A DNA stretch of 64,000 bases. It comes from Candidatus Omnitrophota bacterium (GTDB lineage Bacteria > Omnitrophota > Gorgyraeia > Gygaellales > Profunditerraquicolaceae). Below the pieces are notes generated by a model. It was not told the origin of the DNA. It ran no database searches and saw nothing but the letters and a program-made list of their open reading frames with translations. Position numbers and translations under genes: made by a program. Below, one piece after another: positions 1 through 64,000 of this stretch. Numbering within the stretch: the first letter of the stretch is position 1; each line of letters opens with the position of its first letter. The stretch is taken from contig JBAZKC010000001.1 in assembly GCA_041651035.1 (NCBI GenBank), positions 62,871 through 126,870 on the forward strand, read 5' to 3'.

Positions 1-30
1 AACCCACGCCGTATCTCCCGCATTAATCAT
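1..30 (-). CDS. Ammonium transporter, N-terminal 10 codons only (partial, runs off window start)
   Basis: Reverse complement of 1-45 gives AGGAGG-N5-ATG ATT AAT GCG GGA GAT ACG GCG TGG GTT = MINAGDTAWV. The NxGDTAW motif is typical of Amt N-termini and an SD sequence precedes it. Only 10 aa are visible. Confidence 0.3.
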   Translation of the reverse strand, partial: MINAGDTAWV

Positions 31-56
31 TTCTCATCCTCCTTAGCTAGAGAGCT

Positions 57-85
57 ACACCGGCCTATCCGATAAGGCCGGGTGT
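57..85. repeat. 29-bp REP-like imperfect palindrome ACACCGGCCTATCCGATAAGGCCGGGTGT (copy 1, inverted relative to copies 2 and 3)
   Basis: Exact reverse complement of the 29-mer at 3052-3080 and 3804-3832. Internal stem CCGGCCT/AGGCCGG. Intergenic. Confidence 0.8.
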
Positions 86-162
86 TTTTAATTAAAATAA
101 GCCTGATTAACCAATTGTGTAAAACTAAAACAAAAAAAATCGCCCACTTTCCTTTCAAATTC

Positions 163-342
163 TTAATCTATGTTAAGCTTATCCTTAACTAACTGCGCGT
201 AAATCTTATTTATTCGCCTTGTCTGCAACCATCTTTCTATGGTAGTAACCTGAATGTCAAGTTTTTTGGATAAATCATACAGAGTATAGCCCCTTTCTTC
301 TTTTATTCGCAATATTTTTCTAATTAATTCATTATCTACCAT
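163..342 (-). CDS. Small XRE/Cro-C1-type helix-turn-helix protein (59 aa), absent from the ORF track because it is under 60 aa
   Basis: Manual translation of the minus strand gives MVDNELIRKILRIKEERGYTLYDLSKKLDIQVTTIERWLQTRRINKIYAQLVKDKLNID*. It carries a classic HTH_3 signature (ERGYTLYDLSKKLDIQVTTIERW). The ATG lies 3 nt after the glnK stop. Confidence 0.5.
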   Translation of the reverse strand: MVDNELIRKILRIKEERGYTLYDLSKKLDIQVTTIERWLQTRRINKIYAQLVKDKLNID

Positions 343-347
343 ATGGA

Positions 348-686
348 CTATATAGCTATATTACCCTGCTCTCCTGTGCGTATGCGCACAACATCTTCTA
401 CGTTAGAAATAAAAATCTTGCCGTCTCCGATCTCTCCGGTGAAAGCAGCCTCCCTTATAGCCTTAATGGTTTTATCAAGGTCCGGATCTTTTACCACGGC
501 TTCAATCTTTATTTTAGGCAAGAAATTAACCTTATACTCCCTTCCGCGGAATTGCTCGGTAATTCCTTTTTGGCGGCCATGGCCTTCAATATGCGTAATC
601 ATCATGCCTGGACAGCCCAACGCCTCTAAGGCTCCTGTAACCGCTTCTAACTTTTCTACCCGGATAACCGCTTCTATTTTTTTCAT
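348..686 (-). CDS. glnK: Nitrogen regulatory protein P-II (GlnK/GlnB family)
   Basis: 112 aa. MKKIEAVIRVEKLEAV... with a T-loop RGREYKV and GEIGDGKIFI, the P-II hallmark. Sits immediately downstream of amtB. Confidence 0.9.
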   Translation of the reverse strand: MKKIEAVIRVEKLEAVTGALEALGCPGMMITHIEGHGRQKGITEQFRGREYKVNFLPKIKIEAVVKDPDLDKTIKAIREAAFTGEIGDGKIFISNVEDVVRIRTGEQGNIAI

Positions 687-742
687 CTTTAAGCCTCCCT
701 GCCGCTCCGCTTTTTTATAAGCGGAGCGGCAAAATTAATAAA

Positions 743-2143
743 TTAACTCTGGTTAGTAGTATAAAAATTCGGGTAAGCCGGCGTTCCGTGTTCCGGTATA
801 TCCAGGCCCTTGAGCTCTTCTTCAGGAGAAACCCTGATACCAAAACATTTATCCATCAGCTTAAACGCGATAAACCCGAGGCCAAAAGCCCAAGCTACGC
901 AAACTGCCGCGCCGATGAATTGAGCGGTTAGCTGTCCGTAACCTCCGCCGTAAAACAATCCTCTAACTAATGGCGCGGCTGTTGTGCTGAGCCCATATGT
1001 TCCGTCGGCAAATAAACCTACACTGATAAGACCCCATACCCCGTTTACAGCATGCACGCTCACTGCGCCTACAGGATCATCCACTCCTCTTGCTTCCCAA
1101 AAATACACGCTTATAACTACTAAAGCGCCTGCTATCGCGCCAATAACTACTGCCGCCCATGCCTCTACCCAAGCGCAAGGCGCGGTAATCGCAACTAAAC
1201 CAGCGAGGCAGCCGTTTAACATCATGCCCACATCCCATTTCTTTGTCTTCATAAATACCAAAAGAATAGCAACGGCTGCTCCTGCTGCTGCTGCCAGGTT
1301 CGTATTCACTGCAATAACGGCAATCCTTAATTGATGCGCCGAAAAAGTTGAGCCGGGGTTAAAACCAAACCACCCAAACCACAGTATAAATGTCCCCAAC
1401 GCCGCAAGAGTTATGCTATGCCCGGGGATAGCTTTTGCTTTCCCGTCTTTACCGAATTTTCCGAACCTGGGGCCAAGGACAATAGCTCCTGCCAAACCGA
1501 CAAAACCTCCTATTGTATGCACAACTCCGGAACCGGCAAAATCAACGTGGCCTATACCGAAAGGCAGCTTAGAGAGCCACCCGCCCCCCCAAACCCAATG
1601 CCCATATATAGGATAGATTACTGCCGCTACTGCAAGGCTATATAGAAAATACGCCTTGAATTTCAATCTTTCCGCAACCGCCCCGGAAACAATCGTTGCT
1701 GCTGTTCCTGCAAAAACCAACTGCCAAAAAAACATTAAATATTTACCTACATCATAATTTGCCCCATGTAAAAACCAACCTGTTGTACCGATCAAACCAT
1801 TATAATCATTGCCCATCATAAAAGCAAAACCAATGGCCATAAAAACCAAAGAGGCCATAACAAAATCAATGGTATTCTTGGCCATCAGGTTAGTTGCATT
1901 TTTAGCACGGCAAAACCCTGCCTCAACCATAGCAAATCCTGCCTGCATAAAAAAAACAAGGAATCCGCAAACTAATACCCACACGTAATCAACCGGAGAC
2001 TGCGGATTCTGCGCAAGGGTCTCTGCTCCTGAAGGGTCAGCAGCAAAGGACAAAGAAGAAAATACCATAGAAGCAAACAAACCCGCTGCAACAATTGCCG
2101 CTATCTTAGTACCGGTAAGCCATCTATTTAATCTTTTTTTCAT
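743..2143 (-). CDS. amtB: Ammonium transporter AmtB with signal peptide
   Basis: 466 aa polytopic membrane protein. Signal peptide followed by DYVWVLVCGFLVFFMQAGFAMVEAGF and the twin-His region typical of Amt/MEP. Adjacent to glnK. Confidence 0.9.
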   Translation of the reverse strand: MKKRLNRWLTGTKIAAIVAAGLFASMVFSSLSFAADPSGAETLAQNPQSPVDYVWVLVCGFLVFFMQAGFAMVEAGFCRAKNATNLMAKNTIDFVMASLVFMAIGFAFMMGNDYNGLIGTTGWFLHGANYDVGKYLMFFWQLVFAGTAATIVSGAVAERLKFKAYFLYSLAVAAVIYPIYGHWVWGGGWLSKLPFGIGHVDFAGSGVVHTIGGFVGLAGAIVLGPRFGKFGKDGKAKAIPGHSITLAALGTFILWFGWFGFNPGSTFSAHQLRIAVIAVNTNLAAAAGAAVAILLVFMKTKKWDVGMMLNGCLAGLVAITAPCAWVEAWAAVVIGAIAGALVVISVYFWEARGVDDPVGAVSVHAVNGVWGLISVGLFADGTYGLSTTAAPLVRGLFYGGGYGQLTAQFIGAAVCVAWAFGLGFIAFKLMDKCFGIRVSPEEELKGLDIPEHGTPAYPNFYTTNQS

Positions 2144-2177
2144 AATCCGCCTCCGATTAATGTCCAGAATTTATCTT

Positions 2178-3008
2178 CTAGAAATCAACATCCAGTTGGA
2201 ATGTCACGGTATTCTTTAAATTGGGGTTGTTATATACGTCATAACCTAAAATAACGGAAAAATTATTGTTAAACTTCCAGGCAAAACCGTAGTTCAAAGC
2301 TCCATAGGAGGACTGTGTGCCCTGATAATCCACGCATACCCAAAGCCTATCGCTAATTTCCGACATAACCCTCTCCCAGGCAATCATAGCCCCCGCATTA
2401 TCACGATCACCGTTCTTATCGCGCAATAGCTTGGCATTACCATTAAAATATCCGGCTGACACTCTCCCTAAATTAAGCTTACCTATATTAATTGTCTTAG
2501 CGCCCCTTAAATACCAAACATTATTATTGGTATAATTATGTTTATAGCCCATATCGTAAGCACCAATGGCAAACGCGGGCATATTCTTAAAATATGCGCC
2601 CTCCGGCACCCCAACCTTAAAATGGAAATATACCGGCCACTTATCTAAAGTTGGCCCAAGGCCTTTTTTATAGTCAAACCCTGTTTCAGCTAAAATCTTG
2701 CCCAAAGGAGACCAAAGCTTACCCAATAAGTTCTTTTCAGAGTTATCTGACAATAACCCGGTCATTAAACCATAATCTTGTAAAACAAATAACTTATTGC
2801 CATTACGATCCCTGCTTTCTACAGGAGTATAATTATCCGCATCCAGATGAAATATCCCAAGCGGTTTTACATCGGTAGATGGCGCCCAGATAAGAGTTGA
2901 AGGCGTAGCAAATGCGGTGGAAAAACCAGAAAATGTTAATACTGCAACAACCAACAAGAGAAACTTAAGCCTTTGTAACATTTTTTTCTCCTTTCGTTTA
3001 TTTAACAC
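2178..3008 (-). CDS. Outer-membrane beta-barrel protein, hypothetical (signal peptide, C-terminal Phe)
   Basis: 276 aa. N-terminal signal peptide, alternating aromatic/hydrophilic strands, and a ...VTFQLDVDF C-terminal OMP signature. Confidence 0.5.
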   Translation of the reverse strand: MLNKRKEKKMLQRLKFLLLVVAVLTFSGFSTAFATPSTLIWAPSTDVKPLGIFHLDADNYTPVESRDRNGNKLFVLQDYGLMTGLLSDNSEKNLLGKLWSPLGKILAETGFDYKKGLGPTLDKWPVYFHFKVGVPEGAYFKNMPAFAIGAYDMGYKHNYTNNNVWYLRGAKTINIGKLNLGRVSAGYFNGNAKLLRDKNGDRDNAGAMIAWERVMSEISDRLWVCVDYQGTQSSYGALNYGFAWKFNNNFSVILGYDVYNNPNLKNTVTFQLDVDF

Positions 3009-3051
3009 CCCCGGCTTATCTGTCTGCTGGGTGTGCCGCTTCTACTTCCAT

Positions 3052-3080
3052 ACACCCGGCCTTATCGGATAGGCCGGTGT
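3052..3080. repeat. 29-bp REP-like palindrome ACACCCGGCCTTATCGGATAGGCCGGTGT (copy 2)
   Basis: Identical to 3804-3832 and reverse complement of 57-85. Sits beside a terminator hairpin in an intergenic region. Confidence 0.8.
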
Positions 3081-3094
3081 GTTGCTTTCTGCAA

Positions 3095-3123
3095 CAAAAA
3101 GGCGCTCCTTTAGGGAACGCCTT
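3095..3123 (-). terminator. Rho-independent terminator downstream of the sigma-factor gene
   Basis: Minus-strand hairpin AGGCGTTCC-CTAAA-GGAGCGCCT followed by TTTTTG. Confidence 0.5.
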
Positions 3124-3195
3124 AGTTTATTTTACGCCTCTATGCGTGTCTTACAATACTACAAGTAATAAAAAGATGTAACTGGTAACCTTTTT

Positions 3196-3726
3196 TTATT
3201 CCCGATCAAAATGTTCTTTGGCTTTTTTGCGGATCATCTTTACCGCCTTAACCACGCTGACATGCGAAAGCCCGATCCTCTTACCTATATCTCTGGTAGT
3301 CAGGCCTTCCTTAAGGAACATGAGTATTCTTTTTTCTCGCGGGTTAAAGCCGTTACCCTGGATAGCCTCGGCCAGGAATTTCACGTGCAAGAAATCACGG
3401 CAGTCTTCCTGAGACCCAAATCCTAAATACAATATTTCTTCCAAGGCATTATCATCCTTCTCTTCGCCAACCGGCATATCCAAGCTTATTATATCGGTTT
3501 TTTCGTTGACCTTGCGGATGTAATTCTTTAAATGAAAATAACAACCCTGCAGGATATAACTATCTGATTTATCTGCCAATTTCCCGGAATTAAAATTAGT
3601 CCAGAGATGCAAAAACGCCTCTTGATACAGATCATCATGGTTAAATGACCTGTAACGCCCGTTTAGCTTATAGGCGATTCTTTTTACCGTGGGTGAAAAC
3701 TTTTTAATTAACCCCTCAAACTCCAT
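3196..3726 (-). CDS. Sigma-70 family RNA polymerase sigma factor (ECF/LuxR-like region 4)
   Basis: 176 aa. Region-2-like YQEAFLHLW and a C-terminal HTH LTTRDIGKRIGLSHVSVVKAVK (sigma70_r4/LuxR-type). Confidence 0.55.
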   Translation of the reverse strand: MEFEGLIKKFSPTVKRIAYKLNGRYRSFNHDDLYQEAFLHLWTNFNSGKLADKSDSYILQGCYFHLKNYIRKVNEKTDIISLDMPVGEEKDDNALEEILYLGFGSQEDCRDFLHVKFLAEAIQGNGFNPREKRILMFLKEGLTTRDIGKRIGLSHVSVVKAVKMIRKKAKEHFDRE

Positions 3727-3803
3727 CTTATCTCCTTAAAAAACAATAAGGCGCCCCCTATCCAATCGTTGGATAAAGGACGCCTTAGTCCTGATAGATG
3801 ATT

Positions 3804-3832
3804 ACACCCGGCCTTATCGGATAGGCCGGTGT
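3804..3832. repeat. 29-bp REP-like palindrome (copy 3)
   Basis: Identical 29-mer to 3052-3080. Intergenic, next to a terminator. Confidence 0.8.
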
Positions 3833-3843
3833 GCCTCTCTAGG

Positions 3844-3883
3844 CAAAAAAGGTCTTCCGAGTAATTTCTTACCCAGAAGACCT
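3844..3883 (-). terminator. Rho-independent terminator downstream of hldD
   Basis: Minus-strand stem GGTCTTC ... GAAGACC (7 bp perfect, 18-nt loop) followed by TTTTTTG. Confidence 0.6.
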
Positions 3884-3955
3884 CAACGTCTATTTATTAC
3901 ATCCCTGTAACATGTAAAGCTTAACACAAGATTATGTAATTGTCAATGGTAAATT

Positions 3956-4936
3956 TTACAAATAAGCGCCGTCCTTAAGATACCCTGCGTAATCACGAAT
4001 TGAATCTTCCAGCGAACGGAATGGATGGCCATAGCCGATTTTTCTCAATTTTTCCATTTTCGCCTCGGTAAAGTATTGGTATTTCTCCCGTATCGCCTCC
4101 GGCATATCAATGTACTCTATCTGAGGAGGCTTTCCTAAAGCGGAGAATACCGCTTTTGCCAGATCGTTCCATGCGCGCGCCGAACCGGTACCTAAATTAA
4201 AAATACCGGTTTTATCCGAATGGCTAAATAAATAATACATCACTTCCACCGCGTCCTTTACGTAAATAAAATCCCTCTTCTGCCCGCCGTCTTTGTAATC
4301 CTGCCTGTATGATTTAAACAGCCTGATAGGATCATCTTTGCTTATTGCGGGAAAATTCTTACAGATAATACTCATCATCTCTTCTTTATGATATTCATTA
4401 GGGCCAAACACATTAAAGAACTTAAGGCCAACGGCTTTATTTAAAAAACCGCTGGTTAACATCCAGAGGTCAAACAGGTGTTTTGAATACCCGTAGATAT
4501 TAAGGGGCTTAAGATACAAAAGCTTGTTTTCGTCATCATCATAACCATTGCTGCCATCTCCGTAAGTAGCCGCGGAGGAGGCATAAATGAACCTTGCGCC
4601 ATGGGCCTGCGCCCAGACAGCAAGACGTTTGGAATATTCGTAGTTATTCTTTAAAAGATACGCGGCGTCGTTTACAATAGTAGAGCTGCAGGCTCCCAGA
4701 TGAACAATAGCATTTATGCGCGGAAGCTTGCCTGATTCAAGAATCTCCAGAAAATCATCTTTTTGGATATAATCAATGAACTGCTTGCCGGCAAGATTCT
4801 TCCATTTGCCGCTTGCGTCAAGATTATCAACGATAATTATATCACTGATACCTTCCTGGTTCAGCTTCCACAGGAAACAGCTTCCGATAAAACCGGCGCC
4901 GCCGGTTAAAATGATGGTTTTCTTTGTTTTGACCAA
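3956..4936 (-). CDS. hldD: ADP-L-glycero-D-manno-heptose 6-epimerase
   Basis: 326 aa. N-terminal Rossmann motif TGGAGFIGS and YGYSK catalytic motif. Length and overall pattern match HldD/RfaD. Confidence 0.8.
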   Translation of the reverse strand: MVKTKKTIILTGGAGFIGSCFLWKLNQEGISDIIIVDNLDASGKWKNLAGKQFIDYIQKDDFLEILESGKLPRINAIVHLGACSSTIVNDAAYLLKNNYEYSKRLAVWAQAHGARFIYASSAATYGDGSNGYDDDENKLLYLKPLNIYGYSKHLFDLWMLTSGFLNKAVGLKFFNVFGPNEYHKEEMMSIICKNFPAISKDDPIRLFKSYRQDYKDGGQKRDFIYVKDAVEVMYYLFSHSDKTGIFNLGTGSARAWNDLAKAVFSALGKPPQIEYIDMPEAIREKYQYFTEAKMEKLRKIGYGHPFRSLEDSIRDYAGYLKDGAYL

Positions 4937-4956
4937 CTGAATGTCCCCTTATGTTT

Positions 4957-5295
4957 TTAAGATTGGCCTTTCCTGCTTAAGAATTTACCGATCAGAAGGG
5001 CCAGACAAACAATAACAATGATACCGATTGCCGCTGAAGCTATATAGGCAAGGCTTAAACTACCCAACCCTTTTTCTTCCCATCCCTTAAAAGCGTAATC
5101 AGGGATAGGCGCGCTCCAGAGGCTAGATAATTTCTGAAGCCCCCGCGGAACGTATCCAACTAATTCTTTAAAAGTATCCACCCCCCATTCGCCCCAGGCA
5201 TCACCCGCTTTGAAATGTTCAGGCAGCAGGAGGCCTAAAGGAGAAAGCACAACCAAACCCACGATCCCAAGCCATAATTTTGTAGTAGTCTTCAT
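4957..5295 (-). CDS. ECF-transporter N component (CbiN/NikN-like, PDGLE-type), 2 TM
   Basis: 112 aa, a TM helix at each end. Immediately downstream of the CbiM/NikM gene. Confidence 0.55.
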   Translation of the reverse strand: MKTTTKLWLGIVGLVVLSPLGLLLPEHFKAGDAWGEWGVDTFKELVGYVPRGLQKLSSLWSAPIPDYAFKGWEEKGLGSLSLAYIASAAIGIIVIVCLALLIGKFLSRKGQS

Positions 5296-5297
5296 GG

Positions 5298-5978
5298 TTA
5301 CCTCCTCCCTTCTTTAAGGAGTTCCGGAGATGTTTTTAGTAAATATTTAATAACTAACGCGGTAACCACGGCTTCAACCCAGCCGAATATCAAAATATGC
5401 TCTCCTGCCATTGCCATTATCGCTACCTTTAACCCATAGGGGCAGTAAAGAGCCTGCCCATTTGCCGTATGATGTAATAATGGCTGCAGCCCAAACTCAA
5501 CTCCCGCCAAAAGGGCCGCCATATTAATACCTATATATCCTGCAATGCCAGCCGCGAACACCCTCCTGTTGGAATCTATAGGCGCCCTATAACTAATTGC
5601 CTTATAGACATAATACCCCGCAAAAGGCAATACGAAAGCCATATTAAAACAATTAGCCCCTATCGCGGTAATGCCTCCGTCACCAAATAATAATGCCTGC
5701 ACCACTAAGGCAACGGTTATAGCTATACAAGCTGCCCAGGGGCCAAGGAGTATCGCCACGAGCACGCCGCCTACGGCATGGCCCGTTGAACCTCCGGGTA
5801 TGGGAACATTAAACATCATGATCAGGAAACTGAATGCCGCGCCTATCGCTAACATCGGCACCTGCCGCAAGTTAAGGGTTTTCTTAACTATCCTTGAAGC
5901 TGCTGTCCATATCGGCAGCATCACGGCATAGAAAAACCCGCATGTCGCCGGCCCTAAATATCCATCTGGTATGTGCAT
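5298..5978 (-). CDS. nikM: ECF-transporter substrate-capture component CbiM/NikM (nickel/cobalt)
   Basis: 226 aa starting MHIPDGYL, the CbiM/NikM N-terminal metal-binding signature. Polytopic membrane protein located downstream of nikR. Confidence 0.85.
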   Translation of the reverse strand: MHIPDGYLGPATCGFFYAVMLPIWTAASRIVKKTLNLRQVPMLAIGAAFSFLIMMFNVPIPGGSTGHAVGGVLVAILLGPWAACIAITVALVVQALLFGDGGITAIGANCFNMAFVLPFAGYYVYKAISYRAPIDSNRRVFAAGIAGYIGINMAALLAGVEFGLQPLLHHTANGQALYCPYGLKVAIMAMAGEHILIFGWVEAVVTALVIKYLLKTSPELLKEGRR

Positions 5979-5990
5979 GTTTTTCCCTTT

Positions 5991-6911
5991 CTAAAACGTA
6001 TAAACACCGGTTAGGACCACAGAATCGTTTGCGTCTGTGTTAGTTCCTGCTACTACCCTCTGATAAGCCAAAAGCAACTGGACCTTATCGCAGGACCAGC
6101 CAACACCGGGGACAATAGTAATATAATTAACATTTGAAGAAGGTATCTTGTCGCTGCCCTCTTTTGTATCACCCTGCAGGAAACCATTCATTTCCAGCAA
6201 AAGATTAAACCCTTTGGGCAGGAAATATTCCACTCCCACGTCGTAATTCAAGTAATTGGCGTAACGCGTAGCAACATCGTCAATTACTGTTCGTTGCGGA
6301 AAACTATATACGGCATCAGCATGAAAAATGAACGGCTTAGCCCTTTTTGTCATCAGCACACCCAAACCAGGGTCCCAGGATCCTGAACCCATTGAATCAG
6401 TCCCTAATTTATCCGGATCCAGGTGCTGGTATTTACCGGTAGGCATTAGAAGTTGCAGCATACCGGTTATATTCGGCATCCATTTACCCTCATCAACAGC
6501 GCAGTATCTCAAGAAAAGATAGCTGTCCCCAAAACCGGAATCATGCGCTTTTCCATCTGAAGTTTTAATATAGTTCTCCTGATAAACTACCTGGCCGTCT
6601 ATTTCCAACCTGTCAGTAAGGCCGTATTGCATGAACAATTGCTGCTGATACTGGCTCTTCTTTTCGCCTCCAGGCAGAGAATCATAATGCCCCTCTGAAT
6701 TAAAAGTCCCTCTTGTCTTGTTATAAAAGACAAACGGCTGAATGACAAATTCTCCCTTACTGCATAAAGGCGCAGTCCAGGTGGTAAGCGGGCCTACGGA
6801 AGGCGGATACCACTCTTCCTGGGCTACAGCTGCTTCTTGGGCGGCAACCGGGGCCTTACTAATAATAAAAACGAAAACTACGAAAGTTAAAAGAAGAATT
6901 CTACGTGGCAT
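5991..6911 (-). CDS. Outer-membrane beta-barrel protein (putative transporter, MetA/phenol-pathway-like family)
   Basis: 306 aa with a signal peptide and C-terminal ...LTGVYTF. Lies between nikR and nikM. Confidence 0.45.
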   Translation of the reverse strand: MPRRILLLTFVVFVFIISKAPVAAQEAAVAQEEWYPPSVGPLTTWTAPLCSKGEFVIQPFVFYNKTRGTFNSEGHYDSLPGGEKKSQYQQQLFMQYGLTDRLEIDGQVVYQENYIKTSDGKAHDSGFGDSYLFLRYCAVDEGKWMPNITGMLQLLMPTGKYQHLDPDKLGTDSMGSGSWDPGLGVLMTKRAKPFIFHADAVYSFPQRTVIDDVATRYANYLNYDVGVEYFLPKGFNLLLEMNGFLQGDTKEGSDKIPSSNVNYITIVPGVGWSCDKVQLLLAYQRVVAGTNTDANDSVVLTGVYTF

Positions 6912-6922
6912 CTTTACTCCTT

Positions 6923-7339
6923 TTATTTAATATCCCGCCCCGTTGTAGACATACACAGGGCTGCGTGCTTGACTCCTTTTATTGATTTTAAGCTATCTGC
7001 CAAGGCCTGCGCCTCTTTCGGGGAGCCTTTAACCGCGATGATCTCAAGGCAATTATTATGATCCAGATGGATATGTTGAACGGAAATAATCCCTTTCCCA
7101 AAATCATGCTGAATGTCCATAAGTTTATTCACCAGGCATCTTTTATGGTGATCGTATATAAGCGTGATCGCGCCGGCGATCTCGCCGCCTTCTCGCCATT
7201 GTTTCTGCACAAGTTCCTGGCGGATCAAATCCCTGAAGGCCTCAGAACGAGAAGTGTAATTCTTTGCTTTCGTAAGCCGGTCAAATTTCTCTAATAAATC
7301 TCTCTCCAGAGATACACCGAACCGGACAAGTTTAGGCAT
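6923..7339 (-). CDS. nikR: Nickel-responsive transcriptional regulator NikR
   Basis: 138 aa. N-terminal ribbon-helix-helix (RFGVSLERDLLEKFD) and a C-terminal metal-binding domain carrying His/Cys residues (HIHLDHNNC). Confidence 0.85.
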   Translation of the reverse strand: MPKLVRFGVSLERDLLEKFDRLTKAKNYTSRSEAFRDLIRQELVQKQWREGGEIAGAITLIYDHHKRCLVNKLMDIQHDFGKGIISVQHIHLDHNNCLEIIAVKGSPKEAQALADSLKSIKGVKHAALCMSTTGRDIK

Positions 7340-7406
7340 AATTGCTCCTTTGTGTTACGAATGTCAGAAAAGTAGCATATAATAAATTACATGTCAAGTA
7401 AAAACA

Positions 7407-7438
7407 TGGGGACGGTTCTATCAAAACAGAACTGTCCC
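7407..7438 (-). terminator. Terminator hairpin downstream of znuB (member of the GGGGACGGTTCT...AGAACyGTCCCC family)
   Basis: GGGGACGGTTCT-ATCAAAAC-AGAACTGTCCCC, followed on the minus strand by ATGTTTTTAC. Confidence 0.5.
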
Positions 7439-7447
7439 CTAGATTTA

Positions 7448-8296
7448 TCACCTATTCAACCGCCTTCCTAATAATGCCGAGACGCCATAACAACCTGCCG
7501 CGAAAAGAACGATTGTGGCTCCGGAAGCTGTACCCCAATAATACGATACGATCAGCCCTGTAACACCGGAAAATACGCTTATAATTACTGCTCCTTGAGT
7601 ATATGAATGGATATTACGCGCAAAGTTACGGCTTGCCGCAGCAGGCAAAACCAACAGCGAGTTTATGATCAAGATCCCCGCTAATCGTATTGATATCATT
7701 ACTACTAACGCCAAAAGTATAGTAAAACTTGTCTCTATGAGAAAAACATTTACCGCGCGGCTGCGCGCCAGAGACGAATTAACGCTGGTAAGTATCATGG
7801 CGTTGCCTGCCGCGTACCAATAGACCAGGACAACTATGGCTATTACTAAAAAACAGGCTATTTGCCGCGGGCTGACCGCGAGGATATCTCCGATCAAATA
7901 ACTTGTATATTTAGCAAACCCTCCCTGCCTGCTTAAAATAACAATCCCTAAAGCAACGATAAAAGCGAAAAGCACCCCTAAAACAGTATCTACAGAAGCG
8001 CGGGTCGTATCTTTTAATAGATTTATGGCAACTGCTAAAGCCACCGCTACGGCGATCATCGGCAGTGTTGGGTCCTGAATTCCTAATAGCACGCCTATCG
8101 CTATTCCCGTAAACGCGGAATGGCCTAATACATCGGTAAAGAAAGCCATGCGTTTGTTTACTACCATTGTCCCTAAAAGCGCGAAACACGGCGTGATAAG
8201 CAATACGGCTAAAAGCGCGTTCTTCATGAAAACATAGTGCGTCCAAGCAAACGGAAACATGTCTACTAATCTATACCAGAAATTAATCATGATCAT
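7448..8296 (-). CDS. znuB: Metal (Zn/Mn) ABC transporter permease (ZnuB/TroC family)
   Basis: 282 aa polytopic protein. Follows an ABC ATPase and a substrate-binding-protein gene, with a Fur-family regulator gene upstream. Confidence 0.75.
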   Translation of the reverse strand: MIMINFWYRLVDMFPFAWTHYVFMKNALLAVLLITPCFALLGTMVVNKRMAFFTDVLGHSAFTGIAIGVLLGIQDPTLPMIAVAVALAVAINLLKDTTRASVDTVLGVLFAFIVALGIVILSRQGGFAKYTSYLIGDILAVSPRQIACFLVIAIVVLVYWYAAGNAMILTSVNSSLARSRAVNVFLIETSFTILLALVVMISIRLAGILIINSLLVLPAAASRNFARNIHSYTQGAVIISVFSGVTGLIVSYYWGTASGATIVLFAAGCYGVSALLGRRLNR

Positions 8297-9068
8297 TTTT
8301 ACCGGCTTTTGAAGATTTTAGATTCGGCAAAAGAGAAACATTCCATAAGCTGGGGCCGAATGTTTTTACTAACTTTTCGTTTGAAAGGACTGCTTCGGGA
8401 TTCCCTTCTGCGATTACAGAACGGTCAAGAAGTATAAGCCGGTCAACGTAAGAAGATACCCCCGCTAAATCATGCGTAACCAATATCACCGCAATATCAT
8501 GTTTATTCCTTAGATCGTCTACAAGCTGATAAAAAAGAGAAAGCCCTTTAACATCTACTCCGCTGCCCGGTTCATCCAAAAGCAATAACGCGGGTCCCGG
8601 GGTCATGGCAATAGCAAGCAGTACGCGCTGCAATTCCCCTCCCGAGAGTTCTCCGATCCTTCTTTTAAGCAAATGTTCCGCCGCGAACAAAGATAAAATA
8701 CTCTTCACTCTTTCTAATAGATCCCTGTTAATTCCCATCCATACAGGATAAAAACTTATTGCCGAAACCACGAGGTCTGCTACGCTTATGGGAGAGCTAA
8801 AGTCAAATTGCAGTTTTTGGGGGACATAACCGATCTTAGGCTTTTTAGAGACGCTGCCGCTTATTTGAAATGCTATTCTGCCTTGATAAGGGACCTCTCC
8901 GAGGATCGTGCGTAATAAAGTGGTCTTACCGGCACCGTTCGGCCCCACTATCCCGACTACTTCCCCGCAATTCACATGCACATTGACATTATCGAGTATA
9001 GTATTTCCGCCTAATTTTACTTTCAAATTATCAATCTTCGTGCAGCAGTGCTTACAGGTATTACGCAA
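8283..9068 (-). CDS. znuC: Metal ABC transporter ATP-binding protein (ZnuC-like)
   Basis: Walker A GPNGAGKTT, ABC signature LSGGELQRV and Walker B LLLLDEP. Confidence 0.85.
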   Translation of the reverse strand: MRNTCKHCCTKIDNLKVKLGGNTILDNVNVHVNCGEVVGIVGPNGAGKTTLLRTILGEVPYQGRIAFQISGSVSKKPKIGYVPQKLQFDFSSPISVADLVVSAISFYPVWMGINRDLLERVKSILSLFAAEHLLKRRIGELSGGELQRVLLAIAMTPGPALLLLDEPGSGVDVKGLSLFYQLVDDLRNKHDIAVILVTHDLAGVSSYVDRLILLDRSVIAEGNPEAVLSNEKLVKTFGPSLWNVSLLPNLKSSKAGKNDHD

Positions 9069-9999
9069 AATAACTCTCCCTGCCTGCCGGCAGGCAGGCT
9101 TTTAAATCATTTTCAAATGCCTTCTTTAAAACAACCAGATTGTTTTCCATTATATTGATATACGCCTCACAATCATCCGGCCCGGTTACAGCGGGGTCAA
9201 GCACATATATTTTAGCGCCAGTTTCTTTGGCAATAGCACGGGCCGCTCCAGACGGATATTGCGGTTCGCTGAATAACGCCGGGATCTCGTTTTTCTTTAT
9301 AAGATCTATGGTTTCCGCGAGTTCTTTCGCGCTGGGCTCGCTTCCCGGTTCTCTTTCTACTACAGCCACAATATTCAGCCCGAATTCCCGGGCAAAATAA
9401 GGAAATGCCTCATGAAAAGTAATAACCGGCTTGCCTTTATACGGAGCCAGCTCCAAATGCATCTTCTGCCGCAATGCTTCAAGCTTTGCTATATAGATAC
9501 TGGTATTCTTTTCGTAGAGTTCTTTATGGTCAGGATCAAATCCTGCCATAGCCTTGCCAAAGTTTCCTGCCTGTATTATCGCGTTAGACACACTAACCCA
9601 CACATGTGGATTGCCGCCTTCATTCCCCTTACCTTTGATTAAAGGTATGCCTTCTGACAGCTGAATTACCTTTAAATCCGGATACTGCGCTATAACTTTT
9701 TCTAGAAAAGATTCCATCCCCGCTCCGTTAGCCGCAAAAATCCGCGCGTCAGCAAGTTTTTTCATGTCGTTGGCAGTGAGTGTATAATCATGCAAACAAC
9801 CGGTAAACGGCGGGGTAAGATTCTGGACCAATACCCCAGGCACATCTTTCGTAATATTCCTGGCTGTTATATACACCGGATAGAATGAACTGACGATTTT
9901 TATCCTGTCTGCCTCAGTCGCTTTCACGCTATTGATGCTGTATGGGCCAATCAGCAAAAATAATACTATTAAGAAAACCCTCAAGGAACCCTTACGCAT
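9061..9999 (-). CDS. znuA: Metal ABC transporter substrate-binding protein (ZnuA/TroA family)
   Basis: 312 aa with a signal peptide and His-rich metal site (CLHDYT, NPHVWVS). Confidence 0.75.
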   Translation of the reverse strand: MRKGSLRVFLIVLFLLIGPYSINSVKATEADRIKIVSSFYPVYITARNITKDVPGVLVQNLTPPFTGCLHDYTLTANDMKKLADARIFAANGAGMESFLEKVIAQYPDLKVIQLSEGIPLIKGKGNEGGNPHVWVSVSNAIIQAGNFGKAMAGFDPDHKELYEKNTSIYIAKLEALRQKMHLELAPYKGKPVITFHEAFPYFAREFGLNIVAVVEREPGSEPSAKELAETIDLIKKNEIPALFSEPQYPSGAARAIAKETGAKIYVLDPAVTGPDDCEAYINIMENNLVVLKKAFENDLKACLPAGRESYFA

Positions 10000-10019
10000 G
10001 GTTTTTGCCTATCGTGTAT

Positions 10020-10442
10020 TTACCTGCATACTGAACATAATCCTTCTATATGCAAGGAGTGCCGCTCAACATGCCCTTTTAATTTCTTTTCTATGAACCT
10101 GGAGATCTCTTGGAAATTACAAAACTTTACCTCTTCAACCTTATTACATTTCCTGCAGATAAAATGATGGTGGTCTTCATGCGGATTCTTACACAAGCTG
10201 TAATAAAGCTGCCGGTTCTTATGCTCAACTTTTACTAAAATCCCCGCTTTTTCCAATTCTTGCAGGATCCTGTAAACAGACGGCAGGCCCGCCTTAAGAG
10301 ATATTTTCTTAAGCATATCCCTTATTTCATAAGGCCCCAGGTACCTGCCCTTGTCCAAGAAAAGCTTTATAACCGCTTTTCTGCGGGGAGTTATCTTAAG
10401 GCGGCTTTCTTTTAATATCGATAGATAGTTATTGATGGGCAT
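10020..10442 (-). CDS. zur: Fur-family transcriptional regulator (probably Zur)
   Basis: 140 aa. HHHFICRKCNKV ... HSLHIEGLCSVCR (two CxxC pairs) and a winged-helix N-terminus. Heads the znuACB genes. Confidence 0.75.
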   Translation of the reverse strand: MPINNYLSILKESRLKITPRRKAVIKLFLDKGRYLGPYEIRDMLKKISLKAGLPSVYRILQELEKAGILVKVEHKNRQLYYSLCKNPHEDHHHFICRKCNKVEEVKFCNFQEISRFIEKKLKGHVERHSLHIEGLCSVCR

Positions 10443-10475
10443 GGTATAAATAGAAATGACTTCTATTTATACCAT
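10441..10475. promoter_or_regulatory. 15-bp perfect inverted repeat ATGGTATAAATAGAA-N5-TTCTATTTATACCAT overlapping the zur start codon (candidate Zur/Fur box)
   Basis: Perfect AT-rich 15/15 palindrome. The left arm includes the ATG of zur. Confidence 0.5.
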
Positions 10476-10514
10476 AAATAGCGGAATTTTGTCAAGAAGA
10501 TTACGGGTAAAAAA

Positions 10515-11183
10515 TCATGCTGACTTTTCAGGATGGTGTTTAACAACCTTGGCATTTACCATATAAATAACGTCTTCTGCGATATTGGTGGCATGATCGC
10601 AGATACGCTCAAGGTGACGGGCGATCAAAAGAAGCGGTACGGCACGCGACGCCGTAGATGGGTCTTTACTCATATAGTCCTGGATCAATTCTTTTTGGAC
10701 TAAATTACGCAGCCTGTCTGCTTCTTTATCAAGCAAAATAACTTTTCCCGCTAAATCAGCGTCCTTATTCACAAAAGAATCTATCGCGCATTTTACCATC
10801 TTTTGAGCAAGATCAGTTAATTTTGGGATATCTACTAACGGCTTAAGCATGGGCTTGCCCGTAAGCTCAAGAACCCGCTGGCCTATATCTACCGCCAAAT
10901 CCGCGATTCTTTCTAAATCCGTGGAAATCTTCATGGACATAGTGATAAAACGCAGGTCGGATGCCAAGGGCTGCCTAAGAGCTAATAAATCAAGGCACTG
11001 CTCGTCAATCGCGTTCTCCAACTCATCGATAGCTTTGTCATCTCTAACTACTTTCGTTGCTCTTTCTAAGTTAAGTTCTTTAAGTGCCTCTACTGACTCA
11101 AAAATCGCTGTTTCAGATAATGTTCCCATCTTAAGCAGCTGCTTCTTTAAATCAGTTAATTCTTGATCTAAATGTCTTTCCAC
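10515..11183 (-). CDS. phoU: Phosphate signaling complex protein PhoU
   Basis: 222 aa with two PhoU repeats (DxxxD motifs: ERIADLAVDIG / ERICDHATNIAEDV). Confidence 0.9.
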   Translation of the reverse strand: MERHLDQELTDLKKQLLKMGTLSETAIFESVEALKELNLERATKVVRDDKAIDELENAIDEQCLDLLALRQPLASDLRFITMSMKISTDLERIADLAVDIGQRVLELTGKPMLKPLVDIPKLTDLAQKMVKCAIDSFVNKDADLAGKVILLDKEADRLRNLVQKELIQDYMSKDPSTASRAVPLLLIARHLERICDHATNIAEDVIYMVNAKVVKHHPEKSA

Positions 11184-11184
11184 T

Positions 11185-11583
11185 TTAGGCCTCTTCCTTT
11201 ATAAAACTGGTTACTTTGTTTTTTATCTCGTCCCTGACCCTTCTGAAGAAATCTATATTTTTACCCTTAGGGTCTTCTATATTCCACTGGATATGTTTAT
11301 CCGCGGGCGCAAAAGGGCATATATCCTCACACCCCAGGGTAATTACATAATCAAATTTATTGATGGGGAGCTCGCTGAATCCTTTTGATTTCTGCCCAGA
11401 GATATCAATGCCAATTTCACGCATAACTTCTATCGCGCCCGGATCTACTTCTTGCGAAGGCTTTGAGCCGGCACTATAAGCCTCTAACACATCCGTGCCT
11501 ATATATTTTGCGAAACCCTCCGCGATCTGGCTTCGGCAGCTATTTTCAATACAAACAAAAAGGACTTTTTTCTTCTTTATCAT
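11185..11583 (-). CDS. arsC: Arsenate reductase ArsC (thioredoxin-coupled, LMW-PTP family)
   Basis: 132 aa. P-loop CIENSCRS (CX5R) and downstream TLGCEDIC Cys pair. Close pattern match to B. subtilis ArsC. Confidence 0.75.
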   Translation of the reverse strand: MIKKKKVLFVCIENSCRSQIAEGFAKYIGTDVLEAYSAGSKPSQEVDPGAIEVMREIGIDISGQKSKGFSELPINKFDYVITLGCEDICPFAPADKHIQWNIEDPKGKNIDFFRRVRDEIKNKVTSFIKEEA

Positions 11584-12344
11584 TATCCGAACCTCCCGGT
11601 AATATAAGCCTCGGTCTTTGGATCACTGGGCTTAGTAAATATATCCTGCGTCTTGCCAAATTCAATAAGCTCCCCCATCAAAAAGAATGCCGTATGATCT
11701 GAAACCCTGGCTGCCTGCTGCATATTATGCGTAACGATTACAATTGTGTATTCTCTCTTCAGCTCCGCGATAAGCTCTTCTATTTTAGCGGTAGATATGG
11801 GGTCAAGGCTCGCGCAGGGCTCATCAAACAAAATCACCTTAGATTCAATCGCCAGACTCCTGGCAATGCATAATCTCTGCTGTTGGCCGCCGGAAAGCTT
11901 TAAGGCGCTGTCGCCAAGCCTGTCCTTTACTTCCGGCCATAGTGCGGCTTTCTTCAATGACCACTCTACTTTTTCTTCAATAAATGGCCTGTCCTTGATC
12001 CCGTTTACCTTAAGGCCGTAGCTGATATTATCAAAAATGCTCTTGGGAAAAGGATTGGGCTTCTGAAAAACCATCCCCACCTGCCTTCTAATTTCAACGG
12101 CATCAACAGAAGGATCAAGAATATCCCTGCCGTCTAAATATATCTTACCACTAAGCGTAGTGTTAGGCACTAACTCATTCATGCGGTTTAATAGCCTTAT
12201 GAACGTGGATTTGCCGCATCCTGACGGCCCAATGATCGCCGTAACCTGATTCTTATAGACGTCCAGGTTTATATTTTTTAATGCCTGGGCCTTGCCGTAA
12301 AAGAAATCTACACTTTCTGACTTGATCTTTATCTCGCTATCCAT
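11583..12344 (-). CDS. pstB: Phosphate ABC transporter ATP-binding protein PstB
   Basis: 253 aa. [28 protein letters not shown]. Confidence 0.9.
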
Positions 12345-13185
12345 GAGTTCCTCTCTGTCTTTGCCGGATAAAAATAGCTATTCCTGAAATGATTAAAACC
12401 ATAGCTAAAAGAATGAGGCTTGAGCCATAAGCAATCGCCTTCTGCTTTGCCGGATGGGCTCCTTCAGTCATAAGGGCGTATATATGATAAGGCAATGCCA
12501 TAACTTCACTGAAAATGCTGTTTGGGTAACCACGTTTATAAAAGGCGGCGGCGGTAAAAAGGATCGGAGCGGTTTCCCCGGCTACCCTGCCGATACTTAA
12601 TATAACCCCGGTAAGTATGCCGGGTAAGGCTGTCGGTAAAACAATTCTCTTTATCGTCTGCCATTTGCTCGCCCCTAAGGAAAAAGAGGCTTCGCGTATT
12701 GAATGTGGAACGGCTATAAGGGCTTCCTGTGAAGCCGAGATAACCAGAGGAAGTGCTAAGATCCCCAGAGTAAGGCTGCCTGAAAGTATGGAAACTCCGA
12801 AACCGAAGAATTTGACAAACACCGCCAAACCAAAAAGGCCGAAAACAACCGAAGGAACTCCGGCAAGATTATTGATGCTGATACGGATAATATTGACCGC
12901 GATAGTTTTAGGAGAATATTCGCACAGGTATATAGCGCAGGCAAGGCCTAAGGGCACCGCAAAAAGCATTGAACCTAAGATTAAATAAAATGTGCCTACG
13001 ATGACCGGGGCGATCCCTCCTTCTGTCATGGCATTACGCGGCGCCTGGGTAAGGAAATCCCAGGAAATTACCTGTATCCCCCTGGTAAATATAAAATAAA
13101 TAATTATTCCCAGGAAGAAAAGAGTAATAAACATGCAAAGGAACAGAAAAAAGAACCCTGTATTCTGGATAATCTTTGCTTTCAT
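12337..13185 (-). CDS. pstA: Phosphate ABC transporter permease PstA
   Basis: 282 aa permease with an EAA-like loop. Confidence 0.85.
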
Positions 13186-14066
13186 CCGCTTAGCCCCAGC
13201 TTTATCCGGAACTTGCTCGATACAATTTCAGCAATAATATTAAAAACAAACGTAATCAGAAATAGAATAAGCGCGATAGCAAACAAGGCGTGATAATGCA
13301 AGCCTCCCATGGGCGCTTCTCCCATTTCCGCCGCAATTGCCGCTGTCATCGGACGTACCGGCTCTAAGAATGAGTGCGGTATTACTGCCGCGCCTCCGGC
13401 AACCATTAAGACAGTCATAGTTTCCCCTATCGCCCGGCTCATTCCTAAAATTACAGCCGTGGAAATCCCGGAGCCTGCCGCCGGTATTACCACTTGAGTC
13501 AAAGTCTGCCACCTGTTTGCTCCCACGGCAAAAGAGGCCTCCCGGAAAGAGCGCGGTACATAACTTAAAGCATCTTCGGCAATACTACAAACAGTAGGGG
13601 TCGCCATTATACCGAGTATCAGGCTTGCGTTTAAAGCGGTCATCCCGGTAGGAAGATTTAATATCTTCTGAATAAAAGGGGTAACTATAACCATACCGAA
13701 AAACCCGTAGACAACCGAGGGGATACTGGCCAGAAGCTCAATAAGCGGCTTTAAAAATTGCCTTTGCCGGAAACCTGCCAGTTCATTCAAATAAAGCGCG
13801 CTGCCTACGCCTAAAGGCACACAAACAAATATTGACCCTACAGTCACCCAGGCCGAAGCTAAAATCAAAGGAAGTATACCAAATTCCGGGGGGCTATAAG
13901 TGGGATACCATAACTTGCCAAAGAGAAAATCCTTAACGCTTATTTTTGAGAATATGGGCAGGCTCTCTTTAAAAAGGACAAAAACTATGCCCACCAAGAA
14001 TACCAATGAAGAAAAAGCAAGCATAGTAAATATCCATCTGTATAATTTTTCTTTTATACGGGGCAT
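13182..14066 (-). CDS. pstC: Phosphate ABC transporter permease PstC
   Basis: 294 aa permease. Order is pstS-pstC-pstA-pstB. Confidence 0.85.
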   Translation of the reverse strand: MPRIKEKLYRWIFTMLAFSSLVFLVGIVFVLFKESLPIFSKISVKDFLFGKLWYPTYSPPEFGILPLILASAWVTVGSIFVCVPLGVGSALYLNELAGFRQRQFLKPLIELLASIPSVVYGFFGMVIVTPFIQKILNLPTGMTALNASLILGIMATPTVCSIAEDALSYVPRSFREASFAVGANRWQTLTQVVIPAAGSGISTAVILGMSRAIGETMTVLMVAGGAAVIPHSFLEPVRPMTAAIAAEMGEAPMGGLHYHALFAIALILFLITFVFNIIAEIVSSKFRIKLGLSG

Positions 14067-14088
14067 AGCATCCTTTCTTAAAGGAGGT

Positions 14089-14113
14089 GCGGCAGGCTTA
14101 TTAAGCCTGCCGC
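14089..14113 (-). promoter_or_regulatory. Intercistronic stem-loop between pstS and pstC (GCGGCAGGCTT-ATT-AAGCCTGCCGC)
   Basis: Perfect 11-bp stem with a 3-nt loop and no trailing U-run. Its position resembles the processing/stability hairpins known in pst operons. Confidence 0.4.
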
Positions 14114-14138
14114 GTTGTCAGGTAATGAGTAAACGTTT

Positions 14139-15023
14139 TTATTTTAACCCGACATAACCTTGAGTCTCTACTAACTCCTGGCCTTTCTTACTTTTTACAA
14201 AATCAAGGTACTCTTTTGTAATCCCTTGGGGCTTGCCATTGGAATACATAAAGAGCGGACGAGTTACAGGATATTCCCCTGAAAGAACCGTATCCCTTGA
14301 AGGCATAACCCCGTCAATTTCAATAGGCTTAAGCTCTCCTGACATAAAACCTAACCCCACATAACCAATTGCCTGCGGAGTCTGGGCTATGATTTGGGCA
14401 ACAGCCTGATTTGAAGCTTGCATCAAAGCTCCAGGCATAACTTTTTCCCCCTTCATAACCAATTCCCCAAAAGCCTCAAAAGTTCCGCTGGAAGTATCGC
14501 GGGAAACAACCACTATCTTGCCGGGGCTACCCCCTAATTGAGACCAATCAGAGATTTTCCCGGTAAAAATATCCCGGGCCTGCTTCTTAGAAAGCTTGAA
14601 TATTGAATTGGACTTATTTACCACTACCGCAATACCGTCCATAGCCACGATATGGGCAACAGGATCCCTTCCGTTTACGGCTGCCTTTTGTATTTCCGTA
14701 TCTTTTATCGGCCGGGACGCGTCGGCTATATCGCAAGTCCCGTCAATAAGGGCGGCAATGCCTACGCTTGAGCCGCCTCCGCGCACGGATATATCCGCGC
14801 TCGGATTATTATCCATAAAGACCTCGGCGGTCTTCTGGGCTATAGGAAGCACGGTCGTAGAACCAGCCAAAACAACCTTTTCCGCATAACATGGAATAGC
14901 TAGGCCTAAACCTAATATTCCTATCAGCGCCAACATTCCCAATCTTTTCATTTTATCTCTCCTTATTATTTTATTACTACGCCAATATTCAAGCCCCGCC
15001 CGGAAAACGCCGGGCGAGGCCAT
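14139..15023 (-). CDS. pstS: Phosphate ABC transporter substrate-binding protein PstS
   Basis: 294 aa. Signal peptide and a PBP fold with STTV, SRDTSSGT and GSGAG-like phosphate-binding segments. Confidence 0.85.
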   Translation of the reverse strand: MASPGVFRAGLEYWRSNKIIRRDKMKRLGMLALIGILGLGLAIPCYAEKVVLAGSTTVLPIAQKTAEVFMDNNPSADISVRGGGSSVGIAALIDGTCDIADASRPIKDTEIQKAAVNGRDPVAHIVAMDGIAVVVNKSNSIFKLSKKQARDIFTGKISDWSQLGGSPGKIVVVSRDTSSGTFEAFGELVMKGEKVMPGALMQASNQAVAQIIAQTPQAIGYVGLGFMSGELKPIEIDGVMPSRDTVLSGEYPVTRPLFMYSNGKPQGITKEYLDFVKSKKGQELVETQGYVGLK

Positions 15024-15036
15024 TATTAATTAATGG

Positions 15037-16323
15037 TCAAAACTTCATATTCCAGTCAACCTGCACCAAAGTCTCCGGGGCCTTTGCCGATGTTCCCAGG
15101 ATATTCCATGAACGGTATACATCCACACCAAAAGACGTATTCTTGGCTAAGCCGAAGGTTAAAGCGCCTTCATGGCTTCTCATGCCTGTTTTACCGCCGT
15201 AACGGTCAGAATCAGGCAATACATCCGGCACAGAATCCTTCTCAAGCATAGCGTAGATATACCTGAATTGCCAATCTCCCCATTTCTCAACTTTATCATG
15301 CCCAAATTGGAATCCCAGAGAAAAACCTGTATTATCATTCTCGGCAGCGAGGTTATTCACATATTCGCCGAAGAACTTTAACTTTTCAACATTCAATCCG
15401 GCTGCCTTAAAAGGCTCCTTTATGCTGAATTCCAAAGCAGGGCTGATCATCTGAAAATTATACGTCCAATTTGCTCCGGATTTGCTGTTAGTATTGCTTT
15501 TATACCAGGCCGCATTCGGATAAGCGTTATTTTTGGTGTTAAATGAATAGAAGGTAAAGGCCCCCTTTACCCCAAGATCATCATTAATCTTATAAGTGAC
15601 GCCTGGCTGGGCCATATAACCCATAATGGGATTGTTGGAGACGTTATCATCGTCCTCTTCAATTAAGGCGCCTGTGTTCATGAAGAATTGCGTGTCAGGC
15701 CCAATGGCCTTATTTATCTTTACCACGCCGCCTTCCGGAGTTATATCAGTATCCCAGATCAAATCAGTCGGCTCCCAAAGCGCGTCGTTTAAAAGCATTT
15801 TACCGCCGACAAATTCCAACGAAGGCAATGGCGTGTATTTGGCATAGGCGTAATCAAGCCTGATCCCCATTTTAGACGACATCCCGCTGTCTTCTTTACC
15901 AAAAGTGACATTGGTGGAACGCGGATCTCCGTTGCTGCTTGTCGCTATCCCGATGCCTGCTAAAAGCTTTTCATTTATCTTGCTTTCCAGGCCAAGGCGC
16001 GCGCGGACGCGGCCGACTTGCGTATCTTTGGCGTAATCATTACTCGCGTTTTCATGCTGGTATTGATACCTTAGACGCAGGTCTCCTTTGAGCTTGATAT
16101 TCTGAACCCAGGCCGGTAAAGAGGCGGATTTACCCGTAGCAACCTCTTTTTTCACCTGCTCCTGTGTTTCAATCTTCACCTGCTGTGCTTCCGCGCCGGT
16201 TAATACTCCTTTTTCCACTAATTTCTGAAGTAATATATCAACCTCTCCAGCATACAATAGAGCTGTCCCTGAACATGCTGCCATAAAACCCAACAGCACA
16301 GTTACGGCTAAACACTTTTTCAT
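15037..16323 (-). CDS. Outer-membrane porin, phosphate-selective (OprO/OprP-like)
   Basis: 428 aa. Signal peptide, an N-terminal coiled-coil-like segment, beta-barrel pattern, and C-terminal ...VDWNMKF. Immediately upstream of pstS. Confidence 0.55.
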   Translation of the reverse strand: MKKCLAVTVLLGFMAACSGTALLYAGEVDILLQKLVEKGVLTGAEAQQVKIETQEQVKKEVATGKSASLPAWVQNIKLKGDLRLRYQYQHENASNDYAKDTQVGRVRARLGLESKINEKLLAGIGIATSSNGDPRSTNVTFGKEDSGMSSKMGIRLDYAYAKYTPLPSLEFVGGKMLLNDALWEPTDLIWDTDITPEGGVVKINKAIGPDTQFFMNTGALIEEDDDNVSNNPIMGYMAQPGVTYKINDDLGVKGAFTFYSFNTKNNAYPNAAWYKSNTNSKSGANWTYNFQMISPALEFSIKEPFKAAGLNVEKLKFFGEYVNNLAAENDNTGFSLGFQFGHDKVEKWGDWQFRYIYAMLEKDSVPDVLPDSDRYGGKTGMRSHEGALTFGLAKNTSFGVDVYRSWNILGTSAKAPETLVQVDWNMKF

Positions 16324-16409
16324 TCCCTACCTCCTTCTTTGTTATAGTTACGAATCATCTCTACCTTATTAATTACTGGCTGCGCTTTATTAATTTTTAC
16401 CCCCCTTTC

Positions 16410-16862
16410 TTAAATAGGCCTGCGTATGCCCCCTCCTCCGGGGGTTTGCACAATATAATCCTTATCCCGTATCACGGCTAATTCCTTAATGGTCTCCATT
16501 AAACCCCTCACGTTAAAAGGTTTGGTAATATACTGATCCGCCCCTACGAGATTGCCGTAGATTTTATCCTGGGACTCGGCCTTGGCAGTTAGGATGACCA
16601 CAAACGTCTTAAAAGCAGCCCGATTTTCCTTAATGGATTTACAAATATGGAATCCGTCAACGCCCGGGAGCATAATATCAAGGACCACTATATCGAAAAC
16701 CTCCTTGGCGAGCCTATCTTGCGCCGTAAACCCATCATAAACGGATTCCGAACTAAAACCATTCTTAGAAAGGTTGTAGGAAATGAGCCTGTTAATGCTC
16801 TTGTCGTCTTCAACGACCATTATTCTTTTTTGTTTTTTTACTGCTTCCTTATCAGTCATCAT
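16410..16862 (-). CDS. Single-domain response regulator (CheY-like receiver)
   Basis: 150 aa. DD acid pocket, phospho-acceptor D in VLDIMLPGVDG, and K in ITKPF. Confidence 0.7.
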   Translation of the reverse strand: MMTDKEAVKKQKRIMVVEDDKSINRLISYNLSKNGFSSESVYDGFTAQDRLAKEVFDIVVLDIMLPGVDGFHICKSIKENRAAFKTFVVILTAKAESQDKIYGNLVGADQYITKPFNVRGLMETIKELAVIRDKDYIVQTPGGGGIRRPI

Positions 16863-17082
16863 CTGCCTCTAAGCAAACTGTTGGTAAAACTCATCCATGA
16901 CCTTCGACTCATCATTGATAATGGTCTTGATATAACCCGATATCTTCCTTATGAAATTTTTCATAATCTTGTACATAGTTTTTTTCTTCATTTTACTTAC
17001 ATTAGAAGTTTACAAAATTAATGTTACAAGATCATTAAGGTAAGGTGAACTTTCCGTGAACTTTTTATTATTGATTAAAAAC

Positions 17083-17120
17083 AAAAGGACGGCTCTGTTA
17101 AGACAGAACCGTCCTTTTTA
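17083..17120 (-). terminator. Rho-independent terminator downstream of phoR (GGACGGCTCTG-TTAAGA-CAGAACCGTCC + T-run)
   Basis: 10/11-bp stem flanked by A-run and T-run. Same hairpin family as 7407-7438. Confidence 0.55.
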
Positions 17121-17140
17121 TCTTATCCGGTCGGGAATTA

Positions 17141-18904
17141 TTACGCTAGGGGGATGGTAAAACTAAAGGTCGAACCAAGGCCGAGTTCTGATTTAACCCA
17201 GACCTGGCCTTCGTGGGAAGAAACGATGTGTTTGACAATGGACAATCCAAGGCCTGTACCGCCGAGCTCGCGGGAGCGGGCTTTGTCTACGCGGTAGAAT
17301 CGTTCAAATATGCGGGGAAGATCCTGTTCTGAAATGCCTATCCCGGTATCCGTAACATCAATCTGCAAGGCGCTGCCGGCTGCCTTAACAGATACAGTTA
17401 CCAGGCCTCCTTCAGTAGTATATTTTATGGCATTATCCAGGAGATTGATCATTACCTGAAGAAGCCGCGCTTCATCCGCCTTGATCTTAGGAAGCCCTGA
17501 AGGTATGTTTAACTTTAACGTGATTGACTTCGCCTTAGCCTGACTCTCTATAACTGCTGCAACCCGTTTTATAAACGCAGCAGGCTCAAGCGCTACAAAA
17601 GACATCTTTAATTTCCCGGATTCTATTTTGGACAAATCCAGGAGATCATTGATCAACTGGCTGAGGCGGTTTGAATCCTGATAAATAATATTTATGAATT
17701 CTTTGGCGTTATCCTTATCCTCAAGAGCGCCTTCTAAAAGAGTTTCAGCGTAACCCTTAATGCTGGATATGGGAGTACGTAATTCATGGGATACATTGGC
17801 GACAAAATCCTGCCTTATCTTCTCAAGGCGCCTTAATTCGGTAATATCATGGAAGACCAATATCGCCCCTTCAAGTTTATTGTTACGCATGATCGGCACG
17901 CCGTTTACTTTAAGGATCTTTTCCTCTGGCGTATTGACAGCAATTTCTTCGGTCGCAAGATGCTGCTTTCCTTTCAAGATCCTATCCACCATTTCCCCTA
18001 TGGCGCTGTTCCTAATGACCTCAAGCGGTTTCTTTCCTTCGGGGCTTGAATCCAAAAGAAAGAATTTCCTTAAAGAAGGATTCATTAAGATGATCCTCTC
18101 CTTCTCATCAATGACAATGACTCCTTCAAACATGCTTGATAAAACCAGATCCAGTTTTGCCCGTTCAGAATTTATATTCTCAATCTTGTCTTTTATCTCC
18201 TCCGACATAGTGTTTAACGCCCGGGCAAGCTCGCCAATCTCATCCCGTGCACGAATGGATACTTTCCTGGAAAAATCTCCTTGCGCCATGGCTTTGGCAA
18301 TTGAGGACATCTGGCTAAGCGGACGCGATACGGATACAGACACCAGGACAGTTAAGCCAAGACTTAGCAGTAAAATGACTAGAGCGCTCGCCCCCACCAC
18401 CCTGCGCATCCCTGCCTCAAGCAGATCTATATCACGCAGCGGGACAGAAAACCGTAATAGGCCTCCTGATTTATCTTTACCGAAAGGAAGCGCCATATAA
18501 AGCATATCTTTCTTAACGGTGTAACTAAAACGCTTGCTTATACCCAAACCCTTGACTATGGCTTCTTTGATTTCAGGCCTGTTGGCGTGATTCTCAACAG
18601 TAAGCAGCTGCTCTCTAGTTAAATCCGTATCGCCCAATATTTTCCCATCCAGGCCGATAATAGTCGCGCGCAAGTCCAGTGTTTTACCCATTTTTACCGC
18701 AAACTGCTGAAAATCAACGGGGTCTCTTAACGATACCTCTAAAAAGTCTTTACTTAAGGAAAGCTGATGCTTGATATTATTTACGGCGCTGTCTTCAACG
18801 TAGGGCTTAAGGTGGGTAACCAGATAAAAGTATCCGGTTGAAACGGCTAAAATAAGGATAAAGCAAAAAACAAAAGCCAGTTTCCAGTGTAGTTTAATCC
18901 TCAT
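17141..18904 (-). CDS. phoR: Sensor histidine kinase PhoR-like (TM, HAMP/PAS, HisKA, HATPase)
   Basis: 587 aa. H-box HELRTPISSIKGYAETL and G-boxes DTGIGI / GGTGLGLSI. Overlaps phoB. Confidence 0.8.
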   Translation of the reverse strand: MRIKLHWKLAFVFCFILILAVSTGYFYLVTHLKPYVEDSAVNNIKHQLSLSKDFLEVSLRDPVDFQQFAVKMGKTLDLRATIIGLDGKILGDTDLTREQLLTVENHANRPEIKEAIVKGLGISKRFSYTVKKDMLYMALPFGKDKSGGLLRFSVPLRDIDLLEAGMRRVVGASALVILLLSLGLTVLVSVSVSRPLSQMSSIAKAMAQGDFSRKVSIRARDEIGELARALNTMSEEIKDKIENINSERAKLDLVLSSMFEGVIVIDEKERIILMNPSLRKFFLLDSSPEGKKPLEVIRNSAIGEMVDRILKGKQHLATEEIAVNTPEEKILKVNGVPIMRNNKLEGAILVFHDITELRRLEKIRQDFVANVSHELRTPISSIKGYAETLLEGALEDKDNAKEFINIIYQDSNRLSQLINDLLDLSKIESGKLKMSFVALEPAAFIKRVAAVIESQAKAKSITLKLNIPSGLPKIKADEARLLQVMINLLDNAIKYTTEGGLVTVSVKAAGSALQIDVTDTGIGISEQDLPRIFERFYRVDKARSRELGGTGLGLSIVKHIVSSHEGQVWVKSELGLGSTFSFTIPLA

Positions 18905-19589
18905 CTTCCTCCTTGCATCTATAACCTAATCCTCTAACCGTCTCAATCAAACGCCCCATCTTACCAAGTTTTTCCCTGAGGCGTTTGATATGGGTATCAA
19001 CAGTGCGGGTGAATACATCGGAATGGACATCCCATACATCAGAAAGCAACTGGTCACGCGACTGGATACGGCCGTTTCTCTCTATAAGAGTAACCAGGAG
19101 TTTAAATTCCATGGGAGTAAGCTCTACTTCTTTGTTATTTACCGTAACCTTGTGTTTTGGCACGTCTATCGCCAGCGCGCCCCGCTTAATAATACCTTCT
19201 GAGGCGCCTTCGGTTTTACCTCTCCTTAAAATTGCTTTTACGCGCAGCATCAGTTCGCGCGGGCTGAATGGTTTCACTACGTAATCATCCGCGCCAAGCT
19301 CTAAGCCGACTATCCTGTCCACCTCTTCGCCTTTGGCAGTAAGCATCAGAATAGGGATATTTTTAAGCCTGCTGTCCTGTTTTATTAAACGGCAGACCTC
19401 AAAACCGTCTATTTTAGGAAGCATGATGTCTAAGATGATTAAATCCGCGCTTTCCTTGCTTAACATGTCCAGCGCTTCTTCGCCGTCGCCGGCTATAGAG
19501 CAATCATAGCCGGACTTCTCCAAATTATATTTTATTAATTTAGAGATATGCTTATCATCTTCTATGGCCAGTATTTTTTCTTTGCGCAT
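18894..19589 (-). CDS. phoB: OmpR/PhoB-family response regulator
   Basis: 231 aa. Receiver domain plus a winged-helix C-terminus (...VWDVHSDVFTRTVDTHIKRLREKL). Confidence 0.85.
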   Translation of the reverse strand: MRKEKILAIEDDKHISKLIKYNLEKSGYDCSIAGDGEEALDMLSKESADLIILDIMLPKIDGFEVCRLIKQDSRLKNIPILMLTAKGEEVDRIVGLELGADDYVVKPFSPRELMLRVKAILRRGKTEGASEGIIKRGALAIDVPKHKVTVNNKEVELTPMEFKLLVTLIERNGRIQSRDQLLSDVWDVHSDVFTRTVDTHIKRLREKLGKMGRLIETVRGLGYRCKEEDED

Positions 19590-19661
19590 ATTGACCCCTG
19601 CTTTTATGCTTATTGTATCATCCCGAATTTGAATCTCAAGAACAATTGACGCGGGTGTTTT

Positions 19662-20609
19662 TTAATGCGCCGGAGATAATGTTACCGTTGCCCATAACTG
19701 AAAACCTTCTTCCGGAGATATATCCAGCCCCATCAGCCCGCCTGGAGCAGCGCGGCCGCCATCTTTACCCGCTATATCCATACCAGACATTGATATTTCT
19801 AATCCTAAACCTATCTGTTTACCCGCCTTTGTTTCTATAGCATACGGATGTTTCATTGACTTTGTAAGTGGAACTTTAAGCTCATAAACAAAATAATCAT
19901 TTTCCTGCCCTACTTTCGCCTCAATGCCAAGTTTTTCAGCTTCTTCCAGAGATAACTCCTTCATAGGCCTGCCGTCATTAAAGAAGCTCCCCGGAGGGCC
20001 TTCTCTCTTCTCCAGGGCATGCCCTTCTTTACCGGCTTCTCCCGAGGGCGGCCTGCGATGTTTATATTTATCCTTAGGCTCAGCCGGACCGCTTATAATC
20101 TCCAACTTTCCCTGCAACCCTTCAAGGGTCTGGAGGCGTTTATTAAAATCCTTGTCCCTCCATCTTTCTTTTTCTCTGTCTATTAAACCGCTTTTATCTT
20201 CCTGATCCCGCCAATCCAGGCTCGCGTCCCTTTTTTTATCTTCTATGGACATTCCCATTCTTTTTAAACCAGCGGGGAAACGTATTCCGAATACTTTATT
20301 TTTTCCGGCCCCTGGATCAAACCAGGCCGTAAAACCCGATTCCATTATTTTGGTTTCTATTCCCCGGTTCCTGGTAATCAGGCAAATATATAAATAATCA
20401 TTATCATTAAGCAAATTAATAAGCACCTTTTCTTTCTCGTTGTAATATGACCCCGTGCCCGCCCAGTCCGTATATTTTCCGTCTATAGCTATCTGGCGGA
20501 GGCGCCAATCGCTGTTAAGCTCTAAACCGCTGCCGCAGCCGGACAACACTAAACAAATAAATAAAAGTAATATAGGTAATAAACAAAAGATTCGACGATT
20601 ATTTTCCAT
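19662..20609 (-). CDS. Hypothetical lipoprotein
   Basis: 315 aa. Lipobox LSGCGS and a charged K/E/R-rich middle region. No recognisable domain. Confidence 0.45.
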   Translation of the reverse strand: MENNRRIFCLLPILLLFICLVLSGCGSGLELNSDWRLRQIAIDGKYTDWAGTGSYYNEKEKVLINLLNDNDYLYICLITRNRGIETKIMESGFTAWFDPGAGKNKVFGIRFPAGLKRMGMSIEDKKRDASLDWRDQEDKSGLIDREKERWRDKDFNKRLQTLEGLQGKLEIISGPAEPKDKYKHRRPPSGEAGKEGHALEKREGPPGSFFNDGRPMKELSLEEAEKLGIEAKVGQENDYFVYELKVPLTKSMKHPYAIETKAGKQIGLGLEISMSGMDIAGKDGGRAAPGGLMGLDISPEEGFQLWATVTLSPAH

Positions 20610-21177
20610 ATAAAACCCTTAATTGTTCAACGGTCGGATGCCCGGGATAATATTCGCCTTGCGGCCCTGTATAACCATCTTTCTGTTTAACCAGCGTAAC
20701 AGCAGTATAGCTGCCGTTTGAATTAGGGACATTGATTATTACTGTTTCTCCGGATATTTTCTGTGGCTGCGTAACACTAACAGCAGGAGATACGACTACA
20801 GCACCAGTGCTTACTACAGGAGCCGAGACAACAATATATCCTGAAGGACAAACTGTATAATAGATATTATCATAATAATAGTAACTAACGCCTCCGATTA
20901 TAATAGTCCTGTACCCGGCAGGAAGAACCGTAACGATAGCCCCTACAGGAGGAACGTCAACAAGGATCTCGAATAAACCAAAGAATATTGGCCTGTAGAA
21001 CCTGCCGTCGTGATAACGATATCTTTCCTGCCTTAGTTCAATATTCTCCGGGCCCCTGCGAGGACCATCCGGCCCACCCGTGCCCGGGCGGGCAAAAGCA
21101 TTTGTTGACTGCGTAAATAAAATCAAGCTAAAACACAATGCCAGCCAAGACTTCCTAAGAACAGTTCTTTTATCCAT
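20599..21177 (-). CDS. Hypothetical secreted protein (Tyr-rich YYYYDNIYY segment)
   Basis: 192 aa with a signal peptide. No recognisable domain. Confidence 0.45.
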   Translation of the reverse strand: MDKRTVLRKSWLALCFSLILFTQSTNAFARPGTGGPDGPRRGPENIELRQERYRYHDGRFYRPIFFGLFEILVDVPPVGAIVTVLPAGYRTIIIGGVSYYYYDNIYYTVCPSGYIVVSAPVVSTGAVVVSPAVSVTQPQKISGETVIINVPNSNGSYTAVTLVKQKDGYTGPQGEYYPGHPTVEQLRVLYGK

Positions 21178-21194
21178 CTTCCGCTCCTTTTTGA

Positions 21195-23168
21195 TTATTC
21201 ATACCTTAACGCCTCAATGGGATCAAGCTGGGAGGCCTTTTGGGCAGGCCAAAGGCCAAATACTACCCCGACTATTAAGGAAAATACAGTGGCTAGAATT
21301 ACTGAAGACAAATAAATCCTGACTGACCAACCGGCTATAAGAGTTACCAATACAGCCGCGCCGCTGCCAAGCATAACGCCGGCCAGGCCGCCGATGAGCG
21401 ACATTAATACCGCCTCAATAAGGAATTGCACCATAATATCTTTATTATTGGCACCTATGGCTTTACGCAGGCCTATTTCACGCGTACGCTCAGTTACCGA
21501 TACAAGCATGATATTCATAATGCCTATGCCTCCCACTAAGAGCGAAATAGCGGCAATCGCCCCGAGCAAAAGAGACATTGTCTCGGTAGTAGATTGAAGG
21601 GTTTTCTTGATATCGGACATATTGCGGATGCGGAATGAATCCTTTTGGTCGTCGGTAATCAACCGATGCTGTTTTATAATAATTTTGCTGATTGATTCTT
21701 CAGCTGCATCGATCGTATCCGGCCCCCTTGCCTCCACATAAATAGAATCTACATATTGCTTACCGAGTACCCTGTACATAGCAGTATTTATGGGAATAAG
21801 CACTATGTCGTCCTGATCCTGCGGCCCGCTTGAACCCTTTGCCGGTAAAATACCGATGACTTTAAAATTAACTAGGTTTATCTTTATGGTTTCACCAATA
21901 GGATTAGATGCTCCAAATAGCTCCTTCACTACGGTGATACCAAGCAGGGCTACTTTGTCTCTCAATCTTACCTCTTCCTCGGTAAAAAACCTGCCGATTG
22001 TCGGCACAGCCGAACGCAACTGCGCATATTCAACTCCTACCCCTTCGATCTTGGTATTCCAGTTGTTGTTCCCGTAAACTATTTGCCCTCTCTCCGAAAC
22101 CGACGGGCTTACCCTGCTCACAGAATCATTAAGTTTCTTAATCTCTTCTACATCCTGAAGAGTCAGGCGCGTAGTTGTCCCGGACTGCAGAGCTACCCCA
22201 CCGGATCTCTGGGCGCCGGGACTGACGATAAGAAGGTTAGAACCTAACGAAGCCAACTGCTTCTCAATAGATTCTTTGGAACCCTGGCCGATTGCCAGCA
22301 TCGCGATAACCGCGGCCACGCCGATAAGTATGCCAAGGATGGATAAAAACGCGCGCGTCTTATGCGATAACATCGCCGAAACCGCTTGCTTCAGATAATC
22401 CAGGAATTCCATACCCCCTTTAGCCGCGCTTGCCGACCTTGATAAAATATTCTTTACCATATCTTCCTGAATACCGGCTCCGGACATTTTTATCTCACCG
22501 GAAACAGTCTTATCGGAAATAACCTGGCCGTCGCGCATAGTAATGATCCGCTTGGCATGCGCCGCGATCTCATTTTCATGAGTAACAACAACAATGGTTT
22601 TCCCTTTTCTGTTAAGCTCTTTTAATATGGAAATTATCTCTTCTTTACTTTTTGAATCAAGGTTCCCGGTAGGCTCGTCGGCAAAGATTACCGGTGGATC
22701 ATTAACCAGGCTTCTGGCAATTGCCACCCTTTGTTGCTGGCCTCCGGACATTTCATTCGGGCGATGGAACATCCTGTCTTTTAAACCAACTTCTTCCAGC
22801 TCTTTTGCGGCCCTTTCTTTTAAATGCTTTTTACCGGCATAAACTAAAGGAAGTTCAGCATTCTCCAAGGCTGTCATCTTCGGCAGTAAATGGAACTGCT
22901 GAAAGACAAAACCAACCAACTGGTTCCTGACTAAAGCCAGCTCCTTATCTGTAAGCCCTGTTACATCTTCGCCTCCCAAAGAATACTTTCCTGAATCCGG
23001 GCGGTCTAAAAGCCCCAGCACATGCATCAGCGTAGACTTCCCCGAACCGGAAGCGCCCATAATAGCGACAAACTCTCCGGAGGAGATCTTAAGCGACACG
23101 TCACGTAAAGCCTCCACCTTAACATCGCCCATCTGATAAGTTTTATATAAGTTTTTCGCCTCAATCAT
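21195..23168 (-). CDS. macB: MacB-type ABC exporter (fused ATPase + FtsX-like permease)
   Basis: 657 aa. N-terminal ABC ATPase ([29 protein letters not shown]), a periplasmic domain, and a C-terminal 4-TM permease. Confidence 0.85.
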   Translation of the reverse strand: MIEAKNLYKTYQMGDVKVEALRDVSLKISSGEFVAIMGASGSGKSTLMHVLGLLDRPDSGKYSLGGEDVTGLTDKELALVRNQLVGFVFQQFHLLPKMTALENAELPLVYAGKKHLKERAAKELEEVGLKDRMFHRPNEMSGGQQQRVAIARSLVNDPPVIFADEPTGNLDSKSKEEIISILKELNRKGKTIVVVTHENEIAAHAKRIITMRDGQVISDKTVSGEIKMSGAGIQEDMVKNILSRSASAAKGGMEFLDYLKQAVSAMLSHKTRAFLSILGILIGVAAVIAMLAIGQGSKESIEKQLASLGSNLLIVSPGAQRSGGVALQSGTTTRLTLQDVEEIKKLNDSVSRVSPSVSERGQIVYGNNNWNTKIEGVGVEYAQLRSAVPTIGRFFTEEEVRLRDKVALLGITVVKELFGASNPIGETIKINLVNFKVIGILPAKGSSGPQDQDDIVLIPINTAMYRVLGKQYVDSIYVEARGPDTIDAAEESISKIIIKQHRLITDDQKDSFRIRNMSDIKKTLQSTTETMSLLLGAIAAISLLVGGIGIMNIMLVSVTERTREIGLRKAIGANNKDIMVQFLIEAVLMSLIGGLAGVMLGSGAAVLVTLIAGWSVRIYLSSVILATVFSLIVGVVFGLWPAQKASQLDPIEALRYE

Positions 23169-23170
23169 TT

Positions 23171-24157
23171 TTATAGCGGACCGCTGTCCTTATTTTTTTT
23201 CGCGCTGGGCATCTTAGGTAGAAATGGATTGCTGCCTGTGCTGCTTGAAGGCAGGACGTATTTAGTGGTTGTAATGAGCAATTTATCCGAAGCTGTTATG
23301 CCTGAGAGAACTTCGTAATTCTTGTCATCCGTGATCCCCACTTCAATAACGCGCTTGAGCGGATTCTGGCTGCCTTCCTGTTTTACCAAAACATAGCTTT
23401 CGTTATTTTCTTTACGCACCGCGCTAACCGGCACAAGTAAAGCGTCTTCCTTGCCCTTAACCTTGAAATCCACTGTCGCGTTCATCCCTGAGCGGAAGAA
23501 TTCGGGTATCTTATCAGGAAGGAGGTCAACTTTATATATAGTTACATTATTTACAGTCTCTGACTCGTAATATATATGCTCAACAATGGCGTTAACTTTT
23601 ATATCCGGATACGCGTCAAGACTGATCACCGCGTTTTGATTAAGTTTGACCTTGCCTATATCTGTCTCATCAACCTGAGCCCGCACAATAAGTTTATCGG
23701 AAAGTACTACTACCGCGCTGGATGTGGTAACAGTTTGGCCTGGCTGCGTAGTAGCCACGATAACTTCTCCGTTGATCGGGGCCAATAACGCTATGGGCTT
23801 ATAAACTTCCTTCCAGTATTTTAACTGTTCTTCTCCTTTGCCGCTTGCTGAATCAAGGAGTGCTGCCCTTTCCGTAGAACTCATCCAGGCTAAAGTCTGC
23901 CCGGTTTTCACGTTATCACCCTCTTTAACCAGAATACTTTCCACGCGGCCGTTGACCGGAGGCATTATTTCAAGGCGGTTCTTGGGGTAAACTGTACCAG
24001 TAGCTGAAATAACCTCCCATATAGGCCCCTTCGCAAGGCCGATCTCGCTTAGCACTTCCGAAGTACCTTGGCCTCCCTTTATTTTTATCATAACTAAAAT
24101 AGAAACAGCCGCCAATATCAATATAATAACAAAAAGGAACTTTATTTTTTTAGTCAT
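23171..24157 (-). CDS. macA: Periplasmic adaptor (HlyD/MacA family membrane fusion protein)
   Basis: 328 aa. N-terminal TM, coiled-coil and beta-barrel pattern. Sits between the TolC-like and MacB genes. Confidence 0.7.
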   Translation of the reverse strand: MTKKIKFLFVIILILAAVSILVMIKIKGGQGTSEVLSEIGLAKGPIWEVISATGTVYPKNRLEIMPPVNGRVESILVKEGDNVKTGQTLAWMSSTERAALLDSASGKGEEQLKYWKEVYKPIALLAPINGEVIVATTQPGQTVTTSSAVVVLSDKLIVRAQVDETDIGKVKLNQNAVISLDAYPDIKVNAIVEHIYYESETVNNVTIYKVDLLPDKIPEFFRSGMNATVDFKVKGKEDALLVPVSAVRKENNESYVLVKQEGSQNPLKRVIEVGITDDKNYEVLSGITASDKLLITTTKYVLPSSSTGSNPFLPKMPSAKKNKDSGPL

Positions 24158-25520
24158 ATTCTAACGTTTCTCCTTTCGCCTGGATCCAGCCTGCCTCAGC
24201 CAGTAGCGCATTCGCCCGGGCATTTAAATACGTGTTCTTCTGTTTCACTAAATTATCCTCAATAATAGTCCAATTATCAAAAGTGATAAAGCCTATGGAA
24301 TATTCCGCCTGGGCGATCCTGGAACGCTCTTCTGTAGCGATCAGGGTTTTATATTGCACATCCACATTGGCAATCGTATCCTGGAGATCAGCCCATTTCT
24401 GCTCTAATGTCAGGACGATACTGTCTCTGGTGCTTCTTTCATTTTCCTTAAGCTGGTTTAAGTAGGCCTTAGCTTGGGAGACCTGCGCTGACCTTAGCCC
24501 TCCTTCAAATATAGGCAAGGATAACGTAAGCCCCAAGTTCCATTGATCACCCTCCGGTGACCAATGTGTACCGGCCTTATTAGCTCCTGCCGCTCCTGAA
24601 AGCGTAGGATAAAAATCCGCGTAGGCTGCTTTTAAACTAAATTGTGCCGCATTTGCCTGGGCAATAATCTGCTGTAATGACGGGTTATTCTTGGCTATGG
24701 TTTCAAAATCCGGTTTCGCTTTTGCGGTATCGCTCACCTTAAAATCTCCTTTTACTGTCATCGGAGAGAATTTTATCCGGCCCATCTCCTTTATAAGCTG
24801 CCGCTGGCTAACTTCAACGCTTCTTTGAGCTTGAAGTATCTGGTATTGCGCGTCAGCTAAATCCGCCTCGGCCGTTAACAAAGCGCCCTTATGTTCCAGG
24901 CCTGATTCATATCTTAAGGTGATCAATTCAAGATTACTTCTCCTGATATCATATATCTGCTGCGTGATCTTGAGTAATTCCTGAACCTTCAACAAACTGA
25001 TGTAGGCGCTACGCAACCTATACCTTACCGTAGCCGAAGTATACTTGAAATTCTGCTTTGAGGCATTTATATTCTCTGCCGCGGCCTTGACATTGCTTAT
25101 TGTTTTCGTGCCGTCAAATATAAGCTGCGTGCCGGTTAAGCCATAACCATAAGAATCAGCAACTGAGCTGCCCGCGCTGGAGCCGCTAGAATCCGTCCTG
25201 CCTGTTGAGGCGGTCAGGTCAGCGTCAACTTGAGGATAAAGCGTACTAGCAGTAATCTTTTTAGCAGCTTCGGATTGTTTCACTTCCTCTTGGGCAGCGA
25301 TCAGATCAGGATGGTTTTTTGCCGCTTCCTTAATACACTCCTGCCAGGTAAGGGTTTCTTCGGCTATCGCGGGATTATAAGCAATAAATACGAAAAGTGG
25401 GATTATGAAATATACCTTAAAATACCTAAGCATAATTATATTAAGCCTTTTTTGATAATTCATTTTCTGACCTGAGATAATTTTATATACAACCAGGTGG
25501 AGAGATACGCATCTTTCCAC
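24150..25520 (-). CDS. TolC-family outer membrane efflux protein
   Basis: 456 aa with a signal peptide and two OEP repeats with coiled-coil heptads. Confidence 0.7.
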   Translation of the reverse strand: MERCVSLHLVVYKIISGQKMNYQKRLNIIMLRYFKVYFIIPLFVFIAYNPAIAEETLTWQECIKEAAKNHPDLIAAQEEVKQSEAAKKITASTLYPQVDADLTASTGRTDSSGSSAGSSVADSYGYGLTGTQLIFDGTKTISNVKAAAENINASKQNFKYTSATVRYRLRSAYISLLKVQELLKITQQIYDIRRSNLELITLRYESGLEHKGALLTAEADLADAQYQILQAQRSVEVSQRQLIKEMGRIKFSPMTVKGDFKVSDTAKAKPDFETIAKNNPSLQQIIAQANAAQFSLKAAYADFYPTLSGAAGANKAGTHWSPEGDQWNLGLTLSLPIFEGGLRSAQVSQAKAYLNQLKENERSTRDSIVLTLEQKWADLQDTIANVDVQYKTLIATEERSRIAQAEYSIGFITFDNWTIIEDNLVKQKNTYLNARANALLAEAGWIQAKGETLEYD

Positions 25521-25552
25521 CTGGTTAAACTAATATATGATACTCATTACTC

Positions 25553-26056
25553 TTAAGGCAGAGGAACTTCTTCGCCTGGACCCGGACCATACCCTTTCTC
25601 CGGACCGCGTCTCCCTTCCGGACCCCTGGACCCACCACAACCTTTCTTGAATTCACTCAACAACGCCTTGAACTTCTCCTGCTGCTGAGGAGTAAGAATA
25701 CTCATGATCTGGTTGTCGCCTTTGTTTTTAATCTCGGCCATAGTGCCACGAATACTCTTGCCCACCTCTTCGATATCCTGCCGTGCTTTCTCTAATATTT
25801 CAGCAACTTTTGCTCTCTGTTCTCCGTTAAGATCCAGCTTGACCGATAGCATATCAATGAGACTGCCGCGGCCTGCCCTCTCTCCGTGCTGCCTTGGGCC
25901 ATACCCCATAAAACGTTCCGCCTTTTCCGCGAACCTCGGCCTTCCCAGGCCAAGACATGGCAGGCCTCTCTTATTAGCTACTCCTGCCCCAACCAATACT
26001 CCTGCTAAAACACACAAAACACCGAATACTGCCAAATACACCGTGTTCTTATTCAT
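25553..26056 (-). CDS. Spy/CpxP-family periplasmic protein (LTxxQ motif)
   Basis: 167 aa. N-terminal TM/signal, an LTPQQQEKF motif, and a Gly/Pro-rich tail. Immediately downstream of an ECF sigma/anti-sigma pair. Confidence 0.5.
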   Translation of the reverse strand: MNKNTVYLAVFGVLCVLAGVLVGAGVANKRGLPCLGLGRPRFAEKAERFMGYGPRQHGERAGRGSLIDMLSVKLDLNGEQRAKVAEILEKARQDIEEVGKSIRGTMAEIKNKGDNQIMSILTPQQQEKFKALLSEFKKGCGGSRGPEGRRGPEKGYGPGPGEEVPLP

Positions 26057-26083
26057 GTGATCACCTCCTTCTTCACTTATTTT

Positions 26084-26530
26084 CTAGACTCCCGCTCCCA
26101 ATATCAACCCTAAAGCGATCTCTGTTGTCGTTTGAGTCCCGCTTAATATATGCTCCTCTAGTGAATATTTGTCTACAGTCTGGCTGGAACTTAAAATCAG
26201 CAATATTATTGATAATGCGACCGCGGCAACAGGGACAGGAATAAGCCTGCGCGAAAGATTACCTATGCCGGTAAACCAGGAGAGCTTTTCTTCCGCGAGC
26301 CGCTCATCGGCAATCTCTTCCTTCAAACGATAAACCAGATAATCCTGCGGCAGGAACTTACGTTCCTTTTCCAGAATAAGCTTCTTAACCCGGCTAAGTT
26401 CCGATAGTTCCTTCTTGCAAAAAGAGCAGCTATCCAAATGTTCCTTAACCAAAGCGGCATCGGCAGCGCTGTCTATCTCATTATCAAGATACCCGGATAA
26501 TAATCTTTTTATCTTAGCGCAACTCTTCAT
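26084..26530 (-). CDS. Anti-sigma factor (zf-HC2/ZAS type, single TM)
   Basis: 148 aa with HLDSCSFCKK and a TM helix near the C-terminus. Translationally coupled to the ECF sigma gene. Confidence 0.6.
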   Translation of the reverse strand: MKSCAKIKRLLSGYLDNEIDSAADAALVKEHLDSCSFCKKELSELSRVKKLILEKERKFLPQDYLVYRLKEEIADERLAEEKLSWFTGIGNLSRRLIPVPVAAVALSIILLILSSSQTVDKYSLEEHILSGTQTTTEIALGLILGAGV

Positions 26531-27087
26531 ATCTGTCCCTCTCCTAGTTTTAACAGTTCCCCTTTAAGAAACTGCCTGGCGCGATAAATTCTTGATTCTA
26601 CCGTACCGATACTGCAACACAACACTCTGGATATTTCCAGATAACTCAAGCCTTCTATATCTTTAAGAACTACTGCGGCCCGGTATTTAACAGGAATACT
26701 GCCCAAGGCCTTCTGGACAATCGCTACCCTTTCTTTAGCCAGCAAGGCTTCCTGAGGGCATCCATAAGCAGCAGCGCTTTTGGCAAGAGCCCCCTCATCG
26801 TTGATAAAATTCTTTCTTTTGCGCAGGAAATCATAAGCGGTATTTACGACAATACGGTAAAGCCAGGTCGAAAACCGGCAGCGCTGTTTAAAAGAACTTA
26901 AGCTATGGTAAACTTTCAAAAATGCCTCCTGCGCGATATCTTCACTCTCTTTGTCTTGCCCGATAAGCGAATAAACGATATTCAAGGCCCTGTCCTGGTA
27001 TTTCCTGACCAATATCTCAAACCCTTTTTCTTCCCCGCCAAGAAATTGCTCTACATAAACTAAATCTTCATCCATCTGGCTTTTCAT
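26527..27087 (-). CDS. ECF sigma factor (sigma-70 family, RpoE-like)
   Basis: 186 aa. Region 2 (FSTWLYRIVVNTAYDFLRKRK) and region 4 (LSYLEISRVLCCSIGTVESRIYRARQ). Confidence 0.85.
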   Translation of the reverse strand: MKSQMDEDLVYVEQFLGGEEKGFEILVRKYQDRALNIVYSLIGQDKESEDIAQEAFLKVYHSLSSFKQRCRFSTWLYRIVVNTAYDFLRKRKNFINDEGALAKSAAAYGCPQEALLAKERVAIVQKALGSIPVKYRAAVVLKDIEGLSYLEISRVLCCSIGTVESRIYRARQFLKGELLKLGEGQI

Positions 27088-27138
27088 ATATTAGACGTTA
27101 AAATCAGACATTTATTCCAAATTATTTAAAGAAAAGGA

Positions 27139-27888
27139 TCACGTTTCCAGCCTATTAAAAAGATACGTCCCTATCATGCCTAAGGCGGCGATCCCCACAG
27201 CCAAAACCAAAATATCCAGCAGCAAGACAAATTCCGCCTTCCCCCCAAAAGCATACTTTAACAAGTCTATGCAATAAGTGACCGGATTAGCTCTTGCCAG
27301 TACTCTGATAATCCCCGGGAAATTCTTGATGGGAAATAACGCGCCGGATAAAAAAAACATCGGCATAACTAAAAGGTTCATTATGGTTGGAAAAGACTGC
27401 ATATCGTCAAATTTTGAAGCAAGGCTCGTGCCTAAAAGACTGAACAAAAGCGCCATCAGGAACATAAGTATAACCGCCGGCGCAAATAACGCCCAGTTAA
27501 AGATCCTAAAACCCATCAGGCAACCAACAGCAATTACAATTAACCCCTGGAATGTGCTTATGGTGGCACCCCCCAGGCATCTGCCGAACAACAGGCTCGT
27601 TCTTGATACCGGGGCTACCAGGGTCTCTTTTAAGAAACCAAATTGTTTATCCCAGATCAAAGACATCCCGTTCATTACGGAACTAAATAAAATCGTCATT
27701 CCCACTATGCCGGGAGTTAAATATTGTATGTAATTACCATCACCAGCTTGTTTAAATGTCGGGCTCAGGCCGAAACCAAGAGTAACCAAGAATAATATCG
27801 GCTGGGCAAGGGTACCGGCCATTCTTTGTTTATTCCTGAGATACTCCTTAATCTGCCTTTCCCACATGACCATTAGCGCGCTATTCAT
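27139..27888 (-). CDS. ABC-2 type transporter permease
   Basis: 249 aa, 6 TM. Coupled to the upstream ABC ATPase gene. Confidence 0.7.
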   Translation of the reverse strand: MNSALMVMWERQIKEYLRNKQRMAGTLAQPILFLVTLGFGLSPTFKQAGDGNYIQYLTPGIVGMTILFSSVMNGMSLIWDKQFGFLKETLVAPVSRTSLLFGRCLGGATISTFQGLIVIAVGCLMGFRIFNWALFAPAVILMFLMALLFSLLGTSLASKFDDMQSFPTIMNLLVMPMFFLSGALFPIKNFPGIIRVLARANPVTYCIDLLKYAFGGKAEFVLLLDILVLAVGIAALGMIGTYLFNRLET

Positions 27889-28697
27889 CTTTTAAACCTT
27901 TTCCTCATTATAGCTACGCGGTCGGCGGGTTGTTCCCTGATATCATAGCCGGTTAATTTAAGGAACGCTTTCTCCAGGGAATCCGCTTCCGACTTCCTCT
28001 TGATTTCTTCGGAAGATTCTTCAATCAATATCTTGCCCCTATCAATGATCGCGATGCGTGTAGCAGCCTTCTCCGCTTCATCAAGGTTATGCGTAGTAAA
28101 GAATATGGTAACACCCTCCTCCTTATTTATTTTATTTATATGCGCCCAGAAGAAATTCCTTGTCTGGATATCCAGGCCCAGCGTAGGTTCATCAAGAAAC
28201 AAAATCTTTGGATGGTGTAACAATCCCCTGGCAATCTCAACCCTTCTTTTCATCCCCCCGGAAAAGTTTTTTACTAGATCGCGCTTTCTGTCAAGCAGGC
28301 CTACATTATCCAGAAGTTTCTCAATCCTGATTTTTCTTTCTGCTCCGGGGATTTTATAAAGGACCGCGTGGTAATAAAGGTTTTCATACGCGGTTAAGTC
28401 ATCGTCTAAAGTATGATCCTGGAATATAACCCCTATGGAACTTCTGACTTCATCCTTCTCGGTAAGCGCGTCAAACCCGCCTACTTTCATACTGCCTGCG
28501 CTCGGAGACAGGATGGTTGTGAGCATTTTAATAGTAGTGGACTTTCCCGCTCCGTTGGGGCCGAGAAAAGCAAAAATCATACCTTCCGGCACCGAAAATG
28601 ACACCCGGTCTACCGCGCAGAAATCCCCAAAATTTTTAGTAAGATTATTTACTTCTATCATGTTCATTTGATTTATACGCCCCGGAAAATCCGGCAT
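27885..28697 (-). CDS. ABC transporter ATP-binding protein (ABC-2 exporter type)
   Basis: GPNGAGKST, FSGGMKRRVEIAR, LFLDEPT. Confidence 0.85.
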   Translation of the reverse strand: MPDFPGRINQMNMIEVNNLTKNFGDFCAVDRVSFSVPEGMIFAFLGPNGAGKSTTIKMLTTILSPSAGSMKVGGFDALTEKDEVRSSIGVIFQDHTLDDDLTAYENLYYHAVLYKIPGAERKIRIEKLLDNVGLLDRKRDLVKNFSGGMKRRVEIARGLLHHPKILFLDEPTLGLDIQTRNFFWAHINKINKEEGVTIFFTTHNLDEAEKAATRIAIIDRGKILIEESSEEIKRKSEADSLEKAFLKLTGYDIREQPADRVAIMRKRFKR

Positions 28698-28702
28698 CCT
28701 GC

Positions 28703-28996
28703 TTATGTAATTTCCTCCAAACCCCAGACAAAAGCCTTAATTCCTTCTTTGCCAAGTTTATTACGCAGTTCCCGCACGCAAAGAAGGAATTGTCCCTCTT
28801 GCGCCTCATCAGCTGCTATCAAAATAATATTATTCCTGCCGGGCCAGATATCATCTCCCAGGTGTGTTCCCGAAGCCTCGCCGCGGCCAAAAGCCCCGTT
28901 GATTTTGGTGTAATTCTTCAAGGCGCTTTTTTTCATAGCCTGCCCTACTTCTTCTTCAATCGCTTCATTATAAGAAACCAGAATCATTTTTTTCAT
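28703..28996 (-). CDS. Small hypothetical protein (97 aa) directly upstream of the RND pump gene
   Basis: No recognisable motif. May belong to a small alpha/beta family linked to heavy-metal efflux, but I cannot confirm this. Confidence 0.35.
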   Translation of the reverse strand: MKKMILVSYNEAIEEEVGQAMKKSALKNYTKINGAFGRGEASGTHLGDDIWPGRNNIILIAADEAQEGQFLLCVRELRNKLGKEGIKAFVWGLEEIT

Positions 28997-28998
28997 AA

Positions 28999-31900
28999 TT
29001 AAGCTCCGTTAGAATTATTTTTCTTTATTCTCTCCTCAAATACCGCATATAACGTTGGCACGAATAACATGGTGACGAAAGTAGAAAGCGTCAAGCCGCT
29101 GACCATGGTAATACCTAAAGGCTGCCACATCTCCGATCCTTCGCCTGTAGATATAGCCATAGGCAATAAACCTACCAAAGTAGTAATGGTAGTCATAAGC
29201 ACCGGCCTTAATCTTTCCTTCCCTCCTATAGTAACCGCTTCAAGCATAGAAAGGCCTCTTGCCCGCAATATATTTATATAGCTTACCAAAACAATGGCAT
29301 TGTTTACCACGACCCCCATCAACATGACAATGCCTAAGAAACTATAAATATTCAACGTAGCGCCGGTTAATATGAATCCCAGGATTACGCCGGTAAAGGT
29401 AAAAGGAATAGCGAACATAATAATAAAAGGGTCTATCAAAGACTCAAACTGCGCTACCATAACCATATAGACCAAAACAGCGCCTAAAATAAGCAAAAGC
29501 ATTAAATCGCTGAAAGCCTTGGACTGCTCTTCAATTGAACCTCCGAATTCTATCGTAACATCAGAAGGTATGGTCATTTTACGCAATTCATTCTTGATAT
29601 CCTCGGTAACTTTACCCATCGGCCGTTTATAAGTATTGCATTCTACCCTGGCCACCCTTTCCCTGTTCTTACGTTCAATCTCAAGCGGGCCGCTTGTTTC
29701 ATAGACCCGCGCGATACTGCTTAATTTCACCTGTTTTCCGCTATCAGGGGAAACAATTGACAGGTTCTTTACATCTTCCGGATTTGCCCGGAATTTTTCT
29801 TCCAAGCGCACATATATATCATATGTCTCGCCTTTCTCGCGATATTTTGTGGCTGCTATTCCATCCACAAAGGCCTTGACGCTGTCGGCAATTGTGCTCA
29901 TATCAATTCCCAATGCCGCCGCTTTCTCGCGGTTTACCTCAATCCTTATTTCGGGGCGGTTTATTTCCCGGGAAATCGTTACATCTACGGCGCCGGGGAT
30001 CTTCTCCATGGCTTCTTTCAATTTATTAGCAACGCCATCGGTAGCTTCAAAAGAATGCCCTATAATTTCAACCTGGATCTGCTTGCTTGTTGAACCGGTG
30101 ATCATAGTAAGTATGTTTACGGGGCTGCTTGTTGAAATGTCTGTCTTTACGACGCCGGGGATCTGCTTGATCTTGTTCCTGACGATCTGCGCTATTTCTT
30201 TGGAAGAACGTTTTCTTTCCGTCTTTGGCAGCAGCTTAGCGCCCCCTCCTATAATATGGCTTCCAGTAGAATGCCCCATTACCGCGCCTAAACCTGTACT
30301 CTGGCCAAACCGCACATAAAGAAACCTTTCCTCGGGGACATCGCGCTTTAAGATATCTTCTATCCGGATTGCTACTTTATCGGTCTCTTCAACCCGCGTT
30401 CCTATCGGCAGACTAACGTTGGGACGGACATATCCGCTGTCTTGTTCGGGGATAAATTCAGTGCCGATGAACTTTGCCCAAAATAAGCTTATGGCAAATA
30501 TCCCTATAAATCCCAATATCACGATTTTCTTATGGCGCAGGCACCAGGCTAAACTCTTTGCGTACAACTCTTCCCAGGATTTAAACCAGTTTTCGGAAAT
30601 TTGATAAAACCTCCCGAAAAACTTATTTCTTTTATTGCCGCCATTATCGACCTTAAGCCACTTGGAACAAAGCATCGGGCTGAAAGTCGCGGCAGTAAAA
30701 AGAGAAGCTATAAGCGTGACCGTTACAACCATTGCCAGATCTCCGAAGATAATGCTTATAACTCCTGTAGTAAAAAGCATAGGGAGAAAAACAACTATAG
30801 TAGTAAGGGAAGACGCGGCGATGGACAAAAACATCTCCGATGTCCCGAAAATAGCCGCTTCCCTCGGCTTTTGCCCTCTATCAAGATGCCGGGATACGTT
30901 ATCCACAACTACTATAGCGTTATCCACAACCATGCCTATAGCGATGATCAAAGAAGAAAGGCTGATAGTATTTATGGTCTTTCCGCTTATGAACAAATAG
31001 ATAAAGGCTATTAATATTGAAAAAGGAATAGTAAAAGCAATGACCAAGCTCGGCAGGAACCGCCTTAAGAAGAACCAAACTACCAAAATTACCAAAACGC
31101 CGCTTTGCCAAATTGTGTTTTTTAATGTGTTCAGTGAATCAATAATATCTTTTGAGCCATCCATTATAACGGTGATCTTTACATCATGGGGCAATGTTTT
31201 TTCCAGCTGCTTTAGCTTATCTTTAATGCGCGCGGCAACTTCAACCGTATTGCTGCCGCTTTGCTTCTGGATCATCATCAGAAGTCCGTCTTTTCGGCTT
31301 ATCCGGACAAATTCGGTCATTTCTTTGTAGCCATCTTCAATCCTGGCTACATCCTTAAGATAAATAAGATTGCCCTTGCGCTTGCCCAGTATAACCAATT
31401 TTATTTCATCGGGAGTGGCAAACTCTCCGGGGATACGCAGGAGATAATCAGTAAGGCCGGATTTTATATTACCGGCTGGTTGAGATACGTTCTCTTTTTT
31501 TAAAGCCTCTTTTATATCCAGAATGGAAAACCCATATCCTTCAAGTCTGTACCTGTCTATCCAGATATTGATCTGCCGCTGCAGGCCTCCAATAAGCTGA
31601 ACTGTGCCCACTCCGGCGATCTGCTGTAAAGGGTCCACTACTTTCTTATCAATTAGATCGTATAAGCCGGGATAACTCTCAACGGCGGTAATTCCCACAA
31701 AAAGAACCGGCATATTTGAAGTATTAAACTTGAAAAGATACGGATTATCCATTTCATCCGGGATATCGGGAAGGTTTTTCTTGGCCAGGTCAATCCGGTC
31801 GCGGATATCATTGGAAGCCTCATCAAGGTTTGAATTCCATTTGAATTTAAGCGCGATTACCGATATACCTTCCATTGAACGCGAAGTGATCTTCTCTAAA

Positions 31901-32127
31901 CCGGGAGTAGTGGATAGCTGATTTTCCAAAGGCTCGGTTACCTTTATTTCTACGTCTTCAGGGCTGGCACCGGAATAAGTAGAGACTACAGAAATAGACG
32001 GAGCTTCTATTTCAGGCATTGAATCTATGCTTAAACGGCTAAGGCTATAGAATGCCAAAATGAGCACCGCTGAGAAAATCATTAAATTCGTAAACGGCCT
32101 TTTAACGCCGAATTCTGGTAGATTCAT
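28999..32127 (-). CDS. RND efflux transporter (AcrB/CzcA superfamily)
   Basis: 1042 aa, 12-TM with two large periplasmic loops. N-terminus FTNLMIFSAVLILAFYSL...IDSMPEIEAP. Confidence 0.9.
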   Translation of the reverse strand: MNLPEFGVKRPFTNLMIFSAVLILAFYSLSRLSIDSMPEIEAPSISVVSTYSGASPEDVEIKVTEPLENQLSTTPGLEKITSRSMEGISVIALKFKWNSNLDEASNDIRDRIDLAKKNLPDIPDEMDNPYLFKFNTSNMPVLFVGITAVESYPGLYDLIDKKVVDPLQQIAGVGTVQLIGGLQRQINIWIDRYRLEGYGFSILDIKEALKKENVSQPAGNIKSGLTDYLLRIPGEFATPDEIKLVILGKRKGNLIYLKDVARIEDGYKEMTEFVRISRKDGLLMMIQKQSGSNTVEVAARIKDKLKQLEKTLPHDVKITVIMDGSKDIIDSLNTLKNTIWQSGVLVILVVWFFLRRFLPSLVIAFTIPFSILIAFIYLFISGKTINTISLSSLIIAIGMVVDNAIVVVDNVSRHLDRGQKPREAAIFGTSEMFLSIAASSLTTIVVFLPMLFTTGVISIIFGDLAMVVTVTLIASLFTAATFSPMLCSKWLKVDNGGNKRNKFFGRFYQISENWFKSWEELYAKSLAWCLRHKKIVILGFIGIFAISLFWAKFIGTEFIPEQDSGYVRPNVSLPIGTRVEETDKVAIRIEDILKRDVPEERFLYVRFGQSTGLGAVMGHSTGSHIIGGGAKLLPKTERKRSSKEIAQIVRNKIKQIPGVVKTDISTSSPVNILTMITGSTSKQIQVEIIGHSFEATDGVANKLKEAMEKIPGAVDVTISREINRPEIRIEVNREKAAALGIDMSTIADSVKAFVDGIAATKYREKGETYDIYVRLEEKFRANPEDVKNLSIVSPDSGKQVKLSSIARVYETSGPLEIERKNRERVARVECNTYKRPMGKVTEDIKNELRKMTIPSDVTIEFGGSIEEQSKAFSDLMLLLILGAVLVYMVMVAQFESLIDPFIIMFAIPFTFTGVILGFILTGATLNIYSFLGIVMLMGVVVNNAIVLVSYINILRARGLSMLEAVTIGGKERLRPVLMTTITTLVGLLPMAISTGEGSEMWQPLGITMVSGLTLSTFVTMLFVPTLYAVFEERIKKNNSNGA

Positions 32128-32159
32128 GTTTTACCCTTTCTTAGAATAATTTATTATTT

Positions 32160-33059
32160 TTACTGCCCTATCAATACCAAAGCTCCTTCATATAGCTGCT
32201 GCTGGCCCATTACCACTACCATATCGCCATCCTTCAGGCCGTCAACAACTTCACAATACGCTCCTTGCCGGACGCCTGTTTTAATGCTTTTCTGGCAGGC
32301 AATATTGTCTCTGATAATATACACATACGCCTGCGGCTCTTTACCCATGATCGCTTCTTTGGGGATTACCACGGCGTTTTCATGCTCTTCCAGAACCAAC
32401 TGCACCTGAACGAACATACCGGATTTCAAACGATGGTCGCTGTTGGAGATGGTTATTTCTATCGGGGCAGTGCGCGTTTCAAGGTCCAATACCGGGCTGA
32501 CTTTTGAAACAGTGCCGGTGAATTTTTCATCCGGATAAGCCTGAAGGCTCATTTCAGCGGATTGCCCAAGATTGACTTTCGGCAGATATTCTTCCGGAAT
32601 ATCTAAGTCAACGCGCACCTTATCCATATTCACGACTAAAGCTACGGGGTCCTGGATCGTCACGTTTGTTCCTATATCCACATAAACCCGGCCTATAGTG
32701 CCGGTAAGCGGGCTTTCTACGGGGGCCTTTTCAAATTTAAAGCCAACTTCATCCCTGTCAACATAAACTATCACATCGCCTTTCTTTACGCTGCTGCCTT
32801 CGTCTAAGACTTTTTCAATGATCTTTCCGTTAACTTTAGGATAAACCTTAGCCTCATCCAGGGCTTTGATGTCTCCGGCGTAATCAAGGGTATTCTTTAT
32901 GCCTTGAAGTTCTACCCGTATTATCTTAACGGGGATGGTTTCTTTTTCAACTACGGCCTCTTTTTTAGGCTGGCATCCTGAAAGAACAAAGACAGCAATA
33001 AATATCAGGATTCCACCTAAAGAAGAAATTGTTTTCTTGGACATTTTTCTACTCCTCAA
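32160..33059 (-). CDS. RND efflux membrane fusion protein (periplasmic adaptor lipoprotein)
   Basis: 299 aa with lipobox LSGCQ and a biotinyl-like / beta-barrel pattern. Confidence 0.8.
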   Translation of the reverse strand: MRSRKMSKKTISSLGGILIFIAVFVLSGCQPKKEAVVEKETIPVKIIRVELQGIKNTLDYAGDIKALDEAKVYPKVNGKIIEKVLDEGSSVKKGDVIVYVDRDEVGFKFEKAPVESPLTGTIGRVYVDIGTNVTIQDPVALVVNMDKVRVDLDIPEEYLPKVNLGQSAEMSLQAYPDEKFTGTVSKVSPVLDLETRTAPIEITISNSDHRLKSGMFVQVQLVLEEHENAVVIPKEAIMGKEPQAYVYIIRDNIACQKSIKTGVRQGAYCEVVDGLKDGDMVVVMGQQQLYEGALVLIGQ

Positions 33060-34635
33060 TTTTCACGTCGTTTTTAGCCAGAGTAAGCCCGGCTGACTTA
33101 TCTAAGTTTATAAGGGCGATATTATAATCAATTAACGCCTGCACGTAATCAAGCTCTGATTGAGATAATTTATCCTGATAATCCAGTATATCGTGCGTTG
33201 AAACATGCCCTGTCGCGTAACGTTCCTTTTGCGCCTCGTAGTTCTGGATCTCTTTTTCCCTGGAAAGCTTAGCTACTTCAACCTGGCGGTACTGGGTTTT
33301 CGTAAGCCTAACCTTATCTCTGACCTCCAGAATGATATTCTGCTCCAGTTGCTTAAAAGCTAATAATGCCTGGGCTTTTTCAAGCTTACGCTGGTCATAT
33401 TTTGCCCTCTCAGCGCCGCCCCAGGGTATGCTCACCTTAACTCCGGCACTCCAGTCCTGATAATTTGAATTGGATTTTCCAAGCGCCGACTGATAATCTT
33501 GGCCTAATCCGTTTAAGCCAAGGCTGCCCACTAAGTCAATTATAGGCAAGAGGGTGTTTTTCTCAGCCATAATCTTAATATCATGGCTTTCCAAATTGAT
33601 TTTTCCGGCTTTATAGTCCGGCCTGTATTGAAAAGCGTCCTTGAGGCTCTTGAGCAAATCCACTTCCCGCCGGATAAATTCAGGCTTATCTATCAACTCT
33701 ATTTGCGCGTTCCAAACTTCCGGGTCATCCACCAGCCCGATTACAAGTTTCAAATCATCCTCCGCCTTTTTAAGCGACGCTTCAGCGGAAAGCACGGCTT
33801 TTTCTCTCTGGGCTGCGGCGGCTTCGGTTTCTAATAAATCAACCGAACTAATCAGACCCTTGGCATACCTGGCTTTGTTTATTTCTACCAGATCCCTTGC
33901 CCGCTCATGCGAAAGCCTATCTATTGAATACTTCTCCAGATAAAATATATAATTATAGTAGGCGGTCTTAGCTTTACTGACAATATCCATAACCGTATTT
34001 ATAAAGCCTTCTTCCGACGCCTTTTGGTTGTTTCTGGCAACCATTATATCGGCCGTATTTACCGCGGCCCCGAAACTCCTGAATAACGGCTGGGTAATTG
34101 TAACCTTCGGTTCGGTTGCATAATAAGGATTATAAATTTGATACGATGAATCACTCTTATACCGCTCATTCAGGAACTCAACATTATACTTGGTACCTGT
34201 AGTCAGCTTTCCGGACACTCCGATATTAAAGGTTGTGTCCTGGGAATTAAATTTATCCGCTCCTTGTAAAATACTTGACGCTATTTCAGTTTCATCATGG
34301 ATGTTGAATTCAGACGTTAGGGTAGGCTCAAAAGCCGCCCTGGCTATCTCTATATCATCTTTTCTTAGTTTCGGCTCTATCTTCTTTATCAATATGTCTT
34401 TGTTATTCTTTAATGAATACAGTATGCAATCAACCAGTCCGATCCTTAATACCTTACTCTGGACACCGCTGGCGATAAAAAGCGTCTTCTCTATTTCTGC
34501 CTGCCTCAGGCTGTCTCCGGGTTTATTAAAACCCCTATCGGAAGCAAAGAAGGCGCGGGGAGAAATTAACAAAACTAACAGCAGCGCTGATAAGACGCGG
34601 GTGGTTTTAACAAAAATGTTCCTGGCATTACTCAT
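33049..34635 (-). CDS. TolC-family outer membrane factor of the RND system
   Basis: 528 aa with a signal peptide and two OEP repeats. Confidence 0.75.
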   Translation of the reverse strand: MSNARNIFVKTTRVLSALLLVLLISPRAFFASDRGFNKPGDSLRQAEIEKTLFIASGVQSKVLRIGLVDCILYSLKNNKDILIKKIEPKLRKDDIEIARAAFEPTLTSEFNIHDETEIASSILQGADKFNSQDTTFNIGVSGKLTTGTKYNVEFLNERYKSDSSYQIYNPYYATEPKVTITQPLFRSFGAAVNTADIMVARNNQKASEEGFINTVMDIVSKAKTAYYNYIFYLEKYSIDRLSHERARDLVEINKARYAKGLISSVDLLETEAAAAQREKAVLSAEASLKKAEDDLKLVIGLVDDPEVWNAQIELIDKPEFIRREVDLLKSLKDAFQYRPDYKAGKINLESHDIKIMAEKNTLLPIIDLVGSLGLNGLGQDYQSALGKSNSNYQDWSAGVKVSIPWGGAERAKYDQRKLEKAQALLAFKQLEQNIILEVRDKVRLTKTQYRQVEVAKLSREKEIQNYEAQKERYATGHVSTHDILDYQDKLSQSELDYVQALIDYNIALINLDKSAGLTLAKNDVKIEE

Positions 34636-34644
34636 GTTTTTATC

Positions 34645-34887
34645 TTATTTGCCTTTGGAAATCTCTCTCTTTAAATTCGTTACGTGTTTCTCAAAAAGCT
34701 CTAAAACCTTGCTAAATTCGTCTTCGGGTATAATACTGATTATCCTCTCATGGTTAGGTGGGCCGGAGATGGCTATCACGCTGTCTCCCGGCTTAATATT
34801 CATCATCTTCCTGGCTTCCGCGGGAATAACGATCTGGCCTTTTGTGCCTACCGGTATCTTACCGAAAAACTTAGGGAATTTGCTCAT
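34645..34887 (-). CDS. AbrB/MazE/SpoVT-family DNA-binding protein
   Basis: 80 aa. GQIVIPAEARKMMNIKPGDSV swapped-hairpin motif. Confidence 0.7.
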   Translation of the reverse strand: MSKFPKFFGKIPVGTKGQIVIPAEARKMMNIKPGDSVIAISGPPNHERIISIIPEDEFSKVLELFEKHVTNLKREISKGK

Positions 34888-35059
34888 TTTTATCCTCTCT
34901 TCCTTTATAATTGCCTTAGCATATATTTATCTTGGTATGACTGGTATGAAAAGTATTACTTTCTATACAAAACATACCACATCCATGCTTATTTGTCAAT
35001 ATTTTTTTATTTTGGGAAGCGATTTGGCTGGAAACGGAGCCGCGGGATAGCGGGCTGGT

Positions 35060-36346
35060 TTATTTAAATATCTCCGCTAAGTCATTCTCTGGCGTAGTGA
35101 TTAATTTTAATCCGAATCTTTCCTGTATAAGCTTCAGCACGTTCGGCGAAATAAATGCCGGGGCGGTCGGGCCGACGCGTATCCCCTGGATATTCAGGTA
35201 TAATAAGGTAAGCAGTATCGCCACCGCCTTCTGTTCAAACCAGGAAAGGATTATAGAAAGCGGGAGCTCGTTTATGCCGCAGTTAAACGCCTTAGATAAC
35301 GCGGATACCAGTTGTATGGCCGAATAGGCATTGTTGCATTGGCCGATATCTATTAACCGCGGGATGCCGTCAATTTCACCGAAATCCAGCTTATTAAAAC
35401 GGTATTTACCGCAGGCAAGCGTAAGGATAAGGCAATCTCCAGGCACATTTTTAGCTAATTCAGAGTAATAGTTACGCCCCGGCTTTGCCCCATCGCATCC
35501 TCCGATCAAGAAAAAACGCCGGATCTTGCCTGCCTTTACCGCTCCTATGATCTTATCGGCAATACTTAAGATCGCCGTGTGGTGAAAACCGGTCATGACC
35601 GCCTTACCGGGCTTATCGGGAAGCGGCGGCAAAGATTTCGCTTTAGTAATTAACGCGGAAAAATCCCTATTATTTAAGTGCAAAGCACCTTCTACTCCGG
35701 TTATACCTATGGTAAATAAACGGCCCAAATAGGTATTCTCCGGCGGGATCAATACGCAGTTAGTGGTAGCTAAGATCGCTCCGCTGAATTCGTTAAATTC
35801 TTTTTTTTGTTCCTGCCAGGCGCCGCCGTAATTACCCGCGAGATGTTTAAATTTTTTTAATTCTGGATAGCCATGCGCGGGAAGCATCTCCGAATGAGTA
35901 TAAATATTTACTCCCGTGCCCTCGGTCTGTTTAAGCAGCTCATAAAGGTCCAGTAAGTCATGGCCGGTCACTAAGATACCCGGGCCCTTACGCGTTCCTG
36001 TATCAACCAGCACAGGCGCGGGATTACCGAATCTCTGCGTGTGCGCCTTATCCAGGAGTTCCATTATTCTTAAATTCATCCCGCCGCATTTTAAAACCAT
36101 CTCTATATATTGTTCGGTATTAAAGCTTACGTTGGTTATGGTCTTAAACAATGCCTCATGCATGAAGGCGTCTACCACCTCATCCCTGGCGCCGAGTTCC
36201 CTAGCATGGAACGCGTAGGCAGCTATACCCTTTAAACCAAATAATAATAGATCTTGCAGGCTTTGAATATCCGCGCTCTTGCCGCAGACGCCGATCTTTG
36301 TGCAGCCGCTTCCGCCGGCTGTCTGTTCACACTGGTAACAAAACAT
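35060..36346 (-). CDS. hcp: Hybrid cluster protein / hydroxylamine reductase Hcp (short class-3-like form)
   Basis: 428 aa starting MFCYQCEQT...GCTKIGVCGK (CX2CX8CX5C cubane motif). Hybrid-cluster ligand pattern downstream. Confidence 0.85.
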   Translation of the reverse strand: MFCYQCEQTAGGSGCTKIGVCGKSADIQSLQDLLLFGLKGIAAYAFHARELGARDEVVDAFMHEALFKTITNVSFNTEQYIEMVLKCGGMNLRIMELLDKAHTQRFGNPAPVLVDTGTRKGPGILVTGHDLLDLYELLKQTEGTGVNIYTHSEMLPAHGYPELKKFKHLAGNYGGAWQEQKKEFNEFSGAILATTNCVLIPPENTYLGRLFTIGITGVEGALHLNNRDFSALITKAKSLPPLPDKPGKAVMTGFHHTAILSIADKIIGAVKAGKIRRFFLIGGCDGAKPGRNYYSELAKNVPGDCLILTLACGKYRFNKLDFGEIDGIPRLIDIGQCNNAYSAIQLVSALSKAFNCGINELPLSIILSWFEQKAVAILLTLLYLNIQGIRVGPTAPAFISPNVLKLIQERFGLKLITTPENDLAEIFK

Positions 36347-36347
36347 T

Positions 36348-36752
36348 TTAATCCTCCTTTAACAAAGAAGCCAGGGTAAGGCTCTTTAATTCAGATACAA
36401 CATAGCGTTCAATATTACTGATCTTCTTCCTTAACGGGCAGGTAAGCCGGTTTGGGCAAGGCCTTCGTTTTAAAAGGCATTCGTTAAGCCTAAATTTTCC
36501 CTGAAAAACTTCCATTAGTTCCAATAAATAAATCTTTTTAGGATCCGCCGCCAGGCTGAATCCGCCGCTTTTGCCTTTAATTGATTTGATGATACCTTTT
36601 TTATTCAGCGCCTGCAGTATCTTGCGCAGGAACGGCCGGGGAATCCTTAATTTTCCGGCTAATTCTCCGGCAGAAACCACTGCTTTCTTAGACGAAGCAA
36701 TAGATGCCAGCGCCCTTACGGCGTAGTCCGTATCCCTGGTAATCAGTTTCAT
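36348..36752 (-). CDS. Rrf2-family transcriptional regulator (NsrR/IscR-like, 3-Cys)
   Basis: 134 aa. N-terminal wHTH plus CPNRLTCP...C cysteines. Immediately upstream of hcp. Confidence 0.8.
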   Translation of the reverse strand: MKLITRDTDYAVRALASIASSKKAVVSAGELAGKLRIPRPFLRKILQALNKKGIIKSIKGKSGGFSLAADPKKIYLLELMEVFQGKFRLNECLLKRRPCPNRLTCPLRKKISNIERYVVSELKSLTLASLLKED

Positions 36753-36777
36753 TCTACTCTCCTTATTCTTGGTTATA

Positions 36778-36798
36778 ATGATACCACAAGAGTATCAT
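36778..36798. promoter_or_regulatory. Inverted repeat ATGATAC-N7-GTATCAT in the Rrf2-hcp promoter region (candidate operator)
   Basis: 7-bp perfect arms overlapping a TATAAT-like hexamer. Lies 26 bp upstream of the Rrf2 start codon. Confidence 0.35.
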
Positions 36799-36857
36799 TT
36801 GTCAAGAAAAAAATACTTCGAGCTCTTACCCTCCCGCTCTCACCTTGCCCTTAGGGA

Positions 36858-37232
36858 TCAAATAACTATTTTCTCGATACATCTGATAAGTTCCTCCGTG
36901 GTTACCGGCTTAGCCAGAAAATGGTATCCGTTAATAAGCCCTTTGCCTTTTTCTACATCCTCTTTCGTGGCGATCGCGGTTAGAAAAACTATAGGAATAT
37001 CCCTGGTAGACTCATCATCATTAAGCTGGAAAGCTACATCTCCGCCATCCATATCCGGCATAACGATATCCAGTAAGATCAAGTTAGGTTTAAATTCCTT
37101 GACGGCGGCAAGGACATTTAACCCCTCATTCTCTGTCCTTACTTCATAGCTGCCAGCTGCCTCGAGATTTATTTTTACTAAATGCGTAAAATCTGCTTCA
37201 TCGTCAACAATTAATATCCTCTTCTTAGCCAT
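36858..37232 (-). CDS. Single-domain response regulator (CheY-like)
   Basis: 124 aa. DDE pocket, D in LLDIVMPDMDG, K in AKP. Confidence 0.8.
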   Translation of the reverse strand: MAKKRILIVDDEADFTHLVKINLEAAGSYEVRTENEGLNVLAAVKEFKPNLILLDIVMPDMDGGDVAFQLNDDESTRDIPIVFLTAIATKEDVEKGKGLINGYHFLAKPVTTEELIRCIEKIVI

Positions 37233-37250
37233 ATCTCCACCTCTCTCTTT

Positions 37251-38933
37251 CTATAGCTTAAATATCAAAACCACTCTTACTCCGTTTTTATCTTGTTTAT
37301 TCTCTATTCTTATTATTCCTTTGTGTAGATCCATTATAGCCTTGACAATAAAAAGCCCCAGCCCTGTCCCCCCTTTTGCGCGTTTTGTGGTAAAAAAGGG
37401 TTCGTATACCTTAGGTAAAATGCCTTCGAGTATCCCGCACCCTGTATCTTCGATCTTAACAATAACTGCTTTTCTACCCGGTTTAAAAACATCTTCCTTG
37501 TTATTACCCGCGCCGATATCAACCCCGGTCAGCTTCTTGGCATAGGCCACTATCTTTAACCGGCCTCCGGCAGGCATGGCATCTATAGCATTCATGAGCA
37601 GATTTACAAATACCTGCTCAATCTTATTCTTATCCAGATTAACAGGCGGCGTGTTCTTATCAAGGTCTTCAATTAATTCGATCTTATTCTGCCCGAGAGA
37701 ATTATTTACCAGCAATACTGCCTGTTCTATAGCTGAATTAAGATTTACGGGCTCAAACTCTACTGTCGATAAGGCGGCAAAATCCAGCAGTCCTTTTATA
37801 ACTCTGTCGGCGCTATGGACCGCGCCTCTCATATAGCTTAAAGTCAAAGAAACATTTTTACTATGGGATTCGACATCACGGGAAAGACAATCGATCCCCT
37901 GGGATATTATTGCTAACGGATTCTTTACTTCATGAGCTACCCCGCTTGCTAACCTTCCCACCGTTTCCATTTTCTCCGCCTGGATAAGCCGGGATTGAGC
38001 CTCTTTTAAACTGTCATACGCCTTTTTAATTTCCGCCTCTGCTTGTTTGCGCTCGGTGATATCGCGGCCTTCGGGGATCAGGAAAATGACTTTTCCAGAT
38101 CCGTCCTTAACCGGTTTGAGCGAAAAATCCACAAAATGCAGGGTCCCGTCTTTGGCAGGATGCGTTGCTTCAAAACGGACAAATCCCCCTCTAGCCACGC
38201 TCTTTACTGCCTGACGAAGTTTATCCTGCAGCTCCGGAGAATGCGTCCACCAGGGAGTTTCCCAGAATGGCTTGCCCAAGACGCTGGATGCCTTAATATC
38301 GTTCAATTCCAAAGCCGACCTATTCACCTCGATCAGGATGCCGTCAATTGTCAATAGTCCGATAAATTGAAAAGATTGATCAAAGATAGCGCGTAATTTT
38401 ATTTCGTCTTGCCGCAATGCCTCTTCTGTAGCCTTAAGCTCAGTAAGGTCCTGGATCGTCTCTATAGCGGCGATCATCCTGCCGGCAGGCCCGTAAATAG
38501 GGGCGGCATCAAATATTATATACCTGCTCTTGCCTCCTAAATTATGATGCCAGCCTTCAGCGCGTAAGCCGTCAGGCACAAGAACAGACTTCGCGTAGAC
38601 CGCGTAAAGTTTATCCAACCCCCTGGTTTTATTATCGATAACTAAGTCCGCCAGGCAGGGACGCCGATCTTTATAAAAAGCCTTCCAATGATCACTGGTA
38701 CCTATTAAGCCTTTTGACTTTATGCCGGTAAGCTCCTCGCATGCCGCATTCCAGGAAACAATTTTATGCCCTAGATCAACAACAAAAGTAGCTACCGCGG
38801 AACCCTGTATTATAGACCCTATGATCCTCTCTTTTTCTAAGCCCTCGCCGGTATCCTTACACCCGTTTTTAAGGCTCCCCACCCGCTGTTTCATCTTTCT
38901 ATCCAGGTTTGTTTTTTTGGGCATTTTCTTCAC
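37251..38933 (-). CDS. PAS-domain sensor histidine kinase (soluble)
   Basis: 560 aa with tandem PAS-like segments. H-box GVAHEVKNPLAIISQG and G-boxes DTGCGI / GGTGLGL. No obvious TM helix. Confidence 0.8.
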   Translation of the reverse strand: MKKMPKKTNLDRKMKQRVGSLKNGCKDTGEGLEKERIIGSIIQGSAVATFVVDLGHKIVSWNAACEELTGIKSKGLIGTSDHWKAFYKDRRPCLADLVIDNKTRGLDKLYAVYAKSVLVPDGLRAEGWHHNLGGKSRYIIFDAAPIYGPAGRMIAAIETIQDLTELKATEEALRQDEIKLRAIFDQSFQFIGLLTIDGILIEVNRSALELNDIKASSVLGKPFWETPWWTHSPELQDKLRQAVKSVARGGFVRFEATHPAKDGTLHFVDFSLKPVKDGSGKVIFLIPEGRDITERKQAEAEIKKAYDSLKEAQSRLIQAEKMETVGRLASGVAHEVKNPLAIISQGIDCLSRDVESHSKNVSLTLSYMRGAVHSADRVIKGLLDFAALSTVEFEPVNLNSAIEQAVLLVNNSLGQNKIELIEDLDKNTPPVNLDKNKIEQVFVNLLMNAIDAMPAGGRLKIVAYAKKLTGVDIGAGNNKEDVFKPGRKAVIVKIEDTGCGILEGILPKVYEPFFTTKRAKGGTGLGLFIVKAIMDLHKGIIRIENKQDKNGVRVVLIFKL

Positions 38934-39364
38934 TCAACCCAGCAGCAACGGCATTTATGGGTTGTGCTTGCGGGAACAGAGCATTCTCCGAAGAAACTTT
39001 GTCCCGTGCCGATAGAAACAGCTACACAGGTCTTATCCATCTGGCCGCAAAAAACATCCCCTGTTTCTCCGGCAGGGCGCCCGTCATAATTAGCGCACTT
39101 AAGGCTCGGCCATTTACTGCGGCAATCTTCCCCTATGCAGATATTCTGCGCTTTTATTTTACCCTGGCTTTGATCTTCCTGGCTGGTATTAACCTTGGCT
39201 TTACTTTCAGCTTTGGTTGTATCCTGGGATGTGGTTGAACTGTTATCTTCTTGCGTATAAGATATCCCCTGCAGTTTCTTACTATCCATATAACCTTCAG
39301 AATGAGCGTAAACGGGGATAAGGATAAATACAGCTATCAGCATGACCCAAATAGAGATCTTCAT
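38930..39364 (-). CDS. Secreted cysteine-rich small protein (9 Cys in the C-terminal 70 aa)
   Basis: 144 aa. Signal peptide, an S/T/Q-rich linker, and a Cys-rich C-terminus ending KCRCCWVE. Its stop overlaps the histidine kinase start. Confidence 0.45.
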   Translation of the reverse strand: MKISIWVMLIAVFILIPVYAHSEGYMDSKKLQGISYTQEDNSSTTSQDTTKAESKAKVNTSQEDQSQGKIKAQNICIGEDCRSKWPSLKCANYDGRPAGETGDVFCGQMDKTCVAVSIGTGQSFFGECSVPASTTHKCRCCWVE

Positions 39365-39380
39365 AAATACTCCTTTCCTT

Positions 39381-40139
39381 TTATTTATTAAAGAGCAGTT
39401 TAAAAGGCAGCCAGGCGATCTCTAAAGCGCCTTTTGCTCCGGCTTTTGCCGTGCCCAATGCGGCATCTACCGTGTCGGTAACATTAGAAACGATCGGCCT
39501 GACAGTCAAATTGACCAACCTGCCGATATCCGTGTTTTGTATTGCTTTATAAATTACCAACCTCATTAACTCATCGCCATCTTTAAGGTCAATAAAAAGC
39601 TGATTCTTCATATTGATGGTATATTTGTGTGTTTGCTTAACGGCGGCGGCATAGTTTGTATAATTCACCTCTTTGATACTCAATATCAGCGTATTAAGAT
39701 ACGGGGATGTTTTATCTTCGGAAGGGGCTTCCTCTTCCTTGATCGGGATCAATTCTTTAATATTTATCCTGCCCTGCTGGTTTTTTACGACATTTAACCG
39801 CTCCAGGTCCAAAGCTACCAGATAAATATTCGGCTTTTTGCTCAACACCATCTCCAAGGGGTCCCAGATAAGGCTAAGCGAAGCTATATAAGCAAGCTCA
39901 TCTTCGTTAAATCCTTCGGGATTATGTATGGTTATCCCTTCTGCCTTAACAAAGGTCAGAAGCGGAGATAATTCCAGTTTCTCTATTGTAACATTTATCC
40001 CTAAATCCCTTTCTATCCTGCGCTCAATTAAATCCTTAGCCTTGATATTTTTTATCATCCAAAAAAGCGCAAAGGATAAAACAGCTATAATCAAGAACAC
40101 TATCCCCAGAAAGGTGATAATTTTTTCTATAATTTTCAT
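39381..40139 (-). CDS. Membrane-anchored hypothetical protein
   Basis: 252 aa with a single N-terminal TM. No recognisable motif. Confidence 0.45.
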   Translation of the reverse strand: MKIIEKIITFLGIVFLIIAVLSFALFWMIKNIKAKDLIERRIERDLGINVTIEKLELSPLLTFVKAEGITIHNPEGFNEDELAYIASLSLIWDPLEMVLSKKPNIYLVALDLERLNVVKNQQGRINIKELIPIKEEEAPSEDKTSPYLNTLILSIKEVNYTNYAAAVKQTHKYTINMKNQLFIDLKDGDELMRLVIYKAIQNTDIGRLVNLTVRPIVSNVTDTVDAALGTAKAGAKGALEIAWLPFKLLFNK

Positions 40140-40157
40140 AACTTCCCTCTTTGCCCC

Positions 40158-41366
40158 TTAAACACAGGCCTCTTGCCCGAACGGCGCTATGACTTTCTCA
40201 AGCATGCCATTCATATGGGCAAGGAACATTCCATAATTCGTAATCGGGACTCCCGCTGCCTGCGCGTAAGCTATCCTGCTCATCATTTCTCTCCTGTTAA
40301 GCATGCATCCTCCGCAGTGGATAACTAAGGCATAGCTGCTTAAGTCGGCAGGAAAATCGTAACCAGATACATACTCAACGATAACCCCGGGGAATCTTGA
40401 TTTTATCCACTCTGGGATAACAACCCTGCCTATATCATCGCCTACAGGATGATGGGTACAGGCTTCGGAAATTAAAACCTTTGCTCCCGGCTTTAATTTA
40501 TCTATGTGAGAAGCCCCCTCCACCAAAACATCCAAATCCCCTTTATATCTGGCGTATAATACGGAAAACGTGGTAAGGGGAATATCCTTAGGAACTGTTT
40601 TTCCTACTTTATCCAGTATCTGCGATTCCGTAATTATAAGCTGCGGATGAGATTTCAGGCTGCCGAGAGTTTTCCCCAACCCTTCTTCTTTTACCATCAT
40701 CACAGAACAGTCATTATCAAGAATATCCCTGATAGCCTGGACCTGCGGAAGCTTAAGGCGGCCCTTGGGGGCTTCCATATCTAACGGCGCTACCATCAGC
40801 ACCAGATCCCCGGGCAACAGCATATCCTTAAGTATGGTTTTCCTCTCGTAATCATCCGGCGAGAGCTCAACTATTTTCTTGCGTAATTCAACGACACCTG
40901 AACCCTTAAGCGCGCTTACGCATACGTAATTTATTTTTTTAGACGACAGGCCCTCTAAAAGGCCAGCATCAACACTGCCTTCATCCGTCTTATTGACCAC
41001 AACTAATAAAGGTATACCCCTGGCCTTGGTCTCTTTTATAAAATTAAGCTCGTAGTCTCCTAAGCACCCCGACCTTTCCACCAGCAGAAGAGCTACATCC
41101 GCCTTATTGAGGATCTTATATGCCTTTTTAACTCTCATATCCCCGACTTTTCCGGAATCGTCAATACCTCCGGTGTCTATAACCACAACAGGTCCTATAT
41201 CGTGTATTTCCATCGCTTTATAGACCGGATCCGTAGTAGTCCCCGGAAGATCTGAAACAATAGCTATATCTTGTCCGGTTATAGCGTTTATCAAAGTAGA
41301 TTTGCCGGTATTCCTCCTGCCGAAAATACCTATATGCATCCTGTTGCTTAAAGGTGTCTTGTCCAT
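40158..41366 (-). CDS. hydF: [FeFe]-hydrogenase maturation GTPase HydF
   Basis: 402 aa. G1 GRRNTGKST, G3 DTGG, and C-terminal cluster motif CTHHP...HCGGC. Confidence 0.85.
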   Translation of the reverse strand: MDKTPLSNRMHIGIFGRRNTGKSTLINAITGQDIAIVSDLPGTTTDPVYKAMEIHDIGPVVVIDTGGIDDSGKVGDMRVKKAYKILNKADVALLLVERSGCLGDYELNFIKETKARGIPLLVVVNKTDEGSVDAGLLEGLSSKKINYVCVSALKGSGVVELRKKIVELSPDDYERKTILKDMLLPGDLVLMVAPLDMEAPKGRLKLPQVQAIRDILDNDCSVMMVKEEGLGKTLGSLKSHPQLIITESQILDKVGKTVPKDIPLTTFSVLYARYKGDLDVLVEGASHIDKLKPGAKVLISEACTHHPVGDDIGRVVIPEWIKSRFPGVIVEYVSGYDFPADLSSYALVIHCGGCMLNRREMMSRIAYAQAAGVPITNYGMFLAHMNGMLEKVIAPFGQEACV

Positions 41367-41377
41367 TTCTCTCCTCC

Positions 41378-42463
41378 TTAATTTGACAAACGATGTTTTT
41401 TAATTGAATGGCCTATGGAATAATCTATAAAACGCCCGGCCAATCCCGCTTTTTCGCTCATACATAAAACGCATTTTTCCGACGTTTCGCTTATGCAGGC
41501 TTTACCAGGGTATATTTCATACAGGCTTTTATAGCGCGCGGGAGTAAAATTAGGCATAAGGACGTTGGCTCCGGATTTAAGCCCTTCTATCCTGTAATCC
41601 GCGCCCGCGCTGCCTAATGCCGTCGTTGCCGGCATATGCGCGTCTTTAGTAATTATGCGCGTTAAGGCGAGCACCTTTAGTGTTAGCTGCACATCCCCGG
41701 CTGCCTCATTTGCAAAACCCGTGCAAGGATGCGGTATAAACGGCCCTATCCCGATCATATCAAAATTATTTTTCTGCAAGAATAGAATATCCCTGGCTAG
41801 AGAATCAATGGTCTGTCCCCTCAAACCGACAAGTATGCCTGAACCGACCTGATATCCGAGAGAGAAAAGATTATCCAGGCATTTAAGGCGAGTCGCTAAC
41901 TGCCTGCCGGAATGCGCCTGAGAATAGATATCGCAATCAGTAGTTTCTATTTTTAGAAGATACCTGTCTGCCCCGGCCTCTCGCCATAATTTGTATTCAT
42001 ATAAAGATTTCTCACCTACGGAAAGAGTAACCGCCAGGTCAAAGCGCGCCTTTATCTCTTTTATAAGCCCTGCCAGCCAGATAGGCTCCAGTTCATCATC
42101 CTCCCCCGACTGTAAAACTACCGTCTTGACATTCATCGAGCTTAAGCAGGCGACAGCGCTGAGTATTTCATCAGCAGGCATTCTGTAACGGCCGGCTTTA
42201 GCGTTTTGATTATTTAAGCCGCAATAAAAACAACTGTTACCGCAATAATTGGAAAACTCAACTATACCTCTTAAAAAAATGCCTCTGCCTACAAATTTTT
42301 CCCTTACTTTATCGGCAAACAAAAACAGGCATTCTATATCATCTTTATCCTGTAGCAGGAGAAAGTGTTTTATCTCCTCAAGACTATCCTGCGGATCACT
42401 GTAAATTTTATCTAAGATACCTTCTAATGTTGCGGCTGAGCTAAACATAAGAATCCCTAGCAC
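41378..42463 (-). CDS. hydE: [FeFe]-hydrogenase maturation radical-SAM protein HydE
   Basis: 361 aa. CGNSCFYC radical-SAM motif and a C-terminal CX7CX2C. Confidence 0.85.
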   Translation of the reverse strand: MLGILMFSSAATLEGILDKIYSDPQDSLEEIKHFLLLQDKDDIECLFLFADKVREKFVGRGIFLRGIVEFSNYCGNSCFYCGLNNQNAKAGRYRMPADEILSAVACLSSMNVKTVVLQSGEDDELEPIWLAGLIKEIKARFDLAVTLSVGEKSLYEYKLWREAGADRYLLKIETTDCDIYSQAHSGRQLATRLKCLDNLFSLGYQVGSGILVGLRGQTIDSLARDILFLQKNNFDMIGIGPFIPHPCTGFANEAAGDVQLTLKVLALTRIITKDAHMPATTALGSAGADYRIEGLKSGANVLMPNFTPARYKSLYEIYPGKACISETSEKCVLCMSEKAGLAGRFIDYSIGHSIKKHRLSN

Positions 42464-43814
42464 CTTTATCTATCGCCTCAAAAAATACGCTTAATTCAGA
42501 CTGCGCGACAGCGCCTAAGCTGGCCCGCTCTTTTATTATCAGATCATAACCGGCTTTCCTGACGCCGGCTGAAGCAAAATCGTCAAGATATTCTTTTAAG
42601 GTAACCAGGGCGTTAAAACTGCATTTATGTTTTATCAAGCCCGGCTTTGCCAAATTCATAAAGGCTTCTCCGGTGCGCTCTTTTCTGTAACAGGCCGCGC
42701 AGAAACTGGGGATATATCCCTGCCCGATCAAAGCTCCAATTACTTCTTCAAGGCTGCGCTGGTCGCCGATACAGAATTGGACATTGGTATCGGCGTTATT
42801 ATCAGAAGAAGAATACCCGCCGGGAGATGTCCTTGACTCAGCGCTTATCTGCGATATACCGAAACCGCAAAGTTCATCCCGTAGATCCGCTGCCTCCCGC
42901 GTAGAAAGTATCATTCCTGTATACGGCACTGCCAGGCGCAGGACCGCTACTACCTTTCTAAATTCGTCATCTGATACCGGATGCGGAACCTTAAAACCCG
43001 TCCCTCCGGCAGGTTCAATCCTGGGTACGGAAATAGTATGGGGCCCGACCCCGAAGCGCCCCTCAAGATGCTCAACATGAGAAAGCAATCCCAGCGTCTC
43101 AAATTTATAATCATACAGGCCGTAAAGAACACCCATACCGATATCGTCTATTCCGGCCTCGTAGGCGCGGTCGATAGCATCTATGCGGTCATCCGGATCG
43201 CTCTTAGGCCCAGCCGGATGCATCAGGCGGTATGTCGGCTCATGGTATGTCTCCTGGAATAACTGATAAGTGCCGATACCGGAGTTTTTAAGTTTTCTAT
43301 ATTCATCTACCTTAAGCGGAGCGCAATTGACATTTACGCGCTTTATCGTATGGGCTCCAACATGAGTATCATAGATAACTCCCACTGCCTGGGTATAATA
43401 ATCTACGTCGCCAGCTTCTTCTCCTCCAAGTATAAGCATACGTTTATGGCCGCGCTTAAGCAGCCACTGTGTCTGCTGGCGTATTTCATCCATACTGAGC
43501 CGGCGCCTTTTTGTTACCGGGTTATCCGAGCGGAAAGCGCAATACAGGCAGCCGTTTACGCAAAAACTGCTGACATAAAGCGGGGCAAAAAGCACCACCC
43601 TTCTTCCGTATATGGCGTCTTTAACAAAATTTGCCGCGGCAAATATCTTTTGGATATATTCCGGATCCGTAACCATAAGCAAGGCGGCGCCTTCACTTAA
43701 AGTCAAACGGTTAAGCTTTCTGGCCTTATCCAGGATCCTATCCAGCAGGCGGCTATCAAATTTTGCCGCATCACTTAATAAATTATTTATTTTCTCTTGG
43801 TCTATATAAATCAT
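42441..43814 (-). CDS. hydG: [FeFe]-hydrogenase maturation radical-SAM tyrosine lyase HydG
   Basis: 457 aa. CVNGCLYC and a C-terminal CAACX22C motif. Confidence 0.85.
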   Translation of the reverse strand: MIYIDQEKINNLLSDAAKFDSRLLDRILDKARKLNRLTLSEGAALLMVTDPEYIQKIFAAANFVKDAIYGRRVVLFAPLYVSSFCVNGCLYCAFRSDNPVTKRRRLSMDEIRQQTQWLLKRGHKRMLILGGEEAGDVDYYTQAVGVIYDTHVGAHTIKRVNVNCAPLKVDEYRKLKNSGIGTYQLFQETYHEPTYRLMHPAGPKSDPDDRIDAIDRAYEAGIDDIGMGVLYGLYDYKFETLGLLSHVEHLEGRFGVGPHTISVPRIEPAGGTGFKVPHPVSDDEFRKVVAVLRLAVPYTGMILSTREAADLRDELCGFGISQISAESRTSPGGYSSSDNNADTNVQFCIGDQRSLEEVIGALIGQGYIPSFCAACYRKERTGEAFMNLAKPGLIKHKCSFNALVTLKEYLDDFASAGVRKAGYDLIIKERASLGAVAQSELSVFFEAIDKGARDSYV

Positions 43815-43838
43815 TTTATAACCAGCTTCTGATCTTAT

Positions 43839-44090
43839 TTATTCGGATTTACTTAAACCCGATTTTACTGAAACTCCGGCAATTTTACCGAGCTTACCGG
43901 TTAATGAGCCCAATTCATCAGTAGTAGTATCCACGATCAAAACAATAACACTTAACTCTTTCTTAACATGCGGGATGCCCATACGTCCGATAATTAATCC
44001 GGAAAATTCGGTAAGGATATTGTTTATGAGCGGTGCCGCTTTCTTACGATTATGAATAATAATTCCTACGAAACCTAAACGCTTTTCCAT
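43839..44090 (-). CDS. TM1266-like small ACT-fold protein (putative iron-only hydrogenase system regulator)
   Basis: 83 aa. GFVGIIIHNR...RMGIP...VIVLIVD...LTGKLGKIAGVSVK pattern. Sits between hydA and hydG, as is typical for this family. Confidence 0.6.
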   Translation of the reverse strand: MEKRLGFVGIIIHNRKKAAPLINNILTEFSGLIIGRMGIPHVKKELSVIVLIVDTTTDELGSLTGKLGKIAGVSVKSGLSKSE

Positions 44091-44139
44091 ATTACCTCCC
44101 GATGCCCCGCGCTAATAAGCACCTTGCCTAAATACGTAC

Positions 44140-44190
44140 ACAAAAAATTCCAACCCGCTGTTGAATAAATCCTAGAGAAAGGTTGGAATT
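44140..44190 (-). terminator. Terminator downstream of hydA (10-bp perfect stem AATTCCAACC/GGTTGGAATT, 25-nt loop, then T6)
   Basis: Hairpin followed by TTTTTTG on the minus strand. Separates hydCBA from the maturase genes. Confidence 0.5.
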
Positions 44191-44306
44191 CATTTCTTAC
44201 CTCCCTTAGGCTTAGATCTTTTAATCCTTACCGCAGGATGCTAAATTATATTACCCACCACTAAAGTATCGACAGTCCGCTAAAGTCCAGCGGCGAGCAT
44301 TTGCAA

Positions 44307-46058
44307 TTATTTGGCGTAAATCGGCCTGGCCTTATAATGCGCATGCAGAAGTTTTTCCGACTTCTCACCCAAAGGCTTGCCTAAAAATTCCTTATACAAT
44401 CTTTTTACATACGGATTCTGATGGCTGCAGCGAATCTGTTTCTGGTCATCATCCTGATACAGTGCCTGCGCCCTTTTAATTCTCAACTCATCTGTAACCA
44501 TATAAGGCTGGCCGCCGCCTCCAACGCAGCCGCCGGGGCAAGCCATAACTTCAATAAAATGATACGGCATCTCCTTACCGCTGCTTTTGGCTTCTCTAAC
44601 CTTATTTAAAATATACTCCACATTGCCTAATCCATGGGCAATGGCAATCTTGAGTTTTTTCCCTTTAATTCCAATCTCAGTCTCTTTAACCCCTTTTAAG
44701 CCGCGCACATTCTCAAATTCTACGTTCTTTAATTCTTCCCCGGTAACAAAATAATGCGCCGTCCTTAATGCCGCCTCCATTACGCCTCCGGTAGAACCAA
44801 AAATTACTCCTGCTCCGGCATATTCTCCTAAGATACTATCGCATTCCTCATCGGGAAGACTATTAAAATCTATACCCGCCTGTTTAATCATACGCACCAA
44901 CTCCCTGGTACAAAGAACGGTATCAATGTCCTGATAACCGGAAGCAAACATTTCGTCATTGCGGGTAATCTCATACTTCTTAGCGGTGCAGGGCATGATT
45001 GAAACCATAAAAATCTTAGCAGGGTCAATCTTATTCTTCTGGGCATAGTAAGTCTTAGACAAAACTCCCAATATTTCATGCGGAGATTTACAGGAAGAAA
45101 AATGTTCAATCATATCCGGATAGAATTTTTCCATAAAATCCACCCAGGAAGGACAACACGTAGTAATTAAGGGAAGCGGCCTGTTTCCATGTAAGAGCCT
45201 TTCTTCAAATTCACTGGCCTCTTCCATAATCGTAACATCCGCAGCAAATGAAGTATCAAAAACCGCGTGGAACCCTAAACGCCTTAATAAGGCATAAAGT
45301 TTTTTAGTAAAATTTTTGCCCACATAACCAAAGGCTTCGCCTATTGAAACCCTGACCGCCGGGGCAATCTGCACCACGCAATATTTATCCGGGTCCTGCA
45401 ATGCCTTCCAGGCCTGGGCAGTATGATCATGCTCGACAAAAGCCCCGGTAGGACAATGCGCTGAACACTGGCCGCAACGCACGCAGGGAGAATCCGCCAG
45501 CTGTATATCCCCGGCAGGAGAAATGCGGGTTTTCATCCCTCTTTCCAGAAATGACAACGCCCATACATCCTGCGCCTCCTGGCAAACATGCACGCACCGT
45601 CCGCAGAGAATACATTTTTTCGGGTCCAAATCAACAGCCTTTGTAGACCTATCTATCGGCAGATCCCTTAAAAACTGCGGAAATGATTCTTCTTTAATTC
45701 CGAAATCTGCGGTTAACTTCTGCAGTTCGCATTCGTTATTTCTGGCGCATTTAAGGCAATCATTAGGATGATTTGACAGGATTAGTTCAATCACCGTCCT
45801 TCTGATCTCGACAATCTCCGGGTCATGCGTTGTAATATCCATACCTTCTTCAAGCGGAGTACAACAGGAACGCAACATCTTATGCGAACCCTTATTTTTA
45901 ACAATGCAAATTCCGCAGGCTGCCGAAGCAGGCAAATCAGGATGCTTACAAAGAGTAGGGATTTTTATCTGCACTCTTTTAGCTGCTTCTAAAATGGTAG
46001 TTCCGGCTTCTACCCTTAATAAAATACCATTGATTTTTGCTTTCACTATTTTTGTCAT
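44307..46058 (-). CDS. hydA: [FeFe] hydrogenase catalytic subunit HydA (bifurcating-type, with N-terminal 2Fe-2S and 4Fe-4S domains)
   Basis: 583 aa. H-cluster motifs L1 TTCCPSW (DNA checked), L2 MPCTAKK, L3 EVMACPGGCVGG. N-terminal ferredoxin-like Cys clusters. Confidence 0.9.
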   Translation of the reverse strand: MTKIVKAKINGILLRVEAGTTILEAAKRVQIKIPTLCKHPDLPASAACGICIVKNKGSHKMLRSCCTPLEEGMDITTHDPEIVEIRRTVIELILSNHPNDCLKCARNNECELQKLTADFGIKEESFPQFLRDLPIDRSTKAVDLDPKKCILCGRCVHVCQEAQDVWALSFLERGMKTRISPAGDIQLADSPCVRCGQCSAHCPTGAFVEHDHTAQAWKALQDPDKYCVVQIAPAVRVSIGEAFGYVGKNFTKKLYALLRRLGFHAVFDTSFAADVTIMEEASEFEERLLHGNRPLPLITTCCPSWVDFMEKFYPDMIEHFSSCKSPHEILGVLSKTYYAQKNKIDPAKIFMVSIMPCTAKKYEITRNDEMFASGYQDIDTVLCTRELVRMIKQAGIDFNSLPDEECDSILGEYAGAGVIFGSTGGVMEAALRTAHYFVTGEELKNVEFENVRGLKGVKETEIGIKGKKLKIAIAHGLGNVEYILNKVREAKSSGKEMPYHFIEVMACPGGCVGGGGQPYMVTDELRIKRAQALYQDDDQKQIRCSHQNPYVKRLYKEFLGKPLGEKSEKLLHAHYKARPIYAK

Positions 46059-46060
46059 AT

Positions 46061-47803
46061 TTATTTTTTAAGAATTGCTTTAAATTTACAGACATCAAAA
46101 CAACGTCCGCACTTTATACATTTCTCCGAAACAATACTATAACCTGATTCCTTGTCCCCGCTTATCGCCTGGACCGGGCAGTTAATCATACACAATCCGC
46201 AGCGCTTACATTTATCTGCCATTATATTATAAGTCACTAGACTGCTGCATTTGCCCGCCGGGCATCTCTTATTTAAAATATGCTCATTATACTCAGGTTC
46301 AAAGTATTTTAAAGTAGAAAGTACCGGATTTGAAGCAGTCTGGCCCAACCCGCACAAAGATGCTTTCTGCATAGCCTGGGATATTCTCCTTAATTGCCCC
46401 AAATCCTCAGGCCCACCTCTTCCTTCAGAAATCTTTGTTAGATAATTAAGCATCTGAAAACCGCCGATACGGCAAGGCGCGCATTTCCCGCAGGATTCTT
46501 CCACGCAAAAGCCCAGATAAAATTTAGGGATATCCACCATACAATCATCGTCATCCATAACAATCATCCCGCCTGAGCCCATGATCGAACCTAACTTTTG
46601 CAGATTTTCATAATCAACCGGGGTGTCTAAAAGCGATTCGGGGATTACTCCTCCGCTTGGACCCCCAGTCTGTACTGCCTTTATCGGCTTGCCGGATAAT
46701 GTCCCGCCGCAGATATCCATTACAATTTCTCTCAAAGTCGCGCCCATGGCGATCTCAACTAATCCTGAATTTTTAACTTTTCCGGTTACCGCAAAAACCT
46801 TTGTTCCCTTTGAAGTTTGCGTGCCAATCTGGGCAAACCACTTGCCACCTTTTGAAACAATCACCGGTATATTGGCTAAGGTCTCAACATTATTAATGAC
46901 CGTGGGTTTTCCCCATAATCCTTTTACCGAAGGATACGGCGGACGCGGGTGGGGGGTTCCTCTCCTACCCTCAATAGAAGAGATTAACGCGGTTTCTTCT
47001 CCGCAAACAAAAGCCCCGGCACCTAACCTTATATCTAAATCTAAATTAAAAGAACTACCTAAAATATTCTTTCCCAATAATCCATAATCATAGGCCTGCT
47101 TGATTGCTTTATTAATCCTTTCAACTGCCAGAGGGTATTCCGCGCGGATATAGAAATATCCCTTGGAAGCCCCGATAGCAAAAGCAGCGATGATTAAACC
47201 TTCAATAACAGAATGCGGGTCACCCTCTAAAACGCTTCTGTCCATATAAGCGCCGGGGTCGCCTTCATCGGCGTTACAGATGACAAATTTATCGGTAGAG
47301 GCGACCTCGCGGGCAAAATTCCATTTCATCCAGGTTGGATATCCCGCGCCTCCTCTTCCCCGGATACCGCTAACCTTTATTTCTTCAATTAATTTTTGCT
47401 GGCCCAAATCACCAAGGACTTTCTTTAAAGCCAAATATCCGCCGCAGGCAATATATTCTTCAATACTCTCCGGGTCAATATTACCGCAATTACGCAAAAC
47501 AATCCTGAGCTGCTTGGCCTTGGACCTAAAAACCAGATCCTCAATAACTTTACCCTGGCCTAAAGTAGTATCAATTATTCTTTTAATATCCGCGTCCTGG
47601 ACATTAACATAGGTGATCTTATCCGGCAGGATCTTAATCACTAATCCCTTGTCATATACGCCGATATCAGCTACCCTGACTACTTGAATCTGCGAATGCA
47701 GATTGCCTTCCCGAAGATAATCCAATAGGCGGGTGTAAAACTCGCGCGTCTTATCCTGCCTCTTTAAATCCGTATCTTTTACTAAAATAACCTTAGTATA
47801 CAT
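46061..47803 (-). CDS. hydB: NuoF-like flavoprotein subunit HydB (NADH/FMN binding, C-terminal 2x[4Fe-4S])
   Basis: 580 aa. GRGGAGYPT, a 4Fe-4S CxxCxxC...C, and a C-terminal ferredoxin domain. Confidence 0.85.
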   Translation of the reverse strand: MYTKVILVKDTDLKRQDKTREFYTRLLDYLREGNLHSQIQVVRVADIGVYDKGLVIKILPDKITYVNVQDADIKRIIDTTLGQGKVIEDLVFRSKAKQLRIVLRNCGNIDPESIEEYIACGGYLALKKVLGDLGQQKLIEEIKVSGIRGRGGAGYPTWMKWNFAREVASTDKFVICNADEGDPGAYMDRSVLEGDPHSVIEGLIIAAFAIGASKGYFYIRAEYPLAVERINKAIKQAYDYGLLGKNILGSSFNLDLDIRLGAGAFVCGEETALISSIEGRRGTPHPRPPYPSVKGLWGKPTVINNVETLANIPVIVSKGGKWFAQIGTQTSKGTKVFAVTGKVKNSGLVEIAMGATLREIVMDICGGTLSGKPIKAVQTGGPSGGVIPESLLDTPVDYENLQKLGSIMGSGGMIVMDDDDCMVDIPKFYLGFCVEESCGKCAPCRIGGFQMLNYLTKISEGRGGPEDLGQLRRISQAMQKASLCGLGQTASNPVLSTLKYFEPEYNEHILNKRCPAGKCSSLVTYNIMADKCKRCGLCMINCPVQAISGDKESGYSIVSEKCIKCGRCFDVCKFKAILKK

Positions 47804-47824
47804 AAATTAGTTTTTTCCTCTTCT

Positions 47825-48172
47825 TTAAACTAATACCTCAAAAATACAATCATTGACCAGCATCTTGGAGATAACATGCTTTTCCAGTATCTTTATGGCT
47901 ACCTCTTTATTCACTGTGCCATAGACTACTGAAGGCAGGCCTACAACACTTACCTCCACCAGCGGCTCGGCATAACAGGAGCCTGCGCAGCCGCATTTCT
48001 TGATCTGGATCTGCAGGTTCCTCTTTTTTACTTCCTCAACAAAAAAATTGAAAACATCTTCGGCTCCGGCGGCAATCCCGCAACTACCCATGCCCACCTT
48101 AATCCAATCTTTGGGCTTATCAGTTGAGGCCTTATTCATCTTTTCTAAATCGCCCGGGGTTAACTTATTCAT
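47825..48172 (-). CDS. Thioredoxin-like [2Fe-2S] ferredoxin domain protein
   Basis: 115 aa with four Cys (GSCGI...KCGCAGSC). The same domain is fused to the N-terminus of the 1048-aa NuoF-like protein in the neighbouring operon. Confidence 0.6.
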   Translation of the reverse strand: MNKLTPGDLEKMNKASTDKPKDWIKVGMGSCGIAAGAEDVFNFFVEEVKKRNLQIQIKKCGCAGSCYAEPLVEVSVVGLPSVVYGTVNKEVAIKILEKHVISKMLVNDCIFEVLV

Positions 48173-48178
48173 AATCAG

Positions 48179-48652
48179 TTATTCCTCTTTAATATATTTG
48201 GATAAGATATCGGCAATCTCATCCTTTTTTACCTTACCGTATACTTTATTATCAATCATCACGACAGGGGCTAAACCGCAACAACCCAGGCACCTGACCA
48301 CATCCAGATGAAAAAGACCGTCCTTGGTAGTCCGGCCTTCTTTGACGCCTAAAATATTTTTTATTTCATCCAGGATTGCCGCCGCCCCCCGTAAATAACA
48401 GGCTGTCCCCATGCACAAGGCAATGCGATGCTTACCAGGAGGAACCAACTTAAAGAAATTATAAAAAGTAATTACCTCATAGATCCTGGCCAGCGGGACA
48501 TCTAACATCTTGGATAATTCCAATGACAACTCCCGCGGCACATAACCATGATGATTCTGGATCTCATGCAGGATCATGATTAAATTGCCTTCTTTGCCTT
48601 TCCATTGTTCTACAAGGCTGATCAATTCCGGATTAAGTTTCTTATGTTCCAT
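48179..48652 (-). CDS. hydC: NuoE-like [2Fe-2S] subunit HydC
   Basis: 157 aa. CMGTACYLRG...CLGCCGLAPV Cys pattern of the 24-kDa subunit family. Confidence 0.8.
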   Translation of the reverse strand: MEHKKLNPELISLVEQWKGKEGNLIMILHEIQNHHGYVPRELSLELSKMLDVPLARIYEVITFYNFFKLVPPGKHRIALCMGTACYLRGAAAILDEIKNILGVKEGRTTKDGLFHLDVVRCLGCCGLAPVVMIDNKVYGKVKKDEIADILSKYIKEE

Positions 48653-48789
48653 GGCTTAAGATTATTTTATTTCTATATATGATCTTTAAGTTCTTACTTT
48701 GTCTTTCTTAGAAGGGACTAAAGGCAAGAAACTCCAAAATCAGCGTAGAAATTTTACCATATCTCATCTAAAAAACAAGAGAAATCTTA

Positions 48790-50568
48790 TTAACGGGCTT
48801 CTTCTCTTTGAGTATATTGCGTATGCAATAAATGATGAGATTTCTCACCTAAGGGCCGGTCTAAAAACTCTTTGTATAAAGCCTGCACTGCCGGATTTTC
48901 ATGCGACTTTCTAAGAGGTTTATTTTTATCCTCCCGGTAAATTGCTTCCATCCTCTTTAACCTGATTTGGTTATCCGTAGGAATCGGCTGGCCTGCGCCT
49001 CCCAGGCATCCTCCGGGACAAGTCATAATCTCAATGAAGGCGTAAGGTGAATGGCCTGCTTTAACCTCCTCTAATAACGTACGCGCATTGCTTAAACTAT
49101 TAGCTACAGCCACCTTAAGTTTTAATCCGTCAATATCTACCTCGGCAACCTTAATGCCGTTTAGCCCCCTTAATTCCATAAAATCCAGCTTCTGGAGCTT
49201 TTTGCCTGTAAGCACTTCATAAGCTGTCCTTAATGCCGCCTCCATTACCCCTCCGCTTGCTCCGAAGATTACCGCAGCTCCTGTAGAGATGCCTAAAGGC
49301 TCATCAAAATCTTCACCTGCTAAGTTTACAAAATCAATCCCCGCCTCTTTAATCATAGAACTTGCTTCCCGGGTAGTCAAAACATAATCCACGTCGTAAA
49401 ATATTTCATCATCTTTAAGCTTCAATTTGTCTTTCCAATAACCAAATGCGCTTTTCATCTCAGGGCGCCTTGCCTCAAACTTCTTAGCGGTGCAGGGCAT
49501 GATCGAAACAACAACTATATTCCTGGGGTCAAGATGGCACTTCTCGGCATAATAAGTCTTGGCAATTGCCCCGAACATCTGCTGAGGGGATTTGCAGCTG
49601 GAGACGTGGCCCAATGCCTCCGGAAAAAAATGCTCGGCAAATTTTATCCATCCCGGAGAACAGGAAGTTATCATAGGAAGCAGCCCTTTATTTTTTATCC
49701 TGTCAATCAGTTCATAACCTTCTTCCATAATCGTCAGGTCAGCGGAAAATTGCGTATCAAAAACTTTTGTAAAACCTAATTTGCGTAAACTTTGGGCTAA
49801 TTTAGCCGTAACCAGGCTGCCTGCCGGCATGCCGAATTCTTCGCCGATTGCCGCCCTTACCGCAGGGGCAACCTGGACAACTACAAATTTCTTCGGGTCA
49901 GATAACGCCTGCCATACATCTTCTGTAGAATTTTTTTCAGTGATCGCGCCCGTAGGGCAAACTAAAAGGCATTGGCCGCAGTTAACGCATACGCTATTTG
50001 CCAGGCCAGAATCAAAAAATGTGGTTACCTTACTGGCCTTTCCGCGTCCGGAGAAATCAATCGCCTTAACAGTCTGGATAGCAGAACAAACAGCAACACA
50101 ACGGCCGCATAAAATACATTTATTAGGATCTCGAATAAGTGAGACGGAGGTAGTATCCAGGGGCAGCTCTATTTTTGTTGCCTTGGGAAAGCGCACTTCC
50201 TTTATTCCCATATCAGAAGCCAGTTTTCTTAATTCGCAGGTCTGGCTCCTGTCACAACAAAGGCAATCCTTAGGATGCCCGGCTAAAAGTAATTCTAAAT
50301 TTAATCTTCTGGCATTCCTTACGCGGGGGGTATTGGTAAAAATCTCCATCCCCTGGCTTACAGAAGTAACGCATGAACGCAATAAGGTCTTGGCTTTTTT
50401 TACCTCCACTAAGCAAATTGAACAGGCAGCCTCCTGGTTAATATCTTTTAAATAACACAGCGTGGGGATATTAATTCCGGCTTTTACGCAAGCTTCCAAA
50501 ATGGTCAAAGAAGCTTCGCATTCATAAGCCTTGCCGTCAATTTTTAAAGATATTTTTCTTTCTTCCAT
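48790..50568 (-). CDS. Second [FeFe]-hydrogenase-like catalytic subunit (HydA2) with L1 variant TSCSPGW
   Basis: 592 aa with the same domain layout as HydA. L2 MPCTAKK and L3 EIMTCPGGCLGG are intact. L1 reads TSCSPGW, with Ser (TCT) at the position aligned to the cubane-ligating Cys of CpI. The codon was verified on the DNA at 49657-49659. Confidence 0.8.
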   Translation of the reverse strand: MEERKISLKIDGKAYECEASLTILEACVKAGINIPTLCYLKDINQEAACSICLVEVKKAKTLLRSCVTSVSQGMEIFTNTPRVRNARRLNLELLLAGHPKDCLCCDRSQTCELRKLASDMGIKEVRFPKATKIELPLDTTSVSLIRDPNKCILCGRCVAVCSAIQTVKAIDFSGRGKASKVTTFFDSGLANSVCVNCGQCLLVCPTGAITEKNSTEDVWQALSDPKKFVVVQVAPAVRAAIGEEFGMPAGSLVTAKLAQSLRKLGFTKVFDTQFSADLTIMEEGYELIDRIKNKGLLPMITSCSPGWIKFAEHFFPEALGHVSSCKSPQQMFGAIAKTYYAEKCHLDPRNIVVVSIMPCTAKKFEARRPEMKSAFGYWKDKLKLKDDEIFYDVDYVLTTREASSMIKEAGIDFVNLAGEDFDEPLGISTGAAVIFGASGGVMEAALRTAYEVLTGKKLQKLDFMELRGLNGIKVAEVDIDGLKLKVAVANSLSNARTLLEEVKAGHSPYAFIEIMTCPGGCLGGAGQPIPTDNQIRLKRMEAIYREDKNKPLRKSHENPAVQALYKEFLDRPLGEKSHHLLHTQYTQREEAR

Positions 50569-53500
50569 CTAATTACCTTCTTTGATATCGCACCTCAAAC
50601 ATCTATTTGCTTCAGCGCAGGCCTGCTTTAAAGATAACCCCAAAGAAACCTCTCTAAAATTATTCTGCCTCTTTTTTATTTCCAGTTTCCCGCTCTCCTC
50701 TTTTTTAGATGCCTTTACCCCTAAGGGAACCTGGGATTTATATGAAAATTTACGTAAGAGCCTCGGGAACCTGTCTTCTTTACTTAAGGCCAGGTCAATT
50801 GCCCTGGCAGCTTTTTTACCATCAGACATTGCCTCAACCGCAGTCCCCGGCCCCATAACTAAATCCCCTCCGGCATAAACTTTATCCAAACTGGTCTTTA
50901 AATTAAACCTCCCTGCTTTAACTGTCCCATCCTGATTAATTAGAATGCCGCACTCCTTAATAAACTCCGCATCTACTCTTTCTCCGATTGCCAGAATTAC
51001 AGTATCACAGGGGATCTGAAAGACTTCATCAGTGGCAACCGGCTTTCTTCTTCCGGAGAGATCATAATCCCCTAAAGCCATTATCGTCGCGCTTATTCCA
51101 TTGACCTTGCCGCGGGCATCTGCCTTTATGGCTTTGGGGCCGGCTAAAAATATAAATTTAACACCCTCTAATTCCGCCCCCTTGATCTCATCTTTATTTG
51201 CCGGCATATCTTCTTTCTCTCTGCGATAAACAATAGTTACGTCACTACCTAACCTTAAAGCTGTACGCGCGGCATCAACCGCGACATTACCCGCGCCGAT
51301 TATTACCACCTTTTTCCCAATAGGCGGCTTTTTACCAACTGCTACATCTTCCAGGAATAAAATGCCTGATAATACCCCTTTAAGATTTTCTCCCGGAATG
51401 CCTAAACCCATACTCTTATAAGCCCCGGTTGCCAGAAATACGGCATCCGACTCTTTGATCTTGCTTTGTAAATTGCGCGCGCTGATTCTTTTGTTACATA
51501 AAATCTTCGCCCCCATCTTCTGCACAAAAGAAATTTCTTTCTTTAATACTGACTTTGGCAGCCGGTATTCCGGGATACCATAGCGTAAAACTCCCCCCGG
51601 CTCGGGATTAGCTTCATATATGACAACATCGTGGCCGAGACGGCTAAGATAAAAACCCGCAGTTAATCCGCTGGGCCCCGCGCCGATTATAGAAATCTTC
51701 TTGCCGGTTTTTGGTAATCTTTCCTTAAACAGGCCCTGGATAATTTTTGCTTCCTGCTTACCTTTATATATACTATCGGCAATATACCTGTGGATTTCTC
51801 CCTGCGAAACCGGATAATCAATATCCTCCCTGCGGCAGCGCATTTTACAATGAAAATGACAGATCCTGCCAGTGGAAGATGGAAAAGGGTTATCCCGGAT
51901 AATACACTCAAACGCCTCGGTTAATCTGTCTTCTTTAAATAATTCCAGAAAACCGGGGATATTCATATGCAATGGGCAGCTATTCTCACAAGGGGAGATA
52001 AAAAGTTCTGAACATATCCCGCCGTCACAACGCTGCTGTTGGATATGCTCCTCATATTCAGGCTTAAAATATCTAAGCGTAGTAAGCACAGGATTTGGCC
52101 CGGTTTGACCTAATCCGCAAAGGGCGGTATCTTTAATTGTAGCCCCTAAATCCTCTAAATCCTCTAAATCTTTCTGAGTAGCCTTACCTTTTGTGATATT
52201 AGTCAGGATGTTTAAGCTTTGGTTTAACCCTTCCCGGCAAGGAGTACATTTACCGCAGGATTCGCTGGTTGTAAATTCAGTAAAATAACGCGCCACATCA
52301 ACCATGCAATTATCATCATCCATTACTACCATGCCGCCGGATCCCATGATCGCGCCCAAAGAAGCCAGATTTTCATAATCAATCGGGGTATTAAATAATG
52401 ACGGGGGGATGCATCCTCCGGAAGGCCCGCCGCTCTGTAAGGCCTTAATCTTTTTATTTGTGCCGGTTCCTGCGCCGATATTATAAATAAGTGTCTGTAA
52501 AGTTGCTCCCAGGGGCAATTCCACCAATCCGGTATTTTTTATCTTGCCCACGAGAGAGAAAACTTTAGTTCCGGAACTATTCTGGGTTCCTGTCTGCGTA
52601 AACCAATCCGCCCCCTTGGCAATAACAACCGGGATATTGCTCCAGGTTTCGACATTATTAATATTAGTGGGCTTATCCAGATACCCTTTTTGCGCGGGAA
52701 ATGGCGGACGGGGAGTAGGCCTCCCCGAACGGCCAGCAAGAGAAGAAATTAAAGCCGTTTCTTCTCCGCAAACAAATGCGCCGGCACCTTCTACTAACTG
52801 CAGGTTAAAAGAAAACCCGCTATCAAATATATTCTCGCCCAAAAGCCCGTAATCCCGGGCATCAACAATTGCTTTTTTTATCCGCTCGACTGCCAAAGGG
52901 TATTCTGCGCGCACATAAATGATCCCGGAAGAAGCTCCCATCGCATATGCGCCGATAATCATTCCTTCTAAAAGCATGTGCGGGTCGCTTTCGCCTTCAT
53001 TACGGTTCATATACGCGCCAGGGTCTCCTTCATCAGCATTACAAATAATGTATTTTTCGCTTGAATTTTCCTTACGCATCAATTCCCATTTTATCCCGGT
53101 GGGAAAACCTGCCCCTCCCCTGCCCCTTAACTTTGATTTTTTTACTTCCGCGATCACAGCTTCCGGTTTAAGATCTCTTAGAACACTTAACAAGGACTGG
53201 TATCCACCTACGGCAATATATTCCTCTATATCTTCAGGGTTAATCAAACCGCAGTCCCTTAAAACAATTTTTTTCTGCCACTTAAAGAATGGGATCTTGT
53301 CCCAATCGGATATCTGCTTGAATCCTTTACCGTAAGAAACCTGTCCGGTAATATGATCCCAGGACTCAATTTTGCATAACGCTCTCCTGGGATTAATATT
53401 ATTACTACTCAACTCTTTAACTATAGATTCTACGTCTTTAGGTAAAACCGAGTTTAAAATAACCAGGGGTTTGCCGGGTAAGGAAATGTTAACTAACGGC

Positions 53501-53715
53501 TCTTGGGCGCAAAAACCAAAACAGCCTACTTTAGTAAGTAAGGCCGGAACTTTTCTTTTATCCAGAGCGGCGCGAAATGCCTGAAATACCTCCTCTGCGC
53601 CATTACCAATACCGCAGGTCCCCATCCCTACTGCGATACGTGGCTTATTCGGCAATATTTTCGCCAGGCCTTTTTCTCTGATTATCCTTAAATCTTCGGC
53701 GTTTTTGATTTTCAT
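50569..53715 (-). CDS. Fusion protein: thioredoxin-like [2Fe-2S] + NuoF-like (FMN/NADH, 4Fe-4S) + GltD/NfnB-like FAD/NAD(P)H oxidoreductase
   Basis: 1048 aa. N-terminal GMGTCGIG...KVGCFGFC, then GRGGAGFPT and CGKCTPCREG, then a GltD N-terminal Fe-S region (CxxxxC...C...CHFHCKMRC) and two dinucleotide folds (IIGAGPSGLTAG, VIIGAGNVAVDAART). Confidence 0.8.
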   Translation of the reverse strand: MKIKNAEDLRIIREKGLAKILPNKPRIAVGMGTCGIGNGAEEVFQAFRAALDKRKVPALLTKVGCFGFCAQEPLVNISLPGKPLVILNSVLPKDVESIVKELSSNNINPRRALCKIESWDHITGQVSYGKGFKQISDWDKIPFFKWQKKIVLRDCGLINPEDIEEYIAVGGYQSLLSVLRDLKPEAVIAEVKKSKLRGRGGAGFPTGIKWELMRKENSSEKYIICNADEGDPGAYMNRNEGESDPHMLLEGMIIGAYAMGASSGIIYVRAEYPLAVERIKKAIVDARDYGLLGENIFDSGFSFNLQLVEGAGAFVCGEETALISSLAGRSGRPTPRPPFPAQKGYLDKPTNINNVETWSNIPVVIAKGADWFTQTGTQNSSGTKVFSLVGKIKNTGLVELPLGATLQTLIYNIGAGTGTNKKIKALQSGGPSGGCIPPSLFNTPIDYENLASLGAIMGSGGMVVMDDDNCMVDVARYFTEFTTSESCGKCTPCREGLNQSLNILTNITKGKATQKDLEDLEDLGATIKDTALCGLGQTGPNPVLTTLRYFKPEYEEHIQQQRCDGGICSELFISPCENSCPLHMNIPGFLELFKEDRLTEAFECIIRDNPFPSSTGRICHFHCKMRCRREDIDYPVSQGEIHRYIADSIYKGKQEAKIIQGLFKERLPKTGKKISIIGAGPSGLTAGFYLSRLGHDVVIYEANPEPGGVLRYGIPEYRLPKSVLKKEISFVQKMGAKILCNKRISARNLQSKIKESDAVFLATGAYKSMGLGIPGENLKGVLSGILFLEDVAVGKKPPIGKKVVIIGAGNVAVDAARTALRLGSDVTIVYRREKEDMPANKDEIKGAELEGVKFIFLAGPKAIKADARGKVNGISATIMALGDYDLSGRRKPVATDEVFQIPCDTVILAIGERVDAEFIKECGILINQDGTVKAGRFNLKTSLDKVYAGGDLVMGPGTAVEAMSDGKKAARAIDLALSKEDRFPRLLRKFSYKSQVPLGVKASKKEESGKLEIKKRQNNFREVSLGLSLKQACAEANRCLRCDIKEGN

Positions 53716-54275
53716 TTCCTGCTCCTGCGCGGAGAAATACCTTTAACAATCTTACGCATTTTCTCCTTAGTCATGTGGCTATAAATATTCCCATCCACCT
53801 CAACTACCGGGGCCAGCGCGCACTGGCCAAAACAGGCAACGGTTTTAATCGTGAATTTATTATCCTTTGTTGTCAGAGATGGTTTGCCGTCTTGGCTGAA
53901 ATCATCTTCCTTAAAGCCAAATAAATTAATCAAAAAATCCAGCAGGTTTTTTGAACCGCGCGTATGGCAGGCTGTCCCGCGGCAGACAATAATCGAATGC
54001 TCTCCTTGCGGCTTAAGGTTAAAGAAGGCATAAAAAGTAATAATATTATAAATCCTGGATAAAGCTATGTTGGTTTCTTGGGCAATATACTCTAAGGTGC
54101 TTTGAGTAAGATATTTATGCTGATTTAATTTCTGGGCTTCTTCTAATATCCCCAAGATGCTTCCCGGCTTGCCTTGATACCTGGAAATAATTATATCTAA
54201 CTTTGTTTTGTCCTGTCCTAACCCTAAAAATTCTTCTTTTTTATCTTCAACCTTAATCATTTTATTTAGCTTCAA
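53712..54275 (-). CDS. NuoE-like [2Fe-2S] subunit
   Basis: 187 aa. CRGTACHTRG...CFGQCALAPV. Confidence 0.8.
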   Translation of the reverse strand: MKLNKMIKVEDKKEEFLGLGQDKTKLDIIISRYQGKPGSILGILEEAQKLNQHKYLTQSTLEYIAQETNIALSRIYNIITFYAFFNLKPQGEHSIIVCRGTACHTRGSKNLLDFLINLFGFKEDDFSQDGKPSLTTKDNKFTIKTVACFGQCALAPVVEVDGNIYSHMTKEKMRKIVKGISPRRSRK

Positions 54276-54910
54276 TTTTTTGTTACTTTAGTCTTTTCGA
54301 TGATATTAACGAAATAAATAAGATTCTCCAGCTCTATCTCAAGATTTACATTATTTATAACGCAGCCTTCTTTCTCTTTTAACTTTATAGGGGCAAAATT
54401 CAATATACCCTTTATGCCTCCGGAGATCATTTCATCCGCTACCGACTGAGCTCCTGCTTCCGGCACAGCGATAATACCAACCTTAATGTTCTGCTTTTTA
54501 ATAAACTCCTTAATGTCCTCCAGTGCCAAAACAGGGATATCCGCCTCAGGATTCAATTTAGCCGGATCATTATCAAAACAAGCGACGATCCTAATGCCTT
54601 CTTTTTCAAAACCTTTGTATTTTATTAAAGCGGTACCCAGTTTTCCTTTGCCAGCCAGAATAACCTTTTGCACCTCGTTCTTGCCGAGGATGTTATTCAT
54701 CTTGTCCAGTAATTCTTCTATTTTATAACCGCCTCTCTTATTGCCGGAAAGGCCGAAAATAGAAAAATCTTTCCTGACCTGGGAAGATGTTACATCAATG
54801 GCATCGGCGAGATTATCCGAGAAAACTTTTACAAATCCTAAGTCTTTCAAGCGATAAAGCGCGTTTTTATACCGGGATAGCCTTATAATGCAGTTTTTGT
54901 TTGTGATCAT
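54272..54910 (-). CDS. rex: Redox-sensing transcriptional repressor Rex
   Basis: 212 aa. N-terminal wHTH (RLSRYKNALYRL) and a Rossmann GKGKLG NADH-binding domain. Confidence 0.85.
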   Translation of the reverse strand: MITNKNCIIRLSRYKNALYRLKDLGFVKVFSDNLADAIDVTSSQVRKDFSIFGLSGNKRGGYKIEELLDKMNNILGKNEVQKVILAGKGKLGTALIKYKGFEKEGIRIVACFDNDPAKLNPEADIPVLALEDIKEFIKKQNIKVGIIAVPEAGAQSVADEMISGGIKGILNFAPIKLKEKEGCVINNVNLEIELENLIYFVNIIEKTKVTKN

Positions 54911-54911
54911 A

Positions 54912-54929
54912 TTGTTATTTTTTTCACAA
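54912..54929. promoter_or_regulatory. Rex-box-like palindrome TTGTTAT-TTTT-TTCACAA immediately upstream of the rex ATG
   Basis: Matches the 18-bp TTGTGAA-N4-TTCACAA Rex consensus at 16 of 18 positions. Confidence 0.5.
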
Positions 54930-54973
54930 TATATTTTAATTATAACGTCAGCTATATTTTTGTCAAGGATTTT

Positions 54974-54991
54974 TTGTGATTTATTTCACAA
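54974..54991. promoter_or_regulatory. Rex-box palindrome TTGTGAT-TTAT-TTCACAA
   Basis: Matches the Rex consensus at 17 of 18 positions. Lies 64-81 bp upstream of the rex start. Confidence 0.6.
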
Positions 54992-55017
54992 TAAGTAAAA
55001 ATGAACTTATTCATTTA

Positions 55018-55533
55018 TTACGCTCCTTTTTGTAGAAATGATAGCAATGATTGTATGATTACCAGCGGGCTTGGCGGGCACCCCGGAATATGTAATACCA
55101 CCGGTAATATATTTCCTACCGCGCCTTCGACATAATAAGAATCTTTAAAAATCCCGCCATTTAACGCACAGTCTCCGGCGGTAATAACAAATTTGGGCTC
55201 AGGCATGGATTCGTAAGTCTTTTTTAACGCCAGGCACATATTCTTAGATACGGGGCCGGTAACCAAAAGCGCGTCTGCGTGGCGCGGAGAAGCAACGAAA
55301 TTTATCCCGAACCGCCCTAGATCGTAAATAGGGTTATTCGCCGCGGCGATCTCCGATTCACAGGCTCCGCAAGAACCGGAATCTAGCTGGCGTATATGCA
55401 AAGACCTGCCGAATCTTTTCCGGATCAAAAGCTTCAATTCCGGTCCGGCTGATTCTATCTGGCGGGATAATCCCGGCTCAATATGCCTGGTTACAACGCC
55501 TTTTAATATCCTATTCCTTAATATATGTATCAT
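55018..55533 (-). CDS. NuoB / group-4 hydrogenase small-subunit-like protein (proximal 4Fe-4S Cys retained)
   Basis: 171 aa. SCGAC...GDCALNGG...IPGCPP. Confidence 0.75.
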   Translation of the reverse strand: MIHILRNRILKGVVTRHIEPGLSRQIESAGPELKLLIRKRFGRSLHIRQLDSGSCGACESEIAAANNPIYDLGRFGINFVASPRHADALLVTGPVSKNMCLALKKTYESMPEPKFVITAGDCALNGGIFKDSYYVEGAVGNILPVVLHIPGCPPSPLVIIQSLLSFLQKGA

Positions 55534-55536
55534 ATT

Positions 55537-57114
55537 TTATAGGTCATTGCCTGAATACGACAGATCAAAACTCTTATTGCAAAGCGGAAAATCCGGGATT
55601 ATGTTTCCTAATACAGCGTAAGATAACCCCTGCCAATTAAAAAAAGAAGGGTCTACAACTTTACACCGCCTGATCTGCCCCGTGGGATCTGTCTTAAGCC
55701 AATATAAAACAGGACCCCTCCATCCTTCCGAGTAACCCAGAGCACTTCCTCCTCTTGGCTTTAATTCAGAAGTAATTTCTCCGTCCTTATTAAGCTTGCG
55801 CGCGAACTCTTCAATTAAACGGCAGGATTCTTCAAATTCCAGGACCCTGATCCGCAGCCTCGCTAAAACATCTCCTGATTCTTGTAAGGCCATTTTGAAT
55901 CCAGCTTCCTTGTACACCCCGGAAAAATATTTTCTTAAGTCCATAGGAATGCCGCAGGCACGGGCGGAAAGTCCGACTGCTCCCAGGTCTTCAGCTGTTT
56001 TCCTACGCAACAGGCCTGTAGTATCTACCCTATCCATAAAAGAAACACTGGAATAGAGTATCTTGGTTAATTCGCTAAAGTCCTTCTTTAGGCTCTTAAG
56101 AGACCTCAAAAGCATTTGTTTCTTAGTTTCATCTATGCCTGTTAAAACTCCTCCTACTGTATTAACATTTTTAAGGTACCTGCTCCCGGTAAGCTTATCG
56201 TTTAACTGGAGCATACTTTCCTTAATAATAGAGGCGTAGGCGGCCGGAAAACTAAACCCTACGTCAAGGGCGATGCCGCCGATATCGTTTACATGATTAT
56301 ACATGCGTTCCAGCTCAAGAAAGATAGCTCTTAAATAAGCGGCTTGCGCGGGAACCGATACTCCGAAGATCTTCTCTGCTGCCTGAGTAAACGCCAGGCT
56401 GTGCGCGAAACTTGAATCTCCTGACACGCATTCTGATAGCCTTACCGCGTTACGGCAAGGCTTGCCTTCAAATATCTTTTCTACCCCTCTATGGGTAAAA
56501 CCTAAGCGGATCTCTAAATTTATTATCGGCTCTCCGGCGACGCTAAAGCGGAAATGCCCGGGCCCGATAATACCGGCATGCACCGGGCCAACAGGGACTT
56601 CAAATACTCCCACTCCTTCAACCCTATCAAACTTATATTCGCTTAACTGCCCGGGATCCATTTTCTGAAAATCCTTGCGCAAAGGAAAATTATCCGGCGG
56701 GCAAACTTCATCATGCAGGCGCAGCCGCCTTAGATCGGGATTACCTTTAGGCTCAATACCGAACATCTCCCGTATCTCTCGCTCGAAAAGGCTGGCTGAA
56801 TATACGCTTTTAGCCAGCGAATCAAAACAAGGATCATCCTGCGGAATATCCATACTGACAATGATCCACTGGCTTTTTTTCAAATTCAAGAATACGGAAT
56901 TGATTACGAACTTAGCCGAATCCCCGCGTTCATCACAGGCAAACAGCATCATTACCGAAGAAGGAAGTATTTTATGCAGTAAAAGACAGGTGTCTTTGAA
57001 ATCCTGCGCCCTTACCTTAATGGTTATTTCATCAGGGTAATCCCGCGAAACCGAAAGCGCGTTAAAACCGGGAATTTTATTTTTTATACCGGCAATAACT
57101 TCTGAGCTATCCAT
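55537..57114 (-). CDS. NuoC-NuoD fusion / HycE-HyfG-like large subunit lacking the C-terminal [NiFe] CxxC (Ehr-like)
   Basis: 525 aa. N-terminal NuoC-like (~150 aa) plus a NuoD/[NiFe]-large-subunit fold. N-motif region RLSECVSGDSSFAHS has a single Cys. The C-terminus reads VVDPSFFNW where hydrogenases have DPCxxC. Confidence 0.7.
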   Translation of the reverse strand: MDSSEVIAGIKNKIPGFNALSVSRDYPDEITIKVRAQDFKDTCLLLHKILPSSVMMLFACDERGDSAKFVINSVFLNLKKSQWIIVSMDIPQDDPCFDSLAKSVYSASLFEREIREMFGIEPKGNPDLRRLRLHDEVCPPDNFPLRKDFQKMDPGQLSEYKFDRVEGVGVFEVPVGPVHAGIIGPGHFRFSVAGEPIINLEIRLGFTHRGVEKIFEGKPCRNAVRLSECVSGDSSFAHSLAFTQAAEKIFGVSVPAQAAYLRAIFLELERMYNHVNDIGGIALDVGFSFPAAYASIIKESMLQLNDKLTGSRYLKNVNTVGGVLTGIDETKKQMLLRSLKSLKKDFSELTKILYSSVSFMDRVDTTGLLRRKTAEDLGAVGLSARACGIPMDLRKYFSGVYKEAGFKMALQESGDVLARLRIRVLEFEESCRLIEEFARKLNKDGEITSELKPRGGSALGYSEGWRGPVLYWLKTDPTGQIRRCKVVDPSFFNWQGLSYAVLGNIIPDFPLCNKSFDLSYSGNDL

Positions 57115-58541
57115 AATATATCCTTTTTTATAAACGGAAATACGATCCCTAAAGCCAAGGTGAGAGAAAACAAGAATAAAAATGCCAGTTTCCCGCTTAA
57201 CGGCTCCCCTGTTATAGCCATAGCCTTGGGAAGGTTACCAAAAAGCATCTTTCCGAAATGATAAATGAATGCCCCGAAAATAACCGACAGAAATAATAAT
57301 AACAGGGCGGCTGTTAAGTATGAACCGTTAGTGAACGCGGAAATAACGATCAATATCTCGCTTACGAATATGGCAAACGGCACAAACCCTGTAAGCGCAA
57401 ATACCCCCATCAATACCATAACGCCCGTAAACGGCATTGCCTCAATTACTCCCCTGATAGCGTTCATATTATGTTTCTTATATGCGCTGACAATATTACC
57501 CGCCCCGAAGAACATAATCGACTTAGCCACAGCGTGATTAAGGACATGCATGGCCGCCCCGGCAATGGCCAAAGGCGAACCCAGGCCAAAACCGATGACA
57601 ATTATTCCGACGTGTTCAATGCTGCTGTAGGCAAGAAGGCGTTTTAAATCTTTTTGGACCAGGATAAATCCGCAGGATATAACCAAAGAAACTAAACCCA
57701 GCAAGGTCATCAAATGCGCAAAATACGCGAAACCCACGCCCTTGATTACGATAATGCCAAACCTTAAAATGGCGTAGATAGCCGTCTTTAACAAGACGCC
57801 GGAAAGCAACGCACTTATCGGAGCGACTGCCTGACTGTGGGCATCGGGTAACCAGGTGTGCATCGGCGCAAGGCCTGCCTTTGTCCCGTATCCGACAAGG
57901 ACAAAGATAAAGGCGATTTTCAGGATATTTTTATCCAATATGTGCGCGACAGGAACCATATCTGACCAATTCAAACTCTTAGACAAGCCGGAAATTGAAA
58001 AAGCGTAGGAAAAAAGGATCGTCCCTAAAAGTGCCAGGATTATACCCGCTGAGCAAATAATAATATATTTCCAGGCGGCCTCGACTGATTCCTTGGAATT
58101 ATAAAACCCTACCAGGAATGCAGAAATAAGCGTAGTCATTTCAATAGCCGCCCAAAGCATGCCTAAATTATTAAGCGCGGGGACAAATAGCATAGAAAAA
58201 CAGAATAGATTAAAAAGAACATAATAAACTTTCGCCTTCTTTTCGGATACCATTCCTTTATGGATATCCTTATTGATGTAGCCGATAGAATAAAGCGCGG
58301 CGGCAAAGGCTACTACGGAAATAACAAAAATAAAAAAAACGCTTAAGACATCCAGATATATAAAATTACCGCATAGTTTAAGGCTTCCTGATAATACTAT
58401 ATTCCTAAAAAGCAGAATAGCCTCGGACAGCACAACCAGGTACCCCAGACTATTGGCTACCCCATAAACCTTCTGTTTCTTAATAAACAGCGCGGCTAAT
58501 GCGAGTAAAACAGGGATACTCAAGATAACGAATATCTGCAT
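57084..58541 (-). CDS. NuoM/N-MrpD-like antiporter-type membrane subunit (HyfF-like)
   Basis: 485 aa. GTKAGLAPMHTWLPDAHSQA motif. Confidence 0.8.
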   Translation of the reverse strand: MQIFVILSIPVLLALAALFIKKQKVYGVANSLGYLVVLSEAILLFRNIVLSGSLKLCGNFIYLDVLSVFFIFVISVVAFAAALYSIGYINKDIHKGMVSEKKAKVYYVLFNLFCFSMLFVPALNNLGMLWAAIEMTTLISAFLVGFYNSKESVEAAWKYIIICSAGIILALLGTILFSYAFSISGLSKSLNWSDMVPVAHILDKNILKIAFIFVLVGYGTKAGLAPMHTWLPDAHSQAVAPISALLSGVLLKTAIYAILRFGIIVIKGVGFAYFAHLMTLLGLVSLVISCGFILVQKDLKRLLAYSSIEHVGIIVIGFGLGSPLAIAGAAMHVLNHAVAKSIMFFGAGNIVSAYKKHNMNAIRGVIEAMPFTGVMVLMGVFALTGFVPFAIFVSEILIVISAFTNGSYLTAALLLLFLSVIFGAFIYHFGKMLFGNLPKAMAITGEPLSGKLAFLFLFSLTLALGIVFPFIKKDILWIAQKLLPV

Positions 58542-58545
58542 AAAA

Positions 58546-59178
58546 TTATCCTTTCAAACGCGAAAGCTTATTTACGTCAATATGCGTAAAGAGCTTGTTA
58601 ATCCTGTAGACAAACAAACCCATAATGATTACACTGACGAATACATCCAGAAATATGGCGATCTCTACAAAAAACGGCATGCCTCCTGAAACAAACGAAG
58701 CAAACAAAAATACCCCGTTTTCCATTACCAAAAGCCCGGTTACCTGGGTAAAAGCCTTCATACGCGATACCATGAGAAAGGCTCCGATAAGAATCACGGA
58801 AAAAGCTACTGTAATGGCGGCCAATCTGTAATCACGGCTAAAACCTAAAGCCCCGGAGAAGATCCATGAGAGATAAGTAAGTATGAATGCTACGAGTAGT
58901 GAAAGCTGCGCGTTGACAAAAAGGCCAAGGCCCTGGTCTACGCTTATCTTTTTGGCTACCTGGCTTAAAACACGGGGTATTATTAAAACTTTTAGAAGCA
59001 AAATGAGCAGGGCGATAAAACATAGATCCACCTGCTTTTCCGCAAATCCGGTAAATAAGGTTGCCAGAAAAATAAAAAACGACTGGTAACGGAAACTGCG
59101 TATCAGCGCCGGCACCCTTTTGGCGATAACCATAAGGTATGTCGTGATTAAAACTCCAAATAGGATCACCTCTCTCAT
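58546..59178 (-). CDS. HyfE-like small membrane subunit
   Basis: 210 aa, ~6 TM. Its position within the Hyf-like gene order supports the call. Confidence 0.5.
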   Translation of the reverse strand: MREVILFGVLITTYLMVIAKRVPALIRSFRYQSFFIFLATLFTGFAEKQVDLCFIALLILLLKVLIIPRVLSQVAKKISVDQGLGLFVNAQLSLLVAFILTYLSWIFSGALGFSRDYRLAAITVAFSVILIGAFLMVSRMKAFTQVTGLLVMENGVFLFASFVSGGMPFFVEIAIFLDVFVSVIIMGLFVYRINKLFTHIDVNKLSRLKG

Positions 59179-59179
59179 A

Positions 59180-60100
59180 TTAAACTCCCAGTACCGCGCA
59201 TACTACCGCGATAACTCCTAATATAAAAGCAAAACCCAGGAAATCGGCTACCCGGAATAACCGCATCTTTGCTACCGTTACTTCTACCAGGGCCACCGCG
59301 GCTGCTATAATGATTATTCTGATTAAATACCATAAAACCCAGAGAGCCGATTGTACCGGACCGCTGATAGCCGGCAAGCCGATAGGAAAGATTACCTGCG
59401 CGATCAAAAAGAATAAAACCATCTGTTTTATATAGGAAGCCGCTTCTATAATAGCAAGTGACCTGCCTGAATACTCCAAAACCATCGCCTCATGCACCAT
59501 GGTCAACTCAAGATGCGTTTCCTGGTTATCCACCGGCACACGGGAAGTTTCCGCTAGAGTAACAAGGAATAATGTTGCTGAGGCGGCAAAGGAAGAAACC
59601 GATACCGGATGCATGCCGCTAAAAGCCGTAATATCCGTAGAGCCGAATTCTAAAGACAACGAGAATATTGCCAAACAAAGCGCCGGCTCAACCAGGCTTG
59701 AGATAAACATTTCTCTGGATGAGCCCATCCCACCAAAAGCGCTTCCAGTGTCTAGCGCCGCAAGCGCCAGGAAGAAACGGCCTAAGGCAAAAATAAATAT
59801 CAAAACCAGGAAATCACCGATGTGGAGCGCGGGACTGGAGAAAATGAATACCGGGATAAATAAAGCAGCGGCCAGTGAAGAAGAAAATACCACAAAAGGG
59901 GTTACCCTGAATATCCAGGAGGCAGTATCTGAGACTACTTCTCCTTTTGAAAAAAACTTAGCTAAATTATAATAAGGCTGAAAAACACTCTGGCCTTTAC
60001 GCATCCTGATATTATTCTTTATCCTGGTGATCAGGCCGCTTAAAAGCGGGGCTAACCCGATAAATAAAATCAATTGTGAAATAAACAATACGATCTTCAT
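59180..60100 (-). CDS. NuoH/HycD/HyfC-like membrane subunit
   Basis: 306 aa with a conserved RxxxGQSVFQPY-like loop. Confidence 0.75.
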   Translation of the reverse strand: MKIVLFISQLILFIGLAPLLSGLITRIKNNIRMRKGQSVFQPYYNLAKFFSKGEVVSDTASWIFRVTPFVVFSSSLAAALFIPVFIFSSPALHIGDFLVLIFIFALGRFFLALAALDTGSAFGGMGSSREMFISSLVEPALCLAIFSLSLEFGSTDITAFSGMHPVSVSSFAASATLFLVTLAETSRVPVDNQETHLELTMVHEAMVLEYSGRSLAIIEAASYIKQMVLFFLIAQVIFPIGLPAISGPVQSALWVLWYLIRIIIIAAAVALVEVTVAKMRLFRVADFLGFAFILGVIAVVCAVLGV

Positions 60101-60104
60101 TTTC

Positions 60105-62012
60105 TTAAAAATTACGCATAAATATTATCAATAATAACACCGTAACAAAAATATACCCCAGATACAGATGGATACTGCCCGGCTGGATCCTTCTCATAGA
60201 CTTCGCTGTCTTAAAAACCAAAGCAAGCATAGGATCATAAATATATTTCTTAAATACCTTTGTCGTATGCGTCTCATAGGTAAAAGATTTGACATGGTAA
60301 AACGATTCTCTTACCTTTTGCGTCCGGCGGTAAGGCAGCAAGAAGAAACTAAAGGCGATCCTGAATGGTTTTGAAAAAGCCGTCGCGGTGTATTCGTTAC
60401 GCGGGCCTGTTTTATAGTAACCACAGTCCCAGGTCTTATATATTACCGCCTTTCTCCTGCTGAATAACTTATATATCATAAAACCCGACAGCCCCAACAG
60501 GACCAAAATTAACCCCAGCAAAGGCATAGAAAGATAAATACCTTTTCCTGTCTGCGGGCTTAAGGTAAAGTTATTGACAGAAAAATTCATCTTACTGATA
60601 TCTAACCCCGCAGCCGCACCTGCGACTTTTGCCAATAATTTTACGATTCTTACGGCGGCCAATCCGAAAATAACGGTCAAAAACGACAAGAAAAACATGC
60701 CTGCTTTCATGGATAAAGAAACTTCTTTTGCGTCTTTGGCATAATGGCTTCGAGGCTGAGCCAGGAAGGTTATTCCGAAGGCCTTTACAAAACAGGCAGC
60801 GGCCAAGCCGCTGGTTAAAGCCAGCATTGCCGCGCATATCCCCAGAAAAAGCTTAACCCCTCCTGTTACGTTAAGAGCTCCCAAAAAGAACGCCTGTAAA
60901 GTCAACCATTCGCTTACAAAACCATTAAGGGGCGGAAGAGCAGAAATCGCCATCGCGCCTAATAAAAAATACACCGCTGTCTGCGGCATTTTCTTAATCA
61001 ACCCCCCTAACTTTTCCATATCGCGGGTCCCGGTGGCCTTATATACGCTGCCGGCGCACAAAAACAGGAGTCCTTTAAAAATGGCGTGATTTATTAAATG
61101 ATACAAACCGGCGATCAAAGAAAAAACGGCTAAATAAGGCAACTTCAGGCTGATAAAAAACATTGCCAGCCCTACCCCTAACAAAATTATTCCAATATTT
61201 TCTACGCTGTGATACGCGAGCAGCCTTTTGATATCATGTTCCATAAGCGCATAAATTACTCCTACCAGGCAAGAAATCACCGCAAGGATCAGGATTAAAA
61301 CTCCCCACCAGGAAGAATTTACGCCGAGAATAAAGATCACAAACCGGATTATTCCGTAAATGGCAGTTTTGATCATTACGCCCGACATAATACTGGAAAT
61401 ATGGCTCGGCGCCTGTGGATGGGCGTAGGGCAACCAGATATGCAAAGGCACGACGCCGGCTTTAGTCCCGAATCCGGTCAAGAGCAATAAAAATACGGTG
61501 TTTTTAGTTCCCAGGGGCATGGTTTGGCAGGCATTCTTTATCGCCAGATAATCAAAAGAACCCGAGTATCTATACATGATCAGGAACGCGGCTGTTAAGA
61601 AAGCAGTGCCGATGTGCGTCATTACGATATAAATCATGCCCGCGTTTATGGATTTCTCGTGTTTTGTATCAAATACCACCAGAAAATAGGAAACCAGAGA
61701 CATGATCTCCCAGAACACCAGGAAAGCCAGGACATTGTTTGTAGTAACTACCAACGCCATGGACAATACAAAGACAAACAATAAAAACCAGGCAAGTATT
61801 ATTTTGGCAGGCGGATAGTGGCTATCTTCTGCCGCGGGAGGATTACCCTTCGGCGAAAAGTAACCAATAGAGTAAACAGCAGATGGCAGAGAAATAACGC
61901 AGATCACAAAAAGGAAGAATAAGGAAAGCGGATCAAATAAAAAGAATTGTTTTCCCGGGATATCCATCATTAAAACCCAAAGGCCATATAAAAAGTAAAA
62001 AACCTTCATCAA
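60105..62012 (-). CDS. NuoL/HyfB-like antiporter-type membrane subunit
   Basis: 635 aa. GTKAGVVPLHIWLPYAHPQAPSHIS motif. Confidence 0.8.
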   Translation of the reverse strand: MMKVFYFLYGLWVLMMDIPGKQFFLFDPLSLFFLFVICVISLPSAVYSIGYFSPKGNPPAAEDSHYPPAKIILAWFLLFVFVLSMALVVTTNNVLAFLVFWEIMSLVSYFLVVFDTKHEKSINAGMIYIVMTHIGTAFLTAAFLIMYRYSGSFDYLAIKNACQTMPLGTKNTVFLLLLTGFGTKAGVVPLHIWLPYAHPQAPSHISSIMSGVMIKTAIYGIIRFVIFILGVNSSWWGVLILILAVISCLVGVIYALMEHDIKRLLAYHSVENIGIILLGVGLAMFFISLKLPYLAVFSLIAGLYHLINHAIFKGLLFLCAGSVYKATGTRDMEKLGGLIKKMPQTAVYFLLGAMAISALPPLNGFVSEWLTLQAFFLGALNVTGGVKLFLGICAAMLALTSGLAAACFVKAFGITFLAQPRSHYAKDAKEVSLSMKAGMFFLSFLTVIFGLAAVRIVKLLAKVAGAAAGLDISKMNFSVNNFTLSPQTGKGIYLSMPLLGLILVLLGLSGFMIYKLFSRRKAVIYKTWDCGYYKTGPRNEYTATAFSKPFRIAFSFFLLPYRRTQKVRESFYHVKSFTYETHTTKVFKKYIYDPMLALVFKTAKSMRRIQPGSIHLYLGYIFVTVLLLIIFMRNF

Positions 62013-62156
62013 CTGATAAGCTCAGCTAACAAAGGTTTCTCGTTATTTTTAGTCCAGACCCACCTTTAAACTCGGGACTATTTTATTATGGTTATATGCT
62101 ACCACTTCCTCCAGCTGGAATCAAGAATAAAATCAGGGACGCTTCTTGACCCAATC

Positions 62157-62212
62157 GGGGGACGTTTCTTCAGCTAAAGCCTGCCTGCCGGCAGGCAGGC
62201 GAGATCTGTCCC
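62157..62212 (-). terminator. Composite hairpin element: GGGGACGTTTCT ... [22-bp perfect palindrome GCCTGCCTGCCGGCAGGCAGGC] ... AGATCTGTCCCC
   Basis: The outer arms match the 7407-7438 hairpin family. The embedded GC palindrome (62179-62200) also occurs at 9079-9098. Located downstream of the 62213-62632 gene. Confidence 0.45.
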
Positions 62213-62632
62213 CTAAAAAGAAGTCCTGGAACGGGATCTGCGGCGAAGAAACAGCATTATCCTGGCTAAGAAAATAATCATAATAAACACAAAACTTAAG
62301 CTGCGCAGGCGCCTTAAAATGGTTATCTGGCTCTTCTTCTCTTCAACGATATTGCTCAGGAATTTTTCCGGGTCTTTTATACCCGCCAATTCCTTCTTGA
62401 AATCACCGGCTTCTCTTAGTCCAAAACTGGGCTTATCATCAGAGAACACCCTCTTTAATTCATCCTCAAGCCCCTTCTCCGCTCCTACCTGATAAGCAAC
62501 AAGCAATTTATCATAGAGGTATATTTGCGCGCCATAACGCATAATCTTTCTTACCGCGTAAATGTTGGCAAATAAAAACAGGAATGAAAGCAGCACCATG
62601 ATAAATATGTTTATTTTTCTTTCGTTATCCAT
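62213..62632 (-). CDS. Hypothetical small membrane protein
   Basis: 139 aa with TM helices at both ends. Confidence 0.4.
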   Translation of the reverse strand: MDNERKINIFIMVLLSFLFLFANIYAVRKIMRYGAQIYLYDKLLVAYQVGAEKGLEDELKRVFSDDKPSFGLREAGDFKKELAGIKDPEKFLSNIVEEKKSQITILRRLRSLSFVFIMIIFLARIMLFLRRRSRSRTSF

Positions 62633-62641
62633 AAATAACCC

Positions 62642-63769
62642 CTAAACTATTTTTTTCCTGAATCTGAGCGTACTCATAGTTATTGCTATAAACCCCATGA
62701 CTAAAAGCGGCAGGAATTGGATCCATAATACCTCCATGCCTACGCCTTTTAAAAATATCCCCCTGATAATAACCAGAAAATACCGCATGGGGTTGATGAA
62801 TGTAAACCACTGGATAAGCTGAGGCATATTGGCTATCGGATAGGCGAATCCGGAAAGCAGGAATGTCGGCATATAAAACAAAAAAACCGACATCATGGCT
62901 TCTTGCTGTGTTGAAGCTATGGTAGAAATAAAAAGCCCCGCGCCTAAAGTGGTGAATAAATATACGCAGGTAGCCAGCGCAAGCAACAACAAACTGCCCC
63001 TAAACGGGATATGGAACCAGAATACGCCCACCGTTGTGATTAAACTGCATTGGATAAGCGCGATCACACCAAACGGCAGGAGTTTGCCAAAGATGAGTTC
63101 AATCGGCCGTAAGGGGCTGACAATAAGCTGCTCCATAGTACCAATTTCCTTTTCCCTGACAATAGCCATAGCCGTCAAAAGAAGCGACATAATCGTCACA
63201 ATAGAGGCGATTACCCCGGGAAGGTAATAATTACGGGAAATAAGGTTTTCGTTAAACCAGGCGCGGTCCCTCAAATCAACATTTGGAACGCCCGATTCTA
63301 TTCCCAAAGCAGCGGCATCGCTTTTAAGCAGGTCATACTGAAATTTGCTCATGATCGTATTGGCGTAGCCCGCGATGATCATCGCGGTATTTGAATCTGA
63401 GCCGTCAAGCGCAAGCTGCGCGTTGGCGTCTTTACCCGCTTTAATATCCCGGCCAAACCCGCGGTCAATGCGTAACACCGCACTCACTAAGCCCTTATCC
63501 AGGACGCGGTTCTCTTCATTTTCACTATAGATGTAGTATTTGGGGACAAAATATTTAGAATAAGTAAACCTGCGCAGAAGTTCACGGCTTTCCTTAGTAT
63601 TATCCTGATCGTAAATAGCAGTAGGTATGAAATCAATATCCTTATTAGCGGCATACCCAAAGATGATTATCTGCAATATCGGAGAAACCAGAATAACGGT
63701 TTTCATCCGCGGGTCGCGCAATACCTGCTTGAATTCTTTGATCAGCACAGCCTTTATTCTCTCGAACAT
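62642..63769 (-). CDS. ABC-2 family transporter permease
   Basis: 375 aa. Large extracytoplasmic N-domain followed by 6 TM. Confidence 0.7.
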   Translation of the reverse strand: MFERIKAVLIKEFKQVLRDPRMKTVILVSPILQIIIFGYAANKDIDFIPTAIYDQDNTKESRELLRRFTYSKYFVPKYYIYSENEENRVLDKGLVSAVLRIDRGFGRDIKAGKDANAQLALDGSDSNTAMIIAGYANTIMSKFQYDLLKSDAAALGIESGVPNVDLRDRAWFNENLISRNYYLPGVIASIVTIMSLLLTAMAIVREKEIGTMEQLIVSPLRPIELIFGKLLPFGVIALIQCSLITTVGVFWFHIPFRGSLLLLALATCVYLFTTLGAGLFISTIASTQQEAMMSVFLFYMPTFLLSGFAYPIANMPQLIQWFTFINPMRYFLVIIRGIFLKGVGMEVLWIQFLPLLVMGFIAITMSTLRFRKKIV

Positions 63770-63770
63770 C

Positions 63771-64000
63771 TTAGAATACCTTCTTCCTGAATTTTTTTAT
63801 TGCCAGGCCGAACATAATAAACGCGAACAATAATAGAAAAACTGCTTCATTCCACATCACGCCCAAGCCGTTACCCTTTAAGAATATCCCCCGCAATATA
63901 ACTATATAATAACGCGCGGGGATAAGATATGTAACCGCCTGGACTACCTGCGGCATATTAAATATAGGATAAATGAATCCCGAAAGAAGCATTGTCGGTA
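63771..64000 (-). CDS. ABC-2 family permease, C-terminal part (paralog of 62642-63769; probably extends beyond the window)
   Basis: The C-terminal 73 aa are ~60% identical to the C-terminus of the neighbouring permease (…FLKGxGxxVxW…). Confidence 0.55.
   Translation of the reverse strand, partial: PTMLLSGFIYPIFNMPQVVQAVTYLIPARYYIVILRGIFLKGNGLGVMWNEAVFLLLFAFIMFGLAIKKFRKKVF

Follow-up and report, generated by a model that had tools for sequence, protein, structure and literature searches.

The 64-kb window of Candidatus Omnitrophota DNA considered here (the whole stretch analysed, 64,000 nucleotides) contains three hairpins with the common arms GGGGACGGTTCT/AGAACYGTCCCC, which are probably non-autonomous, REP/REPIN-like elements derived from the terminal repeats of a RAYT group 1 tyrosine-transposase element (TIRYT, TnpA-Y1 subclass 2.1). 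This reading draws on sequence comparison: in other genomes the same 11-12-base core marks both ends of a widespread family of IS200-like (RAYT/TIRYT) tyrosine-transposase genes, which suggests that the hairpins are small REP-like derivatives of a mobile element. The copies in the window are inverted dimers of the TIRYT end core and represent a known kind of element, found here in an Omnitrophota genome. A shared origin in a transposase-associated repeat would explain why the same hairpin ends unrelated operons of this genome. An earlier note on this DNA had seen in the conserved arms a REP-like mobile or templated element, possibly a protein-recognition site, rather than independent terminators, a view that gains support from a core that occurs in many phyla, is strongly intergenic and flanks Y1 genes.

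Three hairpins with shared arms

Site 1 (7408-7439, unstranded) is an inverted core dimer in which GGGGACGGTTCT (7408-7419) and AGAACTGTCCCC (7428-7439) are separated by the 8-nt spacer ATCAAAAC; the hairpin itself is as the earlier note described it, with positions that had been set one base low (7407-7438). On one side of it nikR starts at 7339, and on the other an ABC-3 (ZnuB-type) permease gene stops at 7448. Its left flank, AAAAACATG, is the same as the outer arm of another Omnitrophota copy (L021:5927), and its sense (-) strand, GGGGACAGTTCT...AGAACCGTCCCC, contains one A.C mismatch and runs on into AUGUUUUUAC. Site 2 is a core dimer on the - strand (17083-17118 with its A/T flanks), directly preceded by a PhoR-like histidine kinase gene, with the sequence GGACGGCTCTG-TTAAGA-CAGAACCGTCC at 17087-17114. 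On the - strand it forms a 16-bp stem with a 4-nt loop followed by UUUUGUUUUU, which is the canonical layout of an intrinsic terminator. Site 3 (62158-62213, unstranded) is a degenerate core dimer whose arms, GGGGACGTTTCT (62158-62169) and AGATCTGTCCCC (62202-62213), enclose a 32-nt interior and show two mismatches and one wobble against each other; the hairpin ends in a C that it shares with the TAG stop codon of a 139-aa ORF (62213-62632). A solitary fourth core, GGGACGCTTCT (62136-62146, + strand), stands in direct orientation 22 nt upstream of the left arm of site 3.

The recurrence of these arms is well beyond that expected by chance. In shuffled sequence 0 matches to the gapped arm pattern are expected, and GGGACRGTTCT, with up to one mismatch, occurs seven times in the window against 0.94 expected, a count reached by 0 of 100 shuffles. 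Six of the seven cores fall within the three intergenic hairpin sites and, taken together with the shared arms, these counts bear out the original description of three near-identical hairpins. When the sense (-) strand was folded as RNA, we obtained -20.1 kcal/mol (z -4.4) for site 1, -29.5 kcal/mol (z -8.2) for site 2 and -37.5 kcal/mol for site 3, with a z of only -2.2 for the last. The outer GG/CC of the family consensus is missing from site 2, which could simply be an ordinary terminator with an accidental likeness to the family.

The hairpins had been labelled terminators, and by its sequence layout only site 2 fits this label cleanly, site 1 fitting in part and site 3 not fitting. A terminator scan of the window reported only site 2 among the three. 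At site 1 the tail, AUGUUUUUAC, is U-rich but is not a good U-tract and the stem is mismatched, and a U-tract looked for after site 3 was not found. The likeness to intrinsic terminators lies in a GC-rich stem and short loop, joined at site 2 by a U-tract at the operon end, whereas a sequence conserved throughout a family is not a feature of terminators, and neither site 1 nor site 3 has a good U-tract. Judged by these layouts, some hairpins of this repeat appear able to act as terminators.

Occurrence of the core in other genomes

We scanned public genomes with the pattern GGACRGYTCT-N4-12-AGARCYGTCC, and the counts that follow are among the matches listed. The same stem was found in many phyla, including at least 17 Omnitrophota MAGs, one of which carries the hairpin at least seven times. 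Among the matches listed, GGACGGTTCT/AGAACCGTCC is present at 102 of 132 distinct sites, the other three perfectly pairing variants allowed by the pattern account for 4, 4 and 0 of them, and G occupies position -1 in 120 of the 132. Likewise among the matches listed, 126 of 145 sites (87%) are intergenic, though ORFs cover 81% of the loci, divergent gene contexts are rarer around the sites than tandem and convergent ones, and U- or A-rich sequence flanks around one-third of the copies found elsewhere. Some genomes carry dense multi-copy palindromes, as at an Oribacterium NK2B42 locus (L018) with six in 8 kb, and the longer Omnitrophota versions of the hairpin show compensatory changes. The copies lie between genes and are common among Omnitrophota. 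Among related Omnitrophota loci of 20 kb each, three are without any copy and one has a single core, and the loci of NikR homologues (80-85% identity) are not syntenic with the window upstream of nikR. The NikR encoded in the window is itself 100% identical to a protein of an Omnitrophota MAG, and a 4-kb Logan contig that carries NikR matches the window exactly.

Rfam 15 gave no family match at the gathering score for the window and four repeat-rich loci, a permissive Rfam search around site 1 gave chance-level matches only, and full-text literature searches for the core strings retrieved only unrelated primers. BLAST of the consensus hairpin against annotated plasmid and phage collections gave chance partial matches only, which means that within these collections the element is not a feature of plasmids or phages.

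Several other identities were tried and rejected. A MITE (70-300 bp, with 15-30-bp terminal inverted repeats and a target-site duplication) does not fit elements of 28-56 bp that have no flanking direct repeat at the three sites. The spacing is wrong for CRISPR repeats, the loops are unlike the T-loop of a tRNA-like minihelix, the strand order is reversed relative to group II intron domain V, the sequences differ from IS6 or Tn3 terminal repeats, and a sigma-54 promoter does not fit.

Association with Y1 transposase genes

All-against-all BLAST of the ORFs that neighbour the hairpins revealed one recurrent family, a Y1_Tnp protein of about 250 aa (Pfam Y1_Tnp, E 2e-16) with weak matches to HTH_3/HTH_23, the HTH being C-terminal. 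Its best NCBIfam match is REP_Tyr_transpos at 54-70 bits, under the 80-bit cut-off of that model. The aligned transposases show LMxNHVHL, GHLFQDRF and RYIHQNP (motifs NHVH, FQ and YIHxNP), and the hairpin-associated protein has the signatures by which subclass 2.1 is recognised (NHVH, FQ, Y[IV]HxNP, about 238 aa, C-terminal HTH). Hairpins lie on both sides of the Y1 gene in Oribacterium (L018) and in Lachnospiraceae RUG12082 (L099). A database search with the transposase alignment gave only Clostridia-type names among the best 120 matches.

The same link emerges when the protein is taken as the starting point. In 80 metagenome loci picked by the Y1 protein alone, 69 and 75 cores were counted, against about 3 expected in each case. 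GGGACGGTTCT (L) lies upstream of the transposase gene in 36 of 73 loci, where its complement AGAACCGTCCC (L') is found in 7, and L' lies downstream in 34 of 66, where L is found in 8; both arrangements occur together in 25 of the 60 loci with both flanks present. The core in the window is identical to that at the ends of transposase genes, and the polarity of these ends relative to the gene is consistent. Each gene-end core forms the conserved loop of a hairpin with a covarying stem of 6-9 bp: the bases that flank the 11-mer pair in 71-81% of 141 distinct ends, with all six pair types represented, against 37-51% in shuffled controls and 13-43% in a shifted register.

The link between transposase and hairpin is drawn from other genomes. 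By tblastn and profile search, no Y1 transposase gene was detected in the 64-kb window, which is the part of the source genome covered, or in the Omnitrophota loci compared, and a profile search of the ORFs in all compared loci returned only the five transposases already known.

A proposed origin and its alternatives

The full element, as seen in other genomes, consists of a HUH/Y1 gene of about 250 aa between inverted ends, each of them a small hairpin with a stem of 6-9 bp that varies by genome and a conserved loop that reads GGGACGGTTCT at the left and its complement AGAACCGTCCC at the right. The short form contains both loop sequences, inverted and a few bases apart, so that they pair with each other in a stem of 11-15 bp. 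In the origin that we propose, the two ends were joined and the interior was lost, which would yield just this short form, the one that stands at the three sites in the window. We infer that the copies are spread or maintained by the Y1 transposase, with the core as its recognition sequence in single-stranded DNA. Their persistence after genes may reflect tolerance at such positions together with the ability of stable RNA hairpins to end or protect transcripts, a capacity that would be certain for site 2, possible for site 1 and probably absent from site 3.

If the three hairpins were instead independent intrinsic terminators, their stems would have to be alike by chance or through convergence on a stable GC-rich stem. 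The textbook layout of site 2, the U-rich tail of site 1 and the U- or A-rich flanks of about a third of copies elsewhere are in keeping with this, but we consider it very unlikely given the enrichment of the core in the window (7 against 0.94), the excess of one variant by about 25 to 1 over equally stable variants across phyla (among the matches listed), the occurrence of the same 11-mer, unpaired in a hairpin loop, at transposase gene ends, and a site 3 stem that is poor and without a U-tract. The hairpin could also serve the host as RNA, for example as a 3'-end stabiliser or as the site of a conserved RNA-binding protein, and owe its conservation to the host, with transposase genes simply among the genes that carry such hairpins. 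Here, the core at the left of a transposase gene and its complement at the right are symmetric as DNA but would be two different RNAs, there is no Rfam family match, and the sense strand of site 1 carries an A.C mismatch where the other strand would offer G.U. These points make a host RNA function unlikely, even though the copies follow genes in tandem or convergent contexts, their RNA folds are stable and the longer Omnitrophota versions have compensatory changes.

Two inverted half-sites of 10-12 bp, the HTH domain of the associated transposases and the placing of site 1 beside the promoter region of nikR, 11 nt upstream of a TTGACA that precedes this gene, might together bring to mind an operator in double-stranded DNA to which a dimeric transcription factor binds. 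Such an operator is, however, very unlikely, as the spacing between half-sites varies among copies from 4 to 32 nt or more, the sites come after unrelated operons (zinc uptake, phosphate signalling and a hypothetical gene), and in some genomes almost every gene is followed by a copy (six in 8 kb in L018). We retain derivation from TIRYT terminal repeats as the preferred reading. The conservation of an 11-12-nt core across phyla, together with its hairpin-loop position at gene ends, makes it a candidate DNA signal of the group 1 RAYT/TIRYT enzymes. A more tentative suggestion, which we hold to be possible but doubtful, is that the largest RAYT class (group 1, subclass 2.1), for which a systematic survey reported no REP-like partner, has as its cognate DNA signal the 11-nt GGGACGGTTCT in the covarying hairpin loop at both gene ends, near-unchanged across more than 10 phyla. 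Omnitrophota would then retain the inverted dimers as hairpins at the ends of genes, perhaps in genomes that have no transposase of their own (domestication as terminators).

Comparison with known systems

The TIRtron/TIRYT terminal-inverted-repeat families (Di Nocera, De Gregorio and Rocco 2013, PMC3733652) correspond to the TnpA-Y1 subclass 2.1 of Quentin et al. 2018 (PMC6006769) and to the RAYT group 1 of Bertels et al. 2017 (PMC5581495). Inverted repeats that flank TIRYT genes have been described as sharing GGGGWSAS, with dispersed copies that are moderately abundant as singles, dimers and clusters (PMC3733652). Against our reading, Quentin et al. 2018 (PMC6006769) reported that REP-like sequences were not found near subclass 2.1 genes. 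Our elements resemble TIRtrons in the Y1 transposase of about 240 aa (NHVH/FQ/YIHxNP, C-terminal HTH), in a gene set between inverted repeats that begin GGGG(A/T)(C/G)A(C/G), in the moderate abundance of dispersed singles, dimers and clusters, and in a patchy, wide distribution that includes Clostridia. The repeat heads of sites 1 and 3 fit GGGGWSAS, reading GGGGACAG on the - strand, and the majority core across genomes, GGGGACGG, departs from it at one position (among the matches listed). They differ in that the commonest core here, GGGGACGGTTCT, exceeds the published 8-mer in length and departs from it at position 7, and in that the 64-kb window is without a transposase; the accessible sections of the TIRtron/TIRYT papers neither place the core in the loop of an end hairpin whose stem covaries nor give Omnitrophota as a host.

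The REP/REPIN-RAYT systems of E. coli and Pseudomonas (RAYT groups 2 and 3) are likewise similar, with short extragenic palindromes whose inverted doublets form a longer hairpin, a single Y1 transposase gene flanked in inverted orientation, and a location mostly downstream of genes, where they have been proposed to be terminators or mRNA stabilisers. All three sites in the 64-kb window are extragenic, and some genomes hold many copies (six in 8 kb in L018). Unlike REPs, the hairpins described here do not have a GT[AG]G tetranucleotide at the foot; this reads CATG/CTAG in site 1, AAAA in site 2 and TTAG/CGAT in site 3, and the feet in other genomes are mostly NNGG or NTAG (among the matches listed). 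The conserved part is also common to phyla rather than species-specific, and the transposase is of another subclass, with an HTH tail. With the subterminal hairpins of IS200/IS605 and their palindrome-only derivatives our elements have in common the HUH/Y1 chemistry and ends that are small DNA hairpins, which here too would be recognised as single strands. The ends of IS200/IS605 are not mutual inverted repeats, whereas those here are, and their TnpA is about 150 aa without an HTH and often accompanied by tnpB, neither of which is seen here.

A second dispersed repeat

Repeats of this type matter for the annotation of uncultured genomes, where they break assemblies and can pass for regulatory sites; they also give rise to spurious ORFs or to spurious C-terminal tails such as that of a ZnuA-type gene of the window. 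Nested in the interior of site 3 is a perfect 22-bp palindrome, GCCTGCCTGCCGGCAGGCAGGC (62179-62200, unstranded), which the earlier note had taken to replace the loop of the hairpin. The interior instead contains a copy of a separate dispersed palindrome, and this embedded GC palindrome is a member of a second dispersed palindrome family. Another copy, with a perfect 20-bp core (9079-9098, unstranded), lies in the ZnuA-type gene (9061-9999), within its final 12 codons, and codes there for ...ACLPAGRE..., and the same 20-mer is also present in two loci from other genomes (L019:3193 and L204:20360).

Hairpins in the window and their distribution

The three hairpins that the earlier note had described as near-identical terminators were all found in the window, and they belong to an already known kind of element. 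Site 1 (GGGGACGGTTCT-ATCAAAAC-AGAACTGTCCCC) occupies 7408-7439, one base to the right of its earlier placement, with the stop of an ABC-3 (ZnuB-type) permease gene on one side and the nikR start on the other; its left flank, AAAAACATG, recurs unchanged as the outer arm of a copy from a different Omnitrophota MAG (L021:5927). Site 2 (GGACGGCTCTG-TTAAGA-CAGAACCGTCC, 17087-17114) lies 3' of a PhoR-like histidine kinase gene and is lengthened by A/T flanks, and a terminator scan gives it a stem of 16 bp with UUUUGUUUUU after it on the minus strand. At site 3, the arms GGGGACGTTTCT (62158-62169) and AGATCTGTCCCC (62202-62213) pair imperfectly around a 32-nt interior that holds the perfect palindrome GCCTGCCTGCCGGCAGGCAGGC at 62179-62200. 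Folding of the sense-strand RNA gave -20.1 kcal/mol (z -4.4), -29.5 kcal/mol (z -8.2) and -37.5 kcal/mol (z -2.2) for sites 1, 2 and 3, respectively. The terminator label fits fully for one site of the three only and fails at site 3, where no U-tract follows the hairpin. Shuffled sequence gave an expectation of 0 matches to the gapped hairpin pattern, and the core of the arms, GGGACRGTTCT with at most one mismatch, occurs seven times in the window against 0.94 expected, a count reached in 0 of 100 shuffles. Six of these seven cores fall within the three sites, including a solitary extra copy at 62136-62146.

A scan of 185,579 species genomes with the pattern GGACRGYTCT-N4-12-AGARCYGTCC matched at least 119 stretches, and the matches are far from random. 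Among the matches listed, 102 of 132 distinct sites carry a single variant, GGACGGTTCT/AGAACCGTCC, while the remaining three perfectly pairing variants that the pattern allows account for 4, 4 and 0 sites; of the 132, 120 have G at position -1 and 119 have C at position +1. Because of this dominance and these flanking bases, we take the conserved unit to be RGGGACGGTTCT ... AGAACCGTCCCY. The motif is not private to the source genome: the matches listed come from many Clostridia (including Oribacterium and Lachnospiraceae), at least 17 different Omnitrophota MAGs, Planctomycetales-labelled MAGs, Bacteroidales, Actinomycetota, Chloroflexota, Thermodesulfobacteriota, Nitrospirales, Elusimicrobia and Peregrinibacteria. 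Some genomes have it as a dense repeat: Oribacterium NK2B42 has six units within 8 kb, and the loci fetched from one Omnitrophota MAG contain at least seven. The window's own NikR is 100% identical to a Candidatus Omnitrophota MAG protein, in keeping with how abundant the hairpin is in Omnitrophota. Relatives whose NikR is 80-85% identical show no synteny at the nikR locus and have few or zero hairpin copies in 20 kb. Among the matches listed, 126 of 145 sites are intergenic despite 81% ORF cover of these loci, and tandem (58) and convergent (21) gene contexts are commoner than divergent ones (11). Several Omnitrophota and Planctomycetales-labelled MAGs (L028, L036, L061, L096, L104) also carry a REPIN-like hairpin of about 80 nt made from two inverted unit copies, GGGACGGTTCTCAA - variable - AGAACTGTCCCC - loop - GGGACAC.TT - variable - TTGAGAACCGTCCC. 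Compensatory changes are present in its variable segments, and it can adopt either a single long hairpin or a pair of short hairpins.

The core at the ends of a transposase gene

All-against-all BLAST of the ORFs in hairpin loci revealed one specific recurrent neighbour, a protein of about 250 aa in five genomes. It has a Pfam match to Y1_Tnp (E 2e-16), and of the NCBIfam models the REP-associated tyrosine transposase fits it best, at 54-70 bits and under that model's 80-bit cut-off. The alignment contains an HUH motif (NHVH), GHLFQDRF, a catalytic-tyrosine motif (RYIHQNP) and a C-terminal helix-turn-helix. Palindromes flank the gene on both sides in Oribacterium (L018) and Lachnospiraceae RUG12082 (L099); no Y1 transposase gene was found in the window or in any fetched Omnitrophota locus.

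We then worked from the protein, using the transposase alignment to scan metagenomes and picking 80 loci blind to the DNA motif. With at most one mismatch allowed, GGGACGGTTCT occurs 69 times in these loci and its complement 75 times, where about 3 of each would be expected. Polarity relative to the gene is consistent: upstream, 36 of 73 loci have the core and only 7 the complement; downstream, 34 of 66 have the complement and only 8 the core; and 25 of the 60 loci having both flanks show both. Here the 11-mer lies outside the stem and is bordered by short, mutually complementary arms that vary between genomes, as in ggagacag-GGGACGGTTCT-ctgtctcc ... gene ... ggagacag-AGAACCGTCCC-ctgtctcc. Flanking positions 3-7 pair in 71-81% of 141 distinct ends, with all six pair types represented, compared with 37-51% when shuffled and 13-43% with the register shifted by one base. 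It follows that each gene end is a hairpin whose stem covaries and whose loop is conserved, and that the two ends form inverted repeats. In the short hairpins, those from the genome scan as well as those in the window, the two loop sequences are joined in inverted orientation and pair together. The suggestion of a REP or mobile element, and possibly a protein-binding site, is thus supported, in that the same core brackets Y1 transposase genes in other genomes.

Two of these palindromes have further features. The outer arm of the Oribacterium NK2B42 repeat (L018 780-835 and 1735-1785), TTATCCACC, agrees with the DnaA-box consensus TTATCCACA at 8 of 9 positions and directly adjoins the conserved core; Quentin et al. 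describe a transposase C-terminal domain resembling DnaA domain IV and report seeing no DnaA-box-like target (PMC6006769). In L099 (1520-1640 and 2415-2500), a long palindrome carries GGGACG four to five times per arm at intervals of about 10-11 nt, or about one helical turn, a periodicity which suggests that several protein units may bind side by side.

Relation to known elements and alternative readings

The signatures of the neighbour protein fit TnpA-Y1 subclass 2.1, for which Quentin et al. give NHVH, FQ, Y[IV]HxNP, a median of 238 aa and a C-terminal domain that is Bac_DnaA_C or HTH_23/28-like, and which they equate with Bertels' RAYT group 1 and the TIRYTs of Di Nocera et al. 2013 (PMC6006769). 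Di Nocera et al. describe TIRtrons as tyrosine-transposase genes bounded by terminal inverted repeats with a common GGGGWSAS, whose dispersed copies are moderately abundant as singles, dimers or clusters (PMC3733652). Read on the minus strand, sites 1 and 3 (GGGGACAG) match this motif, whereas the commonest form elsewhere (GGGGACGG) is off at one position. According to Bertels et al., group 1 is found in 21 bacterial classes, Clostridia among them, and the 16-mers that flank it recur about 12 times per replicon (PMC5581495). Quentin et al. report finding no REP-like sequences beside subclass 2.1 genes and suggest, for double-foot REPs, a 'central deletion between an inverted dimer' (PMC6006769), a route to which the short hairpins of the window and of the other genomes correspond. 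A conserved loop within a hairpin, and a conserved core that is longer, add detail to the TIRYT picture but no new category. The window element lacks the GT[AG]G foot of canonical REPs and the size and target duplication of MITEs, and Rfam holds no matching family.

Were the hairpins chance or convergent terminators, one would have to account for the enrichment of the core, the 25-fold excess of one variant among the matches listed and a core left unpaired at transposase gene ends, all of which contradict that explanation. A dimeric operator is likewise contradicted, here by half-site spacings that range from 4 nt to over 30 nt and by neighbouring genes that are unrelated. A host RNA element is hard to reconcile with the placement of core upstream and complement downstream, which is a DNA-symmetric arrangement.

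Considering instead a transposase origin, a group 1 RAYT/TIRYT may recognise the GGGACGGTTCT loop on single-stranded DNA, and its helix-turn-helix possibly also the neighbouring duplex; IS608 TnpA and E. coli TnpA-REP are established cases of HUH/Y1 enzymes that recognise hairpins in this form (cited in PMC6006769). Recombination between ends could then yield end-only dimers, copied or retained, which would accumulate 3' of genes as the least harmful place. Their 11-16-bp RNA stems may shield 3' ends or, given a U-tract (site 2, perhaps site 1), end transcription. Site 3 has the look of an old copy in decay, whose interior a second palindrome entered. Both mobilisation by the transposase and termination at the window sites are inferred.

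Other repeats and features

The GC palindrome, CCTGCCTGCCGGCAGGCAGG, is a dispersed repeat in its own right, present at 62179-62200, nested in site 3, and at 9079-9098, within the last 12 codons of a ZnuA-type gene, where its translation is ...ACLPAGRE.... Two other contigs contain it unchanged (L019:3193-3212 and L204:20360-20379), one of them from an Omnitrophota-like relative with 83% identical NikR. A third hairpin family, the 27-nt CACCGGCCTATCCGATAAGGCCGGGTG, has a stem with a single bulged G and three exact copies, all intergenic and in the first 4 kb of the window (58-84 on the plus strand, 3053-3079 and 3805-3831 on the minus strand). A same-strain Logan contig (L001) breaks off within this repeat, which would be expected should the genome contain multiple copies.

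A perfect 15-bp inverted repeat, ATGGTATAAATAGAA-N5-TTCTATTTATACCAT (10441-10475), sits just ahead of a Fur-family gene (10020-10442), the first of the zinc-uptake genes, and runs into its start; it is probably a Zur/Fur operator. The window has a GC content of about 44%. All long ORFs of the 64 kb are on the minus strand and the GC skew is negative throughout (-0.09 to -0.22), which fits a single replichore with very strong gene co-orientation. The 'intergenic' stretch 43815-44306 contains an unlisted small minus-strand ORF (MEKRLGFVGIIIHNRKKAAPLINNIL...), and in a Planctomycetales-labelled MAG (L104, about 2300-2400) a hairpin copy is followed by an ORF that closely resembles it.

Follow-up and report, generated by a model that had tools for sequence, protein, structure and literature searches.

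The question raised by this locus is whether an operon linked to the repressor gene rex, lying beside a canonical hydrogenase operon in a 64,000-nucleotide stretch of a Candidatus Omnitrophota contig (the window), encodes a hydrogenase or a Stn-like transhydrogenase, and what its 1048-aa fusion protein brings to the complex. The genes concerned are listed below, those of the neighbouring operon as a comparison set only.

54272–54910, minus strand: rex, redox-sensing repressor, 212 aa (PF06971 and PF02629, Pfam), first gene of the operon
53712–54275, minus strand: hydC2 (BfuC/NuoE-like), 187 aa from TTG, NuoE-type 2Fe-2S thioredoxin-like (PF01257, 4.5e-41)
50569–53715, minus strand: hydB2, HydB::GltD fusion, 1048 aa (PF01512, PF10589, Fer4_20, Pyr_redox_2)
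48790–50568, minus strand: hydA2, [FeFe]-hydrogenase catalytic subunit, 592 aa, M3 type (Pfam; NF040763)
44307–48652, minus strand: neighbouring canonical operon
48179–48652, minus strand: hydC1, canonical operon
47825–48172, minus strand: hydD, 115 aa, split B5 domain, canonical operon
46061–47803, minus strand: hydB1, with two CX2CX2CX3CP motifs, canonical operon
44307–46058, minus strand: hydA1, canonical operon

The four genes from rex to hydA2 are translationally coupled: the rex stop codon overlaps the TTG start of hydC2 (or lies 11 nt before an alternative ATG at 54260, if that is used), hydC2 and hydB2 overlap in ATGA, and hydB2 and hydA2 abut, TAG being followed by ATG. They form a single operon, predicted to be autoregulated. 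An earlier note on this DNA placed the operon directly behind rex; the Rex linkage stands, but rex is not merely upstream of the operon, being its first gene. Its product matches the NCBIfam equivalog NF003996 (241 bits, cutoff 138). Neither a Rex box nor a terminator-like site was found in the 137-nt gap between hydA2 and the canonical operon, and the gene cluster also contains, downstream, hydG/E/F-like maturase genes. The PF01257 match confirms a separate NuoE-like subunit, and HydA2 is indeed a full-length paralogue distinct from the adjacent canonical system, the identities being 49% between HydA2 and HydA1, 60% between the HydB2 core and HydB1, and 38% between HydC2 and HydC1. In several Omnitrophota relatives nfnAB is located directly upstream of the operon.

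A protein of this length could be an assembly or annotation artefact, hydB and gltD being joined by a frameshift near 52000, and the unusual length, but nothing else, speaks for this. The suspected site, however, is a conserved domain junction (aa 571, nt 52003), shared by 118 independent full-length homologues of 1000–1100 aa (60–85% identity) from many assemblies. The fusion is present in 80 species-level genomes of about ten phyla, in which the C-B-A gene order is kept, and an identical 1048-aa protein is deposited in NCBI from a Candidatus Omnitrophota MAG, on a 647-kb contig. Moreover, the C-terminal module has no N-terminal Cys pair of its own and is completed by the C-terminal tail, an arrangement sensible only in a single polypeptide. 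The HydB2 fusion is genuine, as the earlier note had held, and the artefact explanation can be regarded as refuted. It comprises the following parts.

53296–53715, minus strand: HydB2 aa 1–140, thioredoxin-like domain with the B5 [2Fe-2S] site (conserved Cys; matches solved BfuB chains)
52003–53277, minus strand: HydB2 aa 147–571, NuoF-like core with FMN/NAD(H), B1 [4Fe-4S] and B2 (Zn hinge) sites (PF01512, PF10589)
50572–51996, minus strand: HydB2 aa 574–1048, GltD/NfnL-like module with two [4Fe-4S] clusters, FAD and an NADP(H) site (Fer4_20, Pyr_redox_2)
50581–50685, minus strand: HydB2 aa 1011–1045, C-terminal tail (…NFREVSLGLSLKQACAEANRCLRC), supplying the first two Cys of the Fer4_20 clusters

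The domain search returned the proposed three-part architecture, with PF01512 at aa 191–362, PF10589 at 473–557, Fer4_20 at 561–651, and Pyr_redox_2 at 673–966. The thioredoxin-like domain (pLDDT 84–97) corresponds to the N-terminal domain of the solved BfuB chains; three of its B5 ligands, C34, C65, and C69, are invariant and the fourth, C114, is found in 111 of the 118 homologues. The motifs GRGGAGFPTG and GAGAFVCGEET of the NuoF-like core, the B1 ligands C487/490/493/533, and the B2 ligands C470/C563/C568/H557 are invariant in the same set. HydC2 has exactly four Cys (98, 103, 148, 152), which make up the C1 [2Fe-2S] site. All the predicted sites, namely B1, the B2 Zn hinge, B5, FMN, and C1, are retained, B5 C114 being near-invariant and the others invariant. 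The N-terminal half of HydB2 superposes on BfuB chains with a TM score of 0.82–0.96 (target-normalised), and in the structure comparison no solved chain covered more than half of HydB2 (TMq ≤0.50).

The GltD/NfnL-like module begins exactly where the B3/B4 ferredoxin domain of canonical HydB starts. The alignment of HydB2 with HydB1 ends at RCDGGIC (RCxxGxC), after which HydB1 continues into its two CX2CX2CX3CP motifs and HydB2 into the SPCENSCP of Fer4_20; the ferredoxin-like C-terminal domain (CTD) with a Lys-rich docking loop is missing from HydB2. The best solved relatives of the C-terminal half are the NfnL-like inserts of Csac NfnA (6e-112), Tsi NfnA, and Sov StnC, in this order, followed by Pfu NfnL. 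The cluster ligands, seven Cys and H642, are all invariant, and so are, in 118 of 118 homologues, the nucleotide motifs GxGxxG (678–683), G807/G809/N810, and Y830-R831-R832; the NADPH-type YRR and both glycine loops align with the motifs of Pfu NfnL. H642 occupies the position of K170 in StnC and of a Glu in NfnL, and a standalone NfnB adjoining the operon in one related locus (L019) has Glu there. In StnC, which has no H-domain, K170 is a ligand of the FAD-proximal cluster and the FAD is non-bifurcating (PMC10482914). The His, in place of Glu, would argue against a very low-potential NfnL-like branch. The tail, with its invariant C1039 and C1042, aligns with residues 16–48 of Pfu NfnL and, in Csac NfnA and Sov StnC, with the tail that follows the FAD domain, and it is packed in the AlphaFold model of HydB2, which is a confident one (pLDDT 86, pTM 0.79; pLDDT 81–91 in the tail). 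Judged by these alignments, the module has the circular permutation of StnC/NfnA. As the earlier note had predicted, the GltD/NfnL-type module would bring NADP(H) into a HydABC-type complex.

HydA2 comprises Fer2_4, NADH-G_4Fe-4S_3, 2x4Fe-4S, Fe_hyd_lg_C (1.2e-94), and Fe_hyd_SSU (Pfam), and its best solved relatives are the HydA proteins of A. woodii (2.5e-189) and T. kivui (4.1e-187). The motifs TSCSPGW (aa 301–307), MPCTAKKFE, and EIMTCPGGCLGGAGQP represent P1, P2, and P3, so that the predicted H-cluster site is complete; the P1 Ser corresponds to Ser301 of A. woodii, a variant demonstrated to be active there. TSCSP is found in all 72 partner HydAs covering P1, and E.M.CPGGC in all 68 full-length ones. 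Retention of these motifs points to a hydrogenase rather than a Stn transhydrogenase. The alternative of a Stn/NfnABC-like transhydrogenase without H2 turnover, in which HydA2 would be a degenerate electron-transfer subunit, draws on the homologous BC core and on the NfnL-like module of permuted StnC/NfnA type, but it is contradicted by the sequence and very improbable. P1, P2, and P3 are kept in HydA2 and in every full-length partner HydA, HydA2 passes the curated model of NADH-dependent [FeFe] hydrogenase (NF040763, NCBIfam; 869 bits, cutoff 765), maturase genes belong to the same cluster, and StnC is devoid of an H-domain (PMC10482914). Stn-like membership, raised in the earlier note, is also at odds with the position of the module, which is carried by the B subunit and replaces B3/B4, while the A subunit carries the H-cluster motifs.

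The promoter region of rex comprises three elements.

54974–54991: distal Rex box TTGTGAAATAAATCACAA (minus-strand reading), one mismatch to TTGTGAAnnnnTTCACAA, immediately upstream of the −35 hexamer
54939–54966, minus strand: sigma-70-type promoter TTGACA-16 nt-TATAAT, 12/12 consensus positions
54912–54929: proximal Rex box TTGTGAAAAAAATAACAA, two mismatches to TTGTGAAnnnnTTCACAA, between the −10 hexamer and the rex ATG

Two predicted Rex boxes thus flank a perfect sigma-70 promoter, the best site in 43800–55600. In the whole window seven Rex-box matches with at most three mismatches were observed against 2.8 expected, and the operon's two boxes are the best of them, apart from a tied two-mismatch site at 16949–16966. 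A counterpart of the proximal box, TTGTGAAAAAnnGAACAA or TAACAA, immediately precedes the rex ATG at 12 orthologous loci (L001–L003, L005–L008, L011, L012, L014, L016, L073), which supports the Rex linkage; an equivalent of the distal box upstream of −35 occurs in only one relative, L006. The TTGACA … TATA(A/T)T layout recurs in orthologous Omnitrophota promoters. Among the homologous loci compared, the linkage is confined to close Omnitrophota relatives and some Margulisiibacteriota, and is absent in Bacteroidales and others. Rex-regulated hydrogenase operons reportedly occur in Firmicutes and Thermotogae (Ravcheev et al. 2012, J Bacteriol). They are alike in that TTGTGAAnnnnTTCACAA / TTGTTAAnnnnTTAACAA-type operators overlap the hydrogenase promoter and NADH relieves the repressor, whereas here, in Omnitrophota, the Rex sites are predicted and the hydrogenase operon opens with rex itself, translationally coupled to the genes that follow.

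The reading we prefer, with a probability of roughly 0.55, is that of a HydABC/Bfu-type [FeFe]-hydrogenase coupling H2, NAD(H), and NADP(H) and serving as a redox valve at high NADH. B3/B4 constitute the ferredoxin branch, since T. kivui HydABC no longer bifurcated once they had been deleted (PMC10021017, PMC11829005). This outlet of the low-potential, ferredoxin-reducing branch in the solved enzymes appears to have been swapped for the NfnL/GltD-type module, so the mobile C1 cluster may exchange electrons with the module's two [4Fe-4S] clusters instead of B3/B4, and H2/H+ would thereby be coupled to NAD(H) at FMN and NADP(H) at FAD. The FAD would simply convert between two-electron and one-electron transfer, as it does in Stn and glutamate synthase, and would not be a second bifurcating flavin. 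Since Rex releases DNA at a high NADH/NAD+ ratio, the operon would be switched on to dispose of reducing equivalents, with the net reaction NADH + NADPH + 2 H+ -> 2 H2 + NAD+ + NADP+. The retained features of the bifurcating core suggest an energetic coupling of the oxidation of NADPH (about −380 mV in vivo) to the less favourable oxidation of NADH (about −280 mV); as NAD and NADP do not differ in standard potential, such coupling would depend on the ratios in vivo in this uncultured organism. A coupled enzyme would form H2 up to roughly 100–200 Pa H2 without ferredoxin. Nicotinamide specificity at both sites is predicted from motifs only. The sharing of electrons between H2/ferredoxin, NADH, and NADPH, proposed in the earlier note, is likewise conjectural, the ferredoxin-branch domain of solved HydABC being the very part replaced. 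A literature search returned no biochemistry or activity data on any member of this architecture.

Ferredoxin could still take part if it docked on the NfnL-type [4Fe-4S] domain, all four substrates, H2, NAD(H), NADP(H), and ferredoxin, being then connected; possibly, H2 evolution would depend on ferredoxin and NADH, and NADP(H) would be in equilibrium with the low-potential branch. In NfnSL, ferredoxin is reached through the two homologous clusters (PMC11829005, PMC12018979), and two of the three elements of the NfnABC ferredoxin 'tripod' are kept, the thioredoxin-like (B5) domain of HydB2 and the CTD of HydC2, whose counterparts form part of the transient ferredoxin trap of NfnABC (PMC11829005). 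The nfnAB genes upstream of the operon in relatives provide a further link to ferredoxin/NADPH metabolism. The ferredoxin-like CTD with its docking loop is missing, however, the His at the proximal cluster disfavours a very low-potential branch, and a second ferredoxin-dependent enzyme would be redundant because the canonical ferredoxin-dependent HydABC(D) is encoded immediately downstream; we consider this connection unlikely. Still more doubtful is an uncoupled, non-bifurcating NAD(P)H hydrogenase modelled on S. wolfei Hyd1ABC, in which NADH at FMN and NADPH at FAD would feed the H-cluster independently. Such an enzyme would be of use only at very low H2 partial pressure, and the anoxic, low-H2 habitats of Omnitrophota would suit it. 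Among HydB homologues, those without B3/B4 are hydrogenases that depend on NADH and do not bifurcate (PMC11406978, PMC9304861), but the known ones also lack B2, B5, and the hinge His (PMC9304861, PMC12018979). HydB2 retains C470/C563/C568/H557 and C34/C65/C69 invariantly and C114 near-invariantly, which suggests selection on the conformational gating machinery.

The hydrogenase favoured here has several solved relatives. It shares with HydABC of T. maritima, A. woodii, and T. kivui (PDB 7P5H, 7Q4V, 8A6T) three subunits in the same gene order, a HydA close to that of A. woodii, including the Ser ligand, and the B1, B2, B5, FMN, and C1 sites, but HydB2 has an NfnL-like FAD/NADP(H) module of ca. 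475 aa in place of the B3/B4 ferredoxin-like CTD. Stn/NfnABC (Nfn-Bfu; S. ovata 8OH5, C. saccharolyticus 9BOV, T. sibiricus 9N5U) shares with it the BC-type core and the permuted NfnL-like module with an RCLxC tail after the FAD domain; NADP(H) is wired into a Bfu complex there and, as predicted, here. It differs in that the module resides in an A subunit without an H-cluster, on the mid-potential input path, and that the B subunit retains B3/B4 and reduces ferredoxin (PMC10482914, PMC11829005); the proximal-cluster ligand is Lys (K170) in Stn and His in HydB2. The fold of the C-terminal half is that of NfnSL (NfnAB)/GltD (rmsd 1.8 Å over 425 columns to Pfu NfnL); shared as well are the seven Cys of the clusters, the motifs for FAD and NADPH, and the conserved Arg in GIPEYRLP. 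Nevertheless, the operon has no NfnS/PyrK-like partner, the first Cys pair is permuted in HydB2, and the counterpart of His642 is Glu in NfnL, where the FAD is the flavin that bifurcates.

The architecture itself is already described: it matches, by description, the "sub-type I BfuABC" of group A3 [FeFe]-hydrogenases of Zheng & Huang 2024 (mSystems, PMC11406978), known in silico only, from a survey of Hydrogenedentota and reference genomes. There, too, DPD_II (Fer4_20) and a C-terminal FAD/NAD(P)-binding domain replace the B3/B4 BfuB domain, HydA is of the M3a type, the fifth residue of P1 being Ser, and the spread across many phyla is transfer-driven (PMC11406978). That study considers the FAD a possible second bifurcation centre, whereas the comparison with StnC K170 and the NfnL Glu favours a non-bifurcating one. 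Going beyond it are the occurrence of sub-type I in Omnitrophota, its linkage to Rex, the circularly permuted form of the module, the invariant His ligand, and the existence of a [NiFe]-partnered version of the architecture.

The Rex-linked operon consists of four head-to-tail open reading frames:

54272-54910, minus strand: rex, 212 aa, recognized by Pfam and by NCBIfam NF003996 (241 bits against a cutoff of 138)
53712-54275, minus strand: hydC2, 187 aa, NuoE/HydC-type [2Fe-2S] protein, PF01257
50569-53715, minus strand: hydB2, 1048 aa, HydB::GltD fusion
48790-50568, minus strand: hydA2, 592 aa, full-length M3-type [FeFe]-hydrogenase

The rex stop codon overlaps the TTG start of hydC2 (an alternative ATG lies 11 nt beyond the stop), hydC2 and hydB2 overlap at ATGA, and the TAG of hydB2 abuts the ATG of hydA2, an arrangement by which the four genes are predicted to be translationally coupled. 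The coupling of rex with hydC2 makes rex the first gene of the operon, more than its neighbour; the Rex linkage proposed in the earlier note thus stands, while its placing of rex directly ahead of the operon is corrected by the stop/start overlap.

The 107-nt region upstream of rex contains a perfect TTGACA-16-TATAAT promoter (12/12) and two predicted Rex boxes, a distal one, TTGTGAAATAAATCACAA, just before the -35 hexamer (one mismatch), and a proximal one, TTGTGAAAAAAATAACAA (54912-54929), between the -10 hexamer and the rex ATG (two mismatches). The operon therefore has both elements by which a Rex regulon is recognized, a rex gene and a palindromic predicted operator at the promoter. The promoter with the proximal box directly before the rex ATG is repeated in 12 orthologous loci; in related loci the conserved box has three mismatches to the Bacillus-type consensus and was found by reading the promoters, a scan of these loci at two mismatches to that consensus not having picked it up. 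This conserved operator (window positions 54912-54929; promoters of the related loci L001-L016 and L073) reads TTGTGAA-N4-(T/G)AACAA and so combines one Rex half-site of the Bacillus type (TTCACAA) with one of the Clostridium type (TTAACAA). TTGTGAAAGTTTTCTCAG is repeated 76 nt inside rex in relatives, probably just owing to coding conservation. Rex leaves DNA at high NADH, so under the predicted control the operon would be induced when reducing equivalents need venting, which fits the H2-evolving direction.

All the domains foreseen for the 1048-aa HydB2 (PF01512, PF10589, Fer4_20, and Pyr_redox_2) were found:

Domains of HydB2 (gene on the minus strand)
N-terminal: thioredoxin-like domain (domain search)
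aa 191-362: Nuo51 FMN-binding, PF01512 (Pfam)
between the Nuo51 FMN-binding and NuoF 4Fe-4S regions: SLBB (Pfam)
aa 473-557: NuoF 4Fe-4S region, PF10589 (Pfam)
aa 561-651: Fer4_20 (Pfam)
aa 673-966: Pyr_redox_2 (Pfam)

The AlphaFold monomer (pLDDT 86, pTM 0.79) gave the same division in Foldseek, the N-terminal half matching BfuB chains (TM 0.82-0.96, normalised to the target) and the C-terminal half NfnA, StnC, and NfnL, in agreement with the proposed GltD/NfnB-like character of the latter; no solved chain in this search spans more than half of HydB2. Residues 147-571 are 60% identical to HydB1 of the neighbouring canonical operon, up to RCDGGIC / RCPAGKC, where the alignment ends. Past this junction HydB1 has two CX2CX2CX3CP motifs (C532-C542 and C562-C572) of the ferredoxin-like domain with the FeS clusters B3 and B4, while HydB2 has SPCENSCP, the beginning of Fer4_20; the two CX2CX2CX3CP motifs are absent from HydB2 and their domain is replaced from aa 574. 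The operon is thus distinct from the canonical HydABC next door, as the earlier note had it, and the site near 52000 where a frameshift had been suspected coincides with a conserved domain junction.

The fusion is genuine. An identical protein is on record for a Candidatus Omnitrophota MAG (647-kb contig), and 118 homologues of 1000-1100 aa, with 60-85% identity, came up in a protein search. A scan of one genome per species gave 206 relatives, of which the best 80 are all fusions, spanning the query wholly or for the most part unless cut short by the contig; these 80 come from Omnitrophota, Margulisiibacteriota, Bacteroidales (including the complete genome CP006772), Spirochaetia, Lentisphaerae, Akkermansiaceae, FCPU426, Acidobacteria, and a 'Deltaproteobacteria' MAG. 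The order hydC2-hydB2-hydA2 is kept in essentially every related locus with enough flanking sequence, and rex upstream together with the tandem canonical operon in the close Omnitrophota relatives. Conservation across the family is summarised below; the sites B1-B5 are those of BfuB/HydB.

HydB2 residues invariant in the 118/118 homologues of 1000-1100 aa, unless a percentage is given
B5 [2Fe-2S]: C34, C65, C69; C114 in 94%
FMN and NADH loops: GRGGAGFPTG, GAGAFVCGEET
B1 [4Fe-4S]: C487, C490, C493, C533
B2 hinge site: C470, C563, C568, H557
C-terminal module, Cys: C576, C580, C619, C623, C627, C1039, C1042
C-terminal module, non-Cys ligand position: H642
FAD loop (reference motif IIGAGPSG): G678, G680, P681, G683
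Second Rossmann loop: G807, G809, N810
After the second strand of the second Rossmann fold: Y830-R831-R832

The FAD loop, the second Rossmann loop, and YRR align with GGGNTAMD...ILYRR of Pyrococcus furiosus NfnL, which in GltD and NfnL is the signature for the 2'-phosphate of NADPH. The last 35 residues of HydB2 (...NFREVSLGLSLKQACAEANRCLRC), packed against the rest of the model at pLDDT 81-91, align with residues 16-48 at the N-terminus of NfnL and also with the tail that follows the FAD domain in Csac NfnA and Sporomusa ovata StnC, which makes the HydB2 module a circularly permuted version, as in the A subunits of Nfn-Bfu/Stn. H642 aligns with K170 of StnC (residue number counted on the alignment), the non-Cys ligand of the FAD-proximal cluster (PMC10482914). 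The equivalent residue is Glu in NfnL and His in the Acidobacterial fused protein; with His invariant in the fused family and Glu in NfnL and the standalone NfnB, the family has an invariant ligand type of its own, of which the literature search returned no earlier report.

The hydrogenase subunit has all the hallmarks used to recognize an H-cluster (P1 TSCxPxW, P2 MPCxxKxxE, and P3 ExMxCPGGC, plus the M3 FeS domains), its motifs being TSCSPGW, MPCTAKKFE, and EIMTCPGGCLGGAGQP. The second HydA is indeed full-length. It passes the NF040763 model 'NADH-dependent [FeFe] hydrogenase' with 869 bits (cutoff 765), and its best solved relative is HydA of Acetobacterium woodii (2.5e-189). The Ser in P1 (TSCSP in place of TSCCP) could be taken for degeneration, an explanation rejected because the same residue, Ser301, ligates the H-cluster [4Fe-4S] in the A. 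woodii enzyme, which is spectroscopically and catalytically normal (PMC10021017). Among the partner HydAs of the related loci TSCSP occurs in 72/72 of those covering P1 and E.M.CPGGC in 68/68 of the full-length ones. HydC2 is the NuoE-like subunit expected (PF01257), and its only Cys residues, 98, 103, 148, and 152, form the four-Cys C1 [2Fe-2S] site.

Compared with group A3 HydABC/BfuABC, HydC2B2A2 has HydA, the C1 site of BfuC, and the FMN/NAD(H) site, B1, B2, and B5 of BfuB, and differs in the B3/B4 C-terminal domain, present in HydB1. In sub-type I BfuABC, the in silico class of Zheng and Huang (2024), DPD_II (Fer4_20) and a C-terminal FAD/NAD(P) domain stand where BfuB otherwise has its B3/B4 domain; the class was found in Hydrogenedentota and in reference genomes of Spirochaetota, Pseudomonadota, Planctomycetota, Verrucomicrobiota, Kiritimatiellota, and Thermodesulfobacteriota, and its authors noted the Ser in P1 and stated that biochemical validation was absent (PMC11406978). 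HydB2 shares this replacement and HydA2 the M3a form with Ser at P1 position 5, and at the level of phyla alone the two sets overlap in Spirochaetota, Verrucomicrobiota, and Planctomycetota-labelled MAGs. The architecture has therefore already been described as sub-type I BfuABC, and the operon is an Omnitrophota MAG member of a kind known only from genomes. The present analysis adds the precise position of the junction, the permutation of the StnC/NfnA type, an invariant His642, the finding that B2 and B5 are kept, a conserved predicted Rex autoregulation, and a [NiFe]-linked variant. A glutamate-synthase-type domain on HydB was reported by Greening and co-workers for an archaeal hybrid hydrogenase (PMC11216029). 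Schut et al. (2022) contain no description of a fused B subunit, the Omnitrophota papers found mention only 'group A3', and the Stn paper was the sole relevant return for a NuoF/NfnB fusion; a search reaching few subscription journals returned neither enzymology nor structure for any member of the fused family. In HydDB group A2 (GltD-linked) HydA adjoins a separate GltD-like subunit and has no NuoE/NuoF partners, whereas here the GltD-like part is fused to the NuoF-like HydB and a NuoE-like gene is present. NfnSL (NfnAB) has NfnS, a PyrK-like [2Fe-2S] and FAD protein, as partner and a Glu ligand, in contrast to the His found here, and no PyrK-like gene was detected in 44000-55600 by ORF and domain search.

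In the solved HydABC and NfnABC complexes electrons of the mid-potential substrate pass from the A subunit to B1 and FMN, where NAD(H) binds, while C1 on the mobile C-terminal domain of HydC directs low-potential electrons to B3/B4 and on to ferredoxin; deletion of the B3/B4 domain abolishes bifurcation (PMC10021017, PMC11829005, PMC12018979). HydB2 retains everything but B3/B4, and at the same junction has, by its motifs, two [4Fe-4S] clusters, an FAD, and an NADPH site. On the simplest reading ferredoxin would be replaced by NADP(H), with NAD(H) at the FMN and NADP(H) at the FAD as the two couples linked to H2/H+, and the B1-FMN-C1 core would exchange electrons with a His-ligated NfnL-type cluster pair and FAD/NADP(H) rather than with ferredoxin. 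The B2 hinge site (three Cys and a conserved His) and B5 are absent from known non-bifurcating homologues (PMC9304861, PMC12018979). Their invariance in the fused family, hinge His included, suggests that gating is retained and with it an energetic coupling of the two nucleotide sites. The equivalent FAD in Stn is a plain converter between electron pairs and single electrons (PMC10482914), a role which the His ligand, as opposed to the Glu of bifurcating NfnL, would fit. We tentatively put at about 0.3 the probability of a ferredoxin-independent bifurcating/confurcating hydrogenase, 2 H2 + NAD+ + NADP+ <-> NADH + NADPH + 2 H+, in which the two nicotinamide pools would be the high- and low-potential partners. 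In vivo the NAD couple lies at about -280 mV and the NADP couple at about -380 mV. From such textbook values we calculated about -296 mV for H2 at 10 Pa and -325 mV at 100 Pa, so that NADH + NADPH -> 2 H2 is feasible up to about 150 Pa H2, the limit for NADH alone being near 3 Pa. Together with Nfn, which adjoins the operon in some relatives, one reduced ferredoxin and three NADH could, speculatively, yield four H2.

Rival readings were considered. The NfnL-type cluster domain may itself be a docking site for ferredoxin, which would make a four-substrate enzyme; such a domain is indeed present, though the B3/B4 one that serves ferredoxin in the solved complexes is replaced. The two nucleotide sites may also work independently, in an uncoupled NAD(P)H hydrogenase; both sites are predicted in HydB2, and the invariant B2, B5, and hinge His point towards coupling. 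A Stn-like transhydrogenase without H2 turnover (a Stn-like module was one of the candidates in the earlier note) has the related FAD/NADPH module in its favour and is contradicted by the sequence evidence: in Stn/NfnABC the NfnL-like module is inserted in an A subunit lacking the H-cluster and has a strictly conserved Lys (StnC K170), while here it ends the B subunit, HydA is complete as the A subunit, and His642 is invariant (118/118). Membership in the Stn type is therefore rejected, whereas the fused architecture, the HydA paralog, and the Rex linkage are upheld. An assembly-made fusion of two genes, which the position of the suspected frameshift had brought to mind, is likewise contradicted, the junction being common to many full-length homologues.

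In many fermenters and acetogens the H2 threshold is set by HydABC-type hydrogenases, and the mechanism of their low-potential branch is still debated; the fused family is a natural experiment in which an NADP(H) module stands in place of the ferredoxin outlet with the whole gating core kept. It is widespread, in at least 80 species-level genomes of Omnitrophota, Bacteroidales, Spirochaetia, Verrucomicrobia-related groups, Margulisiibacteriota, and Acidobacteria. Should the ferredoxin-independent reaction be true, this would be the first Bfu enzyme with a pyridine nucleotide as low-potential outlet and would couple the NADH and NADPH pools directly through H2, and the same fused diaphorase would serve [NiFe] hydrogenases in Acidobacteria. 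Coupling of H2 to both nucleotides would change the redox-balance models of these mostly uncultured anaerobes (with Nfn, for example, H2 formed at a ratio of three NADH to one reduced ferredoxin), the list of known bifurcation partners, and the options for H2-driven NADPH regeneration. If the operon is simply a sub-type I member, its value is that of a well-defined case under Rex control that offers particular targets for mutation, i.e., H642, Y830-R832, and the tail Cys pair. The operon is a good testable target, though its architecture is not new and an unusual function is at most predicted.

The canonical operon follows hydA2 in the order hydC1, a gene for a 115-aa protein, hydB1, and hydA1, after a gap of 137 nt (48653-48789) in which no Rex box, strong minus-strand promoter, or terminator-like hairpin was found, so read-through from the Rex-controlled promoter into canonical hydCDBA is possible. 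The 115-aa protein (47825-48172, minus strand) is a separately encoded B5 thioredoxin-like [2Fe-2S] domain, HydD/BfuD-like, whose Cys-containing motifs (WIKVGMGSCGIAAGAEDVF...CGCAGSCYAEPLVEV) match those of the HydB2 N-terminus (RIAVGMGTCGIGNGAEEVF...VGCFGFCAQEPLVNI); HydB1 itself is free of Cys over its first 97 residues. After hydA1 lie maturase genes (40158-43814, minus strand) for HydG-like (457 aa, radical SAM and BATS), HydE-like (361 aa, radical SAM), and HydF (402 aa) proteins. Directly upstream of the Rex promoter there is a group-4-type membrane [NiFe]-hydrogenase-like gene set:

Gene set within 55018-62012, minus strand
NuoB-like, 171 aa
fused NuoC/NuoD-like, 525 aa, weak NiFeSe_Hases match
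NuoH-like, 306 aa
two antiporter-like subunits, 485 aa and 635 aa
further ORF, 210 aa

With the maturases and these neighbours the region forms a hydrogenase island of about 22 kb (40-62 kb) with three hydrogenase systems.

The surroundings vary among relatives. In a second Omnitrophota group (L017-L021 and L071, with L020 labelled Deltaproteobacteria) a standalone GltD/NfnB-like gene replaces rex upstream of hydC2; in L019 (990-4448), the sole locus of the group examined, the genes ahead of the operon are ackA-nfnA-nfnB, for acetate kinase, NfnA (PyrK-like), and standalone NfnB, the last with Glu at the position equivalent to H642. In Acidobacteria (L077, 4453-11846; also L076 and L078) the HydC and HydB::GltD pair precedes a 236-aa HoxU/HydA-N-terminal-like FeS protein and a [NiFe] hydrogenase, small subunit before large, so the fused diaphorase is a module that serves both hydrogenase classes. 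Between them an ORF encodes a 23S rRNA intervening-sequence protein, and further upstream there is another [NiFe] set, which includes a canonical HydB-like gene. In Bacteroidales and relatives (L035, L041, L043, L044, L051-L053, L056, L058, L060, L061, and L069) a second [FeFe] operon adjoins the fused one; its HydB-like gene matches only the NuoF core (residues ~126-504 of the HydB1 query), so it lacks the N-terminal and B3/B4 regions and looks like a non-bifurcating type.

Follow-up and report, generated by a model that had tools for sequence, protein, structure and literature searches.

HydA2, encoded on the reverse strand at positions 48790..50568 of the window (the whole 64,000-nucleotide stretch of DNA analyzed here), is probably (at a rough probability of 85%) functional, activating H2 as one subunit of a multimeric, NuoE/NuoF-linked A3 [FeFe]-hydrogenase of a Candidatus Omnitrophota bacterium; its L1 motif is of the widespread, natural Ser type. 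Of the four ligands to the [4Fe-4S] part of the H-cluster, the one usually given by a Cys of L1 would come from Ser304 and the others from Cys359, Cys517, and Cys521, with Cys303 still relaying protons to the azadithiolate bridge. By homology to HydA1 of A. woodii, the H-cluster is expected to be assembled normally via the HydE, HydF, and HydG proteins encoded 5-10 kb downstream, and HydA2 to turn over H2 in both directions. The Ser-type L1 motif is itself already known and ordinary rather than new, being documented in the literature and present in the well-studied, active A. woodii enzyme.

The HydA2 protein and its L1 motif

The hydA2 gene is an intact open reading frame of 592 codons for an M3-type [FeFe]-hydrogenase catalytic subunit, identified by both Pfam and NCBIfam. 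The protein begins with an N-terminal [2Fe-2S] domain, a His-ligated [4Fe-4S] cluster, and two more [4Fe-4S] clusters, followed by the H-domain and a small-subunit-like C-terminus. Pfam matches include Fe_hyd_lg_C (1.2e-94), Fe_hyd_SSU, Fer2_4, and NADH-G_4Fe-4S_3, and the F-domain has its Cys and His ligands. HydA2 scores above the cutoffs of the NCBIfam models NF040763 (FeFe_hydrog_A6; 869.2 bits, cutoff 765) and TIGR02512 (515.9 bits, cutoff 405.95). The context expected for an M3-type HydA is also present, comprising the M3 F-domain, adjacent NuoE-like and NuoF-like genes, and the HydE/F/G maturases. By its sequence, HydA2 is thus an [FeFe]-hydrogenase catalytic subunit of group A (multimeric A3; "group A6" in NCBIfam), with H2 turnover and a CO/CN-ligated [2Fe] subcluster predicted.

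The L1 motif of HydA2 (residues 299-307) is encoded at 49648..49674 on the reverse strand, where the reverse complement reads ATG ATA ACT TCC TGT TCT CCG GGA TGG and translates as MITSCSPGW, the same 9-mer found in A. woodii HydA1 (PDB 7Q4V). A sequence-only reading of this DNA had reported the same peptide and had correctly named 49658 as the middle base of the Ser304 codon (TCT, 49657..49659, reverse strand); its range of 49646-49674 locates the motif, but bases 49646-49647 are part of the next codon. HMMER aligned HydA2 residues 274-371 with residues 270-367 of CpI without gaps, placing Cys303 at CpI C299 (the proton relay) and Ser304 at CpI C300 (the cubane ligand), which upholds the proposed retention of the relay Cys and replacement of the ligand Cys by Ser. 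The position of Ser304 corresponds to Ser301 in A. woodii and Cys299 in T. kivui. With Ser at the CpI C300 position, a retained relay Cys, and an ungapped alignment, HydA2 qualifies on sequence grounds as a HydA with a Ser-type L1.

Compared with the strict textbook motifs, HydA2 has TSCSPGW in place of TSCCPxW, with Ser substituting for one of the four canonical Cys ligands, and it matches L2 (MPCxxKxxE) and L3 (ExMxCxxGCxxG) in full, as had also been claimed. L2 (MPCTAKKFE; 49474..49500, reverse strand) contains Cys359 and Lys362, the counterparts of CpI C355 and K358, and L3 (EIMTCPGGCLGG; 48997..49032, reverse strand) contains Cys517 and Cys521, the counterparts of C499 and the bridging C503. 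All of the proton-transfer and second-sphere residues are kept in HydA2, namely E283, E286, R290, S323, C303, K362, M357, P328, and E365 (in CpI, E279, E282, R286, S319, C299, K358, M353, P324, and E361).

Serine and cysteine at the ligand position

The serine is widely conserved. TSCSPGW is present in 120 of the 120 closest database homologs (68-100% identity), with L2 and L3 intact throughout, and Ser occupies the Ser304 position in 76 of 80 loci from species-representative genomes spanning about a dozen phyla. These 76 loci use all six Ser codons (AGC 23, TCG 20, TCT 15, AGT 7, TCC 6, and TCA 5), indicating purifying selection on the amino acid. Since TCT and TGT differ by a single base, the serine had been suspected to be a sequencing or assembly error or a recent private mutation from TGT. 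This explanation is refuted, as Ser is found in all 120 of these independent homologs from many metagenomes and is invariant in the clade of HydA2, the orthologs encode it by six different codons, and a 100%-identical protein is present on a 647-kb contig in NCBI. The comparison with orthologs that the sequence-only reading had called for thus finds TSCSP conserved, and TSCCP is not uniform among them.

In the wider family both residues occur, with 24 Ser-type and 102 Cys-type proteins among the top 150 cluster representatives. On a neighbor-joining tree of 201 H-domains, all 48 members of the clade that includes HydA2 have Ser, and Fitch parsimony places about 16 Ser/Cys switches, a count from an unbootstrapped distance tree that should be read as "many" rather than as exact. 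Switches are seen even between close orthologs, as in the pairs L060 (Cys-type) and L049 (Ser-type), which share 90% identity, and L079 (Cys-type) and L069 (Ser-type), which share 95%. Such repeated exchanges suggest that Ser and Cys are nearly interchangeable here, and in a HydA2-type background they look like near-equivalent alternatives. A search of the 201 aligned H-domains for a compensating Cys in the Ser-type sequences found none.

The closest functional reference is A. woodii HydA1 (PDB 7Q4V/7Q4W/8A5E), which has the identical motif LPMITSCSPGWIKF and matches HydA2 over its full length (634 bits; H-domain 54% identical). Both proteins have the same L1 9-mer, unaltered L2 and L3 motifs, an M3 architecture, and partners of the NuoE/NuoF type; they differ in that the A. 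woodii enzyme is from Bacillota rather than Omnitrophota and its HydB ends in a canonical B3/B4 ferredoxin-like domain, where HydB2 has a GltD/NfnB-like FAD/NADP(H) module. A. woodii HydA1 belongs to an electron-bifurcating HydABC(D) hydrogenase. Katsyv et al. (2023, JACS) modeled Ser301 as the H-cluster cubane ligand in place of Cys by cryo-EM, in maps of ~3 Å in which the Fe-O(Ser) bond is modeled rather than spectroscopically proven, and reported a typical H-cluster infrared signature and an activity similar to that of the Cys-type T. kivui enzyme. This enzyme supports the proposal, made from the HydA2 sequence, that Ser can be a natural H-cluster ligand, and we infer that the Ser oxygen binds iron in HydA2 as well, with a small effect on catalysis. 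T. kivui HydA1 (PDB 8A6T) and CpI (PDB 3C8Y, 4XDC) have the same fold, H-cluster environment, and proton-pathway residues but carry the canonical TSCCP with a ligand Cys (Cys299 in T. kivui, C300 in CpI). A full-text literature search for later work on a serine-ligated H-cluster yielded only Katsyv et al. (2023). No protein from the clade of HydA2 itself, and no enzyme with a GltD-fused HydB partner, is among the characterized proteins.

Earlier, Kertess et al. (2017; PMC5855289) had noted Ser at the cubane-ligand position in ~20% of putative HydA sequences and had written that no [4Fe-4S] cluster was then known to be coordinated by serine in nature. Reports on Melainabacteria (2013) and Hydrogenedentota (2024, mSystems, PMC11406978) mention the variant as well. 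TSCSP was also considered as a mark of group B hydrogenases and rejected, as the literature gives TSCCCP for that group. The engineered C115S exchange in Chlamydomonas HydA1 (CrHydA1, expressed-protein numbering) left the [4Fe-4S] site poorly occupied, prevented insertion of [2Fe], and abolished activity (Kertess et al., 2017; PMC5855289). CrHydA1 C115 appears to be the L1 ligand, since the 55-residue spacing from C115 to C170 equals that from C300 to C355 in CpI and the paper names C114 as its neighbor. Chemically the exchange is that of Ser304 in HydA2, at the equivalent ligand, but it is engineered and abolishes the cubane and activity, whereas the natural Ser-type motif is conserved and is active in A. 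woodii. Serine is thus not tolerated in every HydA background, and the protein context matters.

The inactivity of C115S could be taken to mean that HydA2 is no longer catalytic: with a degenerate H-cluster, it would act only as an electron relay or sensor, and the NADP(H)-binding HydB2 would be its partner in a complex resembling a transhydrogenase. HydB2 has an NAD(H) site and a likely NADP(H) site, so NADH and NADPH might conceivably react without hydrogen, and the modules are also found, without an H-cluster, in the known Nfn-Bfu/Stn enzymes. However, L2, L3, the bridging Cys, Lys362 (a CN- contact), the Met residues, and the proton pathway are ~100% kept across Ser-type sequences down to ~55% identity, which would not be expected in the absence of an H-cluster; the positions equivalent to CpI E279, E282, R286, S319, C299, K358, M353, P324, S323, and E361 are 92-100% conserved. 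Given also that A. woodii HydA1 is an active hydrogenase with the same motif and that HydA2 lies above the NCBIfam hydrogenase cutoff, we regard a loss of catalysis as highly improbable, and the non-catalytic redox subunit proposed by the sequence-only reading finds no support.

The ligands could also be shifted in register, with Cys303 ligating the cubane and Ser or water relaying protons. This would agree with the suggestion by Kertess et al. (2017) that the neighboring Cys may substitute as a ligand in C115A, and the resolution of the cryo-EM maps is too low for its strict exclusion, but Ser301 was modeled as the ligand by Katsyv et al. (2023). There is likewise no indel in the motif alignment, in which P, G, and W remain in register. 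Model enzymes without the Cys relay (C299/C169 variants) lose much of their activity, whereas A. woodii HydA1 is about as active as the Cys-type enzyme of T. kivui. A register shift is therefore quite improbable.

If Ser304 does serve as a ligand in a catalytic HydA2, the substitution could still be adaptive, tuning the potential or bias of the [4Fe-4S]H cluster, or its inactivation by O2 or redox state, to particular partners or niches. Oxygen ligation generally alters cluster potentials, and Ser is invariant in the 48-member HydA2 clade. The residue just before the first L3 Cys also co-varies mildly, being Ala in 84% of Cys-type sequences and A, C, G, or T in Ser-type sequences. Other exchanges of cubane ligands in CrHydA1 (C170S/D and C362S/D) shift the ratio of H2 evolution to uptake (Kertess et al., 2017). 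Against such tuning, Ser-type HydA proteins are paired with three different HydB architectures (GltD-fused 42, canonical B3/B4 22, and NuoF-only 7), and the switches between 90-95% identical orthologs look nearly neutral. A strongly co-varying residue was sought in the 201 aligned H-domains and none was found, the largest frequency difference being 0.66 at surface-like positions. Infrared signatures were unaffected and activities similar in the comparison of Katsyv et al. (2023), so the altered catalytic bias that had been proposed is not borne out, and adaptive tuning seems unlikely.

Partner subunits and gene context

The gene upstream of hydA2, hydB2 (50569..53715, reverse strand), encodes a 1048-residue fusion with Pfam matches to Complex1_51K, NADH_4Fe-4S, Fer4_20, and Pyr_redox_2. 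It comprises a NuoF/BfuB-type FMN-NAD(H) core (residues ~26-572), a DPD-II 2x[4Fe-4S] domain (561-651), and an NfnB/GltD-like FAD/NADP(H) module (574-1043). The best PDB matches to residues 26-572 are the BfuB subunits 9n5u_B (646 bits), 7t2r_B (627 bits), and 7q4v_B (591 bits), and those to the second half are the GltD-like modules 9bov_A, 9n5u_A, 8oh5_C, and 5jca_L, with residues 574-1043 matching residues 102-567 of 9bov_A at 376 bits. A GAGNVA (GxGxxA) dinucleotide-binding motif at residues 807-812 (51280..51297, reverse strand) belongs to a type for which a preference for NADP(H) has been proposed (Kremp 2020). The C-terminal B3/B4 ferredoxin-like domain, the proposed ferredoxin site, is absent from HydB2, in which Fer4_20 and Pyr_redox_2 follow the NuoF [4Fe-4S] region; tblastn with the HydB1 C-terminus found no match beside GltD-fused loci. 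Relative to canonical electron-bifurcating HydABC (Bfu family, FeFe type), the locus has the BfuB/BfuC core but not the ferredoxin-like domain of HydB. The third subunit, HydC2 (53712..54275, reverse strand), is NuoE-like, with a thioredoxin-fold [2Fe-2S] domain (Pfam 2Fe-2S_thioredx, 4.5e-41) and Cys98, 103, 148, and 152.

This arrangement resembles the sub-type I BfuABC of Hydrogenedentota and other phyla, a family known from bioinformatics alone (mSystems 2024, PMC11406978), in which BfuB has DPD_II and an FAD/NAD(P)-binding domain in place of B3/B4 and the M3a-type BfuA commonly has Ser at P1 position 5. The same pairing of HydA with a GltD-fused HydB occurs at 42 of 80 related loci. What sets the present locus apart is a rex gene with putative Rex boxes upstream, together with a canonical HydABC operon of the Cys type in tandem. 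Similarity also extends to the electron-bifurcating transhydrogenases Stn and Nfn-Bfu (NfnABC; PDB 8OH5, 9BOV, 9N5U), which have a close BfuB/BfuC core (the 9n5u_B chain is NfnB) and a homologous GltD-like NADP(H) module. In those enzymes the module is located on a NuoG-like BfuA without an H-cluster (StnC joins GltD to a NuoG-like domain; Kremp 2020), whereas here it is on BfuB and BfuA is a true HydA. The locus was also considered as an Stn (an Nfn of the Sporomusa type) whose HydA-like subunit had degenerated, a reading that was rejected, as StnC is not HydA-like and GltD is here on the NuoF subunit. A link of Ser-type L1 exclusively to GltD-fused HydB was likewise rejected, given its occurrence with canonical B3/B4 and NuoF-only HydB. 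A literature search for a characterized hydrogenase with a GltD-fused HydB found none.

Tentatively, a complex of HydC2, HydB2, and HydA2, under putative Rex control, might couple H2 to NAD(H) at the FMN and to NADP(H) at the Nfn-like FAD, with the NADP(H) module standing in for the ferredoxin-binding B3/B4 domain. It could be a ferredoxin-independent H2:NAD+/NADP+ bifurcating/confurcating enzyme or have two flavin bifurcation sites, an activity never demonstrated for a hydrogenase.

The gene order is rex-hydC2-hydB2-hydA2, and the reading frames overlap or abut, suggesting a single operon. The first gene, rex (54272..54910, reverse strand), encodes a redox-sensing repressor (NCBIfam NF003996, 241 bits, cutoff 138). 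A putative control region at 54912..54991 (reverse strand), identified by consensus matches only, contains a perfect sigma-70 consensus (TTGACA-16-TATAAT, 54966..54939) with Rex-box-like palindromes on either side at 54912-54929 and 54974-54991. Adjacent is a second, canonical hydrogenase operon (44307..48652), which, like the maturation genes that follow, lies on the reverse strand. It encodes HydC1 (48179-48652), a small [2Fe-2S] protein (47825-48172), HydB1 (46061-47803), which has a C-terminal 2x[4Fe-4S] domain of the B3/B4 type, and HydA1 (44307-46058). The L1 motif of the latter is of the Cys type (LITTCCPSW, 45144-45170), as the sequence-only reading had it. The H-cluster maturation genes (40158..44090) all score above their NCBIfam equivalog cutoffs and comprise a TM1266-family regulator (43839-44090; 98, cutoff 61), hydG (42441-43814; 489, cutoff 312), hydE (41378-42463; 321, cutoff 255), and hydF (40158-41366; 530, cutoff 326). 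The presence of hydG, hydE, and hydF in the same gene cluster as hydA2 was counted in favor of a functional HydA2.

Implications for [FeFe]-hydrogenases

For genome annotation, TSCSPxW should be taken neither for a broken H-cluster nor for an assembly error; this form of L1 is common and functional in multimeric A3-type [FeFe]-hydrogenases. The four-Cys motif definition of [FeFe]-hydrogenases, as usually written, is too narrow, since the same deviation is found in the bona fide A. woodii HydA1 and reportedly in ~20% of the family. The less ordinary part of this locus is the NuoF-GltD partner subunit, already flagged in the literature on bioinformatic grounds only, which is the more promising for new biochemistry. 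The Ser-type motif also poses a modest puzzle in enzymology, as Chlamydomonas HydA1 engineered to carry the exchange is inactive but natural Ser-type enzymes work, raising the question of what makes a background permissive. The repeated switching between Ser and Cys, the very close natural Ser/Cys pairs, and the lack of a compensating Cys provide material for this question, and the natural pairs L049/L060 and L069/L079 offer a clean comparison for the effect of a serinate ligand on the H-cluster.

Ser304 in the H-cluster motif L1 of HydA2

The hydA2 gene is an uninterrupted 592-aa ORF on the minus strand (48790..50568) with the L1 codons in frame: the reverse complement of 49674..49648, ATG ATA ACT TCC TGT TCT CCG GGA TGG, encodes the variant L1 MITSCSPGW (minus strand; HydA2 residues 299-307). 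The L2 (MPCTAKKFE, 49474-49500) and L3 (EIMTCPGGCLGG, 48997-49032) motifs, both on the minus strand, are intact. HMMER aligns HydA2 274-371 without gaps to residues 270-367 of the Clostridium pasteurianum hydrogenase CpI, pairing Cys303 with the proton relay C299 and Ser304 (codon TCT, 49659..49657, minus strand) with C300, the H-cluster cubane ligand. The L1 of the window's own HydA1 reads LITTCCPSW (45144-45170, within 44307..46058). By direct re-reading and alignment, the sequence-only reading had described both HydA motifs, the CpI alignment and the intact L2 and L3 accurately.

That reading left room for a sequencing error or a private mutation, either of which would be indicated by orthologs uniformly carrying TSCCP. 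The opposite was seen: TSCSPGW occurs in 120/120 of the best homologues (68-100% identity, independent metagenomes), L2 in 120/120, and L3 was detected in 119/120. In a genome scan using one genome per species, with the best 80 loci kept (54-84% identity), the ligand position is Ser in 76 loci and Cys in 4. The 80 loci are spread over Omnitrophota, Ignavibacteriota, Bacteroidota, Spirochaetota, the PVC group, Bacillota (including Neomoorella stamsii and Acetivibrio mesophilus), Smithella, Syntrophorhabdales, Dehalococcoidia, Armatimonadota, Coprothermobacterota and Caldisericota. All six Ser codons are in use among the 76 Ser-type loci (AGC 23, TCG 20, TCT 15, AGT 7, TCC 6, TCA 5), indicating that selection holds the amino acid while the codon drifts. 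A protein 100% identical to HydA2 is also recorded on a 647-kb Candidatus Omnitrophota contig. The homologue, locus and codon data contradict a sequencing error at Ser304, the probability of which is vanishingly small, and they speak equally against a private mutation.

HydA2 as a hydrogenase and its Ser-type relatives

HydA2 has an M3 architecture, consisting of Fer2_4, a His-ligated [4Fe-4S] region, two ferredoxin-type [4Fe-4S] sites, the H-domain and a small-subunit-like tail. It scores 869 against the NCBIfam family "NADH-dependent [FeFe] hydrogenase, group A6" (curated cutoff 765), also exceeds the TIGR02512 curated cutoff, and has complete F-domain ligands. The residues E279, E282, R286, S319, C299, S323, P324, M353, C355, K358 and E361 (CpI numbering) are all present, and are 92-100% kept in Ser-type relatives, equal to Cys-type sequences. 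The same gene cluster encodes the maturases HydG, HydE and HydF and a TM1266-family regulator (40158-44090). As judged from sequence, this pattern of residues and genes is that of a working H-cluster site rather than a decaying one. It contradicts the suggestion that HydA2 is a non-catalytic subunit, as does an active enzyme with the identical motif, making that role highly improbable.

This enzyme, A. woodii HydA1 (7Q4V/7Q4W/8A5E; Katsyv et al. 2023), is the top PDB match of HydA2 (634 bits) and reads LPMITSCSPGWIKF, with an identical L1 9-mer. Katsyv et al. modelled its Ser301 as a cubane ligand and saw a typical H-cluster infrared signature and an activity similar to that of the Cys-type T. 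kivui enzyme. The Ser-type L1 is thus an already known feature, and the novelty implied earlier does not survive a look at the literature either. In alignments, about 20% of putative hydrogenases have Ser here (Kertess et al. 2017, PMC5855289), TSCSPGW has been remarked on in Melainabacteria (Di Rienzi 2013), and Ser at P1 position 5 is "common" in four of five A3 sub-types in Hydrogenedentota (PMC11406978). Among our best 150 cluster representatives at 50% identity, 24 are Ser-type (TSCSP or SSCSP) and 102 Cys-type (TSCCP, SSCCP or TTCCP), in agreement with the figure of Kertess et al. The top match of the representative search was P0121, a 4122-aa database protein from outside the window with seven tandem HydA H-domains (motifs TSCCA[SG]W / MPCTVKK[TV]E), which may be either a genuine giant protein with many H-domains or an artefact of gene modelling or assembly.

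What is directly observed is the sequence of HydA2, how well it is conserved, and its homology to an active enzyme of solved structure. Mechanistically, Ser304 would supply the fourth cubane ligand, as serinate or a short Fe-O contact, with the others coming from Cys359, Cys517 and Cys521, the last of which would bridge to the [2Fe] site. Cys303 would relay protons to the adt amine via the conserved E283/S323/E286/R290 path; a register shift that made Cys303 the cubane ligand is contradicted by the sequence and comparative data and is very unlikely. Ligation by Ser304 has one main caveat: in Chlamydomonas HydA1, engineering the corresponding change, C115S, cost the enzyme its cubane and all of its activity (Kertess et al. 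2017, PMC5855289). C115 is the ligand next to C114 (PMC5855289), and we equate it with the L1 ligand because its 55-residue spacing from C170 matches that of C300-C355 in CpI. Protein context evidently matters for Ser tolerance. The A. woodii HydA1 maps are cryo-EM models in which the Fe-O bond is modelled, which is not spectroscopic proof.

Exchange of Ser and Cys among relatives

We aligned 201 H-domains with identifiable L1-L3, drawn from the loci, the cluster representatives, both window paralogues, A. woodii and T. kivui. A neighbour-joining tree, not bootstrapped, places HydA2 within a pure-Ser clade of 48 and requires about 16 Ser/Cys changes by parsimony, a number that is indicative only. 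More robust are two natural orthologue pairs among the species-level loci, which record very recent switches: the H-domains of Cys-type L060 (TGC) and Ser-type L049 (Herbivorax sp., AGC) are 90% identical, and those of Cys-type L079 (TGC) and Ser-type L069 (TCT) 95%. These pairs could act as natural experiments on Ser versus Cys as ligand.

The two Ser codon families dominate different groups of loci, with AGY in 20/22 Ser-type HydA adjoining canonical HydB (with the ferredoxin-like B3/B4 domain) and TCN in 35/42 adjoining GltD-fused HydB. A single step separates either family from TGY (Cys), but two steps lie between the families, a pattern consistent with lineages having passed through Cys repeatedly. 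The gene immediately upstream of Ser-type HydA encodes GltD-fused HydB in 42 cases, canonical B3/B4 HydB in 22 and NuoF-only HydB in 7, so Ser-type HydA has no single fixed partner. A weighted column-by-column comparison of the 201 H-domains found no compensating cysteine or strong co-varying residue; the single active-site-adjacent signal is the residue preceding the first L3 Cys, which is Ala in 84% of Cys-type sequences and A/C/G/T in Ser-type. Together with the switches and the close pairs, these observations argue that Ser and Cys are close to interchangeable in this protein background. Adaptive tuning of potential or catalytic bias by the Ser ligand has little support and is unlikely, and an altered bias was not borne out. 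Of the earlier interpretation, the natural Ser at the cubane-ligand position stands; error, a non-catalytic subunit, altered bias and novelty fall away.

Tandem operons and the HydB2 fusion

The region 44307-54910 holds two tandem hydrogenase operons. The first, on the minus strand, comprises the overlapping or abutting ORFs rex (54272-54910), hydC2 (53712-54275; NuoE-like, four Cys), hydB2 (50569-53715; a 1048-aa fusion) and hydA2. Directly downstream lies a canonical operon of hydC1, a small [2Fe-2S] protein gene (HydD), hydB1 with B3/B4 and Cys-type hydA1, followed by hydG/E/F. The tandem pair recurs in several other Omnitrophota-like genomes (L001, L002, L004, L031). Two unassigned ORFs (38930-39364 and 39381-40139) separate hydF from the gene for a PAS-domain sensor histidine kinase (37251-38933, minus strand), about 1.2 kb downstream. 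Directly upstream of rex, 55018-62012 (minus strand) carries a group-4 membrane-bound [NiFe]-hydrogenase-like gene set (Hyf/Mbh/complex-I-like), with a NuoB-like gene, a fused NuoC/D-like large subunit and HyfB/HyfF/NuoH-like membrane subunits.

A putative promoter upstream of rex (perfect sigma-70 consensus TTGACA-16-TATAAT, 54966..54939, minus strand) is flanked on both sides, within 54912-54991, by Rex-operator-like palindromes, TTGTGATTTATTTCACAA (54974-54991, one mismatch) and TTGTTATTTTTTTCACAA (54912-54929, two mismatches). This arrangement of consensus matches suggests NADH-responsive autoregulation of the rex operon.

HydB2 26-572 matches BfuB, the HydB-type subunit of characterised bifurcating enzymes (9n5u_B, 646 bits; 7t2r_B, 627; 9bov_B, 597; A. 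woodii HydB, 591 bits). HydB2 lacks the usual B3/B4 ferredoxin-like domain and has in its place an NfnB/GltD-like 2x[4Fe-4S]/FAD/NADP(H) module: the matches of residues 574-1043 are GltD-like FAD/NADP(H) modules, both from Nfn-Bfu/Stn BfuA subunits (9bov_A, 9n5u_A, 8oh5_C) and from NfnI (5jca_L). Within the C-terminal half are the eight Cys expected for two [4Fe-4S] clusters, along with a GxGxxA motif (GAGNVA, aa 807-812). An identity as Stn, the Sporomusa-type Nfn transhydrogenase, was considered and rejected: in Stn the GltD-like module is fused to the NuoG-like BfuA and there is no H-cluster, whereas here it is fused to the NuoF-like HydB2.

The same fusion lies immediately upstream of Ser-type HydA in 42 of the best 80 related loci. 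Its architecture is that of the "sub-type I BfuABC" of the Hydrogenedentota study, known from bioinformatics only, for which a second flavin bifurcation centre has been speculated (PMC11406978); our literature search found no biochemical characterisation of a hydrogenase with a GltD-fused HydB. This hydrogenase may plausibly couple H2 to NAD(H) and NADP(H) alike. What interest remains in the locus attaches to the NuoF-GltD partner subunit and to the natural Ser/Cys pairs, which could serve for tests.
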